64,000 nt of DNA from an uncultured Gammaproteobacteria bacterium (GTDB lineage: Bacteria > Patescibacteriota > Microgenomatia > Daviesbacterales > UBA10151): assembly GCA_964649615.1 (NCBI GenBank), contig CAZYPW010000003.1, positions 30,132-94,131 on the forward strand, written 5' to 3'. The notes beneath the pieces are model-generated. The model did no database searches. It saw only the letters and a list, made by a program, of their open reading frames with translations, and was not told the origin of the DNA. Below, one piece after another: positions 1 through 64,000 of this stretch. How positions within the stretch are numbered: position 1 is the first letter of the stretch; every line of letters begins with the position of its first letter. Both the position numbers and the translations under genes were made by a program.

Positions 1-339
1 CCCTTAAGGCGGGGAGTAGTTGGTATTGCTATAGCTTATTTTGGTTTTAAACCGCTAAAAGATTACAGAGGTAAAAAAGATTTGTTTGGCAGAAAGTTCA
101 TAATGGAAACATCAAATTTTCCAGACAGCCTGGCAACAGCTGCAGTTTTAGAGATGGGAGAAGGGAAAGAAGGAAAACCGATTGCCATAATAGAAGATAT
201 TTTAGATTTGGAATTTATCCAAAAAGAATTTAGGCCAAAATCAAAAGATGATGCTTTTGAAATTCCTGAAAAGATGGATATGTTTTATCCGCTGCTTTCT
301 TCTGTTAAGTGGAAGAAAGGCGGGAGCGGAAAAAATTAA
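1..339 (+). CDS. Partial (5'-truncated by window) CofE-like F420-0:gamma-glutamyl ligase family protein, C-terminal part
   Basis: ORF is open from base 1 in frame with the 82..339 ORF. Motifs GVVGIAIAYFGF and SLATAAVLEMGEGKEGKPIAIIED resemble the CofE family C-terminus. Confidence 0.4.
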   Translation, partial: PLRRGVVGIAIAYFGFKPLKDYRGKKDLFGRKFIMETSNFPDSLATAAVLEMGEGKEGKPIAIIEDILDLEFIQKEFRPKSKDDAFEIPEKMDMFYPLLSSVKWKKGGSGKN

Positions 340-1231
340 CAGTTTCTCTTAGGCCTTCATCTAAATTCACTTTTGCATTCCAGCCTAATTCTTGTTTTAT
401 TTTTTGTGATGATGCAACAAGTTTGCTAACATCCCCTTTTCTCTCACCCTTATCCTCAATTTCTACATCATATCCTACTATTTCAAAGATTTTTTTTACA
501 ACATCAATCACTTTAACTCCTGTCTCTGTCCCAACATTATATATATGCAGCCCTTCTTTAGATAAAGGTAAGATATGGGCAGATGTTAAATCATTAATAT
601 AGATAAAATCTCTTATCTGTTCACCCTTCCAAAAAAGTGGGATAGGTTTTTTTGCCAAAGCAGCTTTTATAAAATTTGGTATAGCATGAGTTTCAGGAGT
701 ATGCAGCTCCCCTGGCCCATAAGGATTAAAGTAACGCAGGATTATGACATCAAAGCCAAATATCTTATGATAGAGTATGCAAAATTGCTCCATGGATACT
801 TTAGTCAAACCATAAGGATTCTCCTGTTCCCCCAGAGGGTCATCCTCCAAGATAGGTGTTTTGGTTGGAGTTCCATAAACACAAGCACTGGAGGAAAAAA
901 TAATTTTTTTAACATTAGTTTTTCTCATTGCCTCCAAAAGCTTAACAGTTCCCAAAATATTATTTTCTGCAAAGATAACTGGTTGTTTGACAGATTCCCC
1001 AACTTCTATAAAGGATGCCATATGGATTACTGCGTCATGCCCGGGCAATATTTTTTCTAAATCCTGCTGGTTTAGTAAATCTATCTTATGAAAAGAAGCC
1101 CTTTTATCTATTAAATTTTGATAACCTTTGGATAAGTTATCAACTATGGTAACTGAATGCCCGGTGTTGAGTAAAAGCTCGCAAACATGCGAGCCAATAA
1201 ATCCTGCCCCGCCTGTAACTAAAATTTTCAT
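305..1231 (-). CDS. galE: UDP-glucose 4-epimerase (NAD-dependent epimerase/dehydratase, SDR family)
   Basis: N-terminal Rossmann motif MKILVTGGAGFIGSH. 308 aa and overall GalE-like sequence (YxxxK region, NPYG). Confidence 0.8.
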   Translation of the reverse strand: MKILVTGGAGFIGSHVCELLLNTGHSVTIVDNLSKGYQNLIDKRASFHKIDLLNQQDLEKILPGHDAVIHMASFIEVGESVKQPVIFAENNILGTVKLLEAMRKTNVKKIIFSSSACVYGTPTKTPILEDDPLGEQENPYGLTKVSMEQFCILYHKIFGFDVIILRYFNPYGPGELHTPETHAIPNFIKAALAKKPIPLFWKGEQIRDFIYINDLTSAHILPLSKEGLHIYNVGTETGVKVIDVVKKIFEIVGYDVEIEDKGERKGDVSKLVASSQKIKQELGWNAKVNLDEGLRETVNFFRSRLSST

Positions 1232-1276
1232 ATTTTAAACAATTTTAGCATAATGATATTATGTTAGATACTTTTA

Positions 1277-2800
1277 ATGTTTAATATAAAAACTATTCAT
1301 CTTTTGTTTTTAATTTTTGCTGCTTCTTTACTAATAAGATTTTTATATTTTCCAGAAAATATCTATTTTGGTTATGACCAGGCCAGAGATGCTTTTGCCA
1401 CAGCTGAAATTTTATCTGGGAATTTAAAAGTAGTTGGCCCTCCAACTACATTTACTGGTTTGAACCACGGAGTGCTATATTATTATCTTTATTCGCCATT
1501 TTATTTTTTAGACAGTGGAGATCCTTCATTTCCTGCAGCTTTCTTAAGAATTATTAATGCCACGGGTATTTTTTTAGTTTTTTTATTAACATCAGTTTTA
1601 TTTAATAAATATGTAGGTTTAATTTCGAGCCTACTGTTTGCTTTTTCTTTTGAACAAACCCAATTTGCCCTTTACTTAAATCACCCATCTTTAGCTGTTG
1701 TAAGCATCTTGATAATGTATTTAGGATTAGCACTTTTGATATTTAAAAAAAAGAGACTAGGGCTTATAGTTGCAAGTTTGGGTTTAGGGTTATCTATCCA
1801 ATTTGAATTTATTTTAACTTATTTAATTGTGCCTTTTATTGCCATGCTAATCTATCTTAGAAAAGAAATAAAGATTAACTTAAAAGATATTCTGGTTGCT
1901 ACTTTAGTTTTTTTACTGAGCATATCAAGTTTTATAGTGGGTGAGTTTAAATTTGGCTTTACGTCTTTTCAATCTCTCCCTTCTCTTTTTTTGGGAGCTG
2001 AAAAATCTATTAGTAATATATTTGCAGGATATATATATAGCATAGATCAGATGATTAGGTTTAATTTTGGCTTGCACCAGCATAATTTTTTGTTTGTAAT
2101 TGCTTTACTTGCTTTTCTAAAACTACTTTTTTCAAAAGTAAAAAAACAAATGATCTTTTTGGGTTTTTGGTTTTTTTCTGTTTTCTTAATATATATTGTT
2201 AGTGGTGGAGGAGATAGCAGTTCATCAGTTGTTCAATATCATCCAAATGTGGGGACTTCAATTAGTTTATTAATTTTTATTTCTTACCTAATCTATAGTC
2301 TATTTTTAAAATCCAGAGTGCTTGCAGCATTAGTTCTAATTATAATTATTGGCTTAAATCTATCAATGATTTTAAAATTTAACCAAACAGGCAGTATAGC
2401 TGAAATTAATGCCCAATCAGGGATGCTTTTATCAGATGAAAAAAAGGTCTTAGATTTTATCTACCAGGATAGCCAAGGCAAACTATTTGCTGTCAAAGCC
2501 ATCACCATGCCTTTTTATATTAATACTACCTGGAGTTATTTATTTGAGTGGTATGGATTACAAAAATATGGATATTTACCCATTTGGGGTGGGAAAAATG
2601 CCTTAGGCTACGGGGGTAATTTAGTAGTAGAAACAGCCCAGGACAAATTACCTGATATTCGTTTTCTAATCATAGAGCCTATTAGAGGTATACCCCAACA
2701 TCTTATCAATGAATTTTTAGAAGAGGAAAGTTATTTTAGTGATATACTTCTAGACATAAAAATTGGTAAATTTACAGTACAAAAAAGAATTAAAAAATAA
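1277..2800 (+). CDS. Polytopic membrane protein, putative GT-C fold glycosyltransferase (ArnT/PMT-like)
   Basis: Many predicted TM helices. First-loop motif YFGYDQARDAF...GPPTTFTGLNHGVLYYYLYSPFYF is shared with the GT-C domain of the 18326..20506 fusion protein. Confidence 0.5.
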   Translation: MFNIKTIHLLFLIFAASLLIRFLYFPENIYFGYDQARDAFATAEILSGNLKVVGPPTTFTGLNHGVLYYYLYSPFYFLDSGDPSFPAAFLRIINATGIFLVFLLTSVLFNKYVGLISSLLFAFSFEQTQFALYLNHPSLAVVSILIMYLGLALLIFKKKRLGLIVASLGLGLSIQFEFILTYLIVPFIAMLIYLRKEIKINLKDILVATLVFLLSISSFIVGEFKFGFTSFQSLPSLFLGAEKSISNIFAGYIYSIDQMIRFNFGLHQHNFLFVIALLAFLKLLFSKVKKQMIFLGFWFFSVFLIYIVSGGGDSSSSVVQYHPNVGTSISLLIFISYLIYSLFLKSRVLAALVLIIIIGLNLSMILKFNQTGSIAEINAQSGMLLSDEKKVLDFIYQDSQGKLFAVKAITMPFYINTTWSYLFEWYGLQKYGYLPIWGGKNALGYGGNLVVETAQDKLPDIRFLIIEPIRGIPQHLINEFLEEESYFSDILLDIKIGKFTVQKRIKK

Positions 2801-2808
2801 AAGCCAAT

Positions 2809-4329
2809 ATGAATTCTGTTAATAAATTAATTTTAATAATTTTATTTATAGGGGTTTTATTTAAGCTAGCATTAACTGGGAGTGGCAGCTTTTTGTTTAA
2901 TATGGATAATGCTAGAGATTTAGTTGATGTGAGAGAAATGGTGGTTTTACAAAAATTAAGGTTAATAGGCCCAACTTCTGCCATTGAAGGGTTATTTAAC
3001 GGGCCAGCCTGGTATTATCTTTTGGCAGTGCCAATTATTCTAAGTAATGGAGATCCTTACTCTACTATTGTCTTGCAAATTGTCCTTTGGGCAGTGGGTG
3101 GGTTTTTCCTTCTAAAAATTGTTTCAAAGTGGAATAAATTATTAATACTGTCAATTGGCTTTTTATGGGTGGCATCTGATTATATAAATTTAGCTACTTC
3201 ATATGCATTTAATCCAAATCCGCTCACTTTACTAAGCCCACTTTTTATATATCTTTTATATAAGTATTTGGAAACCAGTAAATTATTTTTTATTTCATCT
3301 GCTTTTTTTCTGGGCGGATTATTTTTTAATTTTGAGATGAATTTTGGAATTTTTATCCCAGCAATTATTTTTACAACTATCTTTATTTTAAACAAACAGC
3401 TTTTAAAAACAAAATCTTTTTGGATAGGTTCTTTATTTTTTATTGCCTGTTTGCTGCCACAGCTGATGTTTGAGCTAAGGCATAATTTTTTTATGGCCAA
3501 CTCTGTAATTAATTTTTTAAGAAATAGTGAAACACCTTTTTTTAATATCTTTATCAGGTTTCAGTCTTTAACAGATAGTTTTTTCAGTGTATTTTCAGCC
3601 ACTCTAATGAATCATAGGACACTTAGTTTTCTGATTCTTTTACTTTTTATTCCCATCCTGACCAATCTTATAAAGCAAAAACAAATGGATAAAATTGCCT
3701 TAATTTCTTTAATATACATCTTTCTGCCATTTTTCCTTTATCTTTTCCTGCCAGTCACAGTAAATGCCTGGCATTTAGGCGGGCCAGCATCAGCAGCAAT
3801 CATCTTGATAGGATTTTTATTTAAAAAACTCTGGGAATATAATTTAGTTGGAAAAGCTATATCTTTAACTCTTTCTATCATGATCTTTTGGTATGCAATC
3901 TTTGGGATTGGTAAGTTTATCTTTCAGGATAGGTTTACTGCTAACTTAGACCCCTCACTTTATAAAAATGAGATAGCAGCTATAGATTATGTCTATAAAT
4001 ATGCCAAAGGTGAAAATTTCAAAGTATTTGTGTTTATGCCTTCAATCATAGATTATCCTTACCAATACTTATTTTGGTGGTATGGAAAAAAAGAATATGG
4101 ATATATTCCTTATGAATATGCTTATGCTCCCAATAAGCCCCAATATATTAGCAACAAAGATAAATTTGAAGGAAGTAAAGAAAATTATAAAGGATTAGTC
4201 TTTTTAATTAAGGAACCCAATAGGGGCTTTAATTATAAAAGTGGTTGGGAAGCAGACTATAGATTTATGGAGCTTATTGCTCAGAACAAAGTAGGTAATC
4301 TAGAGATAGAGGTTAGGAAGGAATATTAA
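2809..4329 (+). CDS. Polytopic membrane protein, putative GT-C fold glycosyltransferase (paralog of 1277..2800)
   Basis: Same architecture, length (506 vs 507 aa) and first-loop motif (FNMDNARDLVD...GPTSAIEGLFNGPAWYYL) as the neighbouring gene. Conserved C-terminal YGY.P motif. Confidence 0.5.
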   Translation: MNSVNKLILIILFIGVLFKLALTGSGSFLFNMDNARDLVDVREMVVLQKLRLIGPTSAIEGLFNGPAWYYLLAVPIILSNGDPYSTIVLQIVLWAVGGFFLLKIVSKWNKLLILSIGFLWVASDYINLATSYAFNPNPLTLLSPLFIYLLYKYLETSKLFFISSAFFLGGLFFNFEMNFGIFIPAIIFTTIFILNKQLLKTKSFWIGSLFFIACLLPQLMFELRHNFFMANSVINFLRNSETPFFNIFIRFQSLTDSFFSVFSATLMNHRTLSFLILLLFIPILTNLIKQKQMDKIALISLIYIFLPFFLYLFLPVTVNAWHLGGPASAAIILIGFLFKKLWEYNLVGKAISLTLSIMIFWYAIFGIGKFIFQDRFTANLDPSLYKNEIAAIDYVYKYAKGENFKVFVFMPSIIDYPYQYLFWWYGKKEYGYIPYEYAYAPNKPQYISNKDKFEGSKENYKGLVFLIKEPNRGFNYKSGWEADYRFMELIAQNKVGNLEIEVRKEY

Positions 4330-4744
4330 AATTAATTTCTATTCTTCGTTTGTCTTTTGCTATTTTGTGGATTTTAATCTTGAAAGCATTTTTGGGAAGA
4401 GTTTCTAATTTTTCCGCCCATTCAATTACTACTATATTATTAGAGTCTGAGAAAATCTCTTCCAAACCAAGACTCAAAATATCCGATTTTTCTTCCAGGC
4501 GGTAAAGATCGATATGAAAGAGATTTTTTGTACTATTGGGAATTTGATGTTGGCGGATTAAGATGTAGGTTGGAGAGATAATTTTTTCTTTAATACCTAA
4601 ACCTTTAGCAAAGCCTTGAACAAAAGTAGTTTTTCCTGCCCCCAATTCTCCGCTTAGAGCAATAATTCTTCCTTTTAATTCTTTAGCCAGTTTAGCTGCT
4701 AAATTTTTAGTTTCTTTTTCAGATTTTGTAATTATCTTTGCCAT
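4313..4744 (-). CDS. tsaE: tRNA threonylcarbamoyladenosine (t6A) biosynthesis ATPase TsaE (YjeE family)
   Basis: Walker A GELGAGKTTFVQGFAKGLGI. ~143 aa, typical TsaE size. Confidence 0.8.
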   Translation of the reverse strand: MAKIITKSEKETKNLAAKLAKELKGRIIALSGELGAGKTTFVQGFAKGLGIKEKIISPTYILIRQHQIPNSTKNLFHIDLYRLEEKSDILSLGLEEIFSDSNNIVVIEWAEKLETLPKNAFKIKIHKIAKDKRRIEINFNIPS

Positions 4745-5892
4745 AAATTTATTCCTTTATTTTTTAAAACAATATAGCTAAGAATTGTTACTCCTGCAAC
4801 CATCATCATAATTCCAGTAATAGAAAAAAGATTGATACCTTTACTGCTTTTGTCTTCAGTTTTAATTCCAGCTACAGTTGCTATTTCATTATCTTTAGAT
4901 AAATTAGATGGGGAAGGAGATAGGGTTTTAGATGGAGAAGTGGCAGTTGGGGCAGGAGTAGCAGATTTTGTTGGAATAGGGTTGTTTTGAATAGTGGGTT
5001 GAGGAGTAGAACTAGAATTTATTTTAAGATTGCTTTCATTACTCCAAGTAGGTCCTGAACCAGATGATGTTAATCTGCCTACTTTAAAAGTGTAATCGCC
5101 AGATCCTTTAAAATCCTTGTCATTAATATCTGGTTTCACTTCTAAATTACCATTCCAATTACCAGTAGAATCTGTAGTAATTTTGTATTGATCAGAATAT
5201 TCATCTCCATACTCAACCCAGTCAGAATTTTTGGTTAGCCCAAAATATCTGGTTCCATCTGCTAATTTAAAAGCACCTTTTAAGTAATAAATAGTGCTGG
5301 GATTATTAGGAATTGATAAAGTTACTTTAACACTAAAGGATTGGTTAGAGTTTATTTGAGATGGGACATCACTTATAGTGAAAGAAGATGTTGAAGTGGC
5401 TGTAGGAGTTGGAGTGGTAGTTGGAGTAGGGGTGGGAGAAGCTGTGGACAATGAACTACAGATAATAGATGATTTTGTTGCATCAATATTAGTTTGCCAG
5501 TTGCCACCGTCAGGCACTCTACTGAAAGTCTTGCTTTGTGTTGTTGAAGTATAGGTATAACTATCGATTTCACCATTTTGATCATCCAAAGAAACAGTAT
5601 CCCCATCATTATTTAAACTAGATCCTGAGAATTCAAAATAACATAAAGAACTAGCTGGAAATAAAACAGATGGGAGAGAATGAGAATTAATATTTCCAGA
5701 AGAAGTTTTTTCTTTAATAGTCCATTGATCAAGATTTACTTCTGATGATGAAGTATTTATTAATTCAACCCATTCTTTTTCTCCAGTTGATGGGTTAGCC
5801 ATAATTTCATTTATTACAACAGTTGCAGCAAAAACAGGTCTTACCCCAATAAAGAGAAATAGGATAGTAAAAACTAGTGGCAGTATTCTCAC
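4732..5892 (-). CDS. Secreted/surface-anchored protein with lamin-tail-domain (LTD)-like N-terminal module, two Ser/Thr/Pro-rich linkers and a C-terminal TM anchor
   Basis: Signal peptide, then VVINEIMANPSTGEKEWVELIN (LTD signature). Low-complexity PTPTPTTTPTPTATSTSS and STPQPTIQNNPIPTKSATPAPTATSPSKTLSPSPS. C-terminal hydrophobic segment followed by KNKGINLWQR. Confidence 0.55.
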   Translation of the reverse strand: MRILPLVFTILFLFIGVRPVFAATVVINEIMANPSTGEKEWVELINTSSSEVNLDQWTIKEKTSSGNINSHSLPSVLFPASSLCYFEFSGSSLNNDGDTVSLDDQNGEIDSYTYTSTTQSKTFSRVPDGGNWQTNIDATKSSIICSSLSTASPTPTPTTTPTPTATSTSSFTISDVPSQINSNQSFSVKVTLSIPNNPSTIYYLKGAFKLADGTRYFGLTKNSDWVEYGDEYSDQYKITTDSTGNWNGNLEVKPDINDKDFKGSGDYTFKVGRLTSSGSGPTWSNESNLKINSSSTPQPTIQNNPIPTKSATPAPTATSPSKTLSPSPSNLSKDNEIATVAGIKTEDKSSKGINLFSITGIMMMVAGVTILSYIVLKNKGINLWQR

Positions 5893-5914
5893 TATCTTAA
5901 TAGTAAATCAAACT

Positions 5915-7081
5915 CTAAAGAATATGCCAATACAAAGTAACAATGCCATTTTGGTGGTCCACCACCACCCCTTTTCCAATAGGACTTCCTCCGGAAATAT
6001 TATAACTACAGGCAGCTTGAGTTGAATAAGCCATACCCTTTTCCGATGCAATTATTGGTTTACCTAAGCCACCTCCACCAAGCGGCGCAATATCTAAACC
6101 TGTATGGGTTCCCAAGAAGTATATTTCACCATACTTTGTAGTAATCCACCAATCTCCTCCCGGAAATCCTTGTAGAGGGGAACCCAATCTACCATCGCCT
6201 AAATAGTTATTTGGGTCAACTCTGTTACCTATGATTCTTCCTCCCTCTACCTTGGCATTTTCAAAAACTTCAAAGTGCAAATGAGGGCCTGTTGAACATC
6301 CTGTTGATCCCATTGCGGCAATAACTTGACCTTTTGTAACAGGACCAATAACTGGGCCAATGTTTGATATAGCTTGGGCAATGGAGACCAGTTCTGCTCG
6401 AAGTTGGGTAATTAGTCCCTGATACTTTGCTTCATCGTTTTTAGTTACCCTAAGTAATTCTTCTTTTGCCTTCTTTTGTTCATCTAATTGTTTTTTATAA
6501 ATTTCTAAATCTTTATTTAATTTCTCTGCTTCTTTTTGCCTGGTTTCCTTATCTTGTTTTTGTTCATTATAAGCAAGTTTAGTGGCCTGCAGCTCGTATA
6601 ATTTTTTCTTGTCATAAGATTGGGCAACCTGGATATATTTAAGCCTTTCTATTAAATCTGCAAATCCATGGGATGAAAAAAGTAGGTCTATGGTGGAGAT
6701 AGCATTGCTGTATTTATAAGTTTGGACAATTCTTTTAAGCAGCAGTTCAGATAAAACATCTAAAGATCCAGAGATCCTATCAATTCTTGTAGATAAATCA
6801 TTAATTTCTCTTTCTAGTTTCTCTATTTTTAAAGTGGTTTCTTCTATTTTTAAGGTAGTAATCTTGGTTTGCCCATCAATTAAATTTAGTTGAGAACTTA
6901 AAGTTCTTTCTCTGCCTCTGGTTTCTTGAAGTTGGCTTTCTAACTTAGCAATCTCTGCTTGCTTGTCTTGTATCTGCTTTGATAAATCATTGGCATCTTG
7001 AGCAGAAACAGTTGGTAGTAAAAATAGGAAGGTTAGTAGAAGCAAAATGATACCTCTACCAACTTTAAACTTTAAACTCAT
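5915..7081 (-). CDS. envC: Coiled-coil M23 family metallopeptidase (EnvC-like murein hydrolase/activator)
   Basis: Signal peptide, long N-terminal coiled coil, C-terminal M23 motif GSTGCSTGPHLHFEV. Located directly adjacent to ftsX-ftsE. Confidence 0.7.
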   Translation of the reverse strand: MSLKFKVGRGIILLLLTFLFLLPTVSAQDANDLSKQIQDKQAEIAKLESQLQETRGRERTLSSQLNLIDGQTKITTLKIEETTLKIEKLEREINDLSTRIDRISGSLDVLSELLLKRIVQTYKYSNAISTIDLLFSSHGFADLIERLKYIQVAQSYDKKKLYELQATKLAYNEQKQDKETRQKEAEKLNKDLEIYKKQLDEQKKAKEELLRVTKNDEAKYQGLITQLRAELVSIAQAISNIGPVIGPVTKGQVIAAMGSTGCSTGPHLHFEVFENAKVEGGRIIGNRVDPNNYLGDGRLGSPLQGFPGGDWWITTKYGEIYFLGTHTGLDIAPLGGGGLGKPIIASEKGMAYSTQAACSYNISGGSPIGKGVVVDHQNGIVTLYWHIL

Positions 7082-7083
7082 AC

Positions 7084-7956
7084 CTAGATCCTCAAATATC
7101 TTCTGACAGCCCCATATGAACCAAGCCCGCCAATAAAAATAGCAACCAAAATACTGGCACCTAAAAGCCCCAACATAAAAAAGAGATTAACAGGTAAAAG
7201 TTTTAACTCACCCAAGTATCCTTGTAGAAAAGGGGTAAAATACCAAATTAAAAGATAAGCGATAATCCAGGAGAATGTGGCTCCTGTTATACCATAAAAC
7301 ACCCCTTCTAAAATAAAAGGATTCCTAATAAAGGAAGGAGAAGCACCCAAAAGGCGCATTATTTCTATTTCACTTCTTTTTAATCTAATTTTAAATCCAA
7401 TAATCATTAGTATCACCAGGATAGAAAAAATCATCAGAAAGCCAACTATTACTCCTCCAATAATTCTGATAATTGAGGTAACTGAGGTTAAAGTTTCCAC
7501 TACATCTTCTGGTACAATTACTTCAGAAACCACAGGTTCTCTTTTTAGGATTTCTGCAATGGGAGTTAAATCATCCGGAGTTTTGGTAGAAACCTCCAAA
7601 GAAGCAGGCAGAATGTTGGCAGTTACCAACTCAAGCAAAGCCGGGTCATTTTTGTTTTTCTCCCTGTAAATTTCTAAAGCTTGCTCTTGAGAAACAAATT
7701 CAGTGCTGGTAACCCTTGTTTCCTGCTTTAGGGCATTTTCTATAGCTGAGATATCCTGGTTGGTGATACCTTCCTTAAAGAAAGCTATTACCTGGGGCTT
7801 ACTTTCAAAATATTTCAAGGCTGCTTGTGAACCCAGGGCAACCAGGATAAAGGTTTGCAGCGCTAAAAAGGTCAAAAACATCACCATACAGGCAGCTATA
7901 GCCTGGAATGGAGTGCGTTTTATATTTCTCCTGGCAAAGGTAATGCTTCTGTTCAT
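7084..7956 (-). CDS. ftsX: Cell division ABC transporter permease FtsX
   Basis: 290 aa, 4 TM with large first extracytoplasmic loop. Directly downstream of ftsE. Confidence 0.8.
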   Translation of the reverse strand: MNRSITFARRNIKRTPFQAIAACMVMFLTFLALQTFILVALGSQAALKYFESKPQVIAFFKEGITNQDISAIENALKQETRVTSTEFVSQEQALEIYREKNKNDPALLELVTANILPASLEVSTKTPDDLTPIAEILKREPVVSEVIVPEDVVETLTSVTSIIRIIGGVIVGFLMIFSILVILMIIGFKIRLKRSEIEIMRLLGASPSFIRNPFILEGVFYGITGATFSWIIAYLLIWYFTPFLQGYLGELKLLPVNLFFMLGLLGASILVAIFIGGLGSYGAVRRYLRI

Positions 7957-8634
7957 TTAACTACTATACTTTCCTTCTTTAGTATCTGCTGCTACTTTAC
8001 CTTTTTTAATGATAATCACTCTTCTTTTTAAAGTATTTACTATCTCTTGATTATGGGTGGCCATCACCACAGTAGTGCCCCAGGAGTTTATTTCATTTAG
8101 AAGCTGGATTACTCCCCAGGCTGTTTTAGGGTCTAAATCTCCTGTTGGCTCATCTGCTAGCAGGATATCTGGTTTTCCTACAATGGCCCTGGCAATGGCA
8201 GTTCTTTGGGCCTCTCCGCCTGAGAGTTGCCTGGGGAAAAGGTTTCTTTTATCCCAAATTTCCACTAGTTTAAGTATATGTTCAACTTGTTTTGCAATCT
8301 CTTCATCTTTTTTATCTAAAACCTCCAAAGCCAGAGCCACGTTCTCAAAAACTGTCCTGTCATCAAGCAGTTTAAAATCCTGAAAGACAATTCCTACCTT
8401 TCTTCTTAAATTTGGAACATCTTTAGTTTTCAATCTGGCAATATCAATATTATTGATAAAAACTTTGCCCATTGAGGGTAATACTTCCCTGGTTAAAATT
8501 CTCAACAGAGTAGATTTGCCAGCACCTGAAGGACCTACCAGAAAAACAAATTCACCTTGTTTTATCTCGATAGAAATGTTATCTAAGGCAAGAGTTTGCC
8601 CATATTTTTTTGAGACTGACTGAAATAAAATCAT
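7957..8634 (-). CDS. ftsE: Cell division ABC transporter ATP-binding protein FtsE
   Basis: Walker A GPSGAGKST, ABC signature LSGGEAQR, Walker B ILLADEPTGDLD. 225 aa. Confidence 0.85.
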   Translation of the reverse strand: MILFQSVSKKYGQTLALDNISIEIKQGEFVFLVGPSGAGKSTLLRILTREVLPSMGKVFINNIDIARLKTKDVPNLRRKVGIVFQDFKLLDDRTVFENVALALEVLDKKDEEIAKQVEHILKLVEIWDKRNLFPRQLSGGEAQRTAIARAIVGKPDILLADEPTGDLDPKTAWGVIQLLNEINSWGTTVVMATHNQEIVNTLKRRVIIIKKGKVAADTKEGKYSS

Positions 8635-8637
8635 TGA

Positions 8638-9081
8638 TCACTTGACTTCCTCAACTTTACCTACATCCATTAACCAGCCTTCTTTTAAGGCTTTTTGAGT
8701 TTCACCATAAACTTTTACTTTTTTGCCTTCATATTGGGACAGATCAACTACAGATGAGGTTAAAGCCACAGGCACTGCACCTTCTCTTTCTAAAATATGG
8801 GTTCCTTCAGTATATTCAGCTGGATTTTTAGGTTGAGATTTAACTTTGATGACTCCTTCTGCAAAATCTCTAAAGGTTTTTGTATCTTGCTGAGCACTTT
8901 TAGGAGCTGTAGCTACACTAGGGACAGCGAGCCCAGATTTTCCTCCACTTCTTGCCATAATCACACCTGAAACAACACCTAAAACTAAAGCTGTACCCAC
9001 AACCAAAGAGAGAAGTTTTACAGGGTCGGAAGAGGTATCAATCAGCTTTTTGGTTATTTTCTCAACATGAGTATTTTCCAT
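8638..9081 (-). CDS. Hypothetical membrane-anchored protein (N-terminal TM, soluble C-terminal domain)
   Basis: ORF of 147 aa with hydrophobic segment LLSLVVGTALVLGVVSGVIMA. No recognisable family. In operon position between prfB and ftsE. Confidence 0.35.
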   Translation of the reverse strand: MENTHVEKITKKLIDTSSDPVKLLSLVVGTALVLGVVSGVIMARSGGKSGLAVPSVATAPKSAQQDTKTFRDFAEGVIKVKSQPKNPAEYTEGTHILEREGAVPVALTSSVVDLSQYEGKKVKVYGETQKALKEGWLMDVGKVEEVK

Positions 9082-9123
9082 ATATTGTCTCCTTATATAT
9101 TAAACATAAATTGAGTACTTTGT

Positions 9124-10197
9124 CTACCCTTTAGTTTTAAGCTCAGCTTCAATAAATTCATCTAAGTTCCCATCTAAAACTGCCTCTGTGTCTGAAGTTT
9201 CCACATTAGTCCGCAAATCCTTTACCATATGATAAGGGTGCAGCACATAAGATCTGATCTGGGTTCCCCAGGAACCTTGGGTATTGTTGCCTTTTAACTG
9301 TTTAGTTAACTGTTTTTTTTCTTCTTCTTGTTTCTGCCACAATTTTGCCCTTAACATCTTCAAAGCATTTTCCCTGTTTTGTAGTTGTGACCTTTCTGTT
9401 TGGCAGGTTACTACAATACCAGAAGGAATATGTTTTAATCTAACTGCCGTTGAAACTTTATTAACATTTTGTCCTCCTGCACCTCCTGATCTAAAGGCTT
9501 CAAACTCCAAATCTGCTTCATTTATTTCTACCTCAGTTGAATCTTCGATAACTGGTAGAACCTCAACTAGAGCAAAAGAAGTTTGCCTTAATTTATCTGC
9601 ATTAAAAGGGGACTGCCTAACTAATCTATGGGTGCCTTTTTCTCCTTTTAAATAACCAAAGGCAAAGCTCTCATGGACTATCATAGAAAAAGTTTTATAT
9701 CCCGCTTCTTCCCCAGGCATTTCATCTGTAATTTCAAAACTCCAATCCTTTTTCTCAAAATATCTTTGATACATTCTGGAAAGCATAGCTGCCCAATCCA
9801 TAGCCTCTACTCCTCCAGCACCGGAATGGACAGATAAAATTGCTTCAGCTTCGTCATGTGGATTTGATAAAAACAGTTTCAGTTCCAGCTGATCCAATAT
9901 TTTACCAAGTTCACTAGTTTCTTTTTTTAATTCTTCCATCATCTCCTGCTCCTGCGAGATTTCCAAAGCATTATTTATTCTGCTTTCCAATTCTTCCAAA
10001 GTTTGGAGCGTCTTTTGTTTGTCTGACAGCTGGCGGCTGACAGCTGAAGACTCATTACGATCATTCCAAAACCCTTCTTTCATAGTCTGTGCCTCAAGTT
10101 CCCTGATTTCTTTCCTTAAGATATCCTGATCCATCTGTTCAGAAATCTTTGTAAATCTTTCTTTTAATTCTTTTAATTTATTCTGTATTTCTTCCAT
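9124..10197 (-). CDS. prfB: Peptide chain release factor 2
   Basis: SPF tripeptide ([10 protein letters not shown]) and GGQ motif ([12 protein letters not shown]). 357 aa. Single continuous ORF with no programmed +1 frameshift site. Confidence 0.9.
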
Positions 10198-10622
10198 GAT
10201 GGAATTATATCAGCCTACTCAGCGATCCGCCAGTTGGCGGAGAGCGTGACAATCTACCCAGTGGACAAAATTTTTCGATCGAAACAAAATGTCCAAAAAT
10301 ACCTTTTATGATTGTTACGTAATGCATTACGTAATTAAATACGTACTTCATTATATTCTCGACCGAGAACATAATGAATATCCCGAGGTGTAGCTACAGT
10401 TTCACCTCGGAGGTGGGACACTAATTTAATTTATTTACTAAAATAACTGTTTAAGGCTTTTATTGCTTCTTCCATGTTTTCTTTTTTAATAATAAATGAA
10501 GTTTCGCTGAAGGTTGATACAATTTCTATAATTTGAATCCTTTTAGTAGCCATTGAGGAAAGTAACACAAAAGATATAAACTCCTAGATTTATTGACTCT
10601 GATTAGGTAGAATTTATTCATA

Positions 10623-11156
10623 GTGAATAAAAATTTAATACATTTTATTGTAACAGGTGGGACTATTGATTCTGTGTGGAATGGGGCGCAGGATACTGTG
10701 GTGGTTTCTGAACATTCTGTTTTACCTGAATATTTTGGGGAATTAGGCAGTAATTTAAAGTTTTATGAAGAGCTAAAGTTTACTGAAATTTGTATGAAGG
10801 ATAGCAGGGCTATTAGCGATGAAGACAGGCAAAATGTTTTAAAAGCAATTGAGCAATCAGAAGCTACAAAAATAATTATCACCCATGGAACATACACAAT
10901 GCCAGATACAGCCAAATATTTAAAAGAAAATTTAAAAAGAAAAGATCAAACAATTGTATTGACTGGTTCTATGGTACCTATCAAAGGATTTGATTTTTCT
11001 GATGGACCTTTTAATTTAGGGTATGCTGTGGCACAAGTCCAAAAATTACAAAGCGGAGTTTATGTTTGTATGAATGCCAGAGTGTTTACTCCTGATGAAG
11101 TTGCCAAAAATATAGATGAAGGCAAGTTTTATTCTGTTTTCAGAGAAGAACAATAA
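10623..11156 (+). CDS. Short L-asparaginase-like protein (asparaginase N-terminal domain family)
   Basis: N-terminal HFIVTGGTIDS matches the asparaginase TGGTI threonine motif. 177 aa single-domain form. Confidence 0.5.
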   Translation: MNKNLIHFIVTGGTIDSVWNGAQDTVVVSEHSVLPEYFGELGSNLKFYEELKFTEICMKDSRAISDEDRQNVLKAIEQSEATKIIITHGTYTMPDTAKYLKENLKRKDQTIVLTGSMVPIKGFDFSDGPFNLGYAVAQVQKLQSGVYVCMNARVFTPDEVAKNIDEGKFYSVFREEQ

Positions 11157-11161
11157 TCCCC

Positions 11162-11464
11162 ATGATTTTGTATATTGATACCAAAGATCAAAAGCAAGTG
11201 AAAGTTTCTTTGAAAAAAGATGGGAAAATTGTGGAAACTTTGAATGAGCAAAATGAGTATGGATCACAGGTCTTATTGCCTCTTATTTCAAAATTAGTCG
11301 ATCGTCAAAAAGTGAAATTTGGAGATTTGGAAGGAATTGAAGTAGAAACAGGTCCTGGGTCTTTTACAGGACTTAGAGTTGGGGTTTCTGTGGCTAATGC
11401 TTTAGGATTTTCCTTAGGAATTCCTGTTAATGGTAAAAAAATTGAAAGCAAATTGGTATACTAA
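11162..11464 (+). CDS. tsaB: Minimal TsaB-like t6A biosynthesis protein (YeaZ/Kae1 family N-terminal domain only)
   Basis: GPGSFTGLRVGVSVANALGFSLGIPV motif typical of TsaB/TsaD family. Only 100 aa. Confidence 0.55.
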   Translation: MILYIDTKDQKQVKVSLKKDGKIVETLNEQNEYGSQVLLPLISKLVDRQKVKFGDLEGIEVETGPGSFTGLRVGVSVANALGFSLGIPVNGKKIESKLVY

Positions 11465-11469
11465 TATTT

Positions 11470-12345
11470 GTGAAACTTTGGGATTGGTTCCTACCACATA
11501 AAGATACACACAAAAAAGCTCATTTAATTTCCTGGGAAGGATTAGTAATTTATATCCTGATTTTTATGTTTTTGCAGGTTAGTTTTTCTTTAGTTAATTT
11601 TTCAAACAAAGGAGTTTTAGGGATTTCTTCCAATGTAGATGCCAAGAGATTAATAGAACTGACAAATGGGGAGAGGCAAAAGAAAGGTTTAAATTCACTG
11701 ATTGAGAATGAAGCTTTAAGCAAGGCTGCCCATTTAAAAGCTCAAAATATGTTTACTGAAGGGTATTGGGCTCATTTTGCTCCCTCTGGGAAATCCCCTT
11801 GGGATTTTATTTTAGGTTCAGGTTATAGATTTACCTATGCTGGAGAAAATTTAGCTAAAAACTTTTATGAATCCAATGATGTGGTAGTAGCTTGGATGGA
11901 TTCACCAACCCATAGGGATAATCTACTGAGTCCTAAATACCATGATATAGGAATAGCTGTGGTGGAAGGAGTTTTAAATGGGCAACAAACCACCCTGGTA
12001 GTACAAGAATTTGGCAGCACCCAAACTTTTAGCAGTTCTCCCATTGTTTCTGTGGGCAATCAGACATTAACTATCCCCAAAGAGGAATATGAGAAAAAAC
12101 CTGAACTTCTAGCTGCTATAACTGCACAATCAGTTAATCAAAACTACACCCTAGATCCATTTTTAATTAGCAAAACAGCTTCTTTGTCTATAATTTCATT
12201 GATGGCTATTTTACTAATTTGTGACTTTGTTATTCTTAAAAGAAGAGGGGTTTTCAGATTAGGTTCACATCATATTGCCCATATGTCACTTTTAACAGCA
12301 GCAGCAGCAGGAATTTTAAGTTTGAGTCCTGGATCAATACTGTAA
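11470..12345 (+). CDS. Membrane-anchored CAP/SCP/PR-1 domain protein
   Basis: N-terminal TM. CAP-domain motifs GYWAHFAP...YAGENLAKN...HRDNLLSPKYHDIGIAVVEG. C-terminal hydrophobic tail. Confidence 0.65.
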   Translation: MKLWDWFLPHKDTHKKAHLISWEGLVIYILIFMFLQVSFSLVNFSNKGVLGISSNVDAKRLIELTNGERQKKGLNSLIENEALSKAAHLKAQNMFTEGYWAHFAPSGKSPWDFILGSGYRFTYAGENLAKNFYESNDVVVAWMDSPTHRDNLLSPKYHDIGIAVVEGVLNGQQTTLVVQEFGSTQTFSSSPIVSVGNQTLTIPKEEYEKKPELLAAITAQSVNQNYTLDPFLISKTASLSIISLMAILLICDFVILKRRGVFRLGSHHIAHMSLLTAAAAGILSLSPGSIL

Positions 12346-12349
12346 ATTT

Positions 12350-12514
12350 ATGAATGTAGTAACTTATATAATGGTTTTTGCTTGCCTTTTATATCTGATA
12401 TGGGCTTTAATTTATCATAAAAAAGATAAAAGTTTGACTTATGTTACAATTTTGGAGTATGTTTTAACTGCTGTTTTAGTGCTAATGTTACTAACAGGAG
12501 TAATCCAACAATGA
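12350..12514 (+). CDS. Possible small (~54 aa) two-TM membrane protein, stop overlapping rmlA start (ATGA)
   Basis: Manual translation gives MNVVTYIMVFACLLYLIWALIYHKKDKSLTYVTILEYVLTAVLVLMLLTGVIQQ. Below the ORF-track size cutoff. Fills the otherwise empty 165-bp gap. Confidence 0.25.
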   Translation: MNVVTYIMVFACLLYLIWALIYHKKDKSLTYVTILEYVLTAVLVLMLLTGVIQQ

Positions 12515-13230
12515 AAGGCGTTATACTAGCAGGAGGTTTGGGCACCCGCCTTTATCCTCTAACCCAAGTCACAAATAAACATTTATTGCCGGTTTATAAC
12601 AAACCGATGATTTTTTATCCCATTGAAACATTAGTTAAAGCAGGAATAGAAGATATTTTAGTGGTGACTGGTGGCCCCCACTGCGGGCACTTTATGTCTA
12701 TTTTAAAAAATGGCCACGAGTTGGGGATTAAACATCTAGAGTATGCCTATCAGGAAGATGAAGGGGGAATAGCCCAAGCCTTATCTTTAGCAGAAGATTT
12801 TGCAGATGGTGACAGCGTGACAGTAATTTTGGGTGATAATACCTCTGATGCAGATATATCTGAGGCTGTCAGTAATTTTAAGGAAGGGGCTTTAATATTT
12901 TTAAAAGAAGTGGTGGATCCAGAGCGTTTTGGAATTGCCACTTTTGATCCAGAAGATAGCTCAAAGATAGTCAAGATTACGGAAAAACCAAAAAACCCTG
13001 ATTCTAAAATGGCTGTGACTGGTGTTTATATTTATGATAAGGGGGTATTTGATTTTATTAAACAAATTAAACCTTCAGATAGGGGGGAATTGGAGATTAC
13101 TGATGTTAATAATAAATATATAGATAAAGGACAGCTGAGATGGAGTGAACTGGAAGGTTACTGGTGGGATGCTGGAACTTTTGATACTTTACTTGAGGCT
13201 AATAACTATTGGGCAAAAAGGGGCAAGTAA
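12511..13230 (+). CDS. rmlA: Glucose-1-phosphate thymidylyltransferase-like sugar nucleotidyltransferase (short form)
   Basis: MKGVILAGGLGTRLYPLTQVTNKHLLPVYNKPMIFYPIE is the canonical RmlA N-terminus. 239 aa. Confidence 0.75.
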   Translation: MKGVILAGGLGTRLYPLTQVTNKHLLPVYNKPMIFYPIETLVKAGIEDILVVTGGPHCGHFMSILKNGHELGIKHLEYAYQEDEGGIAQALSLAEDFADGDSVTVILGDNTSDADISEAVSNFKEGALIFLKEVVDPERFGIATFDPEDSSKIVKITEKPKNPDSKMAVTGVYIYDKGVFDFIKQIKPSDRGELEITDVNNKYIDKGQLRWSELEGYWWDAGTFDTLLEANNYWAKRGK

Positions 13231-14249
13231 TGAAGCTTTTAGTAACTGGCGGAGCTGGATTTATTGGTTCTAATTTTATTCATTACTGGTTAAATTCACA
13301 CTCCCAAGATCAAGTTATCAATTTAGATGTTTTAACTTATGCAGGACACCTAGAATCTCTTAAAGATATTGAAGAATCCGCCAGCTGGCGGACTAATTAC
13401 AAATTTGTCCAAGGTGATATTACTGATCCAGAGGTTGTTAAAGAAGCTATGATTGGTGTGGATATTGTGGTCCATTTTGCTGCTGAATCCCATGTTGACA
13501 GGTCAGTGATAGATCCTTTGCTTTTTGTTAAAACCAATGTTTTAGGGACAGCAATTTTATTAAATGCTGCATTAGATGCAAAAATTAAGAGATTTCACCA
13601 TATCTCAACAGATGAGGTTTTTGGGCAACTAGGCCCCAATGATCCTCCTTTTGATGAAAAAACTAAATATGATCCCCGTACTCCCTACTCAGCCTCCAAA
13701 GCAGGATCTGACCATTTAGTGAGAGCATATTTTGAGACATATGGCTTACCAGTGACCATTTCTAACTGTTCTAACAACTTCGGGCCATATCATGACCCGG
13801 AAAAATTAATCCCCAGATTTATCACCAATCTTTTAGAAGGGCAAAAAGTCCCTTTGATGGGAAAAGGAGAAAATATCAGGGACTGGGTTTATGTGGAAGA
13901 CCATAATAGGGCAGTGGATATTATTTTAGAAAAAGGGAAAGTGGGGGAAACCTATTGCATAGGAGGAGAGGAAAAAAGCAATTTTGAAGTAACCAAAAAG
14001 TTGCTGGAATTTTTAGGTAAAAATGAAAGTATGATTGAGTTTGTAGAACATAGATTAGGCCATGATTTTAGATATGCCATTGATGATGCAAAAATAAGAG
14101 CTTTAGGGTGGAGTCCTCAGGCGCCATTTGAGGAAAGGCTCAAAGAAACTGTGGAGTGGTTTAAAGAAAATGAGTGGTGGTGGAAACCCTTGAAAAATAA
14201 TAGGCCAAATGTAGATAGGGTGGCTCAGAAGGGATATCAAAATGGATAA
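13230..14249 (+). CDS. rmlB: dTDP-glucose 4,6-dehydratase
   Basis: MKLLVTGGAGFIGSNFIHYWL, YSASKAGSDHL, extended SDR. Start chosen at ATG 13230 (TAATG overlap with rmlA stop) rather than the upstream in-frame 13209. Confidence 0.88.
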   Translation: MKLLVTGGAGFIGSNFIHYWLNSHSQDQVINLDVLTYAGHLESLKDIEESASWRTNYKFVQGDITDPEVVKEAMIGVDIVVHFAAESHVDRSVIDPLLFVKTNVLGTAILLNAALDAKIKRFHHISTDEVFGQLGPNDPPFDEKTKYDPRTPYSASKAGSDHLVRAYFETYGLPVTISNCSNNFGPYHDPEKLIPRFITNLLEGQKVPLMGKGENIRDWVYVEDHNRAVDIILEKGKVGETYCIGGEEKSNFEVTKKLLEFLGKNESMIEFVEHRLGHDFRYAIDDAKIRALGWSPQAPFEERLKETVEWFKENEWWWKPLKNNRPNVDRVAQKGYQNG

Positions 14250-14808
14250 ATTTATCAAAAAAACTTTCATTGAAGGACTGTTAATTTTAGAAAGGCCTAT
14301 TTTTGAAGATGAGAGAGGTTTTTTTAGAGAAATATTCCACAAAGATGAGTTAGAAAAGATGAGTGGCATAAAATTTGATGGGGTCCAGATGAACCATTCC
14401 CATTCTAAGAAAAATGTTTTAAGGGGGATTCACGCTGAAAAATGGAATAAAATTGTCTACCCTTTGAATGGACAGGTATTTGTGGCAATTGTAGATATCA
14501 GAGAAGATTCCCCAACTTTTGCTAAAGTGGAGACTTTTGTGATTAATGACCAAAATAGAATTGGTTTATTTATTCCTGAGGGTTTAGCAAACTCTTTATG
14601 TGTGACATCAGAGGAAGCTGTAGATTATATTTATCTGGTGGATAAATATTATGATGGTTCTGATACCAGGGCTATTGCCTGGGATGATAAAGATTTAAAT
14701 ATATCCTGGCCTATTCCAGATCCTATAATTTCTGATAGGGATAAGAATAATCCGAAGTTAAGAGAGTTGTTTCCAGAAAAATTTGACAGTAAAAATACAA
14801 TTTCTTAA
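14242..14808 (+). CDS. rmlC: dTDP-4-dehydrorhamnose 3,5-epimerase
   Basis: 188 aa cupin. GFFREIF...GIHAEKW...VDIREDSPTF typical of RmlC. Confidence 0.85.
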   Translation: MDKFIKKTFIEGLLILERPIFEDERGFFREIFHKDELEKMSGIKFDGVQMNHSHSKKNVLRGIHAEKWNKIVYPLNGQVFVAIVDIREDSPTFAKVETFVINDQNRIGLFIPEGLANSLCVTSEEAVDYIYLVDKYYDGSDTRAIAWDDKDLNISWPIPDPIISDRDKNNPKLRELFPEKFDSKNTIS

Positions 14809-14860
14809 ATTTTTACTGTCATCCTGAGCGATTAGCGAAGAATCTATTCAGATAGTGGGA

Positions 14861-14890
14861 TTGACTAAGGGGTTACTTATTAGTTATAGT
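14861..14890 (+). promoter_or_regulatory. Putative sigma70-type promoter for gmd (TTGACT-18 bp-TATAGT)
   Basis: TTGACT at 14861-14866, 18-bp spacer, TATAGT at 14885-14890, 11 nt upstream of the gmd ATG. Confidence 0.35.
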
Positions 14891-14901
14891 AGATCAAAGT
14901 T

Positions 14902-15915
14902 ATGGCAAAAAAAAGAGCATTTATCACAGGAATCACTGGCCAAGATGGTTCATATTTAGCTGAATTTTTACTTGACAGGGGTTATGAAGTAGCAGGTTTG
15001 GTTAGAAGAAATGCTGTACAGGATTTAGGCAATGTTAATGAAATAAGGGATGAGTTAAAAATATATTATGGTGACCTTCAGTCCCCTGAGTCTTTGGCTT
15101 TGGCCCTTTATGATTTTAAGCCAGATGAAATTTATAACTTGGCTGCGATGTCATCCCCTTTAGGCTCTTTCTCTGACAAAATAGGGTCAATTATGACCAC
15201 TGGAATTGGGGCTGTGAATGTATTTGAGAGGGCAAAACAAATAGTACCTGAGGCCAAAGTTTACCAGGCCTCCACTTCTGAGATGTATGGTGCCCCAACC
15301 CAAGTACCCCAAGATGAAAATACCCCTTTTGCACCCCACAACCCTTACGCAGCTGCTAAAGAATATGCCCATAGAATGGCAATAATTGGAAGATCTGATA
15401 AAAACAATCCTCAGTTTATTGCTTGTGGAATATTGTTTAATCATGAAAGTCCAAGAAGAGGTTTGAATTTTGTGACCAGAAAAATTACCTCAGCTGTAGC
15501 CTGTATAAAAAATAAAAGAAGAGAAAATATTCCCTTAAATGAAAGAGGTGAAAGTGTGGTTCAAAATGGTAAGTTAGTATTGGGAGATTTAGATGCCAAA
15601 AGGGATTGGGGATTTGCCCCAGATTATATTCAGGCTATGTGGTTGATGTTGCAACAAGAAAAGGCGGATGATTTTGTAATTGCCACAGGTGAGACCCATA
15701 CAGTCAGAGATTTTGCAGAGGAAGCTTTTTCAGTAGTTGGGTTAAACTGGAAAGATTATGTCACCACAGATGCAAAATTTGTTCCACCAGTTCAAACTGG
15801 CCCTCTTTGCGGGAATCCGGCAAAAGCTAAAAAAGTTTTAGATTGGGAAGCAAAAACCAAATTTAAAGATTTAGTCAGAATAATGGTGCATGCAGACCTA
15901 GCCAAATTTTCCTAA
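14902..15915 (+). CDS. gmd: GDP-mannose 4,6-dehydratase
   Basis: MAKKRAFITGITGQDGSYLAEFLLDRGYEV is the canonical Gmd N-terminus. 337 aa. Confidence 0.85.
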   Translation: MAKKRAFITGITGQDGSYLAEFLLDRGYEVAGLVRRNAVQDLGNVNEIRDELKIYYGDLQSPESLALALYDFKPDEIYNLAAMSSPLGSFSDKIGSIMTTGIGAVNVFERAKQIVPEAKVYQASTSEMYGAPTQVPQDENTPFAPHNPYAAAKEYAHRMAIIGRSDKNNPQFIACGILFNHESPRRGLNFVTRKITSAVACIKNKRRENIPLNERGESVVQNGKLVLGDLDAKRDWGFAPDYIQAMWLMLQQEKADDFVIATGETHTVRDFAEEAFSVVGLNWKDYVTTDAKFVPPVQTGPLCGNPAKAKKVLDWEAKTKFKDLVRIMVHADLAKFS

Positions 15916-15952
15916 TTGTAAAAATTCCTCCATTTCCCTACAATCGATCCAT

Positions 15953-17137
15953 ATGAAAAAAGTTTCCATTGTTTTACCTACTTATAATGAGAAGGCTAAT
16001 TTAGAGAAAACTGTTGAAAAAGTCTTAGAGCAGGGGAAAGATTTGCCTGGTTGGGAAATGCATCTTATTATTGCTGATGATATTAGGTCCTATGATGGGA
16101 CAGAAAAGATAGCCAAAAAATTAGCCAAAAGAAGCAGCAAAATTCATTTTATTAAAGTAGATCCAGGTTTAGGGGTAGGGTTGATCATGGGGCATAAATA
16201 TGCTTTAGATAAAATCAGCCCTGACGTCTTGGCCCAACTGGATGCAGATGGTCAAGTGGTGCCTGATGTTTTAGTTAGACTGGTTAAGGCAATTGAACAA
16301 GGGTATAACTTTGCCATTGGTTCAAGATTTGTGGAAGGTGGGAAAAATCAGCTTTCTTTTAGCCGCAGGCTATTTACCCAAGGAGCCTCTTTTTTTTGCA
16401 GGATTTTAATGGGTCCCTCAGATATTAAAGAATTTACTAATTCAGCCAGAGCCCTAACCCCCCAGCTTTTTAATAAATTAAATTTACAAAGGCTTCCCTG
16501 GAGAGAAGCAAGTTTTATAGTCCAGCCAGCTTTCCTGCATGAAGCAATTTTAGCAGGGGCAAAATACAAAGAAGTGCCTTTAGTTTTTAAAAATAGGTTA
16601 GAAGGCTATTCAAAAAATAAAGTTTTTAATTATACCTATGACATTATCACTTATTGCCTAGACACTAGATTAAATAAGATGGGAATTAAAATTCCTTTTT
16701 TCTATCTTACTAGGAGAGCAAAAACTTTTGTTAAGTTTGGTTTGGTAGGGGCAACTGGAACAATAGTTGATTTTATCTTTTATAAAGTTTTTATTAACCA
16801 GTTAGGACTGCCCCCAGCCACTTCAAAAGGAATGTCAGCTGAAATTGCTATTTTTAATAATTTTTTGCTTAATAATTTTTGGACATTCAGGTATAGAAAG
16901 ACCAAAACAAACATTTATCAGAAATTTGGAATTTTTAATCTGGTGTCCTTAGGAGGATTAATCCTGGCTGTTTTTATTGTGAAGATTTTACATAACAGCT
17001 ATGGAGATGGGTTTATCAATGTTTTTGGAAGGCCTGTAGCCTTCAATAATTTTTACTTTTTTGCTACAATTCCGCCAGTAATGATGTGGAATTTTACAGT
17101 CAACCATTTAGTAACTTGGAAGCACAGAGAAGATTAA
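15953..17137 (+). CDS. GT2 polyprenyl-phosphate sugar synthase (DPM1/GtrB-like) fused to C-terminal GtrA-like 4-TM domain
   Basis: N-terminal SIVLPTYNEKANLEKTV GT2 fold with DAD (LDADGQ). C-terminal FVKFGLVGATGTIVDFIFYKVF...NNFWTFRY GtrA signature. Confidence 0.7.
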   Translation: MKKVSIVLPTYNEKANLEKTVEKVLEQGKDLPGWEMHLIIADDIRSYDGTEKIAKKLAKRSSKIHFIKVDPGLGVGLIMGHKYALDKISPDVLAQLDADGQVVPDVLVRLVKAIEQGYNFAIGSRFVEGGKNQLSFSRRLFTQGASFFCRILMGPSDIKEFTNSARALTPQLFNKLNLQRLPWREASFIVQPAFLHEAILAGAKYKEVPLVFKNRLEGYSKNKVFNYTYDIITYCLDTRLNKMGIKIPFFYLTRRAKTFVKFGLVGATGTIVDFIFYKVFINQLGLPPATSKGMSAEIAIFNNFLLNNFWTFRYRKTKTNIYQKFGIFNLVSLGGLILAVFIVKILHNSYGDGFINVFGRPVAFNNFYFFATIPPVMMWNFTVNHLVTWKHRED

Positions 17138-18279
17138 TTAAATAAATAGGGATTGGGGATAGGAGCTACATTTTCAATAATAAAGTTTTGGGCATATAAA
17201 TAGCTGGCTATAGCAATGATCGGCAGGATTATTTTAAACTCTTTGGAAGTTAAAACTCGCTCATATGCAATTAATACAAAAGGGGTTATGGGTAAAATAT
17301 ACCTTGAGATATCCCTGTGGGCCACAAAAATGGAAGCTGTAAGATAGGTTAAGACAAAAAAAGATAATGGGTATAATTTCTTTTTCCATAAAGTAACTGC
17401 TGCTAAAAATCCTAATATAAAGGTTAAAATTATATCCTCCAGCCAAATATCTCCTACCCAGTACTGGTATTTATTAAAAACCTGAAAAGGGGGAAAGGTT
17501 AGATGAATATTATCCCCAGAGTGAAAATAAGCCCAAAAATCCTGATAGGTAAAAGAGTAAAGAAAGAATATCAAAGATAGGGCAGCAGGTATAAAGAGTA
17601 AGGGTAAACTTGTAGTGATTGTTCGAATAATCGAAAACTTATGTTTCCACAGCAGGAAAAGTGACATAGCAATAAAAAGTAGAGCAGCTGGGGGCCTGGT
17701 GATTTGTGAGAGAAAGCCAAATATGCCAAAGGCAAAAATATAAAAGAATTTTTGGGCCTGTTCAAATTTCATCATAAAATAAATGGCAGCAGTGGTGAAG
17801 AAAATAAACATTGGTTCAGAGGATCCTACACTGTGAACTATTAACCATCTGGCAGGCAGAATTAGAAATAATAAACTTAAGAATAAAGGTTGAGATGAAA
17901 GTTTAAAATCTTTTATTAAAAAATAAAAGGCAACAATAGATAATATGGTAAATAGGACAGATGCAAAAAGCATAGATTTTAAGTAGCCTAAAATGGGAGC
18001 AAAAGTGGCAATGGCTATTGAATATCCTGGAAAGTGAGAGGCAAAATATTGCGCAGGCAAATCTTGAGGCAGAGCAGCTATAGCTTGGATATTATAAAAA
18101 GTTTTGGCAATAATTATATATTCAAGCCCATCAAAATTTCTATAAATAGTATTAAATCCATTTGAAAAATTTAATCCCCAAAAGGAAGGAAGAGCTAAAA
18201 TATGCGGCAACCAAATTAGAAATGTCAGGAAAATAGCCAGGCCGGCAATTATGGTAATATCTTTTAAAGTTTTACCCAT
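17134..18279 (-). CDS. Polytopic integral membrane protein (possible GT-C-like or polymerase-like)
   Basis: 381 aa, about 10 hydrophobic segments. No recognisable motif. Confidence 0.35.
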   Translation of the reverse strand: MGKTLKDITIIAGLAIFLTFLIWLPHILALPSFWGLNFSNGFNTIYRNFDGLEYIIIAKTFYNIQAIAALPQDLPAQYFASHFPGYSIAIATFAPILGYLKSMLFASVLFTILSIVAFYFLIKDFKLSSQPLFLSLLFLILPARWLIVHSVGSSEPMFIFFTTAAIYFMMKFEQAQKFFYIFAFGIFGFLSQITRPPAALLFIAMSLFLLWKHKFSIIRTITTSLPLLFIPAALSLIFFLYSFTYQDFWAYFHSGDNIHLTFPPFQVFNKYQYWVGDIWLEDIILTFILGFLAAVTLWKKKLYPLSFFVLTYLTASIFVAHRDISRYILPITPFVLIAYERVLTSKEFKIILPIIAIASYLYAQNFIIENVAPIPNPYLFN

Positions 18280-18325
18280 CTAATTATTATAGCAGGATAT
18301 TAAGTTATGTTAAGATAGAATACGC

Positions 18326-20506
18326 ATGGACATTAAAGAATTGTCAGTTTTTTTTCCATTAGTTAATGAAGAAGGCAATGTTTCAGAAACTGTTGAGAGA
18401 GCGATAAAGGTTTTAGAAAAGTTGAAGCTAAAATATGAGATTTTGCTCATCAATGATGGTTCAAAAGATAGAACTGGCCAAATTATTGATGAACTGGCAA
18501 GCAAAAATCCTAAAATAAGAGTTATCCACCATGCTCAAAATTTAGGATATGGGGAAGCTTTAAAATCAGGTTTCTATAATGCTAAATATGAAACCATAGT
18601 TTACACAGATGGTGATGGGCAATTTGATTTCTCAGAAGTTACTAAATTTTTAGAAAGCATTAAAGAAAATGATTTAGTAATAGGATACCGCATCAAAAGG
18701 CAGGATCCATTTTTCAGAATTCTTTTTAAGAAGGGTTGGAGTTTGTCTCTTTTTACTATGTTTGGTTTAACTTTAAAAGATGTGGATTGTGGTTTTAAGA
18801 TGACCAAAAGAGCAGTTTTAGAAAAAATCCCCCATCTGGAGTCTCAAAGAGGAGCTATGATTAATGCAGAACTAGCAATTAAGGCCAAAAAATTTGGGTT
18901 TAAGGTAGGGCAGGTTGGAGTAAATCACTATCCAAGGCTTAAGGGTATACCAACTGGTGCCAGCTTAAATGTGATTATTAGGTCTTTTGTTGATTTATTT
19001 AGGCTTTGGTGGAAGCTGAAGGATCAAAAATGGTTGTTTATTGGGCTTTTATTTATACTCTTACTGGCCGCCTTTTTACGCTTTTACAAAATTGACCAAT
19101 ATATGACTTTTTTGGGAGATGAAGGCAGGGATGCCTTAATTATGAAAAAGATGCTAACGGGAGATATCCCTTTCATTGGTCCTCCCATGTCAGTTGGTAA
19201 TATTTACCTGGGTCCCCTGTATTACTATATGATTTTTATTCCGATGGCTCTATTTGGTTTAAATCCAGTCTCATCTGTAGCAATGAATGCCTTAATTGGG
19301 GTTTTAACAGTCATGATGGTTTACTATTTAGCTAAGGTTTGGTTTAGCAGGGTATCAGCGCTCACTGCTGCATTTTTATATTCTATTTCTACTGTGGCAA
19401 TTACTTATTCCAGATCATCCTGGAATCCAAACCCTTTGCCCTTTTTTTCTACCATAGTAATTTTTAGTTTATATAAGTTGCACCAAAGCAGTAATTTTAA
19501 GTGGCTTGTTTTAACAGGAATTTCATTAGGGGCAGCTCTGCAAATGCATTATTTGGGATTAATTCTTGCTCCCATTATTATCATAGCTTTATTTTTTGAG
19601 TTTATCACCAAAAGAGACCAGTTAAAAAATATAGTGTCTGGTATTGCTTTAGGGATATTTTCTTTTCTTTTGGTAATGTCTCCACTGATTGCTTTTGATT
19701 TAAAGCATGATTTTTTAAACCTCAGGGCAATTTTGGCAATTTTTGGTGAAGGTGAAGCAGTTGCTTTTAATCTTTTGTCAAACCTAGAAAAAATCCCTTC
19801 CATCTTTGGTTATAACCTGATTGGCAGGTATATAGCAGGAGAGAATATTTTTCTGGAAATAATTTTAGCTTCACTGATTATTTATGTTTTAGGAGCTAAT
19901 TTGATTAAATGGTATTTTAAAAAAATAGAAAATTATCCCTCTTTTCTTTTAACTATCTGGATTGTTGTTGGTTGTTTGGTGCTTTCTTTTGTTAAGCATG
20001 AAACTTATGACCATTATCTTAATTTTGTAAACCCGGCCCCATTTTTAGCAGTTGGGGCAGCAGCTGCTTTAATAACTGGCAGTTACAGTAGAAAATGGAT
20101 TTTAAGGACTCTTTTTGGATTTTTGATTTTAATATTAACTATCCTCAATTTACAAAAAAATCCCCTCAATTTTCCTCCTAATAATCAGCTGCAAAAAACT
20201 CAGGGGATTGCTAAATTTGTACTAGAGAAAACAGAGGGTAAAGCTTTTAATTTTGCTTTACTTTCAGAAAATAACTATGATTCTGCGTATCAATTTTATC
20301 TGGAAGAATATGGTTATCAGCCAAAAGTACTGCCATTTGAGAAAACAGCCCAGCTGTTTGTGGTTTGTGAAGATCCAATCTGCAATCCAATCTATAGCCC
20401 TAAACATGAGATAGCAGCTTTTGGGTGGGTTAAAATAGAAGAAATGTGGGAATATAAAGGGGTTAAAATCTATAAGTTAATTCATAATCCAGATCAACCA
20501 AAATGA
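18326..20506 (+). CDS. Fusion protein: N-terminal GT2 polyprenyl-phosphate sugar synthase (ArnC/DPM1-like) + C-terminal GT-C (ArnT/PMT-like) membrane glycosyltransferase
   Basis: GT2 part: ILLINDGSKDRTGQII...VYTDGDGQFD. GT-C part: FLGDEGRDALIMKKM...GPPMSVGNIYLGPLYYYM plus about 11 TM. Confidence 0.65.
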   Translation: MDIKELSVFFPLVNEEGNVSETVERAIKVLEKLKLKYEILLINDGSKDRTGQIIDELASKNPKIRVIHHAQNLGYGEALKSGFYNAKYETIVYTDGDGQFDFSEVTKFLESIKENDLVIGYRIKRQDPFFRILFKKGWSLSLFTMFGLTLKDVDCGFKMTKRAVLEKIPHLESQRGAMINAELAIKAKKFGFKVGQVGVNHYPRLKGIPTGASLNVIIRSFVDLFRLWWKLKDQKWLFIGLLFILLLAAFLRFYKIDQYMTFLGDEGRDALIMKKMLTGDIPFIGPPMSVGNIYLGPLYYYMIFIPMALFGLNPVSSVAMNALIGVLTVMMVYYLAKVWFSRVSALTAAFLYSISTVAITYSRSSWNPNPLPFFSTIVIFSLYKLHQSSNFKWLVLTGISLGAALQMHYLGLILAPIIIIALFFEFITKRDQLKNIVSGIALGIFSFLLVMSPLIAFDLKHDFLNLRAILAIFGEGEAVAFNLLSNLEKIPSIFGYNLIGRYIAGENIFLEIILASLIIYVLGANLIKWYFKKIENYPSFLLTIWIVVGCLVLSFVKHETYDHYLNFVNPAPFLAVGAAAALITGSYSRKWILRTLFGFLILILTILNLQKNPLNFPPNNQLQKTQGIAKFVLEKTEGKAFNFALLSENNYDSAYQFYLEEYGYQPKVLPFEKTAQLFVVCEDPICNPIYSPKHEIAAFGWVKIEEMWEYKGVKIYKLIHNPDQPK

Positions 20507-21246
20507 AAAACCTTCAACTATCAGTAGTGATACCTTCATATAATGAGGCAAAAAACTTAAAAAAAGGAAGTTTAGATAAAGTAGGCAATTATCTTAAAGA
20601 ACAAAAAATTGATTTTGAGGTAATAATTGTTGATGATGGTTCATCTGATTCCTCTGTGGAAATTATCAAAAAATATATTTCAAAAGTCAGAAATTTTAAA
20701 CTAATTCAAAATGCTCATGGAGGAAAAGCCATGGCTGTGATGACAGGCATGATGGAAAGTAAAGGTAATGTTATTCTATTCATAGATATGGATCAGGCCA
20801 CCCCAATTAATCAAATTGAAAAATTTATTCCCAAGTTTGAGGGTGGTTTTAACATTGTTATAGGGTCAAGGCAAGGCAGAAAAGGAGCCCCATTGATCAG
20901 AAAACTGGCAGCCTGGGGATTTTCAGTTTTAAGAGGGATAATTTTGGGATTGCCTTTTAAAGATACCCAGTGTGGGTTTAAAGCTTTTTCTTATGAAGCT
21001 GTAGAAAAATTAATTCCTAAAATTAAGCATGAATGGGGAGTGGTGCATTTTAAGGGAGGAGCAGTTAATGCAGGCTTTGATGTGGAACTTTTATATTTAG
21101 CTAAAAAATATGGGTTTAAAATTGCAGAAGTTCCTGTTGAGTGGAATTATGTAGATACAGAAAGAGTCCAGGTGATCAAAGATGCAGCTGCTGCCATCTA
21201 TGATATGTTAAGAATCAGGATCAATGATCTTTTAGGAAAATATTAA
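20503..21246 (+). CDS. GT2 glycosyltransferase (GtrB/DPM1-like polyprenyl-phosphate sugar synthase)
   Basis: LSVVIPSYNEAKNL, IIVDDGSSDSS, FIDMDQ (DxD). 247 aa soluble GT2. Confidence 0.75.
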   Translation: MKNLQLSVVIPSYNEAKNLKKGSLDKVGNYLKEQKIDFEVIIVDDGSSDSSVEIIKKYISKVRNFKLIQNAHGGKAMAVMTGMMESKGNVILFIDMDQATPINQIEKFIPKFEGGFNIVIGSRQGRKGAPLIRKLAAWGFSVLRGIILGLPFKDTQCGFKAFSYEAVEKLIPKIKHEWGVVHFKGGAVNAGFDVELLYLAKKYGFKIAEVPVEWNYVDTERVQVIKDAAAAIYDMLRIRINDLLGKY

Positions 21247-21284
21247 CCCTGTTAGATTTTTTATAAGTGTGGTAACTTAATCTA

Positions 21285-21824
21285 ATGAGTGATACTCAAG
21301 AAATTTGCCCTAAATGTGGTGCTCCCTTAGGAGAAGTAACAGAAACTCAAAGCGGTAAAAAGCTGCAAAGATGTTCCACTGGATCCTGGAATAAAGAAAC
21401 CAGAAAAAATGAAGGATGTGACTATGTGAAGTGGATACAAGCTGAACCACAAGAGTTAGATGAAAAATGTCCCAAGTGTGGTAATAATTTAATCCTGCAA
21501 GTTACCAGATTTGGCAAGAAGATGAAAAAATGTTCAACAGGTGGTTGGGATGCTGTTGAGAAAAAAGCCACAGGATGTGATTATGTGGAGTGGATTAACG
21601 GAACATCAGAACCCCTTGATATGGATTGTCCAACATGCGGGGAGAAACTGGTATTATTTACAACCTCTGCCGGCAAGAAAATGGAGAAGTGTTCCACATC
21701 CGGCTGGGATAGTGTTAATAGGAAACCAACAGGGTGTACTTATGTTAAATGGCTTAAATCCGGTGAAGTCCCAGCCTCAAATGCAGGTGAAGAATTCCTT
21801 CCACCCCCACCAAAAGAAGAGTAA
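21285..21824 (+). CDS. Protein made of three tandem C4 zinc-ribbon repeats (topoisomerase-I-type/YrdD-like Zn-ribbon variant)
   Basis: Three ~43-aa repeats CPxCGxxL...GKKMxKCSTxGWDxVxxKxTGCxYVxW at aa 7-49, 62-104 and 115-157. 12 Cys total. Confidence 0.55.
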   Translation: MSDTQEICPKCGAPLGEVTETQSGKKLQRCSTGSWNKETRKNEGCDYVKWIQAEPQELDEKCPKCGNNLILQVTRFGKKMKKCSTGGWDAVEKKATGCDYVEWINGTSEPLDMDCPTCGEKLVLFTTSAGKKMEKCSTSGWDSVNRKPTGCTYVKWLKSGEVPASNAGEEFLPPPPKEE

Positions 21825-21833
21825 GATACTATC

Positions 21834-21863
21834 TTGACATACTGACTATATGGTCAGTATTAT
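21834..21863 (+). promoter_or_regulatory. Consensus-like sigma70 promoter (TTGACA-18-TATTAT) overlapped by a perfect 8-N6-8 palindrome ATACTGAC-tatatg-GTCAGTAT (putative LexA-type operator)
   Basis: TTGACA at 21834-21839, TATTAT at 21858-21863. Palindrome 21839-21860 spans the spacer. lexA-like ATG only 9 nt downstream of the -10 (near-leaderless). Confidence 0.5.
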
Positions 21864-21872
21864 AGATAAGTT

Positions 21873-22508
21873 ATGGATACAGTTACTGCCAATCAGAATG
21901 AAAGATTAACTGAAAGACAAAAACAAACCCTGGTGTATATTTATAGTTGCATTAGATATTCAGGATATCCACCTACCTTATCCCAGTTGCGGGAAGAACT
22001 GCAAGTTGTGTCTAATCAGGCAGTCATTGATCTTTTAAAAATTCTGGAAAATAAAAAATACATTCAAAAAGAAGAAAATTCTGCGCGTGCTCTTAAAGTA
22101 ACTCAAAAAGGGTATGAAGAACTAAATGTTTCTCCCTATGCTCCTATGGTCGGGACTACAGCCGCAGGACCGTTTATGGACACTCTAGAACAATATGGCG
22201 AGTGGAAAGAAATATCATCTGATTTATCTAAGCTTTCGGAAAAGCTTGCGCTTTTTAAAATAAAAGGGGATTCAATGACTGGAGCCGGGCTGAGTGAAGG
22301 GGATATTGTGGTTGTGCAGTATGAAATAAATGAATTCCGGAATGGGGATATTGTTTTGGCAAAAAACGATGAAGGGACAACAATAAAAAGATTTGTAAAT
22401 GTAAATGGAAAAATACACTTAGCGCCGGAAAATCCAAAATATTCAAAAATTCCGTTTACTCCAGACTTGCGTCTTATAGGAAAAGTAATCTCAAAAATTG
22501 AAGTATGA
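21873..22508 (+). CDS. lexA: LexA-like repressor (winged-HTH DNA-binding domain + S24 autopeptidase domain)
   Basis: N-term LTERQKQTLVYIYSCIRYSGYPPTLSQLREEL...AVIDLLKILENKKYI. Ala-Gly cleavage region TTAAGPF. C-terminal GDSM...K Ser/Lys dyad region (KGDSMTGAG ... TIKRF). Confidence 0.8.
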   Translation: MDTVTANQNERLTERQKQTLVYIYSCIRYSGYPPTLSQLREELQVVSNQAVIDLLKILENKKYIQKEENSARALKVTQKGYEELNVSPYAPMVGTTAAGPFMDTLEQYGEWKEISSDLSKLSEKLALFKIKGDSMTGAGLSEGDIVVVQYEINEFRNGDIVLAKNDEGTTIKRFVNVNGKIHLAPENPKYSKIPFTPDLRLIGKVISKIEV

Positions 22509-24442
22509 ACACAAAAGAAATTCTGGATAAAATATTTAAAAGCCCTGACCAAAATTATGGCCTTTTGGAATTTAGCAGCCTTCATCCGGAGGATATTTTA
22601 AATATTTTTGAAAAAGAGCCTGGAAAATATTACTTAAAGTGTTTTATCCGGAATAAAGATTTACTTGTTTGGAATGAAGAGAAACAAATTGGAGAACCTG
22701 AAGAAATAGTCAGACAACTTTGGATTCAGAAATTAATAAAAGAATATGAATATCCGCAAGATAGATTAACTGTTGAAGTTACTGTTGATTTTGGGAGGGA
22801 AGTTCATGAAAAAGCAGCAGATATTGTAGTTCTTCAGGATGATAAAGAAACTGCCTGGGTTATCATTGAAACAAAAAGTCCTGATTCAAAAGACGGACTT
22901 GAGCAAATAAAAAGTTACCTTAATGCAAAAGGCGGTCCCATTGGAGTATTAAGTGATGGAAAATCAAAAGTAATTTTATACAGGCCTTATCCGCACCAAT
23001 TTGAAAATACACTTCGGAATATTCCGCGGGCTAATCAAACCATTCAAGATGTTTTTGAATCTCGCCTTACTATAAATGATCTTGAGACTAATTTTGATTT
23101 GGTAAAGATCATTAAAGTTTTAGAAGAGTTGGTTTTGGCGGGCGCAGGTGTTGATTCATTTAATGAAATTTTCAAACTTATTTATGCAAAATTGTATGAC
23201 GAAAAGTACGCAAAGGATCGGAAAGATGAACTTTTATTCCGCCAGTCATCAGATCCGAGAATAACTTACGATAATATTAATAAACTTTTTGAGGATGCAA
23301 AAAAAGAATGGCCGGGAATGTTTTTGGCCGGGGAATCGATTCAACTTTCACCTTCTCATTTGTCGGTATGCATTGGGGAACTGGAAAAAATAAAATTATA
23401 TGATGCGAATTTAGAAATTGTAGACCAGGCATTTGAATATTTGCTTCCGGATGTTGCCAAAGGGAAAAAAGGGCAATATTTTACCCCCCGTCATGTCATA
23501 GATATGGTGGTTAAAATGCTAAATCCTAAAGAAGAAGAGTATGTGATTGATCCGGCTTCCGGATCCGGCGGGTTTTTAATCCATGCGATGCAGTGGGTTT
23601 GGGATCATGGCCTTTTGGAAAAATCCCGGGAAACAAAAATAAATTACGCGGCAACCCACATTTACGGAATAGATTTTGATGATAAGCCGGTAAAAATTTC
23701 CCGCGCTTTAATGCTTATTGCCGGAGACGGAAAATCTCATGTATTTAAATTAAACTCCTTAAACCCAGCAGAATGGAGTGGAGATGAGGGAGAAAAAGGG
23801 GTAGCAAGATATGAGTTACAGCAAAGGTTGCATGAATTTGATGACTATACAAAAGATGAGGATAATAAAAAACATTTTAATGTTTTTGATTTTGATATTT
23901 TACTAAGCAATCCCCCCTTTGCCGGCGAAATAAAAGAAAGAACACTTCTTAATGAATACGAGCTGGCAAAAAACGATAAAGGTAAACTTCGCAACAAAAT
24001 GGAAAGGCATATCCTCTTCATTGAAAGAGCGCTGAACTTGTTAAAACCCGGAGGAAGAATGGCAATAGTGCTACCTCAAGGAGTTCTCAATAATACCAAT
24101 ATGGAATACATTAGAAATTGGATTTTTGATAAAGCCAGAATTTTGGCTGTGGTTGGACTGCATGTAAATACTTTTAAACCACATACAGGTACAAAAACCT
24201 CTGTAATATTTTTGCAAAAATGGGCAGATGATGAAAAAATCCCAGATGATTATCCAATATTTATGGCGGTTTCCAAAAATAGTGGGAAAGATAACAGCGG
24301 TGATTATATGTATAAAAAAGACGCGGAAGGAAATTTTATTATGGATAGCAAAGGGCACAAAGCGGTTAATCATGATCTTAATCAAATAGCAGATTCATTT
24401 ATAGAATTTGCAAAAAAGGAAGGGTTTAGTTTTTGGAGGTAA
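22505..24442 (+). CDS. Restriction-modification A subunit: N-terminal PD-(D/E)xK HSDR_N-like nuclease domain fused to N6-adenine DNA methyltransferase (type IIB/BcgI-like; alternatively atypical type I HsdM)
   Basis: N-term D-IVVL...IIETK...LEQIKSYL...PIGVLSDGK. MTase motif I VIDPASGSGGFL, FTPRHV, motif IV LLSNPPFAGE. 645 aa (BcgI A is ~637 aa). ATGA overlap with lexA-like stop. Confidence 0.65.
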   Translation: MNTKEILDKIFKSPDQNYGLLEFSSLHPEDILNIFEKEPGKYYLKCFIRNKDLLVWNEEKQIGEPEEIVRQLWIQKLIKEYEYPQDRLTVEVTVDFGREVHEKAADIVVLQDDKETAWVIIETKSPDSKDGLEQIKSYLNAKGGPIGVLSDGKSKVILYRPYPHQFENTLRNIPRANQTIQDVFESRLTINDLETNFDLVKIIKVLEELVLAGAGVDSFNEIFKLIYAKLYDEKYAKDRKDELLFRQSSDPRITYDNINKLFEDAKKEWPGMFLAGESIQLSPSHLSVCIGELEKIKLYDANLEIVDQAFEYLLPDVAKGKKGQYFTPRHVIDMVVKMLNPKEEEYVIDPASGSGGFLIHAMQWVWDHGLLEKSRETKINYAATHIYGIDFDDKPVKISRALMLIAGDGKSHVFKLNSLNPAEWSGDEGEKGVARYELQQRLHEFDDYTKDEDNKKHFNVFDFDILLSNPPFAGEIKERTLLNEYELAKNDKGKLRNKMERHILFIERALNLLKPGGRMAIVLPQGVLNNTNMEYIRNWIFDKARILAVVGLHVNTFKPHTGTKTSVIFLQKWADDEKIPDDYPIFMAVSKNSGKDNSGDYMYKKDAEGNFIMDSKGHKAVNHDLNQIADSFIEFAKKEGFSFWR

Positions 24443-24443
24443 T

Positions 24444-24959
24444 ATGAAAAACAAGAAGGAAAAAATATACGCTTTTATAGACAGCCAGAATTTAAATCTT
24501 TCAGTAAGAAATGATATTATCCGAAAGAGGAAAACAGTATATAAAGGATGGCAGCTTGATTTTGAGCGTTTCAACGTTTATATAAAAGCAAAATACCGTG
24601 TCACTAAGTCCTTTCTATTTATCGGGTACAGAAAGGAGAATCAGAATTTGTATGATCGTTTAAATGCGGCAGGGTACGTCCTTATTTTTAAACCGACTCT
24701 TGATTCTCAGGGAAAAACAAAAGGAAATGTTGATGCAGAATTAGTTCTTCATGCCATGGATAAAATTCGGAGATATGATAAGGCTGTATTGGTAACAGGA
24801 GATGGTGACTTTCATTGTCTTGTAGAGTATTTAATCAAGAAAAGGAAATTATATAAAGTCCTTATACCCAATCAATACAGCTACTCCTCTCTTTTAAGGA
24901 AATTTAAACAATATATATCTTTTGTTAACGTATTAAAGAATAAGCTGGAGAGGAAATAA
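24444..24959 (+). CDS. NYN (LabA/Limkain/YacP-like, PIN-fold) nuclease domain protein
   Basis: IYAFIDSQNL...GNVDAELVLHAMD...AVLVTGDGDF are the acidic motifs of the NYN domain. Start set at ATG 24444 preceded by GGAGG, rather than the overlapping 24408. Confidence 0.65.
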   Translation: MKNKKEKIYAFIDSQNLNLSVRNDIIRKRKTVYKGWQLDFERFNVYIKAKYRVTKSFLFIGYRKENQNLYDRLNAAGYVLIFKPTLDSQGKTKGNVDAELVLHAMDKIRRYDKAVLVTGDGDFHCLVEYLIKKRKLYKVLIPNQYSYSSLLRKFKQYISFVNVLKNKLERK

Positions 24960-25082
24960 AGCGAGTTTGTTGCTTCGCAATAAAAAAGACAGGCATTTGC
25001 GCGGCATGAAAGCCTTTGCAGGAGCCTGTCATCGTGATTAGTAGTAGTATACGTTTATATTAAAGTAAAGTCAAGACTAACT

Positions 25083-26444
25083 ATGTCATTTTCAATAATT
25101 CAAAAATCTCAACTTGAAGGAGCGTATAGATTGGATGCGGAATATTATCAGCCGGAATACTTAGAAGTAGTCAATAAAATTTCAAAAATTCCCCACAATA
25201 TCTTAGAAAATATCTCTGAGAGCTTGTTAAGCTTCGGAGCATATTCACTTACCAGTTCTATAGTATGGCAGGAGTCTGGGATCCCATTTATCACAGCAGA
25301 AGACATCAAAGAAGGATTTATTGCTCTTGAAAACGTACGCTTTATAGATGAGAGGGCAGATGAAATTTTAAAAAAGTCTAGAGTTCATGAAGGCGAAGTG
25401 TTATTGGCTATGTCAGGTAAAGTTGGAGATACGGCTGTAGCGATTAATATTCCACCACGGCTTAATTCGAACCAAGATATAGTCAAAATTAAACTTAAAA
25501 AAAATTATTCGTCATACCTTCTCGCTGCTTTTCTGAACTCTACGTATGGAAGATTACAAATATTACGTCTCCCAGTTGGAAGCGTACAGCAACATATATT
25601 TCTTTGGCAAACTAAGTCATTATTGGTTCCAAAATTTCCGAAGAATCTCATTGAAGAAGTTGAACAGTCATATAAATTAGGGCTAGAAGAACTTGAAAAT
25701 TCAAGATTACTTTACAAACAAGCTGAAGACGTACTATTGAATGGATTGGGGCTCAAGAATTTTCAAGTTGAAGATGATTTATGTTTTGTTGTTAATCTTT
25801 CAGGTGTAAAATCTGCAAACAGAGTTGATGCTGAACATTTTCAGCCAAAATACGAAGAGTTATTAGAGAAAATTCAGCAAAAGAATACTAAAGTATTTAC
25901 TGACGTTATTAGGAATGTAACAGCAAAATTTAATCCTCTTAAAACATCAGATGAAACTTTTAAATATGTCGAACTTGCAAACATAAATTCTTCAATTGGA
26001 GTCATTGATGGATATTCAGAGATTCTAGGAAAGGAAGCACCAAGTAGAGCTAAAAGATTACTTAAAAAGGGAGATGTTATTGTATCAAGTGTTGAAGGTT
26101 CATTGGAAAAAGTCGCACTAGTAGATGGTACTCAAGAGGGGTACTTGGCCTCTACAGGATTTTTTCAGCTTAGATCAGAAGGAATATTGCCAGAAGTGCT
26201 TTTAGTTTTAGCAAAAAGTATTGTTATGCAGTGGCAATTAAAAAAACATTGCGCAGGAACCATCTTAACAGCAGTACCTAGTGAATCTTTACAGAAAATG
26301 TTTGTACCCGCAATACCAAAGGAGACTCAGCAAAAAATTGCGGAGTTGGTAAGAAAGTCGCATGAAGCCAGAAAGAAATCAAGAGAGCTTTTAGAAGAAG
26401 CAAAAAGAAAAGTTGAAGAGATGATAGAAAAGGGTAGTTCGTGA
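25083..26444 (+). CDS. hsdS: Restriction-modification specificity (S) subunit with two target-recognition domains
   Basis: Internal duplication (RLDAEYYQPEY / RVDAEHFQPKYEELL). Conserved HsdS helices LLVPKFPKNLIEEVEQ and MFVPAIPKETQQKIAELV. 453 aa. Confidence 0.75.
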   Translation: MSFSIIQKSQLEGAYRLDAEYYQPEYLEVVNKISKIPHNILENISESLLSFGAYSLTSSIVWQESGIPFITAEDIKEGFIALENVRFIDERADEILKKSRVHEGEVLLAMSGKVGDTAVAINIPPRLNSNQDIVKIKLKKNYSSYLLAAFLNSTYGRLQILRLPVGSVQQHIFLWQTKSLLVPKFPKNLIEEVEQSYKLGLEELENSRLLYKQAEDVLLNGLGLKNFQVEDDLCFVVNLSGVKSANRVDAEHFQPKYEELLEKIQQKNTKVFTDVIRNVTAKFNPLKTSDETFKYVELANINSSIGVIDGYSEILGKEAPSRAKRLLKKGDVIVSSVEGSLEKVALVDGTQEGYLASTGFFQLRSEGILPEVLLVLAKSIVMQWQLKKHCAGTILTAVPSESLQKMFVPAIPKETQQKIAELVRKSHEARKKSRELLEEAKRKVEEMIEKGSS

Positions 26445-26456
26445 TAGAATAACTTC

Positions 26457-27011
26457 ATGGCTGAAAGTTCAATGATTCCTTTGGGGACAAGCTTACCGCA
26501 ATTTTCTTTAGTTGATGTAGTGTCTGACAATACTGTTTCATCTGCTGATTTTTCCGGCAAACCTTTATTGGTGATGTTTATTTGCAGGCATTGCCCGTAT
26601 GTTAAACATGTGCAAAATGAACTGGTAGGATTGGGTAAAGATTACGAAGATAAAATTGGCATGGTGGCAATTTCTTCTAATGATATTGAGAGTTATCCTG
26701 AAGATGCGCCTGATTCTTTAAAACAGCAAGCACAGAAGATTGGATTTAATTTCCCTTATCTTTATGAGGAAAGCCAGGATGTAGCCAAAAGTTTTAGCGC
26801 AGCTTGTACCCCTGATTTATTTCTATTTAATAATGAAGGAAAGTTGGTTTACCGGGGACAATTGGATGACAGCAGACCAGATAGCGGTATTCCAGTGACC
26901 GGAAAAGATTTAAGAGCAGCTATAGATTTCCTACTTTCCGATCGAAGCATAAACTTGGACCAAAAACCCAGTGTGGGTTGTGGCATAAAATGGAAATCTT
27001 CAGTACAATAG
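26457..27011 (+). CDS. Thioredoxin-fold redoxin-family protein (CxxC)
   Basis: KPLLVMFICRHCPYVKH with CxxC. Redoxin/AhpC-TSA-like layout. 184 aa. Confidence 0.55.
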   Translation: MAESSMIPLGTSLPQFSLVDVVSDNTVSSADFSGKPLLVMFICRHCPYVKHVQNELVGLGKDYEDKIGMVAISSNDIESYPEDAPDSLKQQAQKIGFNFPYLYEESQDVAKSFSAACTPDLFLFNNEGKLVYRGQLDDSRPDSGIPVTGKDLRAAIDFLLSDRSINLDQKPSVGCGIKWKSSVQ

Positions 27012-27015
27012 AATA

Positions 27016-28509
27016 GTGAAGCTGATTTTAAAACACAAAGTTGAAATATTAATTATTTTAAGTTTAATTAGCGTATATTTTATTCTAAGGTTGCCTAATT
27101 TAACCTTGCAGCCTATTTTTGCAGATGAGGCAATTTATATCAGATGGGCACAAGTTATGAGAGCAGAGCCCACCTTAAGGTTCCTGCCTGTTTCTGATGG
27201 CAAAACTCCCTTGTTCATGTGGACTTTAATGCCTTTACTTAAATTTATCCCTGATCCACTTTTGGCAGGAAGGCTGCTGTCTGTTTTAGTGGGTTTTTTA
27301 ACTTTGTTAGGAGTATATTTTCTTTCCAAAAAAGTGTTTGGCATACAAGCTGCTTTTTGGGCTGCTCTTTTATATGTAATTACTCCATACACTGTTTTTT
27401 TTGATAGGATGGCTTTGGTGGATTCTATGCTAGCAGGTTTTACTATATGGATAATTTATTTTGCTATCTGGCTTATTAAAAAAACTAGATTAGATATAGC
27501 TATGATTTTAGGATATTTAATAGGAGGAGGGATTTTAACTAAAACTCCTGGGATGATTAATCTGTTGTTACTGCCAATCACCCTTATAGCTGTTAAATGG
27601 AGGAGAAAGTATCCAATTTTAAAAGTAGTGATGTTTTGGACTGTTACTATCTTTGTAGCTTTAGTTATGTATAACATACTGAGGTTAGGACCCCAATTTC
27701 AGATTTTATCTTCTAGAAATACTGACTATGTTTTTTCTCCCCTGGAACTGGTTGGCAGGCCGCTAGATCCTTTTATTCCCCATATGAGAGATCTGTCTGA
27801 TTGGTTTCCCAAACTGTTTACCTGGCCTATACTTTTTTGTATAGCGATAGGCATTTTATATACCTTAATTAAGACTAATAGGCTGGGTTTAATAATCTTA
27901 CTTTGGGCAGTAGTTCCATTGCTGGTTCAGTCTGCCTTTTTAAAAACTTTTACAGCTAGATATTTACTATCTTCTATACCCCCACTTTTAATTATTGGGG
28001 GCTTTGGCATCACCAATCTTTTGCCAAAGTTCTCTGCTTTTAATAGGTTTTCCTACCTTTTAATGCTAATTGTGGTTTTGCCACTGGCTTTAAATTTTGA
28101 CTTCTTGCTTCTTACTGATCCCCAAAAGGCCCCTTTGCCTAGGGCAGAAAGAATTGGTTATTTTGAGGAGTGGACTGCCGGATATGGTTTTTTTGAGATA
28201 GCCTCTTTCCTAAAAGACCAAAGAAGATTGGGAAAAGTAGTAGTTGGAACAGAAGGTTCTTTTGGAACGCTGCCAGATGGTTTACAAATATATCTAGATA
28301 AAGAGGACATAGCAGTAATAGGCAGTACTGGAAGTATTTCTGCACAAATTAAAGGTTCAGCCAAGGATAATTTAACTTTTTTTGTGGGAAATAAATTAAG
28401 GTTAGAAAATGGCATAGATGGAGTAGAAATAATTAAAGAATACCCTAAAGCTAAACCACCAAAAAATGGCAAACAAGATGCAATTGTCTTGTTTAAAGTT
28501 TTGCCTTAA
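27016..28509 (+). CDS. GT-C glycosyltransferase, family 39/83-like (ArnT/PMT-like, polyprenyl-phosphate-sugar dependent)
   Basis: First-loop motif PIFADEAIYIRWAQVM...GKTPLFMW. About 12 TM. Confidence 0.7.
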   Translation: MKLILKHKVEILIILSLISVYFILRLPNLTLQPIFADEAIYIRWAQVMRAEPTLRFLPVSDGKTPLFMWTLMPLLKFIPDPLLAGRLLSVLVGFLTLLGVYFLSKKVFGIQAAFWAALLYVITPYTVFFDRMALVDSMLAGFTIWIIYFAIWLIKKTRLDIAMILGYLIGGGILTKTPGMINLLLLPITLIAVKWRRKYPILKVVMFWTVTIFVALVMYNILRLGPQFQILSSRNTDYVFSPLELVGRPLDPFIPHMRDLSDWFPKLFTWPILFCIAIGILYTLIKTNRLGLIILLWAVVPLLVQSAFLKTFTARYLLSSIPPLLIIGGFGITNLLPKFSAFNRFSYLLMLIVVLPLALNFDFLLLTDPQKAPLPRAERIGYFEEWTAGYGFFEIASFLKDQRRLGKVVVGTEGSFGTLPDGLQIYLDKEDIAVIGSTGSISAQIKGSAKDNLTFFVGNKLRLENGIDGVEIIKEYPKAKPPKNGKQDAIVLFKVLP

Positions 28510-28513
28510 GGAA

Positions 28514-30217
28514 ATGGATTTTTTAAAAAATAGGCCTTACAAATTTTGGCTTATCCTAACAATTATTTTTATCATGCCTACCTTTTATCAACTATTAAGG
28601 TTAGGTTTTTTTCCAATGCAGGATGACCTGCAGGCCTTTAGAGTGCATCAAATGGTTAAGTGCTTAAAAGATTTTCAAATCCCCTGCAGATGGGTTCCTG
28701 ACATGGGTTATCAATATGGCTATCCCCAGTTTAACTACTATAGCCCAACACCTTATTATTTTGGAGCTTTGCTTAATTTATTAGGTTTACAAATTATTGA
28801 TTCAGTGAAGATTTTATTTATAGCAGGATTTATTTTATCAGCAGCCTCAATGTTTGTTTTTTTAAAAGCTTTATTTAATCCTCAAATTGCCTTTGTTGGG
28901 TCAGTCTTTTATAGCTATGCCCCTATTAAAGCATCCCAAGTTTATGTCAGAGGATCTCTTAGTGAATTTTGGGCATTTATCTTTTTGCCTTTAATTTTTT
29001 GGTCAACTTTGCAGTTAATCAGATTAGGTAAAGTTAAATATCTGATTTGGTTTTCTATCTCCCTTTTTTTACTGCTGACTACTCATAATTTAACGACCTT
29101 TATTTTTTTACCAATACTTTTAGGGTGGTTTTTTTTAACTGCATTCTTAGAAAAAAAATGGCAGAATTTAACTTGGGTGGGAATGGGATTTCTTTTAGGA
29201 GCAGGATTGGCATCTTTTTATCTTTTGCCTTTAATATTTGAGAGAGATTATGTTCATCTGGAAAGTTTATTGGGAGGATATTTTGATTATAGGCAGCATT
29301 TTGTCAGTATTAAGCAGTTACTTTTTTCTAATTATTTTGGGTATGGGTCTTCTGTGTTTGGATTAAATGATGAGGTCAGTTTATCAGTGGGAATCATGCA
29401 TGGAGTTTTTGGACTGTTAGCCTTAATCTTGTCAATGCTCTTTTTTAAAAAAGATAAAAAGATCTCTCTAATAATTTGGAGCTTGTTTTTGCTAGAAACT
29501 TTAGTTTTATTTTTAATGCATCAAAGATCTTCATTTATTTGGGAAAGAATTCCTCTTTTGCACTGGCTACAATTTCCCTGGAGGTTTTTAACTATCTCTT
29601 TATTCTTGCTGACAATTTTAGGTGTAAGCAGCATTTATCTAATCAATAAAATTAATCAAAAAGCAGCCCTTTTTATAAGTTTAATATTAATTACCAGTGT
29701 CATTGTTTTACACGGCGGATTTTATAAACCCCGTGAATGGTTTAATATTTCAGATCAGGAAAAATTTTCTGGCCAGTTGTGGGAAAAACAGTTAACAATC
29801 AGTATTTTTGACTATCTTCCTATTTATGCTAAACTTCCTCCTAATAAAAAGGCTCCTTTGGAACCAGAGGTTTTAGAAGGTGATGTAAAATTTATCAGTT
29901 ACAAAAAAGGAAGCAATTTTCAAAAAGGGGTAATTGAAGTGGGAGGGGATTCTATTATTAGAGTTCCCTTATTTGATTTTCCTGGCATGGCAGTTAGGCT
30001 AAATAATCAAAAGATTATTCATAAAAATAATGATTGCAGGGGGGAGGAATATTGTTTTGGATTAATAACTTTTGCAGTTCCTCAAGGTCAGCATACCTTT
30101 GAAGTTAAACTAGAAGATACCTTTATTAGGGCATTAGGGAATATAATAAGTTTAATTAGTATTTTGGCATTGTTCTTCTTAATATTTAAAAATTATGGTT
30201 CTAAAAAGATTAATTGA
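28514..30217 (+). CDS. Polytopic membrane protein of an uncharacterised GT-C-like family (conserved KCxxDFQIPCRWVPDxGxxYGYPxFNYY loop); paralog 1 of 4
   Basis: HQMVKCLKDFQIPCRWVPDMGYQYGYPQFNYYSPTPYYF. About 13 TM, then C-terminal extracytoplasmic domain plus TM anchor. Start moved to ATG 28514 (upstream part overlaps previous gene). Confidence 0.5.
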   Translation: MDFLKNRPYKFWLILTIIFIMPTFYQLLRLGFFPMQDDLQAFRVHQMVKCLKDFQIPCRWVPDMGYQYGYPQFNYYSPTPYYFGALLNLLGLQIIDSVKILFIAGFILSAASMFVFLKALFNPQIAFVGSVFYSYAPIKASQVYVRGSLSEFWAFIFLPLIFWSTLQLIRLGKVKYLIWFSISLFLLLTTHNLTTFIFLPILLGWFFLTAFLEKKWQNLTWVGMGFLLGAGLASFYLLPLIFERDYVHLESLLGGYFDYRQHFVSIKQLLFSNYFGYGSSVFGLNDEVSLSVGIMHGVFGLLALILSMLFFKKDKKISLIIWSLFLLETLVLFLMHQRSSFIWERIPLLHWLQFPWRFLTISLFLLTILGVSSIYLINKINQKAALFISLILITSVIVLHGGFYKPREWFNISDQEKFSGQLWEKQLTISIFDYLPIYAKLPPNKKAPLEPEVLEGDVKFISYKKGSNFQKGVIEVGGDSIIRVPLFDFPGMAVRLNNQKIIHKNNDCRGEEYCFGLITFAVPQGQHTFEVKLEDTFIRALGNIISLISILALFFLIFKNYGSKKIN

Positions 30218-31862
30218 TAAATTCTGGCCACATTTAATTATTTTTATTTTATCTTTACTAGTTGCTTGGCCAATTTTTTTGCCTGGATATTTTTCCCATC
30301 ATGATGATTTGCAGGTTATGAGAGTTTTTGAGATGAGAAAATGCCTGGAGGATTTTCAGATTCCTTGTAGGTGGGTACCAGATTTAGGTTTTGGCAACGG
30401 CTATCCTTTATTTAATTACTATAATAGCCTTCCTTATTATATAGGAGCTTTAGCCAGTTTTACCCTGGGCTTTATAGGCGGGGCAAAATTATTATTCTTA
30501 ATTGCTGTAATCTTGGCTGGATTCTCCATGTATCTTTTAGCAAATAGGCTTTTTGGATTATATCCTAGCTTAGTGGCAGCTACCCTTTATATATATGCAC
30601 CATATAGAGCACTGGATATATATGTTAGAGGTGCAATTGCTGAGAGTTTTTCTTTGGCGATCATCCCGCTAGTATTTTATTTTGCCATAAGAGCCTCAAA
30701 GGAAAACTTAGTAAAAAATTATATCTTCCTGAGCCTTTCCCTGGCAGCTTTTCTAGCTAGCCATAATATTATGACCCTGCTTTTTTCACCTTTAATAGTT
30801 CTTTTTTTTATCATTATGCTTTGGGGAAAAAATTGGCAGGTAGCTAAAAAGACCCTATTTTTTATAAGTCTAGGGTTGGGGTTGTCTAGTTTTTTTATTT
30901 TGCCGGCATTTTTGGAAAAAGATTTAGTGCAGATAGATAATTTGACAAGATTAGAGCTAGATTTCAGAGCCCACTTTGTCACTTTACCTCAACTCTTTTT
31001 AGATAGAACTTGGGGTTATGGGGCTTCCTTTCCTGGAGTGGGGGACACTATTTCTTTTCAGGTAGGTTGGCCTCATTGGTTAATAGTGATTTTATCTATT
31101 CCCTCGTTAGTTTTCTTAAAAAGAAAGAACCTGAGATTATTTTGGCTCAGTTTAATGATGTTGCTATTTTTTAGTTTCCCCCTATTTATGGCTCATAACA
31201 GGTCTGCCTTTATTTGGGAACAGATTGGGATTTTGAGGTTTACCCAATTTCCCTGGAGATTTTTATCAGTGGCAATTTTTACTAGTAGCTTATTAGGTGC
31301 AATTTTAATTTATAACTTTAAAATTAGTTGGCAAAAAATCATGGTTATCATCTTAGTTCCAGTAATAATTTTGTTAAATTGGAGTTACTTTAGGCCACAT
31401 CAATTTTATCCAAATCTCACAGACCAGGAAAAGCTTTCGGGAGTACTTTGGCAGACCCAGCAAAGAGCTTCAATCCTGGACTATCTTCCTGTTACTGCTG
31501 TGGAACCTAGGGAAGCAGCCCCATCAGAACCTATTATTGTCTCAGGCCAAGCAGAAGTTAATAATTTTAAGAACAGGTCAAATAGATGGGAATTTAAAAT
31601 AAATGTTTTATCACCAACTGTTGTAGAAATGCCAGTGTTTGATTTTCCTAAGTGGCAGGTATATGTAGATGGAAAGAAGGTAGATCACTCAAATAAAAAT
31701 TACTTGGGCAGAATAAGCATCAATCTCCCTTCTGGTAATTATAAAGTGGTAGGAAAATTTGAAAATACCCCAATAAGGATTCTGGGTAACCTTGTTACCT
31801 TTGTTTCTATTGCAATTATTATATTTTTAACCTATGGGAAAATTGGAAAAATTAGTAGATAA
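30195..31862 (+). CDS. Same family, paralog 2 of 4
   Basis: FEMRKCLEDFQIPCRWVPDLGFGNGYPLFNYYNSLPYYI. Same architecture. Confidence 0.5.
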   Translation: MVLKRLIDKFWPHLIIFILSLLVAWPIFLPGYFSHHDDLQVMRVFEMRKCLEDFQIPCRWVPDLGFGNGYPLFNYYNSLPYYIGALASFTLGFIGGAKLLFLIAVILAGFSMYLLANRLFGLYPSLVAATLYIYAPYRALDIYVRGAIAESFSLAIIPLVFYFAIRASKENLVKNYIFLSLSLAAFLASHNIMTLLFSPLIVLFFIIMLWGKNWQVAKKTLFFISLGLGLSSFFILPAFLEKDLVQIDNLTRLELDFRAHFVTLPQLFLDRTWGYGASFPGVGDTISFQVGWPHWLIVILSIPSLVFLKRKNLRLFWLSLMMLLFFSFPLFMAHNRSAFIWEQIGILRFTQFPWRFLSVAIFTSSLLGAILIYNFKISWQKIMVIILVPVIILLNWSYFRPHQFYPNLTDQEKLSGVLWQTQQRASILDYLPVTAVEPREAAPSEPIIVSGQAEVNNFKNRSNRWEFKINVLSPTVVEMPVFDFPKWQVYVDGKKVDHSNKNYLGRISINLPSGNYKVVGKFENTPIRILGNLVTFVSIAIIIFLTYGKIGKISR

Positions 31863-33510
31863 ATACTGGTTTATTATCTTAATAGTTCTGTCCATTCCCG
31901 CTACTTGGGCATTATTTGTTAATGGTTACTATGGAGCTTCAGATGATATGCATCCGGCTTGGTTATATGAGCTGGATAAAACCATAAAGTTAGGACAAAT
32001 CCCTCCCAGGTTTGTACCAGATTTGAGTTTTGGATTTGGTTATCCCTTATTCAATTTTGCCTTTCCTCTGCCTTTTTATATAGCAGAGGTTTTCCATCTG
32101 TTAGGATTTTCCCTGGTTGATAGCATTAAAACAGTTTTTTTCTTAAGCATTCCTCTTTCAGCTTATTTTATGTATCTCTTTTTAAGAGAGTTTATAAGTA
32201 GAACTTTAAGTTTAGCTGGGGCAGTTCTTTATATCTATGCTCCTTACAGAGCAGTTGATATATATATCAGGGGAACAATAGGGGAGATTGTTAGTTTTAT
32301 ATTCTTACCGCTGATCTTTTTGTCTTTATTTAAGCTAAAGCATGCTTTCAACGGGAGATGGATTGGGATTGGAGGGTTTGCTCTTGCTTCCCTAGTCTTG
32401 TCGCACAATATTGCTGCTTATATGTTTTTTCCTTTTTTAATCCTATTTTTTGTATTGCATTTAATTTTTTCCTCAAAAAAATTACTATTTTTAATAAATT
32501 CTATTTTGATGGTTTTTCTAGCCCTTTTGATCAGTATTTATTTTTGGCTACCAGCACTAGTAGAAAGTAGTTTAATGAAGTATGATGCTGTTTTTAATTT
32601 TGCTGATCATTTTCCTACTATTAAACAGCTATTTACTCCCTATTGGGGGTACGGGTCTTCAGTGCCTGGGCCTTATGATGGCATGTCTTTCTTTTTAGGA
32701 ACTGTACATATTTTAATGATAGTTTTGGGTATAAGTTTATCTATCAGTTTTTGGAAAAAGTTTAATAAAAATATCAAGATATTACTAATATGGGTTTTTT
32801 TGTCTTTAAGTGCTGTCTTTTTCATCATGAACTATAGATCTTCTTTTTTATGGAGCAACATCCCTCTTCTGCCTTATTTTCAATTTCCTTGGAGATTTTT
32901 AATATTAACTACTTTTGCCATACCACTATTGATAGTAGTTTTTGATAAGTTTAAGCATAAATATAGTATTTCTTTGTTAATAATTATTATTACTTTAATT
33001 ACAGGTTGGAGTTATTTTCGGCCTCAAGATTTTCTGGGCCGCCAGGATGTTTATTATCTAAACCGCTATATTCCCACTCCAACTGCAAGTTTAGAATATT
33101 TAAAAATTCAAGAAGAATATTTACGATTACCAAAAAATACTGATAAAAGGCCGGATCGGAATTATCCTTTGGTTTTTATAGATAATGGATTAATTAAACA
33201 GGTAAGCAGGATAAATGACTTGGATGTTTTAATAAGAACGGAGGCAACTTCAGTTGCCACACTTAATTATAGTAAATATTTGTTTCCTGGTTGGGTGGCT
33301 GAAATAGATGGTCAGAAAACAGAAACTTTAGCTGGTAAACCATTTGGACAAATTACTGTGAATGTAGCTTCAGGCAGCCATACAGTTAAAATTATATTTG
33401 AGGAAACAAACTTTAAGAGATTCTTAAATGCTATCTCTTTGGTTAGTTTTTTAGTATCATTAGGATTAATCACAAACTTGTGGCCTCGAGTATTCAGACT
33501 CTTTAAGTAG
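31834..33510 (+). CDS. Same family, paralog 3 of 4 (lacks the conserved Cys pair)
   Basis: YELDKTIKLGQIPPRFVPDLSFGFGYPLFNFAFPLPFYI. Same architecture. Confidence 0.5.
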   Translation: MGKLEKLVDKYWFIILIVLSIPATWALFVNGYYGASDDMHPAWLYELDKTIKLGQIPPRFVPDLSFGFGYPLFNFAFPLPFYIAEVFHLLGFSLVDSIKTVFFLSIPLSAYFMYLFLREFISRTLSLAGAVLYIYAPYRAVDIYIRGTIGEIVSFIFLPLIFLSLFKLKHAFNGRWIGIGGFALASLVLSHNIAAYMFFPFLILFFVLHLIFSSKKLLFLINSILMVFLALLISIYFWLPALVESSLMKYDAVFNFADHFPTIKQLFTPYWGYGSSVPGPYDGMSFFLGTVHILMIVLGISLSISFWKKFNKNIKILLIWVFLSLSAVFFIMNYRSSFLWSNIPLLPYFQFPWRFLILTTFAIPLLIVVFDKFKHKYSISLLIIIITLITGWSYFRPQDFLGRQDVYYLNRYIPTPTASLEYLKIQEEYLRLPKNTDKRPDRNYPLVFIDNGLIKQVSRINDLDVLIRTEATSVATLNYSKYLFPGWVAEIDGQKTETLAGKPFGQITVNVASGSHTVKIIFEETNFKRFLNAISLVSFLVSLGLITNLWPRVFRLFK

Positions 33511-33519
33511 AAAAAGATT

Positions 33520-35253
33520 ATGCTTCCAATAAATATTTTTAAGAATAAAATTTTAAAGAGCAATTGGCCATTTTTTGTAGGTTTGATCTTAACGCTCAGC
33601 CTCCTTTGGCCACTTGTGGCTGCATCCTTTTTTAACCATCATGATGATGTCCAGGTAATTAGGCTTCATCAAATGGATAAATGTTTTAAAGACTTTCAAA
33701 TTCCTTGCAGGTGGGTACCAGACTTAGGAGGTCTATATGGTTACCCGATTTTTAACTATTATGCCCCAATGCCTTATTACTTTGGTGAAGTTATTTATTT
33801 TCTAAGCAATAATTTAATTTTTTCAGTAAAAATAATGTTTGCAGTAAGCTTTGTGGGAAGCTTTCTCTTTATGTATCTTCTCTCATCTCGTTTTTGGGGG
33901 AAATTGGGAGGTGCGTTATCTGCCATTTTTTATAGCTTTGCACCATATCATGCTCTAGATTTTTATGTCAGGGGGGCAATGGGTGAGATGTGGGCATTAA
34001 TGTTTTTTCCGGCCATCTTGTGGAGTGTAGTTAGGCTTGAGGATAAAACAAATGTTAAAAATCTAATATTTTTTTCTATCTTTTTATTTTTTCTTATAAC
34101 TTCCCATAATCTTTCAACTATTATTTTTTCACCAATAATTTTGGTTTGGATTTTTGTTCTTTATTTGAAAGATAAACACAAAAAATTTATCCTGTTTAGT
34201 TTAATGGGGATAATTTTAGGAGTTTTATTATCTGCATTTTACCTTTTCCCCATGGCTTTGGAAAAAAATCTGGTTCATGTTGAGACAACAACTTATGGAT
34301 ACTTTTCCTATACTGAGCATTTTAAGGGTTTAAGGAAATTGATTCTTGATAGATCCTGGGGCTGGGGAGGTTCTGTACGGGAAGTGCCAGGAGGAGAAAG
34401 AGAAGGCTTGTCATATCAAATAGGTTGGATTCATCTTCTAGCTTTGGCCTTATCTGTTATATCAGCCAAATACCTTATGAATAAAAACAGATGGTTAAGC
34501 TGGGTCATTATTTCATCAATAACTTTAGTTTTAATAAGTATTTTTATGATACATCCAAGGTCACAATTTATTTGGAAGATATTTGACGGGACACTTCGTT
34601 TTATTCAATTCCCCTGGAGATTTCTGATGATTACTATATTTTTTATATCTTTTATGTCGGGAAGCATATTTTTAAGAGGTATAAAGAGAGAAAAATTAGC
34701 TTGGAGTATTTTAGTTATTCTAGTTGTAACAGCTAATTTCTTTTATTTTAGGCCTGAGAAATTTTTATCAGCTACAGATAAAGATTTATTGTCAGGTGAA
34801 AATTGGGAAAGGCAAATAAAAAGATCAATATTTGATTATTTGCCTAAATCTGCTAAAGAACCCCCTGCTGAACTTGCCAAAGAAAGATATAAAATTTTAA
34901 CTGGAGATTCGCAAATTTTTGATTTTGAGCAAGGATCAAACTGGTTAAAATTTAAAACAGAGACCAATACTCATACTATTATCCGTTTATCCCAGTATTA
35001 TTTTCCGGGTTGGAAAATTCTAATAGATGGAAAAGAAACAAATGTAGAATATGCCAACAATAGTTTGGGTTTAATGACTATTATTTTAGGTAGAGGCAAC
35101 CATTTAGTTGAAGGTAGATTATATGATACCCAAATAAGGACTATTGGTAATATTACTACTTTAGTATTTTGGGTAGGGTTAGTTTTTGTCTTATTATTAC
35201 AATTCAAAAAAGTTCATCAATGGATTGAATATTATAGGAGGAGAATTAATTAA
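33520..35253 (+). CDS. Same family, paralog 4 of 4
   Basis: HQMDKCFKDFQIPCRWVPDLGGLYGYPIFNYYAPMPYYF. Same architecture. Confidence 0.5.
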   Translation: MLPINIFKNKILKSNWPFFVGLILTLSLLWPLVAASFFNHHDDVQVIRLHQMDKCFKDFQIPCRWVPDLGGLYGYPIFNYYAPMPYYFGEVIYFLSNNLIFSVKIMFAVSFVGSFLFMYLLSSRFWGKLGGALSAIFYSFAPYHALDFYVRGAMGEMWALMFFPAILWSVVRLEDKTNVKNLIFFSIFLFFLITSHNLSTIIFSPIILVWIFVLYLKDKHKKFILFSLMGIILGVLLSAFYLFPMALEKNLVHVETTTYGYFSYTEHFKGLRKLILDRSWGWGGSVREVPGGEREGLSYQIGWIHLLALALSVISAKYLMNKNRWLSWVIISSITLVLISIFMIHPRSQFIWKIFDGTLRFIQFPWRFLMITIFFISFMSGSIFLRGIKREKLAWSILVILVVTANFFYFRPEKFLSATDKDLLSGENWERQIKRSIFDYLPKSAKEPPAELAKERYKILTGDSQIFDFEQGSNWLKFKTETNTHTIIRLSQYYFPGWKILIDGKETNVEYANNSLGLMTIILGRGNHLVEGRLYDTQIRTIGNITTLVFWVGLVFVLLLQFKKVHQWIEYYRRRIN

Positions 35254-36722
35254 TGGAAAGTGTTGAACAACTTGATCCAACAGCTGAAGTTTCTTCAGAA
35301 GCAGTCAAAAAGAAAGTAGTGGGAGGAGCTGCAATTTTAACCGCCAGAACTATATTTATGCAGGCGGTTTCTTTTGTCTCAGTAGGATTACTCACAGTTT
35401 TTTTAGAACCTGCCGAATATGGAGTTTTCTTTTTAGTCTCAGCAGTTATAAGTTTTTTGGCATATTTTGGTGACATTGGTTTTGCAGCAGCACTCATACA
35501 GAAAAAAGAGAAACTAACAAATAATGATTTAAAAACTATCTTCACTATACAACAAATTCTGGCTTTGATTTTGTTAATTATTACTTTTTTAATTAGTGGG
35601 GTAATTAGGAATACCTATAATCTTTCTCAGGAAGCAATTTATCTGTTATGGGCATTAGCTTTTTCTTTACTTCTATCCTCCTTAAAAACTATACCGTCAG
35701 TTTTACTTGAAAGAAAATTGGAATTTAACAAATGGATAATACCTCAAATAATAGAAACAGTAGTTTTTAATATCACAACAGTTTATTTAGCTTATAAGGG
35801 ATTTGGAGTAACTAGTTTTACAGTGGGAGTTTTATTGAGAGGATTTTCGGGCCTTTTTTTAACATACTTGATTCAACCGTGGATGCCAGGATTTTCATTC
35901 TCTAAGGATTCAATAAAAGGGTTATTAAAATTTGGAATACCCTATCAATTAAATATATTTTTAGCCATGGTAAAAGATGATGGTATGATTTTACTTTTAG
36001 GAAATATTTTAGGTCCCTCAGGACTTGGATTTTTAGCTTGGGCACAGAAATGGGCATACTCTCCTTTAAGGTTTTTTATGGACCAGGTAATAAAAGTAAC
36101 CTTTCCTGCATTTTCTCGTATACAAGATAAAAAAGAGGAGTTATCCTTGATGGTTACAAAATCAATTTTTTTCGTTTGTTTACTTGTTTTTCCTTCATTA
36201 ATTATGATAGTACTGCTTGCACCAACTTTGGTTTCAATAATCCCAAAATATTATAAATGGGAACCTGCTCTCTTCGCACTCTCTATTTTAACTATTACCT
36301 CGGCTTTGGCAGCAATCACAACCCCTTTAACCAATACCTTAAATGCAATTGGCAAAATATCAGTTACTTTTAAACTAATGATTATGTGGACTGTTTTAAC
36401 TTGGATTTTTGTTCCAGTTTTTACTTATTTATACGGATTAAATGGAGCAGCTACTGGTTTTACTTTGGTGGGCTTAAGCTCATTTGTAGCTTTATTTTTA
36501 GTTGCTAAATATATCAGGATTAACTATTTACAAAGCGTTGGTAAGCCCTTAGTGATTGCTATTATAATGGGAATGTGTGTAATTTTGGTTAAAAATATGG
36601 TCAACCCTTCTCTTAATCAGATAATAGTAATGGTCACAACCTCTTTTATTAGTTTTGTGATAGCAACATTAATTATTGAACCATCAATATTAAAATTAGT
36701 TAAATCCCAGTTTAAAAAATGA
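35253..36722 (+). CDS. wzx: Wzx-like oligosaccharide/polysaccharide flippase (MOP superfamily polysaccharide biosynthesis protein)
   Basis: 489 aa, about 12-14 TM, typical polysaccharide-biosynthesis-protein organisation. Embedded in the glycosylation locus. Confidence 0.6.
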   Translation: MESVEQLDPTAEVSSEAVKKKVVGGAAILTARTIFMQAVSFVSVGLLTVFLEPAEYGVFFLVSAVISFLAYFGDIGFAAALIQKKEKLTNNDLKTIFTIQQILALILLIITFLISGVIRNTYNLSQEAIYLLWALAFSLLLSSLKTIPSVLLERKLEFNKWIIPQIIETVVFNITTVYLAYKGFGVTSFTVGVLLRGFSGLFLTYLIQPWMPGFSFSKDSIKGLLKFGIPYQLNIFLAMVKDDGMILLLGNILGPSGLGFLAWAQKWAYSPLRFFMDQVIKVTFPAFSRIQDKKEELSLMVTKSIFFVCLLVFPSLIMIVLLAPTLVSIIPKYYKWEPALFALSILTITSALAAITTPLTNTLNAIGKISVTFKLMIMWTVLTWIFVPVFTYLYGLNGAATGFTLVGLSSFVALFLVAKYIRINYLQSVGKPLVIAIIMGMCVILVKNMVNPSLNQIIVMVTTSFISFVIATLIIEPSILKLVKSQFKK

Positions 36723-39700
36723 AGAGAATATTTTTAATAATTCTTTTTATAGTTTCAATATTTTTTCCAGTCTCAACATTTGCTCAGGAAAATTCATTTG
36801 TTTCAGTTGTTAATCCTATTAGGGGAGCTGACTTCTGGGATTTAAAAAATCAAAAAGTTGAAGATGCTGTTTTGGGACAGGCTAAAATTTTAGATAATTT
36901 TCAAGTATCTGCAACATGGTTAATTAGGTTTGATGCTTTAAATAATGGTCAGTTGATGGATATGCTTAATAAGCGAACAGAAGATGAAAAAGGAATATTT
37001 TTAGAAGTTACACCTAGTTGGACTGAAAGCTCAAATGTTAAATATAGAAATTCAATTTCTTGGCATAATGCAGGAAGTGCTTTTCTATCAGGATATAACA
37101 TAGATGAAAGAGAGAAATTAATTGATGCAGCATTTGAAAAATTTAAGCAAACTTTTAGTTTATACCCCAAATCAGTTGGAGCTTGGTGGATTGATGCGCA
37201 TTCACTTTCTTACATGAAGGAAAAGTATGAAATAACTTCTGCTTTAATTGTGGCAGATCAGTACTCCACAGATAATTATCAAATATGGGGCCAATTTTGG
37301 TCTACTCCTTATTATCCTTCTAAAACTCATGCTCTTCATCCTGCTCAATCTGTGGAAAATAAAATTCCTGTGGTAATTACCCAGTGGGCTATCAGGGATC
37401 CAGTCAATGGTTATGGGAGTGGAGTTGAAGAGAGCACTTTTTCCCTTCAAGCCAATGATTATATGGATTATCATGATCTAGATATAAGTTATTTTGCCAA
37501 GCTTTTAGATATTTATACAAAACAGGAATTTAATCAATTTGCCCAAATTGTGGTTGGTTTAGAAAATTCTTATGACTTTGAAAAATATGGCAAAGAGTAT
37601 GAAAATCAGATAAAGGTTTTAGCAGATAAAAAAAACAGTGGCCAGATTTCCCTGGTAACTTTATCTGAGTTTGCTAATTGGTATACAAAAACTTTCCCCA
37701 AGCTTTCTCCAGAGCAAGTAGTTATCTCAGATGATCCCTTGGGAAGTTCTAAAAAGGTGGTCTGGTTTATGAACCCATATTATCGGGCTGGTTGGTTTTT
37801 CAATAGAGATGGGAGTGTATTTAGAGATATACGCCAATATATTGATAGCGAAGAAGAGTTATGCTTAAGAGTACGATGTGACTTGGTTAATTTTGCAACC
37901 TTTGCCACCAGAGTTTTGGATCAAGTAAGCTTTGGCCATAAATGGATTATAGATGAAGGAAAAATTTCTGACTTTAAAGCTAAAAAACTAGATCAAGGTT
38001 TTAGTATTTCTTACAAAAATGAAGCGGGAAAGATAAGAGTAGTTGAATTTTTACCAAGAGATATTAGTATAGATGGGAAAATTTCATCTATCGATCAAGC
38101 GATACTTGAAGCAACTAAATATAAATTAGAACAAAAAATAACCCAACCTTCACTTACCAGGGGATCATTCCAGTGGTCTTTGGGAAGCTCTAGCTATAAA
38201 GTAGGAGTATTTTTATTATTTCTGATATTAGGGTGTATTGTTCCAGGATTTTTTATGATTAATAAACTTACTTTTAAAGAAGATTCCTTTGCTAAAAAGC
38301 TTACCCTCGCTACAATTTTGGGGTTTGTTTTATTAACGCTTTTGTTCTATATCTTAGGCCTTTTAAAGCTGCAGCAGTTAATATTTATTTATTTTGCTGT
38401 AAATGCCTTACTTCTAATAAAAAATTACAAAAGTTTTAGCAGCTTACGGTTGTTTAATTTTCAATCAAAACTTGATTTTGGTATTTTGGGATTAATCCTT
38501 GCTGGTAGCATTTTTCAGCAGCTTCCATCATTTAAAAATGGGCTAATTTTTCCATATGGCATGGGGTTATGGGGCCCAAATACCCATGATGGGATATGGC
38601 ATTTAAGTTTAATTAATCAATTAATAAAAAGTGTACCCGCGGAAAATCCAATTTTTTCAAAGACAAGTATTACTAATTACCATTATTTTTATGATTTATT
38701 AATAGCAGCAACCAGTTATGTCTCAGGCCTCACGGTATTAGATTTGATATTTAGATTTTACCCTTTTATTTTCTCTATTCTTTTAGGAGCAGGAACATAT
38801 TATCTAATCCAAATATTATTTAAAGAAAAAATAGCCGCCTTGTTTGGTCTTTATCTTGTCTATTTTGCTGGTAGTTTTGGATGGGTAGTTGACTTTATAA
38901 AAGGCAGGCAGGGGGGGGGTGAATCTGCCTTTTGGGCAAACCAGTCAATTTCTTTTAACCTAAATCCCCCTTTTGCAATATCCCTTTTAATAGTCATTGC
39001 CATATTACAGCTTTTATTTATCAAGAGGTTCAATATTTTATCTGTGACAACTTTAACTATTTTGATAGGTTCTTTAATCGCTTTTAAGGCTTACGGTGGA
39101 GTTTTAATTCTTTTAAGTCTTCTTTTAGTAGGACTCATTAAAAAATCCATTTCTTATTTAGTCACCTTTTCTACCAGTTTAATTTTGTCTTTAGTTTTAT
39201 TTCTTAGCAATTTTAATGTAAGTGAGAGATTGATATACTTTTCCCCTTTTTGGTTTGTTCATTCAATGATAGATTCACCTGATAGGGTGGGGTGGGTAAG
39301 ATTATCATTGGCACGAATAACAGGTTTTGAGCAAGGAAATTTATTTAAATTCACTGTAGCAGAAGCAGCAGGTTTTTTAATTTTTCTAATAGGAAACTTA
39401 GGAACCAGAGCCTTTGCCATATTTGGTTTATTAAATATTAGAAATATTGTCCGACATCAAGAATACATAACTTTACTTATCTTTTGTTTATTATCAATAT
39501 TAATTCCTACTATCGTTATTCAAGCTGGCAATCCCTGGAACACAATTCAGTTTATTTATTATGGCCTCTATATTTCAGCCATAGTTTCAGGTGCTGTTAT
39601 GTCTAATTTCCTTAGAATAAATAGGGCACTAGCAACTTTAGTTATTTTGCCCATGTTAATAATCACCCCAATTAATGCTTGGGCAACTGCTAGTGGATAT

Positions 39701-40126
39701 TTAAGTTATCAGCCCCACGCTAAGATAAGCAATGATGAAATTGGAGCACTAGAATTCTTAAAGTCACAAGAAGATGGCGTAGTTTTAACTTATCCCTATG
39801 ATGAAAAGCTAAAACAAAAGTTTGAAGAACCATGGCCTTTGTTTATGTATGATAGTACTGCTTATGTTTCTGCTCTTTCTCAAAAAGCTTCATTTTTGGA
39901 AGATATACCTCAAAATGAAATTCTGCTGACAGATTATAAAAAAAGAATAGTAGGTTCTAAGGATTTTTTCTCTGGCCAAAATACAGAAAGCAATGAATTC
40001 TTAAAAAAAAGTAATATAAGATATATCTATCTGCCCAAAACATTTGGAGTTATCTTAGATGAAAGTTTGCTAACAGTAAATAGAATTTTTGAAAATAAAG
40101 AAGTTTTAATATATCAAGTTAAATAA
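36719..40126 (+). CDS. Large envelope protein: signal peptide + ~480-aa extracytoplasmic domain + polytopic membrane domain with HDGIWHLSL motif (putative GT-C-like/polymerase-like)
   Basis: 1135 aa. Membrane part (GPNTHDGIWHLSLINQLI...NYHYFYDLLI) is paralogous to the 40126..42102 protein. Contains a G9 tract at 38911-38919. Confidence 0.45.
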   Translation: MKRIFLIILFIVSIFFPVSTFAQENSFVSVVNPIRGADFWDLKNQKVEDAVLGQAKILDNFQVSATWLIRFDALNNGQLMDMLNKRTEDEKGIFLEVTPSWTESSNVKYRNSISWHNAGSAFLSGYNIDEREKLIDAAFEKFKQTFSLYPKSVGAWWIDAHSLSYMKEKYEITSALIVADQYSTDNYQIWGQFWSTPYYPSKTHALHPAQSVENKIPVVITQWAIRDPVNGYGSGVEESTFSLQANDYMDYHDLDISYFAKLLDIYTKQEFNQFAQIVVGLENSYDFEKYGKEYENQIKVLADKKNSGQISLVTLSEFANWYTKTFPKLSPEQVVISDDPLGSSKKVVWFMNPYYRAGWFFNRDGSVFRDIRQYIDSEEELCLRVRCDLVNFATFATRVLDQVSFGHKWIIDEGKISDFKAKKLDQGFSISYKNEAGKIRVVEFLPRDISIDGKISSIDQAILEATKYKLEQKITQPSLTRGSFQWSLGSSSYKVGVFLLFLILGCIVPGFFMINKLTFKEDSFAKKLTLATILGFVLLTLLFYILGLLKLQQLIFIYFAVNALLLIKNYKSFSSLRLFNFQSKLDFGILGLILAGSIFQQLPSFKNGLIFPYGMGLWGPNTHDGIWHLSLINQLIKSVPAENPIFSKTSITNYHYFYDLLIAATSYVSGLTVLDLIFRFYPFIFSILLGAGTYYLIQILFKEKIAALFGLYLVYFAGSFGWVVDFIKGRQGGGESAFWANQSISFNLNPPFAISLLIVIAILQLLFIKRFNILSVTTLTILIGSLIAFKAYGGVLILLSLLLVGLIKKSISYLVTFSTSLILSLVLFLSNFNVSERLIYFSPFWFVHSMIDSPDRVGWVRLSLARITGFEQGNLFKFTVAEAAGFLIFLIGNLGTRAFAIFGLLNIRNIVRHQEYITLLIFCLLSILIPTIVIQAGNPWNTIQFIYYGLYISAIVSGAVMSNFLRINRALATLVILPMLIITPINAWATASGYLSYQPHAKISNDEIGALEFLKSQEDGVVLTYPYDEKLKQKFEEPWPLFMYDSTAYVSALSQKASFLEDIPQNEILLTDYKKRIVGSKDFFSGQNTESNEFLKKSNIRYIYLPKTFGVILDESLLTVNRIFENKEVLIYQVK

Positions 40127-42102
40127 TGGTTATACAGGCAATATTATTTTTAATACTGGTCAGCATCTGTTTTATTCCTTTTGGTTTTTTACTTTTAAGA
40201 AAAATAAAAAATGATCTAGACGATTTAGAAAAAATAGTTTTATCAACAGTTTGTGGAATGGTTTTATTTACTCTTACTGCTTATTTTCTTGCCTTTTTAC
40301 ATTTAAGATTTTTAATGTGGCTATTCCCTATTTTAGGCATTATCCTGGTTATTAAAAATAGAAAAGAATTATCAAAGTTTAGTATTCATCTAAAATATAA
40401 ACTATTTTTCCTTACAGTTTTAACAGTAGGGATCATTGGCCAGGTTGCAGTTAATGCTCCCTCAGGAATTCCTTACTCTGAAGGTATTTATTTTTGGAGT
40501 TCACATGGACATGATGGGTTATGGCACCTTTCTTTAATGGAACACATGCATCAGAATATTTTCCCTTTTCAAAATCCTGAATTTAATGGAGCTAGACTAC
40601 AAAACTATCATTTTTTTGTGGATCTTTTAATGTCTGAGTTTTCTAGGCTCTTTCCGATTTTTTCTAACCTAGATATTTATTTTAGGTTTATGCCAATTGT
40701 TTTTTCTACCCTCTTAGGGCTTTGTGCCTTTATATTTGTTAGAGCCTGGAGCAAAAAAGAGTTAGCAGGAATTTGGGCAATGATTTTTACCTACTTTTGT
40801 GGCAGCTTTGGTTATCTGCTCTATATTCCCACCCACAAAAGTTTAGGAGGGGAAGCAATTTTTTGGGTTTCTCAAACCCAATCAGTTTTAGGTAATCCTC
40901 CCCATGCAGCGGCATTTATTATAGTTACAGCCTGTCTTTTTATTCTGTTTAAGTACTTTCAACAAAGAAAGTGGTCATATTTTTGGATTAGCGTTTTATT
41001 AGGAGGAGCAGTGATAGAGTTTAAAGTTTATGGAGGAGTTTTACTTTTAGGAGGACTTTTTTTAGTTTCTATTTTTGAAGTTATTTTCAAAAGAATCTAT
41101 AAAAGCTTACTGCTGTTTTTATCAATGCTCTCTTTATCGTTACTGATTTATCTTCCAAACGCTGCAAATTCTCAGGATTTTTTAATTTTTGAACCATGGT
41201 GGTTTATAAGAACTATGGTAGTAGCTACTGATAGATTAAATTGGTTGGATCTGGAGTTGAGAAGGCAAACCTATATTGCAGAAGAGAATTGGAAAAGAGT
41301 TATCCAGCTCGAAGCAACTGCCTTTTTAATTTTCCTTTTTGGTAATCTGGGGATGAGATTTATTGGCTTTTGGACAATATTCAAACAAGTAAAGATGAAC
41401 ATATTTAAAGATTCTTTTAATATATTATTTTTATTCATTACCATTACTTCTTTTTTTATTCCAGTGATTTTTTTACAAAAGGGTGTAGTTTGGAATGCTA
41501 TTCAGTTTAATCAGTATTTCCTGCTATTTTTTGGATTTCTGGCTGGAATGTCAGCAAATGATTTATTAGATCGCATAAAAAATAATTTCATAAAAATTTT
41601 AATGGGGTTACTGATAATTATATTTGCAATTCCTACCCAAGTAGGGCTTCTTTGGCAGTTTTATTCAAATCTACCCTTATCAAAAATTTCCTATGAAGAG
41701 ATTAAAGCTTTAGAATTTATTAAAAATAATTCTTCATATGGGGATATTATTTTGACAGCTCCTTTTAATAAATATGAAAGAGATCAGTATAAAACTCCCC
41801 CAATACCTATTTATGCTTGGTATGATACTGGTTATGTAGCAGCTTTTTCTTCAAGAAAGGTTCTCCTTTCTGATGAAGAACAGGTAACGATCATGGGTTA
41901 TCAGGCAGATGCATTCTTCAAAGAAAGAGAGTTAATATTTCAAACAGATGATATTGAAATGATAAATAGCTATTTAGATAAAAACAGTATAGATTATATT
42001 TATCTAGTCTGGGGCCAGAAATTCCAAGCAGATGAAAAATTGATTAAGGCAGATTTAATTTTTGAAAACAAAGATGCAAAAGTATTTAAAGCTAGAAAAT
42101 GA
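40126..42102 (+). CDS. Polytopic membrane protein, paralog of the membrane domain of 36719..40126
   Basis: SSHGHDGLWHLSLMEHMHQNIFPFQNPEF...NYHFFVDLLM. 658 aa. Confidence 0.45.
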   Translation: MVIQAILFLILVSICFIPFGFLLLRKIKNDLDDLEKIVLSTVCGMVLFTLTAYFLAFLHLRFLMWLFPILGIILVIKNRKELSKFSIHLKYKLFFLTVLTVGIIGQVAVNAPSGIPYSEGIYFWSSHGHDGLWHLSLMEHMHQNIFPFQNPEFNGARLQNYHFFVDLLMSEFSRLFPIFSNLDIYFRFMPIVFSTLLGLCAFIFVRAWSKKELAGIWAMIFTYFCGSFGYLLYIPTHKSLGGEAIFWVSQTQSVLGNPPHAAAFIIVTACLFILFKYFQQRKWSYFWISVLLGGAVIEFKVYGGVLLLGGLFLVSIFEVIFKRIYKSLLLFLSMLSLSLLIYLPNAANSQDFLIFEPWWFIRTMVVATDRLNWLDLELRRQTYIAEENWKRVIQLEATAFLIFLFGNLGMRFIGFWTIFKQVKMNIFKDSFNILFLFITITSFFIPVIFLQKGVVWNAIQFNQYFLLFFGFLAGMSANDLLDRIKNNFIKILMGLLIIIFAIPTQVGLLWQFYSNLPLSKISYEEIKALEFIKNNSSYGDIILTAPFNKYERDQYKTPPIPIYAWYDTGYVAAFSSRKVLLSDEEQVTIMGYQADAFFKERELIFQTDDIEMINSYLDKNSIDYIYLVWGQKFQADEKLIKADLIFENKDAKVFKARK

Positions 42103-43706
42103 AATTTAAGTATTTAATTTTAATAATTTTTCTAGGTTTTCTTTTAAGAATTATTAATATTTCCCAAAACTCACTGCCTCTTTATGGCGATGAGTTAACT
42201 ATAGTTTATGATGCCTATTCTATCCTTAAAACTGGGCAAGACCAACTGGGTAATATCTTTCCCTTAACCTTTGAAATGGGTGCAGGAAGGCCAGCAGGAT
42301 ATGTTTATTTTACCGTGCCCTTTGTAGCCCTTTTTGGACCCACAGCCCTGGGTGTGCGTTTACCCTCAGTTCTTTCAGGTCTAGGAATCATATTACTGTT
42401 TTATCTTTTGGGAGAAAAATTATTTTCAAGAAAAGTAGGATTAGCAGCTGCTATTTTAGCAGCTTTGTCTCCTTGGACTATTCAGTTAAGTAGAGTTGGG
42501 TATGAGGCCAATTTTGCTTTACTCCTAGTCCTTTCAGGCACTTACTTCTTTATAATAGCAAGTAGACCTTACTATTATCTGATTTCTGCTTTTTTCTTTG
42601 GTTTAGTACTGCATACATACCCTACTTACAAAATAAGTTTGATATTCTTTCTACCATTCTTATTCTGGTTTGTTTTTAAAAAAGAATCTTTAAATTTTAG
42701 AAAGAAAACTTTACTAATATCAATAATAATTTTTGCTTTCTTTGCTGCATCATCTATTACTCAAACCTTTATTGGCGGTTCTGAAGCGAGATTTTTGAAT
42801 ATAAATATATTCTCCCAGGAAGATTTAAAAAATAAATTAGAAGAAAAAATAAATTATGAAAGAACTATCACAAACTTGCCTCAAAATTTAGCAAAATATT
42901 TCCATAACAAACCCACTGAATATGGGAAAATAATTTTGGAAAATTATCTGCAAAATTTCTCATTAGATTTTTTGCTGATACATGGAGATAGAAACCCCCG
43001 GCATAATATGTCCACCATGGGTCAAATTTTTCTTGCTGAGGCAATTTTAATATTAATTGGTTTACTTAGTTACTGGCAGAGAGAAAAAAGAACTTTAGTA
43101 TTTTTATTAGGTTGGTTATTGATTGCCCCAATTGCAACTAGTATTGTTGATTTGCCCCACGCTTTAAGAAGTTCTTTTATGATTCCTCCGTTGCTGCTTA
43201 TATCATCACTGGGATTCACTACATTTATTTCCTTAAAAAATAAACCTATGCTTATCTTATTAGGATGCATTTTTTTGATACAGTTTGTCTTTTTTATTCA
43301 AAAACTCTATTTTCTGGCACCAAATGAATATAGCCATTTTTGGTCTTATTCTGCAAAACAAGCTACAGAAATAGCTTTAGAAAATAAAAATAATTATGAT
43401 TACATAATATTGTCTGATAAGATTGATAATATTGAGTTTGCTTATCCAGTTTATGCAAAGATAGAGCCCCAAAATGTTATAGCTCAAAATCAAGGAAGGA
43501 AGGTGGAATTAAATGGCGCCCCATTTAAACAGTTTGGCAATATTTATATTGGATATTTAAATGAAAATGGGTTAGAAGATTTTATAAAAGGTATCAGTGG
43601 GTCAATTCTGACAATTACTACTCCTGAGTCATCAAAAAACTTATCAAATTATGAAATAATCAATGGAAGTAATAACTTGCCATCTTTGGTGTTAAGTAGA
43701 AAGTAA
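42099..43706 (+). CDS. GT-C glycosyltransferase family 39-like (PMT/ArnT-like)
   Basis: PLYGDELTIVYDAYSILKTGQDQLGNIFPLTFEMGAGRPAGYVYFTVPF...GVRLPSVLSG is the canonical GT39 first loop. Confidence 0.75.
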   Translation: MKFKYLILIIFLGFLLRIINISQNSLPLYGDELTIVYDAYSILKTGQDQLGNIFPLTFEMGAGRPAGYVYFTVPFVALFGPTALGVRLPSVLSGLGIILLFYLLGEKLFSRKVGLAAAILAALSPWTIQLSRVGYEANFALLLVLSGTYFFIIASRPYYYLISAFFFGLVLHTYPTYKISLIFFLPFLFWFVFKKESLNFRKKTLLISIIIFAFFAASSITQTFIGGSEARFLNINIFSQEDLKNKLEEKINYERTITNLPQNLAKYFHNKPTEYGKIILENYLQNFSLDFLLIHGDRNPRHNMSTMGQIFLAEAILILIGLLSYWQREKRTLVFLLGWLLIAPIATSIVDLPHALRSSFMIPPLLLISSLGFTTFISLKNKPMLILLGCIFLIQFVFFIQKLYFLAPNEYSHFWSYSAKQATEIALENKNNYDYIILSDKIDNIEFAYPVYAKIEPQNVIAQNQGRKVELNGAPFKQFGNIYIGYLNENGLEDFIKGISGSILTITTPESSKNLSNYEIINGSNNLPSLVLSRK

Positions 43707-43708
43707 AC

Positions 43709-46165
43709 TTAGAAACGTTTTTTATATGCTGCTAATACCCCCCCCATTGTTAATAAAAATACCGATACTAAACTAATTTTTAACCCTAAACTAAATGATT
43801 GAGGCAGATAGTTGAAAACAACAACATGGTCTCCAGCAGGTATTTTAACAGCCCTGAATATAAAATTTGCTGGTGATATTGGCAACTTTTGGTTGCCATC
43901 TAAAGTAGCAGCCCATCCTTCCTCAAATTGATCTGCCAGTACTAAAACCTGCTCAGAAGTGGAACCAGTCCTTATTTTTACTGAATTAGCTTTGTAGTCC
44001 ACAATTTGAACAGTTCCTTTGCCGTCAACTCCATTAACCCCTAAATCTTTTGATAAAAGCACAGTTATCCTTGGATCAAAACTTTTATCTGTCATAATGA
44101 TATCTTTTATATTTTGCTCAGAGGCAGGAATTATTTTTTTGGCAAAGTATGCGCGCTCTTTAACTTTTGGATTCTCTAAAACTGCTGTAGATTTATCTTT
44201 GAAAACAACATTGTATCCACTTTCTTTGACCTTGTAATGAAGAATATCTCCTGGAGTGTACCCATTTTCATCCCGCATTACTGCTACAAGATATTTTGTA
44301 TTAGCAGCATCTAAATAGGGAGAGGAGTATCTGGAGGAAATTTCAGCATATCTTGATGAATTACCAGTTCTGAGATCCCCCCCATTTAGAAAATGGATGA
44401 ATTTACCATATTGGCTCAAATATATGGGATCGTACCCCTCGTAAGAATATAGATTATAAGCTGTCCAGGTATTGGAAGGAAATACTTCTGCATGTTCCCG
44501 CCCTACTCTAAAAAAACCCTCCTGTTTTTGTAAAAATTCCAAAACTGGGGTCTTCGGAAAAATTAAATTATTTGGCACAAAGGGGTTAAATTTTAGAAAA
44601 TATCTGCCAAGATCAAAAGTAATAAAAAGTAATAGCAACAGTGGCACTAAATTTAGTTTGTTTAAGGGTATGGATTTAAACTTAAGTTTTATTAAAGTTA
44701 CAGCTGAGAGAATAGATAATAAAATAAATGGTAAAAGAGTATTTTTAGTTGCTATTTTAAAGTTGTCTAAATTATAGTCATTACTGTTTAAATATACTTT
44801 GAGATATTTTTCATCAGGTGCCCAGCCTAGGATATCCCAAATAAAAAAGCTGGTAAGAAGTGTTCCTAAGATTATTCCCAAAATAGCAGCCCAGGACCAA
44901 GTAAGTGTCTTAGAGAAAAAAGCATAATTATTTTTTTCAAAAATGTGGTTAAGCGCAATTGAGGCAAGAAATGAGGAACAAAGGATGGTAATAAACAGTG
45001 CTCTGCTAGCATATGATGAAGTAAGAAGAGGAATTTTTATCTGATATAGATAATGAGAAATTGCGTTATCAAAGATAAGTATTAAACTTATGCCCAAAAG
45101 TATCAGGAAGAAAGCTGATTGTTTACCCCTTACTTTAAAAAATGAATATATTAGCAGAGGCAAAGTAATTATTCCCAAGAAACCACTTGTTTCTGAGTAA
45201 TTTAGGTAACCCCAGTAGTTTCTGGTTACAGGATTGCCAAAATAGTCAGGAATAAAAAATTTGAATATGTCTTTGCTGCCCAGTAATCCAAAGTTACCTT
45301 CTGCAGAATAGCTTTCTGTTTGTCTAATAGATTTTTGTAAAAGCTCGTAACTTGGTAAAAGTTGGGCAGCTATGAGGGAGATAGAAAAAATGATTGCAAC
45401 TGCTAAAAAAAATGCTTTATTGAAAAATAGTTTATCTTTCCAGCTAATCCATAAAAAATATAGAACAATAATAGTGTATGAGTAAGTTGTTACTTGAGCA
45501 TTTCCCGCAAGTATAATTAGCCCTAAAGATGTTATTAATAAAAGTATGAATCTATATTTAGAAGAATCAGTAAATTTTTTTACTGCATATAAAGAGAGTG
45601 GCAGCCAAGACATTCCATGAACTGCTGTCCCTAATTCAAGCCAGGTAGCCATCAGCCCACCAAGCGAGAAAATAATTGCACCTGATAATCTGGCAATAAT
45701 AGATTTTATAAATTGAGAGACAAAGAGATAAAAAGTTAATGAAGCGATCAAGGTTTGAGAGTAAATGAAAAGTCCCCAGCCATAATATTTTGGCAATAGA
45801 AGTAATATATTTAAAGGATATAAAGTGGCAGAATGATAAGTTGCCAAAAGAGGATTGCCGGTAAAAGAATAAGGATTCCATAGAGGCCACTGGAGATTTC
45901 TTAGAGATTCTATAGCCAAGTATTTCCATAGAATAAATTGTGAGAAAACATCTGAAATAAGGGGATTTTTTACTGGCATCTTATAATAGTCCAACCAAGG
46001 AAAATAGCTGCCAATCAGCAGGTCTCCCGGAAAAGGAATTTGGCCAAAAAGAAAAAATTTATAGTAAAGCAGAGAAATAACTGAAGCTAAAAATATTATT
46101 GGTGCTAAAGGATGATTTAGTAGCCAACGAATTTTTTTTGTAGTCACATCTTTAAGTATAAACAT
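43709..46165 (-). CDS. yfhO: YfhO-family membrane protein (GT-C-like glycosyltransferase)
   Basis: ~820 aa. N-terminal PFPGDLLIGSYFPWLDYY...LWNPYSFTGNPLLATYHSATLYPL resembles the YfhO family. Start placed at internal Met (46165) to avoid 120-bp overlap with the divergent GT2 gene. Confidence 0.55.
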   Translation of the reverse strand: MFILKDVTTKKIRWLLNHPLAPIIFLASVISLLYYKFFLFGQIPFPGDLLIGSYFPWLDYYKMPVKNPLISDVFSQFILWKYLAIESLRNLQWPLWNPYSFTGNPLLATYHSATLYPLNILLLLPKYYGWGLFIYSQTLIASLTFYLFVSQFIKSIIARLSGAIIFSLGGLMATWLELGTAVHGMSWLPLSLYAVKKFTDSSKYRFILLLITSLGLIILAGNAQVTTYSYTIIVLYFLWISWKDKLFFNKAFFLAVAIIFSISLIAAQLLPSYELLQKSIRQTESYSAEGNFGLLGSKDIFKFFIPDYFGNPVTRNYWGYLNYSETSGFLGIITLPLLIYSFFKVRGKQSAFFLILLGISLILIFDNAISHYLYQIKIPLLTSSYASRALFITILCSSFLASIALNHIFEKNNYAFFSKTLTWSWAAILGIILGTLLTSFFIWDILGWAPDEKYLKVYLNSNDYNLDNFKIATKNTLLPFILLSILSAVTLIKLKFKSIPLNKLNLVPLLLLLFITFDLGRYFLKFNPFVPNNLIFPKTPVLEFLQKQEGFFRVGREHAEVFPSNTWTAYNLYSYEGYDPIYLSQYGKFIHFLNGGDLRTGNSSRYAEISSRYSSPYLDAANTKYLVAVMRDENGYTPGDILHYKVKESGYNVVFKDKSTAVLENPKVKERAYFAKKIIPASEQNIKDIIMTDKSFDPRITVLLSKDLGVNGVDGKGTVQIVDYKANSVKIRTGSTSEQVLVLADQFEEGWAATLDGNQKLPISPANFIFRAVKIPAGDHVVVFNYLPQSFSLGLKISLVSVFLLTMGGVLAAYKKRF

Positions 46166-46202
46166 TTTACTAAGCAGTAAGAAACTGGTAAGATTTTTAC
46201 AT

Positions 46203-47102
46203 ATGCCAAAAGGAATCTCTGTTGTTATAAATACTTTTAATGAAGAGCGAGATATAGAGAGAGCTATTAGAAGCGTAAAATGGGCACAGGAGGTAATAGT
46301 TTGTGATATGCATTCAACTGACAAAACAGTTGAGTTGACAAAAAAATTAGGAGCAAAAATCTTTTATCACAAAAAAGAGGATTTTGTTGAACCAGCTAGA
46401 AATTTTGCTATTTCTAAAGCTGAATATGATTGGGTTTTAATCTTGGATCCAGATGAAGCAATAGCAGAGAATTTAAAAGTTAAATTAACTAAGATATCAG
46501 ATAAGATGAATAAAATAGATTATGTGAAAGTTCCCAGAAAAAATATTATTTTTGGCAAATGGATGCAAGCTTCTAAATGGTGGCCAGACTTAAATATAAG
46601 ATTTTTTAGAAAAGGTAAAGTAAGTTGGACTAATAAAATACATCAGCCTCCAAAAGCGTTAGGGCAGGGATTGGATTTAGAAGCTCAGGAAGACTATGCA
46701 ATAATTCATCATCATTATGAAAGTATCACTCAATTTTTAGAAAGAATGATTAGGTATACAAAAATACAAGCAGAGGAATTAAAAAAAGAAGGATATCTTT
46801 TTGACTATAAGGATTTAATTAAAAAACCCCTTTCTGAATTTTTAAGCAGATTTTTTGCCAATAGAGGCTTTGAAGATGGATTACATGGATTAGCTTTAAG
46901 CCTGCTCCAATCGTTTTCATTTTTAATAGTCTATCTTCGTTTATGGGAGATGGAAAAATTCAAACAACAAAGTATAGATTTAAAAGAATTTAAAGAGGTA
47001 AACAACCAAGCGGGTGAGGAATTAAAATACTGGTTTAATTATAGCAGCCTATCTAAAAATCCCTTTAAAAGTTTTTTACAAAAGGTCAAAGGCAAAATAT
47101 AA
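46203..47102 (+). CDS. GT2 glycosyltransferase
   Basis: ISVVINTFNEERDIERAI...VLILDPDEA (DxD-like). C-terminal amphipathic ...IVYLRLW tail shared with two paralogs. Confidence 0.75.
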   Translation: MPKGISVVINTFNEERDIERAIRSVKWAQEVIVCDMHSTDKTVELTKKLGAKIFYHKKEDFVEPARNFAISKAEYDWVLILDPDEAIAENLKVKLTKISDKMNKIDYVKVPRKNIIFGKWMQASKWWPDLNIRFFRKGKVSWTNKIHQPPKALGQGLDLEAQEDYAIIHHHYESITQFLERMIRYTKIQAEELKKEGYLFDYKDLIKKPLSEFLSRFFANRGFEDGLHGLALSLLQSFSFLIVYLRLWEMEKFKQQSIDLKEFKEVNNQAGEELKYWFNYSSLSKNPFKSFLQKVKGKI

Positions 47103-47108
47103 ATCTAT

Positions 47109-47909
47109 ATGCTAAGCGCAATTATAATTACTAAAAATGAAGAAAAATTCATAAAGGCTTGCTTAGAATCAGTTAAATGGGTTGATGAAATTATTATTTT
47201 AGATAATGGATCAACTGATAAAACAATAGAAATTGCAAAAAAATATACAGACAAAATTTCTATATTCAATGATTTAGATTTTGCCTCAATTAGAGATGAG
47301 GGTATGAAGAAAGCCTTGGGAAACTGGGTTTTATACATAGATTCTGATGAAAGAGTTTCTGGACAACTTAAGATTGAAATAGAAGAAATTATTAAAGGTG
47401 AAGAATTTGCAGCTTTTGCTATCCCTAGGAAAAACATCATTTTTGGTCACGAGGTTAACTATGGACCATTTTGGCCAGACTGGGTGATTAGGCTTATTAA
47501 AAAGGATAATTTAGAAGAATGGGTAGGAAAAGTTCATGAATACCCAAAATTTAAAGGAAAGCTTGGATACTGTAAAAATTACTTTTATCACCTGACTCAT
47601 CGTGATATAGACCAGATTGTTTTAAAGAGTCTGGAATGGTCAAAAATAGATGCACAACTAAGACTTAATGCAAATCACCCAAAAATGTCAGGCATTAGAT
47701 TTTTAAGAATCTTATTTAGTGAGCTTTTCTATCAGGGAATAATTAGAAAAGGATTTTTTGCAGGTACTGTTGGTATGATGGACGCTGTTTTACAAACCTT
47801 CAGCATGTTTATTACCTATGTTAGATTATGGCAATTGCAACAAGATAAACCCCGAGATGAAATTTATCAAGAGATAGATAAGGAACTGATCAAAAATAAT
47901 TTTAATTAA
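47109..47909 (+). CDS. GT2 glycosyltransferase (paralog)
   Basis: LSAIIITKNEEKFIKACLESV...ILDNGSTDKT...YIDSDE. C-terminal ...ITYVRLW. Confidence 0.75.
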   Translation: MLSAIIITKNEEKFIKACLESVKWVDEIIILDNGSTDKTIEIAKKYTDKISIFNDLDFASIRDEGMKKALGNWVLYIDSDERVSGQLKIEIEEIIKGEEFAAFAIPRKNIIFGHEVNYGPFWPDWVIRLIKKDNLEEWVGKVHEYPKFKGKLGYCKNYFYHLTHRDIDQIVLKSLEWSKIDAQLRLNANHPKMSGIRFLRILFSELFYQGIIRKGFFAGTVGMMDAVLQTFSMFITYVRLWQLQQDKPRDEIYQEIDKELIKNNFN

Positions 47910-47912
47910 CCC

Positions 47913-48995
47913 ATGAAAACTGCAATTTATTCTCCATACTTGGATACATTAGGTGGCGGAGAACGCTACATAATGACTATTGCTGAGATTTTAGCAAAAG
48001 AACATCAGGTAGATATTCTTTTGGATTCACATTTGTATTTATTAGATATGGAGGGAATTATAAAAAAAATTTCAGAGAGATTTGGACTTAATTTAGAAAA
48101 GGTAAATCTAGTAAAGGCTCCTTTGGGTAAAGATTCCAATATTTTGGAAAGGGCATTTTTTTTAACCAAATATGATCTACTAGTATATTTAACAGATGGA
48201 AGCATTTTTTACCCAACTTCAACAAAAAATATATTACATATCCAGTCTCCCATAAAGGGGCAACCAGCTAAAGGAATTTGGGGAAAAGTAAAGCTTAATG
48301 GTTGGGATTTGATAATTTATAATTCTGAGTTTACCAAAAATAACTGCCAAAAATATTGGCCTATCAAAAGTGAAGTGGTTTATCCACCTGTCGATGTTGA
48401 AAATATAAAGCCTTTAGCAAAAAAGAAAAATATTTTATCTGTGGGAAGATTTTTTAACTTTCTGCGTGATAAGAAACATTCTGTACTAATAAAAGCATTT
48501 AAAAAGATTCATAAAGAAAAAAATAGAGAATGGAGCCTAAATTTAGTTGGTTCAGCCCAAGAGGGAGATAAGCCATATTTGGAGGAATTAAAAAAAGAGG
48601 CAAAAGGTTTACCTGTGAATTTTTTTCCTAACCTTGAATATCAAAAGCTGATAAAACTTTTTGGTGAGAGCAGCATTTATTGGCATGCAGCTGGATTTGA
48701 TGAGGAAGACCCAATTAAGATGGAACATTTTGGTATTTCTACAGCTGAAGCTATGGCAGGGGGATGTGTTCCTGTAGTAATAGGAAAGGGTGGCCAATTA
48801 GAAATAATTGAACAGGGGAAAAACGGTTTTTTATGGAAGACAATAGAAGAATTAATATATTACACAAAAAAGTTAATTGGCGACGATAAGCTTTTAAGTA
48901 CTTTATCTAAGAATGCTACTTTGCGAAGCAAAAAATTTAGTGTAAGTAATTTCAAAAAAAATATTGAGAAGCTTTCATTAGTTAATGACTTTTAG
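47913..48995 (+). CDS. GT4 (group 1) glycosyltransferase
   Basis: EHFGISTAEAMAGGCVPVV...GGQLEII (E-x7-E GT4 motif region). 360 aa. Confidence 0.75.
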   Translation: MKTAIYSPYLDTLGGGERYIMTIAEILAKEHQVDILLDSHLYLLDMEGIIKKISERFGLNLEKVNLVKAPLGKDSNILERAFFLTKYDLLVYLTDGSIFYPTSTKNILHIQSPIKGQPAKGIWGKVKLNGWDLIIYNSEFTKNNCQKYWPIKSEVVYPPVDVENIKPLAKKKNILSVGRFFNFLRDKKHSVLIKAFKKIHKEKNREWSLNLVGSAQEGDKPYLEELKKEAKGLPVNFFPNLEYQKLIKLFGESSIYWHAAGFDEEDPIKMEHFGISTAEAMAGGCVPVVIGKGGQLEIIEQGKNGFLWKTIEELIYYTKKLIGDDKLLSTLSKNATLRSKKFSVSNFKKNIEKLSLVNDF

Positions 48996-49022
48996 GCAAT
49001 TTTTGTGTTAATCTACTGAATT

Positions 49023-50285
49023 ATGAAGTTAATGGGAGAGTTAAAATTTTGGTTATTTATAGGATTATTATTACGCCTTTTATTAATGGTAACTACCTTC
49101 CATCCTGATTTTACAGCTTTTGCTCTAGCAGGATTTGTAATTTCCGAAGGGCATATTATAGATGTCTATGATTATTTATTTAACCTCCCATCAAGCCACC
49201 CTTTTTATAATGTTTTTGGCATAAATACTTTTGGTTATCCACCCCTGGCCTTACTTTTTGCCTCCTTGCCCTCACTGATATTCTACCCGTTAATGGATCG
49301 TTCCTTTCAAGAAATGTTTTTAGTCAATCCATACCAATTCTTTGGTAATTTCTCTTTTGAAACCCAATTTTATTTATTTTTGCGAAAATCCCATTATCTT
49401 ATATTCGACTTTTTAAGCTTAATCTTGTTATTAAAATTGGTTCCTTTTGAGAGAAGAAAACTGCTATTTTTACTTTGGATTTTTAATCCACTGGTGCTTA
49501 TAGCTGATTATTCAATGGGGCATTTTGATGTAATTCCAACTTTTTTTGTAATTTTATCCCTATTTTTTATTTTTAAGAACAATCCATATTTGGCATCTCT
49601 TGCTATAGGCATGGGAGGTGCAACTAAGTTTTTTCCGTTTTTGTTTCTTCCTTTTATAGTGCTTTTATATGGCAAAAATTTTCTAGAAAAATTTAAACTT
49701 TTGCTAATTGGTATATTACCGATGGTTTTGGTATCTTTACCTTACTTACGGTCTCCGGTGTTTAAGTCAAATGTGCTTGCTTCCCCTGAATCTCAGAAAG
49801 CTCTTTTTGCTGGTGTGAAAGTTTCAGGAGCTGATACCCTTTATATTTTTACCATAGGCTATATCTTAATTCTTATCTTTGCCATTATCCACAAGGCAAA
49901 AGGATTTGAATTCATCTGGAAGTACTTTTTTGCCGTTTTGTTGCTTTTTTTAGCTATTACACATTTTCATCCTCAGTGGTTTCTCTGGGTAACACCATTT
50001 CTAATTTTTTTCATTGTGGAAAAACAGAACCTCTGGAAACTAACAGGAGTTTTTTTCCTATTTTATCTGGGAATTCTTTTTACCTTTGAACCTTCTTTGC
50101 ATTATGGTTTATTTGTTCCACTTTTTCCTCATCTTAAAGATGCACCTAGAATATTGGATTCTTTCAAGAGCATATATGAGCCATCACTGATAACTAGTAG
50201 CTTAAGAAGTGTTTTTGCCGGTATCTCCATTAGTTTAATTTTAATAACCTTAAATAGTGCTAGGGAAAAAGCAAAGACAAAATGA
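49023..50285 (+). CDS. Polytopic membrane protein, possible GT-C mannosyltransferase-like (DUF2029/GT87-like)
   Basis: 420 aa, about 10 TM, short loops. No soluble domain. Confidence 0.4.
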   Translation: MKLMGELKFWLFIGLLLRLLLMVTTFHPDFTAFALAGFVISEGHIIDVYDYLFNLPSSHPFYNVFGINTFGYPPLALLFASLPSLIFYPLMDRSFQEMFLVNPYQFFGNFSFETQFYLFLRKSHYLIFDFLSLILLLKLVPFERRKLLFLLWIFNPLVLIADYSMGHFDVIPTFFVILSLFFIFKNNPYLASLAIGMGGATKFFPFLFLPFIVLLYGKNFLEKFKLLLIGILPMVLVSLPYLRSPVFKSNVLASPESQKALFAGVKVSGADTLYIFTIGYILILIFAIIHKAKGFEFIWKYFFAVLLLFLAITHFHPQWFLWVTPFLIFFIVEKQNLWKLTGVFFLFYLGILFTFEPSLHYGLFVPLFPHLKDAPRILDSFKSIYEPSLITSSLRSVFAGISISLILITLNSAREKAKTK

Positions 50286-50935
50286 AAAAGTTAAAAAAAT
50301 TAGAGGATATTTGGAATCAAGTGCCTCCTGATTACTACCAGACTGGAGTTAAAAGTAATGCCTTTCAGTGGATTTGGCATAGTTGGAAATGGTATTCAAT
50401 AAAACAAATACTAAAGTTTGCAAAGATTGAGGCTTTAAAAATTCTTGATATTGGTTGTGCTTCAGGTTATCTTACTTTTCAAATAGCCACTTTTTTTCCT
50501 AATGCAGAAGTTGTGGGGATTGATTCCTATAAAAGAGCTATAGAATATGGCCAAAAAATTTATCCAAATATTAAATTTAAAGTAGGTGATGCCCATAAAC
50601 TTCCCTTTAGTAATGAGAATTTTGACTTGATAACTTGTATTGAAACCTTGGAACATGTTGAAGCACCTGAAGAAGTAATTAGAGAAATAAAACGTTGTTT
50701 GAAAAAGAATGGAAAAGTTTTAATTGGCCAAGATACAGATAATTTACTTTTTAAAATTATTTGGTTGATTTGGACAAAGTCTCGAGGTAAAGTTTGGCAT
50801 AATTCTCACATTCATCCCTATGGAGCAAAAGATTTAGAAAAATTGATAAAAAGATGCGGCCTAAGGATTGTTAAGAAAAAACTATCTCATTTTGGTTTAG
50901 AAATATTCTTTTTAGCAGAAAAATCCAGTCCTTAA
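50282..50935 (+). CDS. Class I SAM-dependent methyltransferase
   Basis: ILDIGCASGYLT (motif I), FDLITCIETLEHV, KKNGKVLI. 217 aa. Confidence 0.75.
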   Translation: MKKLKKLEDIWNQVPPDYYQTGVKSNAFQWIWHSWKWYSIKQILKFAKIEALKILDIGCASGYLTFQIATFFPNAEVVGIDSYKRAIEYGQKIYPNIKFKVGDAHKLPFSNENFDLITCIETLEHVEAPEEVIREIKRCLKKNGKVLIGQDTDNLLFKIIWLIWTKSRGKVWHNSHIHPYGAKDLEKLIKRCGLRIVKKKLSHFGLEIFFLAEKSSP

Positions 50936-52446
50936 TGAAAGATTTAAAGTATTGGTTAATATTAACTTTTTGCCTGATATTTTTTTGGTTCCTATTAACT
51001 TTTAGAATTACTGATGTGCCTCCAGGTATAAATGGTGATGAGGCAACCTTAGGTAAGAATGCCATATTGCTATCTCAAAATTTACATGATGAGAATAAGA
51101 GATTTCTTCCTCTGTTTGTTTCCGCTCATGATGGTAAGGATTGGAAACCGCCAGTAAGCATGTATACAACAGTAATTTTTTTTAAATTATTTGGGCCTTC
51201 ATATTATATATTGCGTAGCGTTAGTGTTTTCCTAATTCTTGTTAGCGCCACTCTTTTATTTATCACTTTGAAAGATTTATTAAATGTAAAATTAGCTTTT
51301 GCGGGTTTTTTGATCTTTATGACAATTCCTGCAGTTACAATTCAATCCCACTTAGCTTTAGAAAATATTGCTTTATTGCCTTTTGTGATTCTTTGGATTT
51401 TTATGCTCATAAGATATCAAAAAACCGCAGAGAATAGGTATTTAATATTATCAGGCATTAGTTTAGGAGCTGGTTTATATTCCTATGGATCTTTGAGGCT
51501 CATGGCACCTGTTTTTGCTTCATTAACATTTTTTTACATTCTTAAAAAAGGAAGAATATTACTATCTCACAAAATTAGAAAGCTGGCTTTTTTTACAATT
51601 GGGCTAATGCCCTTTGTTTTATTTTTTATAATAGTAAAAAAAGAATATCCTGGTGCGTTAGGTAATTATAATAGGCCCACCATGCCCGCTAGTTATCAAG
51701 AATTTTTCTTACCCTATCTTTCTGCTTATGATTTAAGCTTTCTTTTTATAAAAGGAGATGCTACTCCTTACCATTCAACTGGTACTCAGGGAGTTTTTCT
51801 TATGTCTACTTTACCTTTATTTTTGCTGGGTATTTATCAAAGCCTTAAAAAAAATGATCCAATTTTAAATTTAATTCTGGCAGCTTTTTTAACAGCCCCC
51901 TTATTATTAGGATTTGTTCCATCAGTTTATAGAGGGAGCAGGCTTTTAGCAATTTTACCCCTTTATACTGTAATTGCCACAATAGGAGTTGAATTTTTAT
52001 TAACAAAAAATCTTATATTTTTAAAGAAAATGTTTTTAAGTTTGATAGTAGTTATTATTTTCCTAAATTTTTGTGATTTTATAAATGATTATTGGTTTAA
52101 ATATCCAGAAAGAGTTAATCAACATTTTGAAAAACCGATCCATAATGTGTATGAAAAAGTATACCAATTATCAAAAAAAGAAAATCTAAAAGTTTATATA
52201 CAAGATGATATACCTGCCAGAAACCCTTATGCTTATGATTTCTTAGAACAATCATATTTCCCAGAAGGTTTAGAAAGATGGAAAGGGACATGGACTATAC
52301 CAAAGAAAAGTTTAGTTATAATAACTGTACACACTTTTAATAAGTCTTTAGTGCCAAAAGAACTAGAGGTAATTAATAATGGTTCTTTAGATCTTATTTT
52401 GTTAATAAATAGATCAGATAAAGATTTATCTATAAATGAAACCTAA
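50935..52446 (+). CDS. GT39/ArnT-like GT-C glycosyltransferase, tandem array member 1
   Basis: DVPPGINGDEATLGKNAILL...FGPSYYILRS first-loop motif. About 11 TM. Confidence 0.7.
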   Translation: MKDLKYWLILTFCLIFFWFLLTFRITDVPPGINGDEATLGKNAILLSQNLHDENKRFLPLFVSAHDGKDWKPPVSMYTTVIFFKLFGPSYYILRSVSVFLILVSATLLFITLKDLLNVKLAFAGFLIFMTIPAVTIQSHLALENIALLPFVILWIFMLIRYQKTAENRYLILSGISLGAGLYSYGSLRLMAPVFASLTFFYILKKGRILLSHKIRKLAFFTIGLMPFVLFFIIVKKEYPGALGNYNRPTMPASYQEFFLPYLSAYDLSFLFIKGDATPYHSTGTQGVFLMSTLPLFLLGIYQSLKKNDPILNLILAAFLTAPLLLGFVPSVYRGSRLLAILPLYTVIATIGVEFLLTKNLIFLKKMFLSLIVVIIFLNFCDFINDYWFKYPERVNQHFEKPIHNVYEKVYQLSKKENLKVYIQDDIPARNPYAYDFLEQSYFPEGLERWKGTWTIPKKSLVIITVHTFNKSLVPKELEVINNGSLDLILLINRSDKDLSINET

Positions 52447-54019
52447 AGAAAATTGGTTAATCGTTTTACTTATTATTTTAGCACTATTTATCCGAATAGT
52501 TCCTATAGATTTCCCCTTTTTTACATCTGATGAAGCAAGGATAGCTGTTAGAGGATACTCTCTTGCCACCAGCGGTAAGGATGAGTTAGGTAGGTTATAT
52601 CCGCTGCTTTTTAACTCACTAGTTGACTACCAATTGCCTGCTGTATCATATATTACAGCTTTGGGTGAAATTGTTTTTGGCAGGTCTGATTTTGGAGTAA
52701 GACTGCCATTTATTCTATTAGGGGTGGCTCAAGCCTTATTAATTTACAAAATAGCCCAATTTTTTAGTCCTAGGAAAGAGTTTTGGTTTTTTGCTTCATC
52801 AGTGACAGCATTCTCTCCCGGCTTAGTTTTCTTTTCTAAAACTCCCAATGAATACATAGTTTTAGTATTTCTACTTTCTTTTCTATTTTACTCTTTAATC
52901 AAAAGTAACCCAAACTCAAAGCTTATTTTAATCCTGATTATTTTACTGTTTCTATCATCCAAATTTGCTTGGTTTATAGTGCCTCCATTTGTAATATTAA
53001 CCCTGATATTTTTTCCGCATAATTTACAAAGGAAAACTAAGCTCAAAATTTCTTTAGTGTGTATTTTAATATCATTTTTAGCTCTCCTTATTTTTTGGCA
53101 GGTTCCCCAATCAGGCAGGTCACTTCTAGAGAATAACTTTTCTATTTTTTCTGACCTGACCATAAAAAATGGCATTAATCAGTTAAGAGGGCAGGGATTA
53201 CAGTCTCATTGGCCTTCCTTCTTGGAAAAAATACTTTTTAACAAAGTACATTTTCTAGTAGTAGGTTTCTTAAACTGGTTTTCTCAACTGCAGCCAGCAA
53301 ATTTCTTTGGATCTATTAATGCAGGTATTTTACAAAAAGTATTGATTATCCCTTTTGTGATTGGATTGGGATACATAATTAGCAGGGGCAAGCGAAAGGA
53401 GATTATGCTGTTAATTTATCCATTTTTCTTAACTTTTCCTTTACTGTTTCTATCATTGAATAATAGCAAGGAGCTAATTTTATTTGCCTTGCCTTTTGTT
53501 TCTTTAATCATAGCTTTAGGATTTATTCATCTTAACCATATAGCCAGAGTCCTTATTATAGGCATCATGGTTTTTGAAATTGGAATTAATTTTTTAAATT
53601 TAGATATGAATAAAAAGATAAGTAATGAGTTACGGCCTTCCTGGGTAAAGGAGATGATAATAGATGGTTTAAATACTTCTTCAAGCCAAAGAGTAGCTTT
53701 TTCTGATGATTTGACAAATGATATTGCACCTTTCATTCAATGGTTTGGAAAGCTAGAAGCTAAAGATTATGAAGATATAAAATTTCCCTATAAATTTCGC
53801 CAAAACAGGGTTTCAGGCATAAAAATTATCAGCTCAGATAGGATTTTTTATAAATGTGGTTATGATAAACCTACCTATATTATTGCCAGCAAAAGAGATG
53901 TAGCAGAAATTGAAAGATGGTTAAATGTAAAAACGGAGGAAATCACTATAAAAGCATATAAAGATAATTTAGGTTATGAGGTAGCTTACTTTTTTGAACC
54001 AACCATATGCATTCAATAA
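52436..54019 (+). CDS. GT39/ArnT-like GT-C glycosyltransferase, array member 2
   Basis: FFTSDEARIAVRGYSLATSGKDELGRLYPLLF...GVRLPFILLG. Confidence 0.65.
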   Translation: MKPKENWLIVLLIILALFIRIVPIDFPFFTSDEARIAVRGYSLATSGKDELGRLYPLLFNSLVDYQLPAVSYITALGEIVFGRSDFGVRLPFILLGVAQALLIYKIAQFFSPRKEFWFFASSVTAFSPGLVFFSKTPNEYIVLVFLLSFLFYSLIKSNPNSKLILILIILLFLSSKFAWFIVPPFVILTLIFFPHNLQRKTKLKISLVCILISFLALLIFWQVPQSGRSLLENNFSIFSDLTIKNGINQLRGQGLQSHWPSFLEKILFNKVHFLVVGFLNWFSQLQPANFFGSINAGILQKVLIIPFVIGLGYIISRGKRKEIMLLIYPFFLTFPLLFLSLNNSKELILFALPFVSLIIALGFIHLNHIARVLIIGIMVFEIGINFLNLDMNKKISNELRPSWVKEMIIDGLNTSSSQRVAFSDDLTNDIAPFIQWFGKLEAKDYEDIKFPYKFRQNRVSGIKIISSDRIFYKCGYDKPTYIIASKRDVAEIERWLNVKTEEITIKAYKDNLGYEVAYFFEPTICIQ

Positions 54020-55623
54020 TAATTATAATTTTGATAGGATCATTTTTGCGCTTTTATCAGCTTGCTGAATACCCAATACATCTAAACCATGATGAAATAA
54101 CTCAACTTTATGATGCCATATCAATCGCCCAAACAGGTAAAGATATTTACGGTAACTTCCTACCGTTTATTTTTTCGTCAGTGGGAGATTTTAAGCCCCC
54201 TTTTTATACTTACATAACCAGTTTATTTTATTTTTTATCTGGCTGGAGTGAATTAACTATTAGATTACCTGGTGCTATTTTTGGTGTTTTAATCATACCA
54301 GCAGTTTATTTTTTTACACAAAAGTTTTTAAGCAGTCGAGGCATTGCTTTAATTGCTGCTTTTTTTACTGCCATAGCTCCATTTGAGATATACTTTTCAA
54401 GAAAAAGCTTTGAAAATGGTGCAGGGATATTCTTAATGCTTACTGGCTTTTTATGCCTGCTCAATTACTTTACAAACAAAAAACCCCGTTGGTTATATCT
54501 TGCGTCCTTGGTATTTGCAGCTGGAATGTATACTTATTTTTCCCACGCCATAATTATTCCGTTATTAATAACCGTTTTTATTTTTATATACAGGAATTAT
54601 TTTTCATCTAAATTAAGTAGCTATTTTCTTCCAATTGTATTTTTTATAACCTTGATTTCACCTCTAATTTTTATGATTCTGACAAATCCTGATGTAAGAT
54701 ACAGATCTCAAACAGTTTTTATATCTCAGGATGTTGCCTTAGGTCACCAATTAGAGCTTGGAAAAACTAATAATCTCGTAACTAACTTTCTATTACAAGG
54801 AAGCATTATATTAAGTTATAGTTTTGATAGATACCTAAGACAGTTTGACCCAATATATTTATTTTCCAATGGTTTAGATTTAACTAACCAAGGTTTATTG
54901 GGCTCTGGTCCTTTGCTTTTAGTACAATTCCCCTTTTTGATTTTTGGAATAATTAGCCTCCTAAAAAATCCAAACCAACAAAGAGCAAAGAAGTTTATAG
55001 CTACATGGATTTTAATAGGTATGCTGCCAAGTGCTTTTACTTTTGAAAGCCATAGTCCTCATAGAGTGGCTATGGTTTTTACCATGCTTAATATAATTTC
55101 TGCAGTTGGGCTTTATTATTTTTTAAAATCCATTAGGCATTTTAAGCAATATTTTTTAAGTACTTTAGCCCTAGTTCTACTGCTAAATCTGGTATTTTTT
55201 TTGCACATATATTTTGTTAATTTCCCTTTTGAAAAATCTCATTATCTTCAGTATCCCTTTAAAGAAGTAGCTAAGTTTGCTTGGTCTGAATATCCCAATT
55301 TTGAAACAATAGTTTTTGATCCCCAATTTGGCGATACAGCTCCGTTTATTGGAACAGGCGCGCATTATTATTTGGCTTATTATGGGCATTATTCGCCCAA
55401 GAAATTTCAAGAGAATTTTCACAAAGGATCAAATCCAAGAGAGGTAATTTTTGATAAATTCTCTATAAGGCAAGTATATTGGCCTGCAGATAAGGATAAG
55501 AAAAATACACTTTTTATTGTAAGCATATGGAGTGTTCCTCTGGATACAGTTGACCCTAGTAAGATCATTAAAAGATTTAATTTTTATAATGGTAAATTGG
55601 CCTTCTATGCCATAAAATTATAA
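54007..55623 (+). CDS. GT39/ArnT-like GT-C glycosyltransferase, array member 3
   Basis: LNHDEITQLYDAISIAQTGKDIYGNFLPFIF...TIRLPGAIFG. Confidence 0.7.
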   Translation: MHSIIIIILIGSFLRFYQLAEYPIHLNHDEITQLYDAISIAQTGKDIYGNFLPFIFSSVGDFKPPFYTYITSLFYFLSGWSELTIRLPGAIFGVLIIPAVYFFTQKFLSSRGIALIAAFFTAIAPFEIYFSRKSFENGAGIFLMLTGFLCLLNYFTNKKPRWLYLASLVFAAGMYTYFSHAIIIPLLITVFIFIYRNYFSSKLSSYFLPIVFFITLISPLIFMILTNPDVRYRSQTVFISQDVALGHQLELGKTNNLVTNFLLQGSIILSYSFDRYLRQFDPIYLFSNGLDLTNQGLLGSGPLLLVQFPFLIFGIISLLKNPNQQRAKKFIATWILIGMLPSAFTFESHSPHRVAMVFTMLNIISAVGLYYFLKSIRHFKQYFLSTLALVLLLNLVFFLHIYFVNFPFEKSHYLQYPFKEVAKFAWSEYPNFETIVFDPQFGDTAPFIGTGAHYYLAYYGHYSPKKFQENFHKGSNPREVIFDKFSIRQVYWPADKDKKNTLFIVSIWSVPLDTVDPSKIIKRFNFYNGKLAFYAIKL

Positions 55624-55695
55624 TCACTAGCAGAAAACCCCGTTTTCTTAAAACGAGGATGAATGCTAAAGTGATTACAGTCTTCCGCGGGATAG

Positions 55696-55769
55696 GTGGT
55701 ATACTGAGTTAAGGTTTTCTGCAGTTTCTTGTAAACTTTTAAAGAAAACCGCGGACTCTCAGTCCGCGG
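55696..55769 (+). promoter_or_regulatory. Extended -10 promoter (TGgTATACT) followed by a perfect GC-rich palindrome CCGCGGACT-ctc-AGTCCGCGG 13 nt upstream of the next GT39 start
   Basis: TGGTATACT at 55696-55704. 9-bp-arm palindrome at 55749-55769. Both read directly from sequence. Confidence 0.4.
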
Positions 55770-55781
55770 AAGTTTATAACT

Positions 55782-57431
55782 ATGAAATACAAATTATTGA
55801 TTCTTGGATTGATAGTGCTCCTGGCATTTTTTCTTAGGTTTTATAAAGTGACTGAAATTCCGCCTGCCTTAAATTGGGATGAAGTCTCAATTGCATATAA
55901 TGCATATTCTATTTTGCAAACTGGAAAAGATGAGTGGAATCAATTCTTTCCTCTACACTTTAAAGCTTATGGAGAATACAAATTACCAATCCAAATATAC
56001 TTAAGTATTCCAGCCATATATCTATTTGGTTTAAATGAGCTGGGGATTAGAATAACACCTGTTATATATGGAACTTTGACAGTTTTGGTGATGTTTTTTT
56101 TAGGAAAAGAGATTTTTGGAAGTATCGTAGTGGGGTTTATTTCAGCTTTTTTGCTGGCAGTTTCTCCGTGGCACATCCAGCTTACCAGGGGTTCTTTCGA
56201 ATCCTCTTTTGCGACATTTTTTGTTACTTTAGGCATTTGGCTTCTTCTCAAAGGTTTTAAAAATAATAAGTGGTTTGTTGTTGCTATGGTCCCATTTGCG
56301 CTGTCAGCTTTTACCTATAATACTGCCAGGATTTTCACCCCGCTTTTCCTACTGACGACAGGTTTCTTATATAGAAAAATATTGATTCGTTCAAAAGAAT
56401 TTGTAATATACTCAATAGTAGTATTCACCATATTACTTTTACCACTAACACCGTATGTTTTAAGCGGAGAAAGAAGTGCAAGGTATAAATTAGTCAGCAT
56501 TACTGATGATCCAGGCCTGGTTCCTCGCATTAATGAGAATAGGGGAAACTCTAAATTACCTGCTCCTTTGCCAAAATTAATACATAACAAAGTTACCTAT
56601 ATTTCTTTTTACTTTGTCAGAAACTACTTAGCTCATTTTAGTCCTCAGTTTTTATTTACTTCGGGTGCACCTCACAGGCAGCATCATGTTCAAAATATAG
56701 GACAACTTTATTTATTCCAAGCACCGTTTTTATTCATTGGGCTTATTTGGCTTTTTAAATTAAAACACAAATTCAAAAATCTATTATTATCTTGGGTATT
56801 ACTGGCATATATTCCAGTTTCAGTGACTGGCGATAGCATTCCTCATGCCCTAAGAACTCTTATTGCAGCTCCTTTTTATCAATTAGTTACTGCTTTTGGT
56901 TTTTGGGTTTCACTGAGGTTTATTAAAAAAAGCTCAAAAACAATTAAGCTAGCTTTTGCACTCATTTTAGCTATAATTGTAGTCTCAAGTATTACTTATT
57001 ATCTAAATCAATATTATAATATTTACCCTAAAAAATACTCTAGAGACTGGCAATATGGATACAAGCAAGTTATAGATTATATTAAGAAACATCAAGCAGA
57101 ATATGATTTAATTGTTTTTTCAAGGCACTATGGTGAACCGCATATGTTCACCTTATTTTTTTTAAATTATGATCCTGCAAAGTATCAAAGTGACCCGAAT
57201 TTAATAAGATATGAAACTAATGATTGGGTATGGGTTTTAAAGTTTGATAAATACTATTTTCCAGATTTAGGAGATGAGGGGACTCAATTTGAGGATATGG
57301 TTAAAAGCAGTAGGGGAAAGAAGATACTGTTTGTAGGTAGACCAGGTGATTTTCCAAGAGAAATACCAAGACTTTTATCAATTAATTTCCTAAATGGTGA
57401 GAATGCTTTTGATATCATAGAGGTTAAATGA
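55782..57431 (+). CDS. GT39/ArnT-like GT-C glycosyltransferase, array member 4
   Basis: EIPPALNWDEVSIAYNAYSILQTGKDEWNQFFPLHF...GIRITPVIYG. Confidence 0.75.
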   Translation: MKYKLLILGLIVLLAFFLRFYKVTEIPPALNWDEVSIAYNAYSILQTGKDEWNQFFPLHFKAYGEYKLPIQIYLSIPAIYLFGLNELGIRITPVIYGTLTVLVMFFLGKEIFGSIVVGFISAFLLAVSPWHIQLTRGSFESSFATFFVTLGIWLLLKGFKNNKWFVVAMVPFALSAFTYNTARIFTPLFLLTTGFLYRKILIRSKEFVIYSIVVFTILLLPLTPYVLSGERSARYKLVSITDDPGLVPRINENRGNSKLPAPLPKLIHNKVTYISFYFVRNYLAHFSPQFLFTSGAPHRQHHVQNIGQLYLFQAPFLFIGLIWLFKLKHKFKNLLLSWVLLAYIPVSVTGDSIPHALRTLIAAPFYQLVTAFGFWVSLRFIKKSSKTIKLAFALILAIIVVSSITYYLNQYYNIYPKKYSRDWQYGYKQVIDYIKKHQAEYDLIVFSRHYGEPHMFTLFFLNYDPAKYQSDPNLIRYETNDWVWVLKFDKYYFPDLGDEGTQFEDMVKSSRGKKILFVGRPGDFPREIPRLLSINFLNGENAFDIIEVK

Positions 57432-59047
57432 AAGCAGGGATCTTGCTACCCTTAACAAGGTTTTTTAGTAAAAACTATTTATTTTTCCTAATTTGTTTAT
57501 TGTTTCTTTTAACCAGACTTTTTATGATTTCCGGAATTCCCCCTTCTGTTTATTGGGATGAGGCATCGATAGGATATAATGCGTATTCAATTTTACAAAC
57601 TGGAAAAGATGAATGGGGTGAATTTATGCCCATCCACTTTCGGGCTTTTGGCGAATTTAAGTTGCCTGTTTATATTTATTCAGTAGCAATATTTGAGAAG
57701 ATTTTTGGGTTAAATGAATTGTCAATTCGATTGCCCGCAGTGTTTTTTTCCTTAGCCACTGTAGTTTTAACTTATTTAATAGCTTTAAAATTAATTAACA
57801 AGCAGGCTGCTCTTTTCAGTGCTTTCTTTATGAGCATTTCTCCTTGGTTTTTTATATTTAGTAGAGTTGGTTATGAAATTTCGGCTGGTTTAGCATTCTA
57901 TCTATTAGCAGTTTACTTATTTTTGTACGCATTTAAAAAAAAATATCTATTTATAATAACCACTCTTAGTTTGATCTTAAGCCTATATAGCTATAACAGT
58001 TTTAGGATAATATCAACAGTAACCTTTATAATTTTTATTATAATGCTGCTTCGAAAAAATATTAAAGGCTTCATATTAATTGCATTAATAGCTACTTTAA
58101 TTTTTTTGTCTAGCATGATTCCCATAATTAAGCTATTTATATACGATGCTGGTTTTGGTAGAGCCCAAGCTTTTACTTTATTTCCCACCATACAGCAGGT
58201 TTATGATCTTTCAGGAAAACCCCGCCTTCAATTAATTTTTGACAGGTCACAATCTACTGACTGGAGTAAAAATGTGATGATGATTTTTAAAAACTATCTT
58301 TCTCATTTTAGCCCCCCTTTTCTTTTATTTGAGGGTGATTCTAATCCAAGAAACCAACAGCCTGGGTTTGGTCAAATTTATATTCTGGACCTGATCCTAA
58401 TTATATTTGGAATTTTGTATATTAAATCCTTAAAAAACAAATGGATAAGCTTAATAGTTTTATTGTTACTTTTGGGGTTTATCCCAGCCAGTCTTTTTAA
58501 GGAATCTCCCCATTCTCTGCGTTCTCTTCCGGCACTTCCTTTTCTGATATTAATTATCAGCTGTGGCGCAACTTATTTATCCACTAAATATGCTAAATTG
58601 CCATACATAATAATTACTATCTATAGTGTATTATTTATAGTTTATTTTCAACATTTTATAGGCAGTTATTCCAAAGATACCTCACAGGATTGGCAATATG
58701 GCTATAAAGCTCTTTTTGATGAATATAAAGATAAATTTAAAGATTATGAAAAAGTTGTGATTTCTGATGACTATGCCCAGCCTTATATATTTGTGTTGTA
58801 CTATTTAAAATACCAGCCTAATTCTTATCTAGCTTCTGTTGGATATAACAGCGTGCAGGATTGGGGATTTTCTAAGGTAGAGAAATTTGGTAAGTTTGAA
58901 TTTCAAAAAGAGGAGAATTTAAAAATCTCAAATATGGGTAAAACTTTATTATTTACTACCAAAGATCAAACGGAGTTTTCTAAAGATTTAAAATCAACAG
59001 TAAAATTTCTGGATGATGAAGTTGCTTTTTGGGTATATGAGTTATGA
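57428..59047 (+). CDS. GT39/ArnT-like GT-C glycosyltransferase, array member 5
   Basis: GIPPSVYWDEASIGYNAYSILQTGKDEWGEFMPIHF...SIRLPAVFFS. Closest paralog of member 4. Confidence 0.75.
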   Translation: MKAGILLPLTRFFSKNYLFFLICLLFLLTRLFMISGIPPSVYWDEASIGYNAYSILQTGKDEWGEFMPIHFRAFGEFKLPVYIYSVAIFEKIFGLNELSIRLPAVFFSLATVVLTYLIALKLINKQAALFSAFFMSISPWFFIFSRVGYEISAGLAFYLLAVYLFLYAFKKKYLFIITTLSLILSLYSYNSFRIISTVTFIIFIIMLLRKNIKGFILIALIATLIFLSSMIPIIKLFIYDAGFGRAQAFTLFPTIQQVYDLSGKPRLQLIFDRSQSTDWSKNVMMIFKNYLSHFSPPFLLFEGDSNPRNQQPGFGQIYILDLILIIFGILYIKSLKNKWISLIVLLLLLGFIPASLFKESPHSLRSLPALPFLILIISCGATYLSTKYAKLPYIIITIYSVLFIVYFQHFIGSYSKDTSQDWQYGYKALFDEYKDKFKDYEKVVISDDYAQPYIFVLYYLKYQPNSYLASVGYNSVQDWGFSKVEKFGKFEFQKEENLKISNMGKTLLFTTKDQTEFSKDLKSTVKFLDDEVAFWVYEL

Positions 59048-60639
59048 TAAATTTAACCAAGATAATACTAATTATAATAATACTTCTAAGCTTTTTCCTA
59101 AGAGTATATAAATTAGACCAAGTCCCCCCTTCTTTATCTTGGGATGAGGCTGCTGTTGGATATAACGGCTGGACCATTGCAAATTATGGACAAGATGAAT
59201 ATGGAAAATTCTTACCATTTTATTTTAGATCATTTAGAGATGATAAACATCCAGTTCATATTTATGCAACTGCCTTCTCTACCAAAATTCTGGGACTAAA
59301 TGAATTTAGTACCCGCTTACCATCGAGCTTATTTGGAGTATTTAATGTTTTATTAATTTATTTTTTAGCAAAGATTCTTTTTAAAAAAGAGATTATTGGT
59401 TTAGCTGCTGCATTATTTTTAGCAATTTCTCCTTATAATTTACACTTTTCTCATTTTAATCATGAGGTTAATTTTGCCCTCTTTTTCTTTTTATTGGCCT
59501 TAATAATGTTTTACTTATCTTTAACAAAATTTAAGATACTGCTACCAATATCACTTTTAAGTTTTATTATTTGTTTTATAACATATCATCCATCAAAGAT
59601 TCTTGTTCCTATAACATTGTTAACCCTTTTGATTTTATATTTTAAAAATATTCTGAAAAATAGAAAAGGCTTGATAGCTTGTTTGCTGATACTTTTTGTG
59701 TTCTCTTTTATTATCAAAACTAACCCCGAGCTTTTAGGTATAGCCCGTGCATCCCAGAATTCTTTAAGCAGGGAAAAGATTGAAAAAACAAAGTTATTTC
59801 AATTAACAGGTAATGATTTATTAGGAACAGCAAATCTTGTTATAACTCAATATTTCTGGCACTTTTCCCCTAAATATTTGTTCATCCAAGGAGATGAAAA
59901 ACCAAGGCTTTCCTCACAAACAGGTGAGTTTTATCAGATTGATTTAATACTGATTTTAGCAGGAGTTTTATATTTATTTTTTCAAAAATCAAAAGAAGGA
60001 GTGGTCCTGCTTATTTGGTTATTTACTGCTCCACTGCCCTCTAGTTTGGTGAGCGAGGCTCCCCATGCAGCACGCGCCATGTATATGATGGGTAGCTGGC
60101 ATATAATTTCTGCAATAGGGTTTTATTTTATTGTTAACTTATTTAGAAAACTACTAATTAAAGCTTTTGTAATAGTACTAATTACTTTTATTTTAGGTAT
60201 ATCTTTATATAGTTACTTAAATTATTACCACAGCGAATATTCAAAAAGATATGCCATTGAGTGGCAATACGGCATGAAGCAAATTGTTGAGTTTACTAAA
60301 GAACACAAAGAGTATAATTTGGTTTTTATGACTGATATACGCTCTCAACCTTATATTTTTTTCTTATATTATCTTAAAACTCCTTTGCCTGAGTATTTGG
60401 ATAGTGTTATCTACAATAATAATATAGATAATAGGAGCTATAATAATGTGGCCAGTTTTAATGAATTTTCTTTTGGCGGATGGGACCCAACTGAAAGCTT
60501 ACCTAAGGAGGGGGTATTATATGTTGTTAGTCCCAGCCAGTATGATGGATTAAGGTACAAACCATTATTTGATGTTAAGAAGATAATATATTATCCAAAT
60601 GAAACAGAGGCTTTTTACTTAATTAGCATAAAGAAATAA
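59044..60639 (+). CDS. GT39/ArnT-like GT-C glycosyltransferase, array member 6
   Basis: QVPPSLSWDEAAVGYNGWTIANYGQDEYGKFLPFYF...STRLPSSLFG. Confidence 0.7.
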   Translation: MINLTKIILIIIILLSFFLRVYKLDQVPPSLSWDEAAVGYNGWTIANYGQDEYGKFLPFYFRSFRDDKHPVHIYATAFSTKILGLNEFSTRLPSSLFGVFNVLLIYFLAKILFKKEIIGLAAALFLAISPYNLHFSHFNHEVNFALFFFLLALIMFYLSLTKFKILLPISLLSFIICFITYHPSKILVPITLLTLLILYFKNILKNRKGLIACLLILFVFSFIIKTNPELLGIARASQNSLSREKIEKTKLFQLTGNDLLGTANLVITQYFWHFSPKYLFIQGDEKPRLSSQTGEFYQIDLILILAGVLYLFFQKSKEGVVLLIWLFTAPLPSSLVSEAPHAARAMYMMGSWHIISAIGFYFIVNLFRKLLIKAFVIVLITFILGISLYSYLNYYHSEYSKRYAIEWQYGMKQIVEFTKEHKEYNLVFMTDIRSQPYIFFLYYLKTPLPEYLDSVIYNNNIDNRSYNNVASFNEFSFGGWDPTESLPKEGVLYVVSPSQYDGLRYKPLFDVKKIIYYPNETEAFYLISIKK

Positions 60640-60641
60640 AT

Positions 60642-61415
60642 ATGAATCAAAGAGTATCAGTAGTTTTAGCTGTTTTTAATGAAGAGGAAAATTTGAAAGC
60701 TTGTCTTGATTCAGTAAAAGATTTAGCTTGGGAGATTGTGGTAGTAGATGGCGGATCTACTGATAAAACTCTTGAGATTGCAAAAAAATATAACGCTAAA
60801 ATAATTCAAACGACTAACCCTAAAAATTTTCACATAAATAAGAATAAAGCTATAGATAAAGCAATAGAAGATTGGGTTTTACAACTTGATGCAGACGAAG
60901 TAGTGACAGAAGAATTAAAAGAAGAAATCAAAGAAAAGATTGCAAACTCACAAATGAGTGGTTATTGGATTCCAAGAAAGAATTACTTTCTGGATAGATT
61001 TTTAACTAAAGGCGGACAGTACCCTGATTATACTTTAAGACTTTATCGTAGAGGTAAGGGGAGGTTGCCCGCAAAGGATGTACATGAGCAAGCTGAGGTT
61101 GAAGGCAAGATAGAGTATCTAAAGCACGACCTCTTACATATAAGAGATAAAAGCTTTGCTACTTATATACAAAGATTTAATAGATATACAAATCTACTTG
61201 CGCAGCAATTAGAAGATGCAAAAGTTAAAATATATATAATTTCTTTTCTAAATTATATATTAATTATGCCTCTTTTCTGGTTTATTAAAGTCTATTTCCG
61301 CCACAGAGGATATAGTGACGGTTTTTCAGGTTTTGTTTTTGCCCTTTTTTCATCATTAAGATTTTCTATAGCCTATATAAAATTATGGAGTAAATACAAA
61401 AAAGGAGACTTATGA
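60642..61415 (+). CDS. GT2 glycosyltransferase (paralog of 46203 and 47109 genes)
   Basis: VSVVLAVFNEEENLKACLDSV...VVDGGSTDKT...QLDADE. C-term ...IAYIKLW. Confidence 0.75.
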   Translation: MNQRVSVVLAVFNEEENLKACLDSVKDLAWEIVVVDGGSTDKTLEIAKKYNAKIIQTTNPKNFHINKNKAIDKAIEDWVLQLDADEVVTEELKEEIKEKIANSQMSGYWIPRKNYFLDRFLTKGGQYPDYTLRLYRRGKGRLPAKDVHEQAEVEGKIEYLKHDLLHIRDKSFATYIQRFNRYTNLLAQQLEDAKVKIYIISFLNYILIMPLFWFIKVYFRHRGYSDGFSGFVFALFSSLRFSIAYIKLWSKYKKGDL

Positions 61416-62485
61416 AGGTAGGGATTAATACAATACCGTTAAAAACAGCCCATAAATTAAGAGGCGTAGGCTACTATACCCAAAATCTTATCTTATCTTT
61501 AAGGAAAGACCCAAGACTTGAAGTAGTTGAGTTTACAGATTTATCTAAACTAAACAATGTAGATTTAGTGCATTATCCTTGGTTTGATTTTTATTTTCAT
61601 ACCTTGCCAATTAGGAAAAAATTTAAATCTGTGGTAACTATTCATGATACTATTCCTTTAGTTTTTCCTGAGCATTATCCAGTAGGATTAAAAGGAAAGA
61701 TAAATTTTATTTTACAAAAAATATCTTTAAAGAATATCCAAGCAGTAATTACGGATTCAAATTGCTCAAAAAATGATATTATAAAATTTTTAAAATTAAA
61801 GGAAAGCAAAATTTTTTCTATCCCTATTGCTGCTGAAGAAAATTTTAAAATCCTGGATAATATTAAATTAATAAAAGCAAAAAGAAGGCTTAATTTACCA
61901 AACCAATATTTATTATATGTAGGTGATGCTAACTGGGTGAAGAATTTACCCCTTTTGATAGATGGATTCTCCAAAATAATTAAAAAAAATAACTTTAATG
62001 ATTTGAAACTTATATTGGTTGGAGGAGTTTTTTTAAAAAAAGTTGAAAATATTGATCATCCAGAACTGGAAAGTTTAAAAAGAGTAAATAGATTAATTAA
62101 AGAATTAGATTTAGAAGATAAAATTATAAGATGTGGAAATGTGGAGAAAGAAGACTTAGTTGCTATATATAACTTGGCAACAATATATATACAACCATCA
62201 ATTTATGAGGGTTTTGGGCTGCCTGTCCTTGAGGCTTTATCCTGTGGTACTCCAGTGGTATGTTCTAATGGGGGAAGTTTGAAAGAGGTTGGAGGTAATT
62301 CGGTAGTTTATTTTGATCCTAAAAATCTATCGCAGTTTGTAAGTGCATTAGAGCAAGTTTTAAAGGATAAGTCAGTACAAAATAAACTAGCAACATTAGC
62401 TCTTAAGAGAGCATCGCAATTTTCTTGGGATAAAGTAGCCCAGCAGACCAAAAATGTCTACAGCAAGGTATTAAATGAGAAATAA
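61412..62485 (+). CDS. GT4 (group 1) glycosyltransferase
   Basis: EGFGLPVLEALSCGTPVVCSNGGSLKEV. 357 aa. Confidence 0.75.
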   Translation: MKVGINTIPLKTAHKLRGVGYYTQNLILSLRKDPRLEVVEFTDLSKLNNVDLVHYPWFDFYFHTLPIRKKFKSVVTIHDTIPLVFPEHYPVGLKGKINFILQKISLKNIQAVITDSNCSKNDIIKFLKLKESKIFSIPIAAEENFKILDNIKLIKAKRRLNLPNQYLLYVGDANWVKNLPLLIDGFSKIIKKNNFNDLKLILVGGVFLKKVENIDHPELESLKRVNRLIKELDLEDKIIRCGNVEKEDLVAIYNLATIYIQPSIYEGFGLPVLEALSCGTPVVCSNGGSLKEVGGNSVVYFDPKNLSQFVSALEQVLKDKSVQNKLATLALKRASQFSWDKVAQQTKNVYSKVLNEK

Positions 62486-63641
62486 ATTACTAACCATAAA
62501 TCCAGATTATCTAAAGATCGGACTTCTTTTTATTATATGGAAATCAATTCTTCTGATAGTCTTGTTTCTGTCAATTAGGTTTATCCCCTTAGGTTATACA
62601 GATCGATTCCTAGGTGGGGGGCCAATTTTATTTCATGTTGCCCCAGAGCTTTTTTCCTGGGCAAATTTTGATGGTGAACATTACCTGTCTATCTCCATAT
62701 TTGGATATAAATATTTAGAGCAAGCTTTTTTCCCGACTTTTCCATTTCTTATATCCCTTTTTGCAAAACCTTTTTCTTCGGATTTTGTGTCTCTTTTAGT
62801 TAATTCAGTAGTAGCAGGCCTTATGATCTCAAATATTTCTTTTTTATTATCCTTGATTGTTTTGTATAAGCTTATAACTTTGGATTATCATAAAAAAATT
62901 GCTTTTCTGACAATAATTATAATTCTTGTGTTTCCTGCATCCTTTTATTTTGGTTCCTTATATAATGAATCACTTTTTTTGCTTTTATCCCTTCTTTCTT
63001 TTTATAGCGCCAGAAAAGGTAAATGGTTTTTAGCATCAATTTTTGGAATTATTGCTTCTGCCACTAGAGTATTCGGTTTTTTGCTTTTGCCCGCGCTACT
63101 TTTAGAAGTATTAAATAAAAAGGCGGAATTTAAGAAATGGTTTTGGATTTTATTTATTCCCTTAGGTTTAGCATCCTATATGTTTTATCAACATATAAAT
63201 TTCGGTGATCCGTTGGCATTTTATAATCTACAAACAGTCGTAGGAGAGCAGCATCAACGCGGTATTATTTTGTTACCTCAAGTTTATTATAGATATATCA
63301 AGATGCTGCTTACAGTTGATATGACAAACCCGATATATCAAACAATTGTCTTGGAGTTCTTTATTGGGATATTATTTCTTATCTTACCCATAATAGGTTT
63401 TTTCCAAAAAGTAAGATTTTCCTATTTATTTTATGCATTAGTGGGATTTTTAATGCCTACTGTTCAAGGAAGTTTTTCTTCTATTCCTAGGTATGTTATC
63501 ATTTTTTTCCCAAGTTTTTTAATTTTGTCTTTACTTTTAGTAAAGATTAATATAATTTTAAGGGGAATAATTATTACACTTCTCTCAGTCTTCCTTATAA
63601 TAGAGGCAATGTTATTTTTCAGAGGATATTGGGTAGCATGA
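62475..63641 (+). CDS. Polytopic membrane protein, putative GT-C mannosyltransferase (PIG-V/GT76- or DUF2029-like)
   Basis: WANFDGEHYLSISIFGYKYLEQAFFPTFPFL resembles the PIG-V-type first loop. About 10 TM. Confidence 0.4.
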   Translation: MRNKLLTINPDYLKIGLLFIIWKSILLIVLFLSIRFIPLGYTDRFLGGGPILFHVAPELFSWANFDGEHYLSISIFGYKYLEQAFFPTFPFLISLFAKPFSSDFVSLLVNSVVAGLMISNISFLLSLIVLYKLITLDYHKKIAFLTIIIILVFPASFYFGSLYNESLFLLLSLLSFYSARKGKWFLASIFGIIASATRVFGFLLLPALLLEVLNKKAEFKKWFWILFIPLGLASYMFYQHINFGDPLAFYNLQTVVGEQHQRGIILLPQVYYRYIKMLLTVDMTNPIYQTIVLEFFIGILFLILPIIGFFQKVRFSYLFYALVGFLMPTVQGSFSSIPRYVIIFFPSFLILSLLLVKINIILRGIIITLLSVFLIIEAMLFFRGYWVA

Positions 63642-64000
63642 AAAAATATTTAAAAGAAGTTATCAGGCACCCGCTCTTTTCAGGCAGTGCCATAATGGTT
63701 TTAGGAAGTAATAGCGTTAATGCTCTTAATTATTTATACCATTTAATAATGGGTAGATTATTAGGTCCTGCAAATTATGGAGAGTTAGCAGCACTTCTTT
63801 CAATTATTGGATTAATAGGGATAATTCCTGGATCAATAAATTTAGTATTTATAAAGTATATTTCAGCTACTAAAACAGAAGAAAGATTAATTAATTTAGT
63901 TAATTGGTTAAAAAAGAGACTTTTTAAAGCATCCTTAATTTTTTCTCTGATTATCGTAATAGCCTCACCTTCTATTGCTTCATTTTTACACATAGAGAAA
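63638..64000 (+). CDS. Partial (3'-truncated by window) Wzx-like flippase / polysaccharide biosynthesis protein
   Basis: ATG at 63638 overlaps the previous stop (ATGA). MKKYLKEVIRHPLFSGSAIMVLGSNSVNALNYLYHLIMGRLLGPANYGELAALLSI is the typical MOP-flippase N-terminus. Runs off window end. Confidence 0.5.
   Translation, partial: MKKYLKEVIRHPLFSGSAIMVLGSNSVNALNYLYHLIMGRLLGPANYGELAALLSIIGLIGIIPGSINLVFIKYISATKTEERLINLVNWLKKRLFKASLIFSLIIVIASPSIASFLHIEK

Follow-up and report, generated by a model that had tools for sequence, protein, structure and literature searches.

The 64-kb window, i.e., the whole stretch of DNA analysed here, comes from an ultra-small, uncultured Candidatus Daviesbacteria bacterium (Microgenomates, Patescibacteria/CPR) and probably (at roughly three in four) encodes conserved machinery with which this lineage builds the glycans of its envelope at the external side of the cytoplasmic membrane. 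Its most likely function is that of an extracytoplasmic glycan assembly line supplied by polyprenyl-phosphate sugars. This reading draws on what was observed: the families and folds assigned, the conserved motifs, the order of the genes and their conservation across genomes (Table 1). An earlier note on this DNA described an extreme expansion of GT-C-type enzymes in one super-locus; its observation is confirmed, and its interpretation is supported in part.

Table 1. Glycan-related features of the window
Gene	Assignment	Position	Strand	Evidence
g01	UDP-glucose 4-epimerase GalE	305..1231	-	NCBIfam TIGR01179 265.3 bits (cut-off 262.3); Pfam Epimerase
g02	GT-C, PMT_2-like	1277..2800	+	PMT_2 22.8 bits; YDQARD loop after TM1; ~11 TM
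g03	GT-C, PMT_2-like	2809..4329	+	PMT_2 22.7 bits; MDNARD loop
g11-g13	rmlA, rmlB, rmlC (dTDP-6-deoxyhexose pathway)	12511..14808	+	NCBIfam
g14	GDP-mannose 4,6-dehydratase-like	14902..15915	+	Pfam GDP_Man_Dehyd 327 bits
g15	Polyprenyl-phosphate glycosyltransferase, GT2 + GtrA/DPMS-type 4-TM domain	15953..17137	+	Pfam Glycos_transf_2 + GtrA_DPMS_TM
g16	Small GT-C candidate, 381 aa	17134..18279	-	PMT_2 24.8 bits; ~9 TM; NFDGLEY loop
g17	Fusion, N-terminal GT2 + C-terminal PMT_2 GT-C	18326..20506	+	Pfam Glycos_transf_2 96.8, PMT_2 58.3, PMT 44.9 bits
g18	Soluble GT2, GtrB/DPM1/ArnC-like polyprenyl-phosphate glycosyltransferase	20503..21246	+	PDB matches
g25	GT-C, PMT_2	27016..28509	+	PMT_2 49.1 bits; FADEA motif
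g26-g29	Four tandem PTPS_related (PF10131) GT-C paralogues	28466..35253	+	H-D-D motif; CRWVPD
g30	Wzx/MOP flippase	35253..36722	+	Polysacc_synt_3 188.6 bits
g31	Signal peptide + extracytoplasmic DUF3863/CE4-deacetylase-like domain (~24-450) + g32-type GT-C domain (499-1135)	36719..40126	+	
g32	Unannotated GT-C family member	40126..42102	+	AlphaFold model
g33	GT-C, PMT_2	42099..43706	+	PMT_2 44.9 bits
g34	YfhO-family GT-C	43709..46324	-	Pfam YfhO 34.4 bits (GA 28.5); ~13 TM
g35, g36 (GT2), g37 (GT4)	Cytoplasmic Leloir glycosyltransferases	46203..48995	+	Pfam Glycos_transf_2, Glycos_transf_1
g38	GT-C, GT87/PIG-M type	49023..50285	+	Homologues' domains
g39	SAM-dependent methyltransferase	50282..50935	+	Methyltransf_31/11/25
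g40-g45	Six tandem PMT_2 GT-C paralogues	50935..60639	+	PMT_2 31-54 bits
g46 (GT2), g47 (GT4)	Leloir glycosyltransferases	60642..62485	+	Pfam
g48	PIG-V-like (GT76-type) GT-C	62475..63641	+	Pfam Mannosyl_trans2 46.2 bits (GA 22.4)
Second Wzx	Wzx/MOP flippase, N-terminal 121 aa	63638..64000	+	Cut by window end

GT-C glycosyltransferases account for 21 of 48 open reading frames

Of the 48 ORFs in the window that reach 150 aa, 21 are GT-C-type polytopic glycosyltransferases, together spanning 36,315 bp (57% of its length). Such a share for one superfamily is far beyond chance expectation; a handful of GT-C genes is typical of most bacterial genomes. With gene calls, a hydropathy count and Pfam scans, the tally (12 PMT_2/ArnT-like, four PTPS_related, YfhO, one GT87/PIG-M-like, one PIG-V-like, and g31/g32) reproduces the roughly 21 membrane proteins listed earlier nearly item for item. 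These proteins are glycosyltransferases and not transporters; only Wzx and FtsX are transporter-like.

The PMT_2 gathering cut-off of 26.1 bits is exceeded by nine genes (g17, g25, g33 and g40–g45), in agreement with the at least nine clear GT39/ArnT-like genes counted before, and g02, g03 and g16 score below it. The three genes described as ArnT-like with YxxDxxRD loops are g02, g03 and g17, all with a DxxRD loop; by BLASTP, g02 matches the GT-C domain of g17 (E 1e-8) and g03 (E 4e-12), and g03 matches g17 (E 1.5e-12). The tandem paralogues g40–g45 are 22–34% identical, and every one has a DE motif after TM1. D33, E34 and R90 are invariant in their alignment, and among PMT_2-type homologues the first-loop acidic motif, the catalytic DE, retains D in 318 and E in 327 of 336 (about 95–97%).

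The four paralogues previously named for their CRWVPD motif, g26–g29, belong with PTPS_related: relative to a cut-off of 26.4 bits, g27 (39.8) and g29 (32.5) lie above and g26 (25.6) slightly under, and g28 gave no match to this family in the Pfam scan. They are 30–38% identical by BLASTP, D53 and D54 are invariant in their alignment, and hhalign relates them to the PMT_2 group at 97.3%. The C-terminus of g28 is similar by BLASTP to that of g34, which is the YfhO gene reported earlier. As listed, g34 overlaps g35 by 122 bp; its TTG start is probably too far upstream, an ATG near 46165 being likelier. The three remaining proteins of the earlier list correspond to g38, g48 and g16, the last a probable small GT-C, assigned tentatively (hhalign probability against the PMT_2 group, 62%). 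In the Pfam scan g38 itself has no match; its homologues (33–44% identity) bear PF09594 GT87, PF05007 PIG-M and PF06728 PIG-U domains. It is not a flippase.

Donor synthases, sugar genes and flippases adjoin the GT-C genes

Pfam, NCBIfam and PDB matches bear out the claim of three DPM1/GtrB/ArnC-like GT2s, one joined to GtrA (g15), one to a GT-C domain (g17) and one free-standing (g18). The top PDB match of g15 is Dol-P-Man synthase 5mlz (E 2.9e-28, residues 3–345). The ArnC/GtrB-like N-domain of g17 matches PgaC/IcaA first and then ArnC/PgfS/AglJ in NCBIfam, and g18 matches GtrB 5ekp (8e-16), DPMS 5mlz (1.5e-15) and ArnC (1e-14). The galE, rmlABC and gmd genes noted earlier are likewise present by NCBIfam, with top matches to rmlA (240 bits), dTDP-glucose 4,6-dehydratase (443 bits, over cut-off) and rmlC (150 bits), and a gmd match for g14 (325 bits, under the equivalog cut-off of 415); Pfam confirms the GT2/GT4 transferases and the methyltransferase. 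Of two reported Wzx flippases, g30 is complete (NCBIfam top match MOP flippase family, 164 bits, under the 273-bit cut-off), and the second is a partial gene (Polysacc_synt E 1.1e-5; Polysacc_synt_3 E 1.2e-4) lying essentially beyond the interval 1277–63641 to which it had been ascribed. Because all these genes adjoin the GT-C genes, the window can soundly be read as encoding an elaborate extracytoplasmic glycosylation capacity; the GT-C assignments and the acidic loop motif sustain this part of the earlier interpretation. Within the window we found no rmlD, no initiating phosphoglycosyltransferase of the WecA/WbaP type and no recognisable Wzy polymerase, and thus the Wzx-dependent part is incomplete here.

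The arrays are conserved across Microgenomates relatives

Rather than one super-locus, the window holds three glycan blocks, at 1.3–4.3 kb (with galE at 0.3–1.2 kb), 12.5–21.2 kb and 27.0–64 kb. None of the genes between them, which are housekeeping and restriction-modification genes, is glycan-related: those at 4.3–12.4 kb encode TsaE, an LTD-domain protein, PcsB-like M23/FtsEX, RF2, an asparaginase-like protein, a TsaD-family protein (short ORF) and CAP-domain proteins, and those at 21.3–27.0 kb a zinc-ribbon protein, LexA, a restriction-modification system, an NYN-domain protein and a thioredoxin-like protein. From g24 to g33 and from g35 to the second Wzx, the genes lie close together on the same strand, with start codons that overlap stop codons, an arrangement that suggests operons.

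Top matches to the window proteins come from Daviesbacteria and Microgenomates MAGs (68–74% identity), complete assemblies of relatives being ~1 Mb. The order g35–g48 is syntenic in ~40 related genomes or loci; orthologues of g35–g37 are 55–69% identical, g46/g47 stay adjacent to g45 and g48, and the g43–g48 core is almost unchanged. The g38–g42 segment varies between relatives, which is compatible with strain-level glycan diversification as well as with a fixed assembly line. GT-C density was 2–8 per 10 kb in 79 of 79 related loci compared, and tandem paralogues within the window are only 22–38% identical. To speak of an expansion in a single window is therefore misleading; GT-C richness is an old trait common to the related Microgenomates genomes compared, with no local duplication burst. 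Because g33 (21 loci) and g40–g45 (22–40 loci) each form their own exclusive orthologue clade, to which a locus contributes about one member, the paralogues are old and individually kept, which fits non-redundant, linkage-specific enzymes.

It is possible, if rather unlikely, that the paralogues are instead a diversification toolkit that decorates one finished surface polymer, in the manner of Gtr serotype conversion or Gram-positive YfhO/GtcA-type decoration, for phage evasion or tuning of host attachment and with no sequential pathway. The variable segment, the extra g43-like or g27-like copies inserted in some relatives, the presence of YfhO with three GtrB-like synthases, and the phage pressure shown by the nearby restriction-modification system would all suit such a toolkit, as would the thought that CPR bacteria are episymbionts. 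However, most paralogues are one-to-one orthologous across ~20–40 genomes at low mutual identity, and this, with the near-invariant g43–g48 core, argues for old, fixed functions over fast-turnover accessory genes.

The PMT_2 group is nearest to ArnT

The PMT_2 group profile has ArnT 5ezm as its top PDB match (E 4e-8). The group resembles the ArnT/PMT_2-type enzymes (CAZy GT83/GT39) in its 8–13 TM helices, the DE motif of the first external loop and a conserved core Arg; it differs in having 12 copies against the usual one or two per genome, in a short C-terminal alpha/beta domain, and in its three sub-threshold members. To our knowledge, a monoderm-like CPR cell also has no lipid A to serve as acceptor.

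We consider it unlikely that the arrays are mainly PMT-like protein O-glycosyltransferases that add mannose or another sugar to Ser/Thr residues in secreted proteins, S-layer proteins or pilins, as actinobacterial Pmt does in protein O-glycosylation, the many paralogues serving different protein substrates. The Pfam PMT/PMT_2 models are partly built on protein O-mannosyltransferases, PMT (PF02366) is passed by g17, g42 and g43 and matched below threshold by g45, and a DPMS-like donor synthase is present. Yet PMT_2 does not tell acceptor types apart, the nearest solved relative modifies lipid A, PMT chains are absent from the PDB matches at E up to 1, and Pfam scans found no MIR or TPR acceptor-binding domains; the deacetylase-like domain of g31 and the Wzx/GT2/GT4 genes indicate glycan substrates.

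g31 and g32 belong to a GT-C family with a predicted OST-like fold

The two paralogues known from the earlier note by an HDGxWHLSL motif, g31 and g32, stand as a pair and, left unplaced there, can now be assigned. Sequence searches of Pfam, NCBIfam and the PDB gave no match for either, and they have no STT3 HMM match. The AlphaFold model of g32 (pLDDT 86) has a GT-C fold nearest to the oligosaccharyltransferases STT3/AglB/PglB, which it resembles in overall fold and C-terminal globular domain and from which it differs by three additional N-terminal helices; AftA and AftB are also among its structural neighbours. Among 162 members of the family, D130, H134, Y161, H162, K300 and R411 never vary. 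The WWDYG-like WYDTGY of g32 is restricted to its subfamily, the family-wide form being [YW]-x-[STD]-[TS]-[ASG]-Y. Because WWDYG is unconserved, the pair looks, on the model, OST-like in structure yet part of a distinct GT-C family, large and unannotated in databases. The fused N-domain of g31 is similar to CE4 deacetylases and ArnD, the sole hint to the acceptor class and one toward carbohydrate handling. g31 directly follows Wzx g30 with a 4-bp overlap; given that overlap, the Wzx–g31-type fusion in one database protein (P0363) could be a frameshift artefact.

That g31 and g32 are true oligosaccharyltransferases, moving a Wzx-flipped glycan en bloc onto proteins and forming with the DPM1-like, GT4 and GT-C enzymes a bacterial counterpart of ER N-glycosylation, is doubtful. 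The WYDTGY motif stands at the expected place in g32 orthologues, and g31 has Wzx as its neighbour, with its like fused to Wzx in P0363; against this weigh the narrow spread of the motif and the lack of any sequence-level match to STT3, PglB or AglB, and YfhO or PTPS_related, which have no solved structures, could be closer relatives. Finally, the genome was evidently assembled from a metagenome, yet mis-assembly or collapsed repeats can be set aside, since all ORFs are intact, paralogues this divergent cannot be collapsed repeats, and gene order is identical in dozens of independent assemblies.

A proposed glycan assembly line

In the assembly line that we favour, GalE, RmlABC and Gmd would provide nucleotide sugars, from which g15, the g17 N-domain and g18 would place single sugars on polyprenyl phosphate at the cytoplasmic face, g15 with its own GtrA-type membrane domain and the g17 synthase fused straight to its GT-C partner. 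In parallel, g35–g37, g46–g47 and the methyltransferase would make a lipid-linked oligosaccharide for export by the Wzx flippases. Outside, the ~21 GT-C enzymes, each with an acidic motif in the first external loop, would add sugars from lipid-phosphate donors, one linkage each time. With their OST-like fold, the deacetylase-like fusion and the position directly after Wzx, g31 and g32 are the best candidates to handle the flipped lipid-linked glycan, whether they transfer, ligate or polymerise it. What we infer here is how the steps follow one another, which sugars are used, what g31/g32 do and what the acceptor is.

The concept of lipid-P-sugar synthase, flippase and GT-C as three components is established (PMC11127046). 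Like GtrA/GtrB/Gtr*, ArnC/D/E/F/T and GT136 systems (PMC11127046), the window clusters synthases, a GtrA-type domain and GT-Cs, with an ArnD-resembling domain here fused to g31; it differs in its synthase–flippase and synthase–GT-C fusions and in a ratio of ~3 synthases to 21 GT-Cs, a scale that suggests backbone assembly beyond single side-chain addition. YfhO and the PTPS_related genes recall PF09586/PF10131 families, but in contrast to YfhO/GtcA-type teichoic-acid glycosylation in Firmicutes, four PTPS_related paralogues stand in tandem and no teichoic-acid synthesis genes were seen within the window.

Mycobacterial LM/LAM and arabinogalactan assembly (Emb, Aft, Mpt, PimE; decaprenyl-P-sugars) also employs many GT-C paralogues, presumably one per outside linkage, and lipid-P-monosaccharide donors; g38 is GT87/PimE-like and g48 PIG-V-like, and AftA and AftB are structural neighbours of g32. 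The window genes have no sequence orthology to Emb/Aft enzymes, and mycobacterial GT-C genes are scattered over a 4.4-Mb genome, against 21 in 64 kb here. By analogy, the assembly logic would resemble that of LAM/arabinogalactan and that of the eukaryotic ER N-glycan pathway in its lumenal half, and with g31 and g32 it would draw on a large enzyme family that no database recognises yet.

GT-C candidates lie in three glycan gene blocks

The window holds 48 ORFs of at least 150 aa (g01–g48), has a G+C content of 0.30–0.38, and contains no tRNA gene and nothing that would suggest a mobile element. A hydropathy scan of these ORFs found 7–15 hydrophobic segments in 22 proteins and five in FtsX (g06). 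Pfam scans of the 48 ORFs, BLASTP searches and the domains of homologues together identified 21 candidate GT-C glycosyltransferases, 20 of them well supported and one (g16) tentative, in agreement with the tally of about 21 in the earlier note. Each candidate has 7–15 hydrophobic segments, which we judged to represent a polytopic protein of at least eight TM helices, and an acidic motif in the first extracytoplasmic loop. The candidates span 36,315 bp (57% of the window) and, with the remaining glycan genes, amount to 35 genes covering 77% of it. Domain searches could have placed most of these membrane proteins outside the glycosyltransferases; instead most match glycosyltransferase families, although g31, g32 and g38 have no Pfam match. 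In NCBIfam, 10 of the membrane proteins of the window found no match.

The glycan genes had been described as one super-locus, a view that gives way to three blocks split by genes unrelated to glycans. The first gap holds TsaE, an LTD-domain protein, a PcsB-like M23 peptidase with FtsEX, RF2, an asparaginase-like protein, a short TsaD-family ORF and a CAP-domain protein; the second holds a zinc-ribbon protein, LexA, a restriction-modification methylase, an NYN-domain gene, a specificity subunit and a thioredoxin-like protein. In block 3 the genes lie close together, and start codons overlap the stop codons before them.

Features of the window, with the matches behind their assignments
Feature	Position (nt)	Strand	Assignment	Match or remark
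Left-edge ORF	1–336	+	F420-0:gamma-glutamyl ligase-like (CofE family)	C-terminal end
Glycan block 1	0.3–4.3 kb		galE, g02, g03	
g01			GalE	NCBIfam, above equivalog cut-off
FtsE, FtsX, PcsB-like, LTD protein	4732–8634	−	FtsE-FtsX-PcsB-like M23 peptidase operon, then LTD (lamin-tail-domain) protein	LTD protein of 386 aa
147-aa ORF	8638–9081	−		Between RF2 and FtsE; no Pfam match
177-aa ORF and adjoining 100-aa ORF	10623–11464		Asparaginase domain; TsaD family	N-terminal asparaginase domain only; partial match, possibly TsaB-like
Glycan block 2	12.5–21.2 kb		rml, gmd, g15–g18	
g11–g13			RmlA, RmlB, RmlC	NCBIfam
g14			Gmd-like	NCBIfam
g15			GT2 fused to GtrA/DPMS membrane domain	Pyrococcus Dol-P-Man synthase 5mlz, E 2.9e-28, residues 3–345
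g17, N-terminal			GT2	Best NCBIfam matches PgaC/IcaA, ArnC (2.4e-20), PgfS, AglJ
g18			DPM1/GtrB/ArnC-like synthase	Best solved relatives GtrB 5ekp (8e-16), DPMS, ArnC (1e-14)
g20–g23	21873–26444		LexA-like, methylase, NYN-domain, HsdS-like	
g24	26457–27011		Thioredoxin-like AhpC/TSA/Redoxin protein	4 bp upstream of g25
Glycan block 3	27.0–64 kb		g25 to second Wzx	
g30			Wzx	Polysacc_synt_3, 188.6 bits
g31	36719–40126		GT-C family without annotation	N-terminal DUF3863/CE4-deacetylase-like domain
g32	40126–42102		GT-C family without annotation	
g34	43709–46324	−	YfhO	
g35, g36, g46			GT2	Pfam
g37, g47			GT4	Pfam
g39			SAM methyltransferase	Pfam
Second Wzx, partial	From 63638, past window end		Wzx	Pfam; overlaps g48 stop

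Several neighbours of the glycan blocks have features of their own. The FtsE-FtsX-PcsB-like set is a Gram-positive-type division hydrolase module, and the LTD protein that follows it has hydrophobic segments at its N- and C-termini and is a possible surface protein. The 177-aa and 100-aa ORFs could be small CPR versions of the genes they match, or else genes that have been split or truncated. At the left edge, a CofE-family protein is surprising for a CPR genome of minimal metabolism. The gene of the LexA-like repressor g20 shares 4 bp with the start of g21, whose 645-aa product is an N6-adenine methylase that also contains an HSDR_N domain. With g22 and g23, g21 resembles a restriction-modification system transcribed together with LexA; a separate HsdR was not seen. 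The thioredoxin-like g24 is possibly co-transcribed with g25, the first GT-C gene of the large array; we know of no link between proteins of this type and glycosylation.

Family assignment of the GT-C candidates

Nine genes exceed the Pfam PMT_2 gathering threshold of 26.1 bits (g17, g25, g33, g40, g41, g42, g43, g44 and g45, at 31–58 bits), and g02, g03 and g16 lie below it (22.7–24.8 bits). The GT-C domain of g17 matches g02 (E 1e-8) and g03 (E 1.5e-12) by BLASTP. A DE motif follows TM1 in g17, g25, g33 and g40–g45, a DxxRD motif occurs in g02 and g03, and an FDG motif in both g16 and g48, two proteins with no significant BLASTP similarity to each other. By the positive-inside rule, the loops that carry the acidic motifs of the candidates would face outside. 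The catalytic D is kept in 318, and the E in 327, of 336 PMT_2-type sequences, which argues that these proteins are active enzymes.

PTPS_related (PF10131, GT-C clan; cut-off 26.4 bits) matches g27 (39.8 bits) and g29 (32.5 bits), with g26 just below the cut-off at 25.6 bits and g28 placed with these three by 30–32% identity. The four paralogues share a DD motif and match the PMT_2 group at 97.3% by hhalign. YfhO (PF09586; cut-off 28.5 bits) matches g34 at 34.4 bits, the aligned part being the C-terminal 80 residues only, and g48 is a Mannosyl_trans2 (PIG-V-type) protein at 46.2 bits (PIG-V model cut-off 22.4). The listed TTG start of g34 overlaps g35 by 122 bp; its first ~53 residues look non-native, and an ATG near 46165 ('MFILKDV...') is a likelier start. 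For g38, which has an HPD motif in its loop, a PDB sequence search gave nothing meaningful; many of its homologues at 33–44% identity carry GT87, PIG-M or PIG-U domains, and g38 is therefore taken to be a GT-C protein, not a flippase. Its candidacy as the second Wzx of the earlier note is thereby ruled out, the true second Wzx being the ORF cut by the window end.

The arrays are conserved among Microgenomates relatives

When g43, a PMT_2-type protein, was scanned against one genome per GTDB species, MAGs of Candidatus Daviesbacteria and related Microgenomates yielded orthologues at 57–74% identity, and weaker relatives came from Woese-, Shapiro-, Levy-, Curtiss-, Gottesman-, Chisholm-, Blackburn- and Beckwithbacteria. 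The window accordingly derives from a Daviesbacteria-like CPR bacterium. When all window proteins were compared by tblastn with 79 loci around these relatives, almost every Daviesbacteria-like locus had the order g35-g36-g37-(g38-g42)-g43-g44-g45-g46-g47-g48. The g43–g48 core is almost invariant among them; the g38–g42 segment is more variable and in some loci includes extra g43-like or g27-like copies. All 79 loci contain 2–8 GT-C-like ORFs per 10 kb, figures that show clusters to be widespread in the group and not a genome-wide density, since every locus was taken ±10 kb around a relative of one GT-C gene. Many of the GTDB representative MAGs with clear Daviesbacteria or Microgenomates orthologues are titled 'uncultured Gammaproteobacteria bacterium' (binchicken co-assembly TPA entries; loci L003–L072), evidently a placeholder or wrong name.

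Neighbour-joining analysis of 336 PMT_2-type proteins puts g33 and each of g40–g45 in an exclusive clade of its own; every such clade covers 21–40 loci, most of which contribute a single member. Together with the 22–38% identity among paralogues, this shows old duplications kept as distinct orthologues, so that the local "expansion" proposed earlier is not a recent burst. The conserved synteny and the same low identity rule out an assembly artefact. Whether the arrays act in diversifying decoration can be set against this pattern: the variable g38–g42 segment and extra copies stand beside an almost invariant core, and we regard such a role as a possible, tentative reading.

Donor synthases and flippases accompany the GT-C genes

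The three GT2 proteins g15, g18 and the N-terminal domain of g17 are synthases of the DPM1/GtrB/ArnC type found in Gtr/Arn-type three-component systems. Pfam scored the GtrA_DPMS_TM domain of g15 at 67 bits, and a free-standing GtrA was not found among the window ORFs. In DPMS, this GtrA-type domain anchors the enzyme itself in the membrane, so that a flippase role for it in g15 is uncertain. The GT-C candidates, with which three such synthases are co-located, may use polyprenyl-(di)phosphate-linked sugar donors. Pfam scans of the 48 ORFs and five short or end-truncated ORFs returned nothing above threshold for Bac_transf, MraY/WecA-type or Wzy proteins; the sole trace of Wzy in the scanned ORFs was a weak Wzy_C match in g29 (E 0.0047). 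The window is missing an initiating phosphoglycosyltransferase and a clear Wzy polymerase, as well as RmlD. The component families, together with the three-component and Wzx logic, are already known, and three-component glycosylation systems follow the same logic as proposed here (PMC11127046). The acceptor may be protein, wall polymer or lipid, and we consider it doubtful that protein O-glycosylation is the main role of the arrays.

The g31/g32 family has a predicted OST-like fold

A full HMM search with the profile of the g31/g32 family returned 1,759 clusters (50% identity) at E ≤ 1e-3 and 934 at E ≤ 1e-30. Among the family proteins P0001–P0120 and P0339–P0487, P0001 is identical to g32. 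Many clusters are g31-type fusions of ~1,000–1,160 aa, and many members are fused to an extracytoplasmic DUF3863/CE4-deacetylase-like domain. Neither Pfam nor NCBIfam has a model for the family: a Pfam GT-C match was found in 0 of 71 members scanned (31 + 40). In the PDB, the family profile had no sequence match at E up to 10, and searches with g31 and g32 gave nothing meaningful. Since hhalign relates the g32 family to the PMT_2 group at only 27% probability, the GT-C assignment of g31 and g32 rests on predicted structure. The predicted g32 structure is a helical bundle with a GT-C fold nearest STT3/AglB/PglB, and in g31/g32 this fold is predicted to be joined, as in OST-type enzymes, to a C-terminal extracytoplasmic globular domain.

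Five residues are invariant family-wide (D130, H134, Y161, H162 and K300) and N257, Q451 and Q460 nearly so; in addition, position 411 is conserved as R or K and position 243 as E or D. Such a pattern would be expected if the GT-C active site bound metal and phosphate. At the positions equivalent to WWDYG, g32 orthologues read W-Y-D-T-G-Y and g31 reads MYDSTAY. Across 162 family members the consensus is [YW]-x-[STD]-[TS]-[ASG]-Y, and "WYDTGY" was rejected at the family level as a true WWDYG motif, not being conserved among these members.

The Wzx gene g30 overlaps the start of g31 by 4 bp. One database protein of the family, P0363 (1639 aa), is a Wzx-g31 single chain, 55% identical to g30 and 48% to g31; this fusion is suggestive of functional coupling between Wzx and g31, and is possibly a frameshift artefact at the 4-bp overlap. 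A Wzx directly upstream and a Wzx-g31 fusion would suit true OSTs that transfer a lipid-PP-oligosaccharide en bloc to protein, an identity we hold to be unlikely for g31/g32, which share the predicted fold with STT3/AglB/PglB but lack both WWDYG and, in Pfam and PDB searches, a sequence-profile match to the STT3 family.

Discussion

The boldest reading, to which we give a probability of about 0.25, is that Microgenomates assemble a glycan outside the cytoplasm in many steps, on an ER-like line whose final step is performed by the previously unrecognised g31/g32 family, a deep structural relative of STT3/AglB/PglB. Our main reading, which we consider likely, is a series of inferred steps that builds on what was observed: the families and folds, the conserved motifs, the packing of the genes as in operons and their conservation across genomes. 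Nucleotide sugars (UDP-Glc/Gal, dTDP-6-deoxyhexose and GDP-6-deoxyhexose) would be made in the cytoplasm, and g15, the N-domain of g17 and g18 would load single sugars onto polyprenyl phosphate. A lipid-linked oligosaccharide, to be flipped by Wzx, would come from the Leloir GT2/GT4 enzymes together with the methyltransferase. Outside the membrane, GT-C enzymes would extend or decorate the glycan, one linkage per enzyme, and g31/g32 would process or transfer the flipped glycan. This series of steps follows the three-component systems on a larger scale, resembling mycobacterial LAM/arabinogalactan assembly or the lumenal ER pathway. On the ER-like assembly line of the boldest reading, the glycan would be built by DPM1-like synthases and GT4/GT2 enzymes together with a flippase and at least 12 linkage-specific GT-Cs.

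For CPR bacteria of a group noted for reduced genomes, both the size of the set and its conservation across the lineage are unusual, as are the synthase-GT-C fusion (g17), the deacetylase-GT-C fusion (g31) and a large, unannotated OST-like GT-C family. Among open-access papers and bioRxiv preprints we found no dedicated study of GT-C, GT39, mannosyltransferase or OST-like enzymes in CPR, Patescibacteria or Microgenomates; a passing remark credits one Microgenomates genome with "29 genes of glycosyl transferases" (PMC7143001).

The cluster is a defined gene set for glycan discovery, and its diverse GT-Cs with their donor synthases are a natural library of use in glycoengineering. The g31/g32 family could widen the known range and the evolutionary picture of OST-like enzymes; if the ER-like assembly line is real, the family would add a new class to the oligosaccharyl- or glycan-transferases of bacteria. 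CPR/Patescibacteria genomes are about 1 Mb and have shed most biosynthesis, and we know of no envelope chemistry for this group. That some 36 kb of one region is given to 21 outward-acting glycosyltransferases, individually conserved as orthologues in so reduced a genome, points to a complex surface glycan or glycoprotein coat with fitness value, plausibly in host attachment, phage resistance or envelope integrity. Should the ER-like assembly line exist, the episymbiotic lifestyle would be determined in large part by the envelope glycan.

Follow-up and report, generated by a model that had tools for sequence, protein, structure and literature searches.

A predicted REP-type repeat, a pseudogene remnant and palindromes in the long spacer upstream of a release factor 2 gene of Candidatus Daviesbacteria

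The 425-nt gap between the genes for release factor 2 (RF2, prfB) and an asparaginase-like protein in a genome of Candidatus Daviesbacteria (CPR) is probably a mosaic that a hotspot of gene turnover has left behind between RF2 and a block of TsaB-like and CAP-domain genes, and not one functional RNA or leader. Read in the order of the RF2 strand, it comprises the 3' remnant of an ACT-domain gene with its front deleted, one copy of a REP-type repeat, the AT-rich palindromes P1 to P3, a probable variant of a second repeat (R2) with a GC hairpin, and the RF2 promoter. The repeat with its CCACC hairpin represents a previously undescribed family of REP-type mobile repeats of candidate-phyla bacteria, although the kind (REP/RAYT) is already known.

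For annotation, this anatomy keeps a long structured spacer from being misread as a riboswitch or sRNA, and it flags a pseudogene remnant. Candidate-phyla genomes are tiny and compact, and they are usually thought to be repeat-poor. The present analysis reveals in Patescibacteria (candidate-phyla) genomes a REP-type family with its own Y1 transposase, which occurs in many divergent lineages, at gene ends and as an in-frame insertion in a conserved gene, and which marks a hypervariable toxin-antitoxin/defence island beside prfB. The element thus provides a handle on the genome plasticity of uncultured bacteria and is a source of assembly breaks in MAGs. We consider the family, the in-frame insertions and the hypervariable island to be of moderate interest to specialists.

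Anatomy of the RF2 spacer

The window, that is, the whole 64,000-nt stretch of DNA that was analyzed, contains 50 called genes with a median gap of 2 nt. The 425-nt gap is its largest true intergenic gap, so the description of this spacer as exceptionally long in the original prediction was correct. The flanking genes had been called prfB and asparaginase-like, and both names hold. The RF2 gene is a single 357-aa ORF with PCRF and RF-1 domains, whose product is named release factor 2 in the sources, while the asparaginase-like protein has 177 aa and only the asparaginase N-terminal domain. An exact-protein look-up of the window RF2 gave no match. The gap consists of several unrelated parts and lends no support to the proposal that it is, as a whole, one ncRNA, leader or operator cluster. 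In window coordinates, its features are the following.

10204-10212, minus strand: putative extended -10 promoter box TGATATAAT, ending 6 nt from the RF2 ATG (10197-10195); from sequence and relatives
10218-10254, minus strand: probable R2 repeat variant, GATTGTCAC - GCTCTCCGCCAACTGGCGGA - TCGCTGAG; from matching ends and position
10262-10295, no strand assigned: P3, a 34-bp imperfect palindrome with halves TGGACAAAATTTTTCGA and TCGAAACAAAATGTCCA, 13 of 17 positions complementary, core TTTCGATCGAAA
10315-10346, no strand assigned: P2, a 20-bp perfect palindrome TTACGTAATGCATTACGTAA (10315-10334) with a third TACGTA
10347-10378, no strand assigned: P1, a 32-bp palindrome TTCATTATATTCTCG-ac-CGAGAACATAATGAA, 14 of 15 positions complementary
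10381-10418, minus strand: predicted REP-type element, single copy, TCCCACCTC-C-GAGGTG-AAACTGTAGCTA-CACCTCGGGA; from a covariance model
10431-10577, minus strand: pseudogene remnant, the last 48 codons and stop of an ACT-domain gene; from Pfam, tblastn and relatives
10608-10622, plus strand: promoter-like TAGAAT box, 9 nt before the GTG of the asparaginase-like gene; from sequence

All five palindromes and hairpins listed in the original prediction were found at the coordinates given there, and their presence is far beyond chance. Summed perfect arms of 17 were reached in one of 2,000 dinucleotide shuffles, and the 20-bp palindrome at 10315-10334 is the longest perfect palindrome in the 64 kb. 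Two of the listed elements proved to be parts of larger ones, since TTTCGATCGAAA forms the core of the 34-bp P3 (10262-10295) and the CCGCCAGTTGGCGG palindrome extends to 7+2+7 at 10226-10241. Among 1,276 tiles of 233 nt covering the window, 10198-10430 has the highest self-complementarity and also the largest GC-corrected residual; its minimum free energy is -76 kcal/mol versus -43 +/- 7.8 kcal/mol for the tiles. Folding predictions in both orientations had been proposed, and both strands of the 425 nt exceed shuffled sequences (z of -4.9 for plus and -4.7 for minus). Within the 64-kb window, every one of the palindromes is unique.

The spacer had been taken as intergenic, but the segment 10431-10577 on the minus strand, one third of the gap, is the remnant of an ACT-domain gene that had been overlooked. 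The 45-aa ORF at 10431-10568 has weak Pfam matches to ACT_7 and ACT_9, and in tblastn the segment 10434-10577 is 65% identical to residues 206-253 of the 253-aa ACT protein of a related locus, L005 (E = 2e-13). Upstream of RF2 in L085 there is an intact 216-aa ACT homologue on the same strand as the window remnant, and a longer remnant is kept in L083/L084, where the asparaginase-like protein is 90% identical to that of the window. Between the window and L083 remnants there are nine synonymous and nine non-synonymous codon differences, which suggests relaxed constraint. The front of the ACT gene, together with whatever separated it from the asparaginase-like gene, appears to have been lost by deletion. 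Inversion of the ACT fragment, the first idea drawn from L005, was dropped, because with the intact L085 gene on the strand of the remnant a deletion is enough and no inversion is needed.

Promoter-like boxes stand at both ends of the gap. On the RF2 side, 58 of 69 relatives have a TAnn[AT]T box at a distance of 4-10 nt from the ATG, a Shine-Dalgarno-like sequence precedes RF2 in only four of the 69, and we infer that the RF2 mRNA is leaderless. Since the box abuts the start codon, all the palindromes would lie upstream of the promoter and outside any 5' UTR, which contradicts the suggestion of a cis-regulatory leader. On the other side, a homologous TAGAAT is found 6 nt before the ATG of the asparaginase-like gene in L083, and TGTTAAAAT 9 nt before the ATG in L209. 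Both flanking genes therefore look leaderless, with box-type promoters abutting both start codons. In L209, RF2 and the asparaginase-like gene diverge across only 57 nt with little beyond two -10-type boxes; as this spacer suffices there, most of the 425-nt gap of the window is dispensable for expressing either gene.

The stretch next to the RF2 -10 box contains the CCGCCAGTTGGCGG palindrome at the place where a -35 element would be expected. In three relatives (L016, L018 and L023), GATTGYCAC, a GC hairpin and TCGCAATGAC stand in this order 8-13 nt before the RF2 TATAAT, and six others (L003, L014, L019, L020, L034 and L217) have the 3' end of R2 alone before RF2. Dispersed R2 copies, GATTGCCACGTCGCTTCGCTCCTCGCAATGAC, occur in L027, L053, L083 and L206. 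The contigs of L083/L084 break inside this second repeat, GATTGCCACGTCGCTTCGCTCCTCGCAA(TGAC), which is also dispersed in L027, L053 and L206; the elements before the RF2 TATAAT in L016, L018 and L023 are variants that share its ends and have a GC hairpin between them. By its 9 + 8 matching end bases and its position only, 10218-10254 is probably a variant of R2.

The three central palindromes appear to be lineage-restricted. In P2, TACGTA hexamers start at 10316, 10328 and 10340, a period of 12 bp. The single counterpart was found in L216, whose RF2 is 84% identical and whose asparaginase-like gene and RF2 are co-directional and separated by 76 nt. This spacer aligns to 10310-10380 (P1 and P2) with a score of 51, versus 25.9 +/- 4.4 and a maximum of 43 for shuffles, and it carries one CGATCG-centred palindrome as well as ATTACGTAAT, 7 nt before the RF2 -10 box (TATAAT). 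Other than L216, neither blastn nor tblastx detected a counterpart of P1-P3 in 1.4 Mb of related loci. For P3, homology is limited to a TTCTCGRTCGAGAA-like core that is also present in L216 and in part of the coding sequence of TsaB-like genes; P1, P3 and the L216 palindrome have one core in common, which is also present in TsaB-like coding DNA. The partial conservation of P1/P2 in L216, with ATTACGTAAT beside the -10 box, hints at a function beyond debris.

Several other origins of these sequences were considered and rejected. Short BLAST matches pointed to P1 and P3 as pieces of a TsaB-like pseudogene, but an nhmmer profile of 41 TsaB-like genes found the intact gene (E = 6e-76) and nothing in the spacer, and only the palindromic core is common. 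A phage or plasmid origin of 10198-10430 was discarded because comparison with phages and plasmids gave chance-level matches only; in viral contigs, the sole exact 20-mer match was an unrelated coding sequence. An 18-nt exact match of P1 in L126 has no palindrome or common context and was treated as chance. There is also a 25-nt similarity of GCGATCCGCCAGnnGGCGGAGAGCG to L131 and L092, and other TCCGCCAGCTGGCGGA matches fall in coding sequence; Rfam scans of L131 and L092 returned only a tRNA, in L131.

The original prediction reported no sign of tRNA, tmRNA, RNase P or SRP RNA, and we agree, as ARAGORN found no tRNA or tmRNA gene and the Rfam search at E <= 10 over 9000-12000 gave no relevant family (riboswitch, leader, sRNA, RNase P, SRP or tmRNA). 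The Rfam/Infernal check that had been proposed thus returned no family even at this threshold, and a scan of 16 related loci at gathering scores gave no match. The idea of a structured ncRNA is not supported: it has no Rfam match, and comparison among relatives backs a single hairpin, which is part of a dispersed REP-type DNA repeat with an associated Y1 transposase.

Gene turnover at the RF2 junction

We surveyed 80 loci for RF2 relatives with 52-82% identity; Candidatus Daviesbacteria and other Microgenomates account for most of them. Their usual gene order is a CAP-domain gene on the minus strand, a TsaB-like 100-aa gene on the minus strand, 30-70 nt, and RF2 on the plus strand. In the window, the asparaginase-like gene and the 425-nt gap are placed between the TsaB-like gene and RF2. 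The same position is occupied in other loci by an AbiEii toxin pair (L003, L212), a PIN toxin pair (L015, where the 5' end of RF2 is duplicated), Fic (L083, L208), YafQ (L209), a 373-aa HTH protein (L208), an ACT-domain gene with two unknown genes (L085), or unknown genes for 193-208 aa (L213, L217). The asparaginase-like gene itself points the same way as RF2 in L216, L005 and L016; in L003, L085, L209 and the window the two genes diverge.

Conservation of the spacer among relatives, which had been put forward as a check, is found only in part: the REP hairpin and part of P1/P2 recur, whereas the overall arrangement is kept in no relative. Two contigs of the same population are 100% identical, the contigs of a 90%-identity relative break inside a repeat, and the best RF2 relatives (84%) have other gene content at this spot.

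A family of REP-type repeats and its transposase

When the spacer was compared with the RF2 loci by BLAST, 10355-10425 was the sole stretch with a match, in L009 and L015. A first covariance model detected further copies in L005, L016, L035, L037, L047, L048 and L053. In the metagenome collection, a scan with the pattern CCACCNNNNNGGTGGAN{8,11}CACCTNNGGA matched at least 120 stretches, nearly all of them on contigs of 32-47% GC, and there were 149-165 distinct copies among the matches listed. Their consensus is TT-CCACC-N5-GGTGGA-N9-11-CACCT-nn-GGGA-TTTT. The borders are sharp, from TT/CCACC to CACCTnGGGAtTTTt, and similarity stops abruptly on both sides.

The consensus hairpin pairs CCACC(n) with (n)GGTGG. 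Its five inner pairs were fixed by the way the copies were collected and are uninformative on covariation. The sixth pair (6-10) covaries (T-A in 65, C-G in 59 and T.G in 20 copies) and is paired in 145 of 149 copies versus 117 in shuffles. Besides single copies there are inverted doublets like REPINs, as 31 of 151 copies have an inverted left arm (for example in L111, L120, L136 and L153), and 15 carry an extra direct CCACC. With respect to genes, 38 of 165 copies follow a co-directional stop at a distance of up to 150 nt, 85 are in other spacers and 42 inside mechanical ORFs, and a run of at least four T follows the element in 59 of the 165. The copy number looks low, with one copy in the 64-kb window and about one per 90 kb in loci that were not selected by motif. 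The hairpin arms resemble Shine-Dalgarno and anti-Shine-Dalgarno sequences (GGAGGTGG and CCACCTCC).

The membership of the window element was assessed with a covariance model built only from 27 copies flanking transposase genes and applied, unfiltered, to the entire window. The model matched 10372-10424 (minus strand) over its full length with 33.4 bits (E = 2e-8) and gave no other significant match in the 64 kb. Judged by this match, the window element is a member of the CCACC family. It is a singlet that starts 12 nt after the stop of the ACT remnant on the RF2 strand, and its family hairpin is CACCTC/GAGGTG at 10403-10415. The 8-bp hairpin CCGAGGTG-N12-CACCTCGG (10383-10410) of the original prediction is an alternative pairing that competes with it. 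This pairing joins the middle arm of the REP element to its third segment; its length is 5 bp in most copies and 8 bp in only 17 of 134. The window copy may act at most as a 3'-end hairpin or insulator.

Four relatives (L009, L035, L048 and L053) have a REP element or a GC-rich variant of it inside the TsaB-like gene, where it forms an in-frame insertion of 14-19 aa; the genes of the window, L003 and L085 are without the insertion. The element therefore seems able to insert into genes.

Near the REP copies, the dominant cluster of neighbouring ORFs encodes a 215-240-aa protein, present in 18 loci among the matches listed. It matches Pfam Y1_Tnp (IS200-like) with 29.6-43.6 bits, above the cut-off of 23, and its sole NCBIfam match is the REP-associated tyrosine transposase NF047646 (E of 1e-14 to 3e-14), with scores of 53-54.5 bits that are under the curated cut-off of 80 bits. 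Ten of 17 transposase genes have a sense REP copy 27-32 nt before the ATG, and most are followed by inverted copies at 8-24 nt from the stop. Two transposase genes lie side by side in L116 and again in L158. No transposase gene was found in the 64-kb window or in 86 RF2/asparaginase loci. The window copy is thus best seen as an orphan that is linked to the transposase by sequence family only.

A RAYT-like, IS200-like Y1 (HUH) transposase thus accompanies the CCACC family as its dedicated enzyme. It may recognise the CCACC...GGTGG hairpin and the unpaired CACCTnnGGGA on single-stranded DNA, and would insert new copies at gene ends, in spacers and sometimes within coding sequence.

Alternative explanations

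The palindromes may be viewed as neutral by-products of template switching or quasi-palindrome correction, during repair and replication of DNA that deletions had left free of selection; the inverted repeats would then help to drive further inversions and deletions at the hotspot. This is possible, though less likely than not. It would account for the duplicated pieces common to P1 and P2 (TACGTAATGCATTA and TACGTACTTCATTA), for the one core in P1, P3 and the L216 palindrome, for the variable orientation of the asparaginase-like gene between lineages, and for the stepwise ACT deletion from L085 through L083 to the window. However, no breakpoints have been mapped to the palindromes, and the proposal is a refinement of the mosaic explanation that is indistinguishable from it. 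We think it unlikely that P1-P3 are instead operators of one or more dimeric DNA-binding proteins, either an antitoxin or regulator that the island once encoded or a protein that controls RF2 or the asparaginase-like gene, so that the gap would be a regulatory hub and not debris. Perfect or near-perfect palindromes with 0-2-nt centres are typical of DNA sites rather than RNA hairpins, the TACGTA hexamers of P2 have a 12-bp period, ATTACGTAAT and the CGATCG-centred palindrome recur in the L216 spacer with ATTACGTAAT 7 nt before TATAAT, and toxin-antitoxin genes occupy the same island in relatives. Yet no regulator gene adjoins the region in the window, the sites are found nowhere else in the 64 kb or, except for L216, in 1.4 Mb of related loci, their distance of 50-180 nt places them upstream of the RF2 -10 box and not over it, and L209 does without any of P1-P3. 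A broader proposal, to which we give a slim chance, is that the CCACC element and the Y1 transposase form a long-lived CPR REP system shared vertically and horizontally. Its copies would be functional modules at the RNA level (3'-end stabilisers, ribosome-binding decoys or pairing switches), the transposase would drive the turnover at the hotspot by prfB, and ATTACGTAAT and the CGATCG core would be real regulatory sites of RF2.

A small structured RNA on the plus strand is very improbable. It would start at about 10297 from TGGACA-N17-CAAAAT (10262-10290), run through the P2 and P1 hairpins, and end at the REP hairpin and the T-rich TAATTTAATTTATTT. The promoter-like site matches at nine of 12 positions, three strong consecutive hairpins appear in the minimum-free-energy fold, and a T-rich tract does follow the REP hairpin on the plus strand. 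Such promoter-like sites are not enriched, though (five found versus 3.9 expected from shuffles), there is no Rfam match, and the hairpins are almost loopless. The two strands fold equally, as expected for DNA palindromes, the arrangement is conserved in no relative, and the REP part is a dispersed DNA repeat. We give practically no weight to a chromosomal replication origin, an idea based on the strand switch, the GC skew and, in P3, two inverted sequences that resemble DnaA boxes. Cumulative GC skew is lowest at about 10400, almost every gene to the right of this point is on the plus strand, and TGGACAAAA matches seven of nine positions of a reverse DnaA box. This candidate was rejected because the skew simply follows the gene strand, being positive again at 1-5000, and because the same junction measures 30-70 nt, or 57 nt, in relatives; the DnaA-box matches are weak, and there is no dnaA or dnaN gene nearby. 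The mosaic remains the preferred explanation.

Comparison with known systems

With 38 of 165 copies shortly after a stop codon and a T run after 59 of 165, the CCACC element recalls intrinsic terminators and the paired DUS of Neisseria. It differs from them in that one conserved sequence occurs beside unrelated genes and in unrelated genomes, most copies are without a T run, and some are inside ORFs. The ends of IS200/IS605 elements (IS608) have a subterminal hairpin and a nearby short motif that are recognised by the Y1 HUH transposase on single-stranded DNA (PMC6006769). A hairpin with a short conserved motif nearby is likewise found in the present element, but most of its copies have no transposase between them, and where there is one, it stands between inverted copies and not between distinct left and right ends.

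Rickettsia palindromic elements (RPEs) are small palindromic repeats of 100-150 bp inserted in frame in protein-coding genes. To our knowledge, no dedicated transposase is known for them. The in-frame insertions of the TsaB-like genes in four relatives are similar, whereas the element described here is about 42 nt long and has a Y1 transposase.

Copies of classical REPs run into the hundreds. REP/REPIN and RAYT systems are known from Escherichia coli and Pseudomonas (PMC3116915, PMC5581495, PMC3479197), and a Y1 transposase flanked by inverted REP copies is the arrangement that defines them (PMC5581495, PMC3116915). For RAYT groups 1 and 4, the associated 16-mers occur 12-14 times per replicon, and the low copy number of the CCACC element is like theirs (PMC5581495). 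We found no description of REP/RAYT in CPR/Patescibacteria in the literature searched, which is absence of evidence only.

There are clear differences from the known systems. The element occurs in a CPR host (Microgenomates/Daviesbacteria), it has no sequence relationship to known REPs, and one family is common to many divergent genomes. The unpaired motif is CACCTnnGGGA on the 3' side of the hairpin, as opposed to GTAG on the 5' side in known REPs, the hairpin arms mimic Shine-Dalgarno and anti-Shine-Dalgarno sequences, and the transposase scores below the NCBIfam RAYT cut-off. The likeness extends to the form of the repeat, which is a short, imperfect palindrome whose hairpin adjoins a conserved unpaired motif, the occurrence of both singlets and inverted doublets, the preference of the copies for spacers and positions just past stop codons, and the IS200-like Y1 transposase gene between inverted copies. 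By the features tested on the sequences, namely a dispersed palindrome, a covarying hairpin, a flanked Y1 transposase and doublets, the CCACC element appears to behave as a REP/REPIN-RAYT system and fits this class.

RF2 gene start and adjoining repeats

Starts of the RF2 gene were compared between the window (box at 10204-10212) and the loci L001-L080, which encode RF2 relatives. In this clade, a TATAAT-type box lies 4-10 nt 5' of the RF2 ATG in 58 of 69 cases, and a Shine-Dalgarno sequence precedes the gene in just four of the 69. A box adjoining the ATG, together with the near-absence of Shine-Dalgarno sequences, implies that the RF2 mRNAs of the clade would be leaderless. The start pattern of the TsaB-like and asparaginase-like genes in L009, L015 and L209 looks the same. 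Programmed +1 frameshifts are present in many bacterial prfB genes; the RF2 gene of the window, being a single unbroken ORF, lacks one. The genes and strings considered in the window are as follows.

9124-10197, minus strand: RF2 gene, single unbroken ORF of 357 aa
10222-10246: 25-nt string GCGATCCGCCAGnnGGCGGAGAGCG
10623-11156: gene for a 177-aa protein with the asparaginase N-terminal domain only
11162-11464: gene for a 100-aa protein matching the TsaD/TsaB fold in part (Pfam positions 30-84 of 264)
13377-13392: TCCGCCAGCTGGCGGA, perfect 16-bp palindrome within a 346-aa ORF (13209-14249)

The 100-aa and 177-aa genes look truncated, yet they are conserved and widespread among relatives.

Variants of a second dispersed repeat, GATTGCCACGTCGCTTCGCTCCTCGCAATGAC, one frame of which translates as FAPRND, occur at the -35 position of RF2 promoters; the probable variant in the window is at 10218-10254. 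Two Logan contigs from a close relative end inside this repeat, and copies were located as follows.

L027, 1164-1195
L053, 3449-3480
L083, 1-28
L206, 2831-2862 of its reverse complement, minus strand

The string GCGATCCGCCAGnnGGCGGAGAGCG and its flanks were found again, with borderline significance, in two unrelated metagenome contigs (L131, 1224-1248; L092, 4803-4827), and the L131 copy has a tRNA gene about 60 nt (57 nt) downstream. The string has no match in Rfam. TCCGCCAGCTGGCGGA is almost identical to the palindrome at 10226-10241, a likeness that appears to be coincidental.

Variability of the junction and repeat insertion

The junction of the RF2 and TsaB-like genes is a hypervariable island (L003, L015, L083, L085, L208, L209, L212, L213, L217), which holds AbiEii, PIN, Fic, YafQ, HTH protein, ACT-domain or unknown genes depending on the relative; the orientation of the asparaginase-like gene switches from lineage to lineage. 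A PIN toxin pair is inserted at the start of RF2 in L015, where the first ~12 codons are duplicated (3261-3300 and 4001-4040) with 11 of the 12 first residues identical, and the duplication also takes in the REP and promoter sequence lying upstream. In this locus a TATTAT or TATAAT box precedes both MEELQKKLRELK and MEELQKKLKELK.

One subfamily of the CCACC element, a dispersed REP-type repeat, carries an extra conserved 3' module, TTTTTAnCATTTTTGAGGCTAg, at about 12 metagenome loci (for example L088, L089, L126, L166, L169, L178 and L194); the window copy is without it. Four TsaB-like genes also hold an antisense copy of the CCACC repeat or of a variant rich in GC.

L009, 3472-3828
L035, 2404-2751
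L048, 987-1331
L053, 2422-2769

There it contributes an in-frame insertion of 14-19 aa at a single position across the four loci, and the TsaB-like genes of the window, L003 and L085 are without this insertion. Such in-frame insertion of the element within TsaB-like genes resembles the Rickettsia palindromic elements.

Follow-up and report, generated by a model that had tools for sequence, protein, structure and literature searches.

The window, a 64 kb stretch of DNA from an uncultured member of the Patescibacteria (CPR), carries a lexA gene whose promoter contains a perfect palindrome, and behind lexA the genes of a restriction-modification system. The site of the palindrome was read directly from the sequence within positions 21600-22700. 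The features of the locus are the following:

21834..21839, + strand: -35 hexamer TTGACA (from the sequence; TT invariant and GA present in 29/30 aligned lexA promoters)
21839..21860, no strand: 22-bp palindrome ATACTGAC-TATATG-GTCAGTAT, the proposed LexA operator (from the sequence; matrix score 30.8 bits)
21842-21857: conserved operator core CTGAC-N6-GTCAG, with invariant GAC at 21844-21846 and GTC at 21853-21855
21858..21863, + strand: -10 hexamer TATTAT (from the sequence and a promoter scan)
21869..21872, + strand: predicted transcription start of lexA (inferred from promoter geometry, 6-9 nt past the -10)
21873..22508, + strand: lexA, 211 aa, with winged-helix DNA-binding and S24 self-cleaving domains (Pfam, TIGR00498, structures)
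22505..24442, + strand: 645-aa restriction-modification subunit with an HSDR_N_2 nuclease-like and an N6-adenine methyltransferase domain (Pfam)
24444..24959, + strand: NYN-domain protein (Pfam NYN), preceded by a GGAGG ribosome-binding site
25083..26444, + strand: HsdS-like specificity subunit, 453 aa (Pfam Methylase_S, PADLOC Specificity_I)

The lexA gene and its promoter

The domains of the 211 amino acid protein include LexA_DNA_bind (PF01726; residues 10-73, E = 1.4e-12) and Peptidase_S24 (PF00717; E = 2.9e-24). It scores 126.3 bits against the TIGR00498 equivalog model (cut-off 110.95), and the solved LexA structures 3k2z, 1jhh and 3jso, from Thermotoga and E. coli, align along its length. 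The A98-G99 cleavage site and the S134/K172 dyad are invariant in 32 homologues. With both domains present, the equivalog score above the cut-off and the catalytic residues invariant, the ORF that a sequence-only reading of this DNA had called lexA-like is a true LexA. The homologues found are all from Patescibacteria, the nearest named genome being that of Candidatus Curtissbacteria (82% identity). A recA gene is present in relatives, and in two loci, L163 (whose LexA is 80% identical to that of the window) and L172, it adjoins lexA, lying immediately upstream of it.

A promoter scan of positions 21000-25500 gave 19 promoter-like sites, among which the lexA promoter, with 11 of 12 matches, stands at the top. 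Re-reading of the sequence reproduced the elements first described here, with their coordinates exact: TTGACA and TATTAT hexamers separated by an 18-bp spacer, and a perfect 8 + 6 + 8 palindrome whose left arm has one base in common with the end of the -35 and whose right arm has three in common with the beginning of the -10. The ATG is found at 21873, leaving 9 nt (21864-21872) between it and the -10, again as described.

By itself the palindrome does not exceed chance in the window. A count of perfect inverted repeats (arms of 8 bp or more, spacers of 0-10) gives 32, against 34.9 +/- 8.1 expected from first-order Markov simulations of this AT-rich window; the palindrome of the lexA promoter is the only one among them with a 6-bp spacer (3.7 +/- 1.9 expected). 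The GAC-N6-GTC core occurs once in the 64 kb (1.85 expected), and CTGAC-N6-GTCAG with up to two mismatches nine times (7.4 expected). Since the window has about the expected number of such palindromes, the significance of the site must rest on its context and its conservation. As had been stated from the first inspection, the window holds no second copy of the palindrome, even with three mismatches allowed.

An operator matrix of 20 columns was built from the sites of 20 relatives, that of the window being left out. It scores the window operator at 30.8 bits, as listed above, and the runner-up in the window at 8.6 bits, which is at chance level, the highest score in shuffled windows (n = 30) being 10.7 bits. 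A site with one mismatch at 22698-22713, within the methyltransferase gene, is not kept in relatives and was set aside as being at chance level.

Conservation of the palindrome and its relation to known LexA boxes

An alignment-based contig scan provided 32 species-level lexA loci (a single-protein scan of contigs gave no matches), and additional lexA loci were obtained from a metagenome motif scan and contig look-ups. In all of the Microgenomates loci CTGAC-N6-GTCAG lies immediately 3' of TTGAC(A) and extends into the -10; shortened arms, (A/T)GAC-N6-GTCAT, are found in Parcubacteria. GAC and GTC are found between the -35 and -10 in every one of 30 aligned Patescibacteria lexA promoters, these arm bases and the TT of the -35 being invariant (30/30). 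The information per column in these 30 promoters is 1.6-1.7 bits in the arms, 1.25 in the inner spacer (consensus TAWWTA), 0.62 in the -10 and 0.39 in the upstream flank. An exact GAC-N6-GTC is present within 40 nt of the start in 51 of 55 lexA genes. To judge from the aligned promoters, the conservation of the palindrome at one position in dozens of orthologous lexA genes is beyond chance.

The genes upstream of lexA vary between loci, as does the type of restriction-modification system downstream; since the upstream neighbours differ from locus to locus, the box belongs to lexA. The proposal of a lineage-specific LexA box is supported by a dyad that is kept in lexA promoters across Microgenomates and shortened in Parcubacteria, and the best reading of the window site is that it represents the Microgenomates version (CTGAC-N6-GTCAG) of a GAC-N6-GTC box found throughout Patescibacteria. 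In two Daviesbacteria loci (L010 and L138) tandem lexA paralogues possess CCGAC-N6-GTCGG and CTGAC-N6-GTCAG. The two arms have changed alike, as is expected if a duplicated dimeric repressor shifts its specificity; comparison of the recognition helices of paralogues with different operators revealed no clear specificity residue.

A metagenome scan with the 18-mer ACTGACYAWWTRGTCAGT gave at least 120 matches. Among the matches listed, 24 are sites preceding a LexA-like ORF, and in all 24 TTGAC abuts the box on the lexA side. The remaining matches listed are TetR-linked operators, extended terminator-like hairpins or sites in high-GC contigs, and no other CPR gene behind a promoter-embedded box was found among those listed (at least 120). 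A viral scan with the motif gave 10 matches, none in a promoter-like context.

On comparative grounds it is highly likely that the palindrome is a LexA autoregulatory operator at which LexA binds as a dimer and represses lexA. The dimer would cover the spacer and the edge of each hexamer, thereby blocking RNA polymerase; upon DNA damage, with RecA on single-stranded DNA, LexA would cleave itself and the promoter would be freed. The autorepressor arrangement had been suggested from the overlap of palindrome and hexamers, and the conservation of the palindrome within lexA promoters backs it.

Transcription is predicted to begin 1-4 nt 5' of the ATG and to give a leaderless mRNA. The lexA transcript is probably leaderless, and the spacing in relatives agrees with the sequence-only reading on this point: no Shine-Dalgarno sequence was seen upstream of the window lexA, and among the 51 lexA genes with an exact GAC-N6-GTC, 49 have 13-18 nt from the end of the box to the ATG, likewise with no Shine-Dalgarno sequence, the two exceptions having AGGAGG in a longer leader. 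Elsewhere in the window, many genes have a TATAAT-like -10 hexamer 5-10 nt ahead of the start codon, and a Shine-Dalgarno-like motif is found in only about a quarter of the window genes, so that leaderless starts appear to be usual in this genome.

The E. coli SOS box is CTGT-N8-ACAG, with the consensus TACTG(TA)5CAGTA. In the window CTG (21842-21844) and CAG (21855-21857) are 10 bp apart, and TACTGACTATATGGTCAGTA of the window is identical to TACTGTATATATATACAGTA of E. coli at 15 of 20 bases, the outer TACTG-N10-CAGTA frame being whole. The half-sites of the window operator are CTGA and TCAG, and in relatives their fourth base is invariant, A on the left and T on the right. The assertion that this is not the E. 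coli box stood in so far as each half-site has CTGA instead of CTGT, for which reason the box is not filed as E. coli-type; the distance had been overstated, given the 15 shared bases and the intact outer frame. The CPR box and that of E. coli differ by a single base in each half-site.

As in E. coli lexA autoregulation, a canonical LexA with a self-cleavage site is specified and its own promoter holds a dyad site of 16-20 bp; a span of 16 bp and the TACTG...CAGTA outer frame are also common to both. The two differ in the fourth half-site base, which is A and not T in the window and is followed by C (CTGAC), and in the number of operators, two at E. coli lexA and one here. Furthermore, the window operator is located between the -35 and -10 of a predicted leaderless promoter, lexA shares its probable operon with a restriction-modification system and not with dinF, and no regulon was found here, recA appearing to be unregulated. 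The Gram-positive Cheo box (GAAC-N4-GTTC) is likewise a palindromic LexA operator and often lies in the lexA promoter, but it has other half-sites and another spacing, with no match in register. It is absent from 21830-21872, in keeping with what had been claimed.

The site is very probably, on the strength of these alignments, the point at which LexA shuts off its own promoter, and such an arrangement is ordinary. Autorepression of this kind is textbook, and a LexA-binding motif for the superphylum Patescibacteria was already published in 2017 (Sanchez-Osuna, Barbe, Erill 2017, Environ Microbiol 19:3465). One citing paper lists that motif among the direct-repeat LexA motifs, whereas the Microgenomates site is plainly palindromic. 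The sequence of the motif is not quoted in the citing literature examined. The motif reportedly came from the same kind of comparison of lexA promoters, followed by tests in vitro, and so most probably describes the window box. The window operator is a clean and strongly conserved example, and yields a matrix ready for CPR genome scans.

Possible regulon and other possible binders

LexA proteins usually control several operons, and boxes at recA, uvrA and dinB had been anticipated. The site could accordingly belong to a conventional SOS regulon with many boxes (at recA, uvrA, dinB and others), of which the lexA copy happens to lie in the window: the 64 kb cover only part of a genome of perhaps 1 Mb, and no other DNA-repair gene that could carry a box was found among the window ORFs scanned. 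The anticipated regulon was, however, not seen in the window or at the lexA loci of relatives, and this alternative is unlikely. In L163 and L172 the recA promoter is conserved and apparently leaderless, and has no box. The matrix gives the lexA operator itself 30.6 bits in L163 and 5.3 in L172, and its best score elsewhere in these loci, recA promoter included, is below 0; recA was rejected as a LexA target for these two loci. The ruvB gene adjoining lexA in L013 also has no box. A search of 3-10 kb around lexA in about 45 loci gave no second operator reaching 11 bits, except that of a paralogue. Among the metagenome matches listed (at least 120), boxes abutted by TTGAC precede LexA-like ORFs only, with the exception of the TetR-linked L128.

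The box is absent from the Levybacteria recA loci, which may lack this LexA altogether. Since ribonucleotide reductase may belong to the CPR SOS network, a site between nrd genes in L078 was inspected; it proved to be part of a longer hairpin, lying in a spacer of 440 bp and lacking a -35, and was dropped.

The exception just mentioned bears on whether another regulator, such as a TetR-family protein, binds the site. The identical 18-mer adjoins TetR_N genes in four unrelated contigs (L057, L062, L126 and L128), and GAC-N6-GTC has been reported as an operator format for TetR-type regulators in other bacteria. Since the 18-mer is also found beside TetR-family genes, the sequence alone does not identify the binder. 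Such a regulator is nonetheless very improbable at this locus: the site has no flanking TetR gene, the window ORFs scanned include none, the box invariably goes with lexA in CPR-like contigs, and lexA paralogues bear matching operator variants.

The palindrome begins 15 nt past the stop codon of the upstream zinc-ribbon gene, which ends at 21824, and a 9-bp stem is possible, but it is scarcely credible that the palindrome is an RNA hairpin terminating that gene: the G+C-rich stem and U-tract of an intrinsic terminator are not found at the palindrome (3/8 stem pairs are G-C, and no U-tract follows), the fold of -14.6 kcal/mol (z = -1.34) is equalled by 17 of 200 shuffles, the palindrome does not appear in the terminator-scan list, and the arm sequence is conserved, not covarying, and travels with lexA while the upstream genes change.

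The probable restriction-modification operon and the changing defence genes behind lexA

The stop codon of lexA overlaps the start of the 645-aa gene (ATGA), and the NYN gene starts 2 nt past the methyltransferase stop. A terminator scan gave no convincing terminator. It was also noted that lexA is translationally coupled to the restriction-modification gene, a point that had been missed in the sequence-only reading.

The 645-aa protein scores 629 bits against PADLOC MTase_I. Among solved structures its best match is to the type IIB enzyme RM.BsaXI and spans the methyltransferase part only. All of 15 orthologues keep E91, D106, E122-x-K124, GSGGF and NPPF, which represent the nuclease-like E/D/ExK residues and motifs I and IV of the methyltransferase. 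The operon specifies a putative nuclease and a methyltransferase in one polypeptide together with a separate specificity subunit, and is type IIB-like by sequence. Membership in the MADS defence system was considered and rejected: the 645-aa protein scores 319.6 bits against NCBIfam MADS2 (cut-off 720) and the specificity subunit 143.7 bits against MADS5 (cut-off 400), and the operon holds no other mad genes.

In most relatives the 645-aa methyltransferase gene directly follows lexA, and the pair is found from Curtissbacteria through Moranbacteria. The methyltransferase is better conserved than LexA in most loci, being 50-83% identical where LexA is 37-82%, and the divergences of the two correlate (r = 0.86, n = 21). 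Gene order in L163 and L172 is the same as in the window up to the specificity gene. In relatives the slot between the methyltransferase and specificity genes is occupied by NYN, DUF4145, DUF3800, GIY-YIG or unknown genes, and the specificity subunits show 24-46% identity where detected.

From the ATGA overlap, the lack of a convincing terminator in the scan and the conserved lexA-methyltransferase pair with its correlated divergence, we infer that the palindrome-bearing promoter also drives the restriction-modification system. A single transcript would span lexA and the restriction-modification genes, and the operator would then set the level of both.

The gene that follows lexA is a defence gene in all of the species loci examined (32/32), belonging to restriction-modification systems of four kinds or encoding Cas12a. 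An N4/N6 methyltransferase with an MvaI/BcnI nuclease lies behind lexA in L010, L011, L013 and L014, an Eco57I-type methyltransferase with a PstI/BsuBI nuclease in L017, an EcoRII-type nuclease with a C5 methyltransferase in L006, and a lone N4/N6 methyltransferase in L016 and L116. In L124 the N4/N6 methyltransferase is fused in frame to LexA, and in L007 lexA is followed by NYN and then Cas12a. The recA and recX genes are adjacent in Levybacteria loci; in L172 the block of lexA, restriction-modification and specificity genes lies between them.

These differences weigh on one further reading, that the methyltransferase and specificity subunit of the operon recognise the invariant GAC-N6-GTC as their bipartite target, with methylation tuning the promoter instead of, or besides, LexA. 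Type I and type IIB recognition sites typically have a 3-N6-3 format, each half of the box has an adenine, and the enzyme is encoded in the same operon. The box is, however, unchanged where lexA precedes the MvaI/BcnI, PstI or EcoRII types or Cas12a, the specificity subunits are as variable as the identities given above, and the single GAC-N6-GTC in 64 kb is near the chance expectation. With the box constant although the enzyme behind lexA is wholly different in kind, such a role is barely tenable.

The association of lexA with defence genes may be worth more attention than the operator itself. We tentatively suggest, as something rather short of probable, that the LexA of Patescibacteria is mainly a DNA-damage-responsive controller of a replaceable defence module and not of repair genes. 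On this proposal lexA and its operator would be fixed at the head of the operon, while the cargo would have been exchanged many times, and the single palindrome would serve as one control point that raises both methylation and restriction upon DNA damage. The trigger might be, for example, phage attack, or unmethylated DNA left by repair synthesis.

One parallel is with the controller (C) proteins and C-boxes of type II systems, in which a small DNA-binding protein is likewise encoded first in the operon and binds a palindrome in its own promoter, setting the expression of the downstream restriction-modification genes; in the window this binding is predicted. The regulator here differs in being LexA, with an S24 self-cleaving domain expected to respond to DNA damage. 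It would act as a repressor only, and it stays while the restriction-modification type behind it changes. DNA damage has been linked to restriction-modification and CRISPR-Cas expression through the WYL regulators DdaA of Moraxellaceae (PMC12392091) and BrxR (PMC9122589), a tie that for the window LexA is proposed. These regulators belong to another protein family and another group of bacteria, and at least one of them, DdaA, activates instead of repressing. In those bacteria a WYL protein replaces LexA, whereas here LexA itself would do the job. As a damage-sensing controller of immunity, LexA would by analogy be comparable in logic to DdaA and to the C proteins.

CPR bacteria are reduced and probably symbiotic, with few regulators and few CRISPR systems. 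If the arrangement seen at lexA holds genome-wide, the SOS repressor of these bacteria would be a damage-sensing switch for immunity; if true, this would bear on how CPR bacteria defend themselves against phages while sparing their own DNA from cleavage.

Defence genes behind lexA and the lexA paralogues

In all 32 species-level lexA loci (L001–L032), a defence gene lies directly after lexA on the same strand, usually at a distance of 0–100 nt. The comparison took in positions 21873–26444 of the window, these 32 loci, and the additional loci L108, L116, L124, L138, L163 and L172. The relevant features of the window are:

21839–21860: palindrome, the proposed lexA operator (core CTGAC-N6-GTCAG), inside the lexA promoter
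21873–22508, forward strand: lexA
to 26444: end of the probable operon of lexA, restriction-modification (RM), NYN and HsdS-like specificity subunit (S) genes

The type of defence found 3' of lexA differs between loci. The types seen were a type IIB-like RM + S system, three pairings of a methyltransferase with a nuclease (N4/N6 with MvaI/BcnI, Eco57I-type with PstI/BsuBI, and C5 with EcoRII-type) and, in L007, Cas12a. L124 contains an in-frame LexA-N4/N6 methyltransferase fusion of 491 amino acids.

Tandem lexA paralogues, two per contig, are present in the Daviesbacteria loci L010 (operators at 1207–1226 and 1992–2011) and L138 (5237–5256 and 6022–6041), and their operators are unlike, being CCGAC-N6-GTCGG and CTGAC-N6-GTCAG. 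The sequence ACCAGAATAAATAGTCGGGT in L172 is a decayed form of the CCGAC-N6-GTCGG type.

Surroundings of the lexA and recA promoters

In some Patescibacteria, perfect DnaA boxes (TTATCCACA) were observed immediately 5' of the lexA promoter. They lie within 150 bp on the upstream side of lexA in L016, L019, L020, L021, L023 and L027, and were also seen in L033, L105 and L118. Six of the seven perfect boxes in 194 kb of loci are situated just upstream of lexA. The window possesses no perfect DnaA box at lexA, its sole box being at 49885. The gene directly 5' of lexA in the window (21285–21824) specifies a 179 amino acid product with three four-cysteine zinc ribbon repeats, one of which matches the Pfam topoisomerase I zinc-finger model; this gene was not found beside lexA in relatives.

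The recA promoters were compared in L163 (1540–1600), L172 and L174 (9940–10003 in each), and L166 and L169 (9900–10003 in each). They are conserved (ttgtattttatcacaaaagtaYtacaat, with the ATG 9 nt further on) and look leaderless. No LexA box was found in the recA promoters of the compared loci. What the Levybacteria recA promoters have in common instead is a palindrome, TAACAA-N4-TTGTTA, placed between their -35 and -10 elements. In several recA loci a tRNA-like sequence, as judged by eye, lies directly 5' of recA. The content of the recA-recX gap differs (L172 10001–18171 versus L166 10001–12915 and L174 10001–14982):

Content of the recA-recX gap
L166: empty
L169: Y1 transposase
L174: M16 peptidase and NYN
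L172: entire lexA-RM-GIY-YIG-S block

The palindrome and repeats in other contigs

The 18-mer ACTGACYAWWTRGTCAGT of the lexA operator adjoins TetR-family genes in the unrelated contigs L057, L062, L126 and L128, the last of which has two copies within a divergent promoter region. The high-GC contigs L040, L047, L056, L102 and L125 are possible further TetR-linked cases. In several high-GC contigs ACTGACCAATTGGTCAGT is found ahead of ORFs of 200–300 amino acids. A repeated element, aaaACTGACTATATAGTCAGTttagtcctacac, was observed in L088, L103, L115, L141, L145 and L114, contigs with a GC content of 40–44%. In L078 (10073–10514; also in L065) a version of the palindrome with 10-bp arms, GGTACTGAC...GTCAGTACC, occupies a 440-bp spacer separating a ribonucleotide reductase large-subunit-like gene from the next ORF; it resembles a structured element more than it does an operator.

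Gene content and translation starts of the window

A perfect 20-bp palindrome, TTACGTAATGCATTACGTAA (10315–10334), is located in the divergent intergenic region between a release-factor gene (9124–10197, reverse strand) and an asparaginase-like gene (10623–11156). A G+C-rich hairpin, CCGCGGACTCTCAGTCCGCGG (55749–55769), lies between two large membrane-protein genes, one ending at 55623 and the next starting at 55782, and is a possible terminator. Long series of paralogous genes (27016–35253, 42099–43706 and 50935–60639) specify membrane glycosyltransferase-like proteins of 500–580 amino acids with Pfam matches to PMT_2, PTPS_related and PMT. Sugar-nucleotide and further glycosyltransferase genes are interspersed with them, and the bulk of the window is devoted to cell-envelope glycosylation.

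Many window genes, such as those starting at 10197, 18279, 18326 and 26457, have a TATAAT-like hexamer 5–10 nt 5' of the start codon and lack a Shine-Dalgarno sequence; a Shine-Dalgarno-like motif is present in only about 13 of 50 window ORFs. The source genome may use leaderless mRNAs as a rule.

Follow-up and report, generated by a model that had tools for sequence, protein, structure and literature searches.

The window, meaning the whole 64-kb stretch of DNA that was analysed, probably carries an autoregulated restriction-modification (RM) operon in which a single promoter serves lexA, then a BcgI/BsaXI-like two-subunit RM enzyme whose RM and S genes enclose an accessory NYN nuclease gene, all under repression by LexA that would be relieved by RecA. 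All four genes lie on the + strand. The first, lexA (21873-22508), encodes a 211 amino acid protein with a winged-helix DNA-binding domain and an S24 self-cleaving peptidase domain, and is followed by the RM subunit fusion gene (22505-24442; 645 amino acids), which joins a PD-(D/E)xK nuclease to a gamma-class N6-adenine methyltransferase (MTase), by the NYN gene (24444-24959; 171 amino acids) for a PIN-like nuclease of the LabA type, and by the S subunit gene (25083-26444; 453 amino acids) with two target-recognition domains. The initial annotation had given these positions and the four domain assignments, and was right in each, the domains being borne out by Pfam, NCBIfam and PADLOC profiles. 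It had also noted an ATGA shared by the lexA stop and fusion gene start codons, which is present in the sequence at 22505-22508; the NYN gene begins 1 nt past the RM stop codon, with a GGAGG ribosome-binding site ahead of it. No terminator-like sites were found between the genes on the + strand from lexA to S, the only two on that strand (21987 and 22579) being weak stems within coding sequence. Co-transcription from the operator-bearing lexA promoter, as previously supposed, is likely in view of this close packing, with overlap in places, and of the lack of + strand terminator-like sites between the genes.

The lexA operon promoter is the best sigma-70-like match between 21200 and 27100, agreeing at 11 of 12 positions. 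Its -35 hexamer, TTGACA (21834-21839, + strand), occupies a position conserved in related loci, and its -10 hexamer, TATTAT (21858-21863, + strand), overlaps the right end of the predicted operator, a 20-bp palindrome, TACTGACTATATGGTCAGTA (21840-21859), with the core CTGAC-N6-GTCAG and one T.G imperfection, which fills the spacer between the two hexamers. A palindrome had earlier been placed at 21839-21860, and it was found there within these limits. The pattern TACTG-N10-CAGTA has one exact match in the window, at the operator, and allowing up to one mismatch gives three matches to the palindrome against 1.09 expected by chance. In one window a lone palindrome carries little weight; dozens of unrelated contigs with an identical predicted operator at an identical promoter position before lexA go far beyond what chance would give. 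A palindrome between the -35 and -10 hexamers, a putative LexA box with the core GAC-N6-GTC, is conserved in the window and about 70 related loci. The predicted form CTGAC-N6-GTCAG stands ahead of lexA in 21 fetched loci, and CCGAC/AGAAC...GTCGG forms do so in most others. When the LexA recognition helix was compared with the operator variants, residue 50, Ala or Ser, was seen to track the GTCAG or GTCGG form of the operator, a correlation confounded by phylogeny and matched by equal signals protein-wide, with hybrid operators also existing.

When an operator position weight matrix was applied to approximately 1.1 Mb of flanking sequence from bacteria of the candidate phyla radiation (CPR), matches fell at lexA promoters only, plus a single site in locus L081 that precedes an RM gene lying 440 bp from lexA. 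A metagenome scan with the 16-mer CTGACTAAATAGTCAG gave at least 120 exact matches, and among the 120 listed all 26 lexA-adjacent ones stand in promoter context. Only two or three of the other matches listed have a promoter-like flank, and most of the listed matches are hairpins or chance occurrences in coding sequence; one precedes a TetR gene on an unrelated contig and one pair precedes an unknown protein of 533-570 amino acids. No repair genes were found next to the operator among the metagenome matches listed. A candidate second operator within the RM gene (CTGAAGAAATAGTCAG, 22698-22713) was rejected as a coding coincidence, because the encoded peptide, PEEIVRQ, is conserved and its codons differ freely at synonymous sites in 55 homologues. 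A box-like site at 13708-13723 was likewise put down to chance, as the site is part of a dTDP-glucose dehydratase-like gene, in a conserved SKAGSDHLVRAY stretch.

The product of the first gene is a LexA family repressor in which both domains, the Ala-Gly site and the Ser/Lys dyad are present. The domains were recognised by Pfam (LexA_DNA_bind PF01726, 1.4e-12; Peptidase_S24 PF00717, 2.9e-24), and the protein scored 126.3 bits against the NCBIfam model TIGR00498 lexA, exceeding the cut-off of 110.95. The cleavage site A98-G99 and the catalytic residues S134 and K172 are kept in 80-81 of 81 homologues. Confirmed relatives number only 154 in 185,579 species genomes, and a query with E. coli RecA found no recA in the fetched flanks of the lexA loci.

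As judged from domain content and fold, the fusion protein and the S subunit make up a type IIB-like (BcgI/BsaXI-like) RM enzyme, an assignment that holds, with cleavage putative. Pfam placed HSDR_N_2 at amino acids 65-174 of the RM subunit (3.7e-19) and N6_Mtase at 304-642 (4.9e-40), with a helical linker between the domains. The nuclease residues D106 and E122-x-K124 and the MTase motifs DPASGSGGF (349-357) and NPPF (amino acids 469-472) are kept in 95% or more of 48 homologues, the three nuclease residues are invariant in 44 database relatives, and the RM subunit shows 53-84% identity across CPR classes. RM.BsaXI was the best match among PDB sequences (4.9e-29, with type I M subunits, HsdM, at about 1e-14), and BsaXI was again the best Foldseek match of the structural model (8w0p_A, 1.7e-17, 696 columns, whole length), in agreement with the earlier preference for type IIB over type I. 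The model itself is moderate (mean pLDDT 68.9), and the alignment to BsaXI has a low TM score of 0.43 because the domains are differently oriented.

Two Methylase_S domains had been expected in the S subunit; Pfam matches only one stretch (amino acids 284-423), whereas the PADLOC type I specificity models (Specificity_I) match both halves in two stretches, and two target-recognition domains are therefore indicated. The protein also matches the type I S structures 5ybb_D and 3okg_A (1e-22), and its gene lies downstream of the RM gene in all 44 loci with enough sequence. A domain search of the large ORFs in the window found no helicase-type HsdR, as the initial annotation had maintained, and no ResIII/helicase gene was found in the 64-kb window or beside the cassette in seven loci with precomputed Pfam calls. 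A ResIII gene seen in a wider view of L227 is part of an MTase-helicase pair that lies upstream and is separate from the cassette. Outside CPR the homologues are paired RM and S proteins with no HsdR, or in one case an RM-S fusion of 1179 amino acids; in a cyanobacterial plasmid homologue RM and S form one continuous polypeptide, an arrangement also seen in single-chain type IIB/IIG enzymes. The enzyme would most likely be a (RM)2S complex, methylating a bipartite site and cutting nearby without an ATP-driven translocase.

The embedded gene encodes a NYN/LabA-like PIN-fold protein, a predicted nuclease (Pfam NYN PF01936, 1.5e-15; PDB 2qip, 7.6e-8). An independent gene caller agreed on the ATG at 24444 and a length of 171 amino acids, and residues D13, N16, D39, N95, D97, D120 and D122 are invariant among eight cassette-linked NYN proteins. 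A NYN gene also occupies the RM-S gap in L010, L035, L043, L101 and L224 and is absent from most loci. The occupants of this hypervariable gap across loci comprise NYN, DUF4145, DUF3800, ClpP, MazF/PemK, HEPN, RnlA-like, GIY-YIG and AAA_15/21 ATPase genes, and in some related loci there is no gene in the gap at all. The proposal that repressor, RM enzyme and NYN nuclease constitute a composite system was not sustained, since the combination is not fixed and NYN is one of many swappable gap genes. By its gene content the gap is a slot for predicted interchangeable toxin or abortive-infection-like cargo, in which NYN is variable cargo and not a conserved subunit. Such passengers, NYN among them, would profit from expression under LexA control or protect the RM complex in the manner of PrrC.

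Conservation of synteny was a check set beforehand, and it was found from both sides: all 7 loci looked up from the fusion gene have lexA directly before it and S behind it, in varied genomic surroundings, and a scan of GTDB Patescibacteria genomes from the lexA side had the same fusion gene beside lexA in 49 of 80 loci. RM genes lie within 3 kb downstream of lexA in 63 of 65 informative loci and upstream, the directional control, in none of 64. Where informative lexA loci do not have the fusion and S pair, about nine other RM types take its place, among them N4/N6 MTase with MvaI/BcnI, C5 MTase with an EcoRII-like enzyme, DpnI, D12 fusions, N6_Mtase with S, Eco57I-like and MutH/Sau3AI-like genes. 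The coupling to lexA is far wider than one module, CPR lexA genes preceding RM genes of many unrelated types. The genes flanking the cassette are not syntenic across loci, save for a Zn-ribbon gene in L003. An IS605/TnpB element is situated between lexA and the MTase gene in L020, and in L015, L041, L059 and L227 there are lexA paralogues in tandem or nearby, in contexts resembling defence islands. The repressor-then-restriction layout is a real, conserved and probably under-described regulatory variant of RM systems. A literature search on LexA together with RM, hsdM or CPR found nothing relevant, the work of Sanchez-Osuna, Barbe and Erill (2017) being represented by a later summary.

A viral origin was considered and set aside, as there was no evidence of a phage-borne cassette. 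The CCGAC-type 16-mer has 14 matches in IMG/VR, mostly extended inverted repeats of which approximately half carry the T-run tail of a terminator, and no lexA was found near any of the 14. A LexA search of viral contigs recovered only distant CI-like S24 domains of approximately 30% identity.

From the conserved residues and the promoter geometry we infer LexA-operator binding, RecA-dependent cleavage and induction. With a LexA dimer on the palindrome RNA polymerase would be occluded, and expression of lexA, of the genes for the RM enzyme and S and of the cargo gene would stay low and self-limited. RecA filaments formed on single-stranded DNA, whether from DNA damage, breaks caused by self-restriction or the degradation or replication of phage DNA, would provoke LexA self-cleavage at A98-G99 and de-repress the operon, so that restriction, methylation and the NYN effector would all rise at once. 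The recurrence of the layout across CPR suggests DNA-based immunity wired to a DNA-damage switch, in which the lexA module would be the usual front end of many RM types, combining the role of a C protein with a damage-sensitive off switch. Type I systems of E. coli are known for 'restriction alleviation'. Damage-induced restriction is the opposite, and the physiological logic is therefore not obvious. More tentatively, a CPR LexA lineage with its own palindromic operator may be the standard portable master switch of many RM types and their in-operon toxin-like cargo, so that restriction, methylation and abortive-infection effectors would form a damage- or phage-inducible immune operon in place of a constitutive one, with LexA dedicated to defence and not a regulator of repair; a DnaA-box-like element upstream of the promoter in many lineages may supply a second, replication-linked input.

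Other readings of the enzyme can be weighed against these data. Were RM and S an orphan system for methylation only, with an epigenetic role, the HSDR_N-like domain at the N-terminus would serve DNA binding or assembly and have no catalytic role; database labels for the family do mention an MTase alone (PADLOC MTase_I, 2e-189; 'N-6 DNA methylase' annotations), and its high conservation across CPR classes could suit a housekeeping methylase. We consider this improbable given the retention of D106, E122 and K124 in homologues and database relatives alike, a nearest solved relative, BsaXI, that is a true endonuclease-methylase, surroundings rich in defence and toxin cargo, and the bona fide endonucleases (MvaI/BcnI, EcoRII-like, DpnI) among the other RM types behind lexA. 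It is harder still to credit a classical type I system with the gene for its HsdR translocase-nuclease at another genomic location, a very remote prospect even though the S subunit and MTase core resemble HsdS and HsdM and relatives are entered in some records as 'Type I restriction enzyme'. The nuclease domain is on the RM polypeptide itself, BsaXI is about 15 orders of magnitude the better match than any HsdM, neither the window nor the seven loci have a ResIII/helicase gene alongside, and the cyanobacterial one-chain fusion with S is of the single-chain type IIB/IIG kind.

The regulator, too, might have another role, as the housekeeping SOS repressor of DNA repair behind which RM and mobile defence genes happen to land, whether at an insertion hotspot or by piggy-backing on the promoter, the coupling being a by-product. 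The lexA equivalog cut-off of NCBIfam is passed and all cleavage residues are kept, the RM type behind lexA varies as a hotspot predicts, and the IS605/TnpB insertion in L020 is in keeping with it. This account is nevertheless unlikely. Across the 1.1 Mb of CPR DNA the operator is confined to lexA promoters and the one separated RM gene, and the metagenome matches listed that have promoter context precede lexA, save two or three unexplained sites. A repair gene adjoins no box, a weak point because recA is absent from all fetched flanks. The 154 relatives are a patchy distribution for a housekeeping gene, lexA paralogues recur in defence-island-like contexts, and the association is strictly directional. 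The Patescibacteria LexA motif published by Sanchez-Osuna, Barbe and Erill (2017, PMID 28618189) is, in the same laboratory's later summary, a direct repeat, unlike the present palindrome.

Mis-expression makes RM systems toxic, a problem to which the C-protein circuit is the known answer. If the proposed scheme is true, a self-cleaving LexA at the head of an RM operon would be a second, mechanistically different one, through which RecA-sensed DNA damage or the processing of phage DNA would govern how much restriction and methylation takes place. In CPR bacteria genomes are tiny, CRISPR is mostly missing and the reliance on RM is heavy, so a regulatory rule that held throughout the phylum for this main immune layer would be important for CPR biology. 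The arrangement would offer a compact and portable 'promoter-operator-repressor' cassette, the RM-S gap a natural catalogue of candidate accessory defence effectors (NYN, MazF, HEPN, ClpP, DUF4145, DUF3800 and others), and the short type IIB-like enzymes, with their diverse S subunits, could be mined for new specificities.

Among known systems, the type IIB enzymes BsaXI and BcgI share with the present one an N-terminal PD-(D/E)xK domain and a gamma-class N6-adenine MTase in one polypeptide, a separate S subunit with two target-recognition domains, and no helicase. BsaXI is a type IIB enzyme that assembles as (RM)2S (PMC11997821). At 645 amino acids, compared with 916 for BsaXI, and only about 21% identity, the RM protein is without the extra C-terminal region of BsaXI. 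We know of no type IIB enzyme that is headed by lexA or has a cargo gene between RM and S. The SF2 helicase and nuclease subunit HsdR, which type I RM systems have together with HsdM and HsdS, was not found in the window. The best NCBIfam matches of the RM and S proteins, nearly full length, are MAD2 and MAD5 of MADS, which in Pseudomonas aeruginosa is an eight-gene operon (mad1-8) that includes a kinase (bioRxiv 10.1101/2023.03.30.534895). Membership of MADS was rejected, the scores of 319.6 and 143.7 bits lying below cut-offs of 720 and 400, respectively, and six of the eight genes being absent.

C proteins are short Xre-type helix-turn-helix regulators without a sensor domain, which mainly activate and then repress transcription of the R gene. 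The regulator here differs in being a LexA-family winged-helix and S24 self-cleaving repressor, not HTH_XRE, and because its gene stands ahead of all the others in the operon, RecA-type signals would act by lifting repression. The likeness, which is functional only, lies in a small regulator within the RM operon and a palindromic operator at its own promoter; in C-protein systems such an operon-encoded regulator sets RM expression (PMC3874152). With LexA of the SOS response, lambda CI and SetR of SXT the present protein shares its domain architecture, the Ala-Gly cleavage site, the Ser/Lys dyad and an autoregulatory palindromic box, here predicted, overlapping the promoter. Unlike LexA/SOS regulons, the sole targets seen in the CPR flanks and the metagenome matches listed are lexA-RM operons, and the GAC-N6-GTC core differs from the boxes of E. 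coli and Gram-positive bacteria and from the direct repeat attributed in summary to Patescibacteria. In type I RM loci with embedded effectors, such as EcoprrI with the PrrC anticodon nuclease and hsd operons with variable genes inside, a gene for a nuclease or toxin is likewise found between those for methylase and specificity. NYN is unrelated to PrrC, and masking by the RM complex would here be only an analogy; unlike EcoprrI, the whole of the present operon, cargo included, lies behind a candidate LexA operator.

Four genes in one shared orientation occupy 21873–26444 of the window. Gene 1 (lexA; 21873–22508, 211 aa) carries the Pfam domains LexA_DNA_bind (aa 10–73) and Peptidase_S24 (aa 91–206) and scored 126.3 bits against the lexA equivalog NCBIfam TIGR00498 (cut-off 110.95); its product is a bona fide LexA-family protein. 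Gene 2, the restriction-modification (RM) gene (22505–24442, 645 aa), encodes HSDR_N_2 (aa 65–174) followed by N6_Mtase (aa 304–642) and matches the PADLOC model PDLC03034 'MTase_I' from end to end (2e-189). Gene 3 (24444–24959, 171 aa) encodes an NYN domain (1.5e-15), for which the nearest solved structure is the LabA-like protein 2qip, and gene 4 (S; 25083–26444, 453 aa) a specificity subunit with two target-recognition domains. The lexA stop and the gene 2 start share the sequence ATGA, while a single nucleotide separates the gene 2 stop from the NYN start, which is preceded by a GGAGG ribosome-binding site. No + strand terminator-like site lies between genes from lexA through S; two such sites (21987 and 22579) are all that this stretch contains, and both are weak stems within coding sequence. 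The top promoter match within 21200–27100 was TTGACA (21834) – 18 nt – TATTAT (21863), at lexA, and the palindrome TACTGACTATATGGTCAGTA (21840–21859) fills its −35/−10 spacer. From the domain matches, the gene packing and the promoter with its palindrome, the initial annotation, which had reported this gene order, these domains, the ATGA overlap and the palindrome, was therefore right in every particular.

The cassette directly adjoins a gene for a 179-aa protein of repeated Top1-type zinc ribbons (21285–21824). A 68%-identical homologue lies inverted at the opposite end of the cassette in comparison locus L003 (11794–12363, − strand); no other flank is shared between loci, which are otherwise non-syntenic. 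In several Microgenomates cassettes the S gene is directly followed by a gene for a PDDEXK_1 (Cas4/RecB-like) nuclease of 246–275 aa (L001 10197–10937, L003 10760–11587, L011 12820–13560); in the window an AhpC/TSA-like redoxin gene stands there, at 26457. Further downstream, ORFs of approximately 490–580 aa follow one another in two long runs (27016–36722 and 50935–60639). Those inspected (27016, 28466 and 30195) encode hydrophobic membrane proteins, one of which matches PMT_2 (dolichyl-phosphate-mannose/ArnT-type glycosyltransferase), as does an ORF at 42099–43706, just beyond the two runs. Between the runs lie 1135-aa and 658-aa ORFs without a Pfam match (36719–42102) and a YfhO-like gene (43709–46324, − strand). 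Together these genes resemble a region for envelope glycosylation, and one of unusual size.

The N-terminal domain of gene 2 bears the PD-(D/E)xK signature D106...E122-x-K124, which was kept in >=95% of the 48 homologues taken from the loci and was invariant in 44 database relatives; the methyltransferase (MTase) motifs DPASGSGGF and NPPF were equally conserved. The top PDB match by sequence was RM.BsaXI (4.9e-29), with type I HsdM chains reaching only ~1e-14. An AlphaFold2 model of moderate quality (mean pLDDT 68.9; nuclease domain ~85–90) likewise returned BsaXI first in Foldseek, at 1.7e-17 over 696 aligned columns that cover the entire chain, nuclease domain included, and EcoKI M at 5.9e-9 over 419 columns. 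BsaXI is a type IIB enzyme with an (RM)2S assembly (PMC11997821). No helicase-type HsdR was present in the 64-kb window or, in those related loci for which Pfam calls existed, beside the cassette; a ResIII gene in the wider view of locus L227 belongs to a separate upstream MTase–helicase pair. The best match to BsaXI by both sequence and fold, the enzyme's own nuclease domain and the lack of HsdR therefore support the earlier proposal that gene 2 and S form a type IIB-like rather than a type I enzyme.

A search with gene 2 yielded 5,535 relatives at E <= 1e-10; the best 120 were 64–100% identical, and those with names were Microgenomates and Parcubacteria. Seven relatives were taken for neighbourhood look-up, selected by the length of their contigs and without regard to gene context, and in all seven a LexA_DNA_bind + S24 gene lay immediately upstream and S downstream, in otherwise varied surroundings (FtsZ, trehalose-phosphate synthase, DUF3800 and others). 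A scan from the lexA side, using one genome per GTDB species, gave 154 relatives, 80 of which were fetched, all from MAGs of the candidate phyla radiation (CPR; Patescibacteria). The gene 2 family directly followed lexA in 49 of the 80, with S after it in each of the 44 loci that reached far enough. The initial annotation had staked its proposal on conserved synteny, which was thus found from both sides. The remaining informative loci carried other RM types downstream of lexA: a beta-class N4/N6 MTase with an MvaI/BcnI endonuclease, a C5 MTase with an EcoRII-like endonuclease, DpnI, D12-class MTase fusions, an N6_Mtase + S pair distinct from that of the window, an Eco57I-like MTase, a MutH/Sau3AI-like nuclease or an HNH nuclease. 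As a within-locus control, RM-type matches were counted within 3 kb on either side of lexA and occurred downstream in 63/65 loci and upstream in 0/64. Across the CPR, RM genes are thus generally coupled to lexA, and directionally so; the window holds the commonest version of this arrangement. In locus L020 (4282–5541), an IS605-family OrfB/TnpB gene (Cas12f-like TNB domain) is inserted with lexA on one side and N6_Mtase + S on the other.

Homologues of gene 2 outside the CPR were without lexA. On a Klebsiella plasmid, an RM-like gene and S occur with neither lexA nor HsdR. Plasmid pAQ6 of Picosynechococcus sp. PCC 7002 (L226 5977–9516) encodes a 1179-aa 'N-6 DNA methylase', 44% identical to the RM protein and large enough for RM and a putative S in one chain; its neighbours are a RelE/ParE toxin and a strawberry-notch helicase. 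This protein resembles a single-chain type IIB/IIG enzyme and, coming from a cultivable and transformable host, could act as an experimental proxy.

The NYN gene, proposed initially as part of a possible composite defence system, is not a conserved subunit. The gap between RM gene and S was essentially nil in 5–6 of the 44 loci with both genes, and in the others held one to four genes each, from more than 30 unrelated clusters. NYN accounted for 4 of 50 gap proteins scanned, in addition to one in L101 and two copies in L224; further families were DUF4145, DUF3800, ClpP, GIY-YIG, Cthe_2314-type HEPN, PemK/MazF, an RnlA-like domain, PBECR3, trypsin-like + Trypco2, DUF6119, AAA_15/21 ATPase and YaaC. 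The acidic PIN/NYN residues D13, D39, D97, D120 and D122 are kept in cassette-linked NYN proteins, so that of the window is probably an active nuclease. Lying inside the operon, such cargo would be expressed under the same LexA gating.

Upstream of lexA, a TTGAC(A) −35 and a TAnnnT −10 always bracket an inverted repeat whose core is GAC-N6-GTC. In the relatives of the window it took the form CTGAC-N6-GTCAG (21 of the first 86 loci fetched); other forms were CCGAC-N6-GTCGG or AGAAC...GTCGGGTA, and hybrids occur. A weight matrix built from these sites found nothing in the 64-kb window at >=14 bits besides the lexA operator, and few matches beyond primary lexA promoters in ~1.1 Mb of related loci. 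Two extra matches were strong and lexA-associated, at a second tandem lexA promoter (L015) and in front of an RM gene (L081), and two were weak (L024 and L034, 14.5–16 bits). The L081 site (8768–8791, 19 bits) belongs to the sole locus in which lexA stands apart from the RM gene, by ~440 bp, and where LexA control of the latter appears to have been retained. An exact scan of JGI metagenomes for CTGACTAAATAGTCAG gave at least 120 matches. Among the matches listed, all 26 adjacent to lexA were in promoter context and the remainder were mainly hairpins or coding sequence; promoter-like sites without lexA were limited, among the same matches, to the L106/L146 pair, the short contig L158 and a site upstream of a TetR gene on an unrelated contig. 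The clearest of these, L158 aside, is the pair (L106 4122–4137, − strand; L146 2786–2801), where the box, in the frame TTGACC...GGTATTTTT, precedes a 533–570-aa protein without a Pfam match on contigs of 37–38% GC that lack lexA. The box is therefore the predicted operator of the lexA operon. A perfect DnaA-box-like 9-mer, TTATCCACA, absent from the window, lies just upstream of the lexA–RM promoter in 34 of 81 loci, 10–40 nt from the lexA −35 (L020–L086; for example L033 ~7935–7945 and L036 ~7940–7950). It numbers 52 copies in the 1.1 Mb of loci against ~8 expected by chance, and may be a second, replication-linked input to the operons or a lineage-specific promoter element.

The Ala-Gly site and Ser/Lys dyad are needed for RecA*-stimulated self-cleavage of LexA, CI and UmuD. 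The corresponding residues, A98-G99 and S134 + K172, were kept in 80–81 of 81 homologues, and this strict conservation argues that self-cleavage would still be the purpose of the protein. No RecA gene was present in any of the fetched DNA, which comprises locus flanks. The arrangement is most likely a LexA-repressed, RecA-relieved RM operon, in which binding, cleavage, induction and nuclease activity are all predicted. A LexA dimer on the palindrome would block the promoter and hold lexA, RM protein, NYN and S at a low, self-limited level. RecA filaments arising from damage, from self-restriction breaks or from the processing of incoming phage DNA would provoke LexA self-cleavage, raising restriction, methylation and cargo together.

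The main rival, that lexA is a plain housekeeping SOS LexA behind which RM cassettes hitch-hike, we consider less likely. Against it count the patchy spread of the gene (the 154 confirmed relatives came from 185,579 species genomes), the lexA paralogues placed in tandem or within defence islands (L015, L041, L059 and L227) and the strictly downstream association. A wider regulon for the box was likewise not seen in the ~1.1 Mb of related loci or among the metagenome matches listed, and this absence of other boxed genes also counts against a general SOS regulator. The extra lexA/S24 paralogues lie at L015 1205–2610, L041 32–616, L059 10254–10955 and L227 5410–7688. In L015 two tandem lexA genes have one box each (CCGAC-type at 1205, CTGAC-type at 1994). 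In L227 an S24-only protein and then a UvrD-type helicase are encoded 2 kb upstream of the lexA–RM operon, adjoining an MTase + ResIII-helicase gene pair that resembles type III RM, in surroundings like those of a defence island.

Type IIB enzymes, LexA repressors and cargo within RM operons are each already known. PrrC in EcoprrI is the classic effector within a type I hsd operon, and hsd operons have variable effector slots like the RM–S gap of the cassette. Among named systems, MADS was rejected: its MAD2 and MAD5 were the best NCBIfam names, yet their scores were far below the cut-offs; MADS comprises eight genes, whereas the window has only MAD2- and MAD5-like ones and six of the eight are absent. 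The laboratory behind the Patescibacteria SOS network later placed the Patescibacteria LexA motif among direct-repeat motifs, and by this grouping the published motif would differ from the palindrome of the window. There is a real chance that part of the arrangement was already noted in the 2017 Patescibacteria SOS study. That paper aside, a self-cleaving LexA-family repressor as the regular head of an RM operon is undescribed in the literature searched, and beside these known systems lexA-headed RM operons are a real, conserved and directly testable finding.
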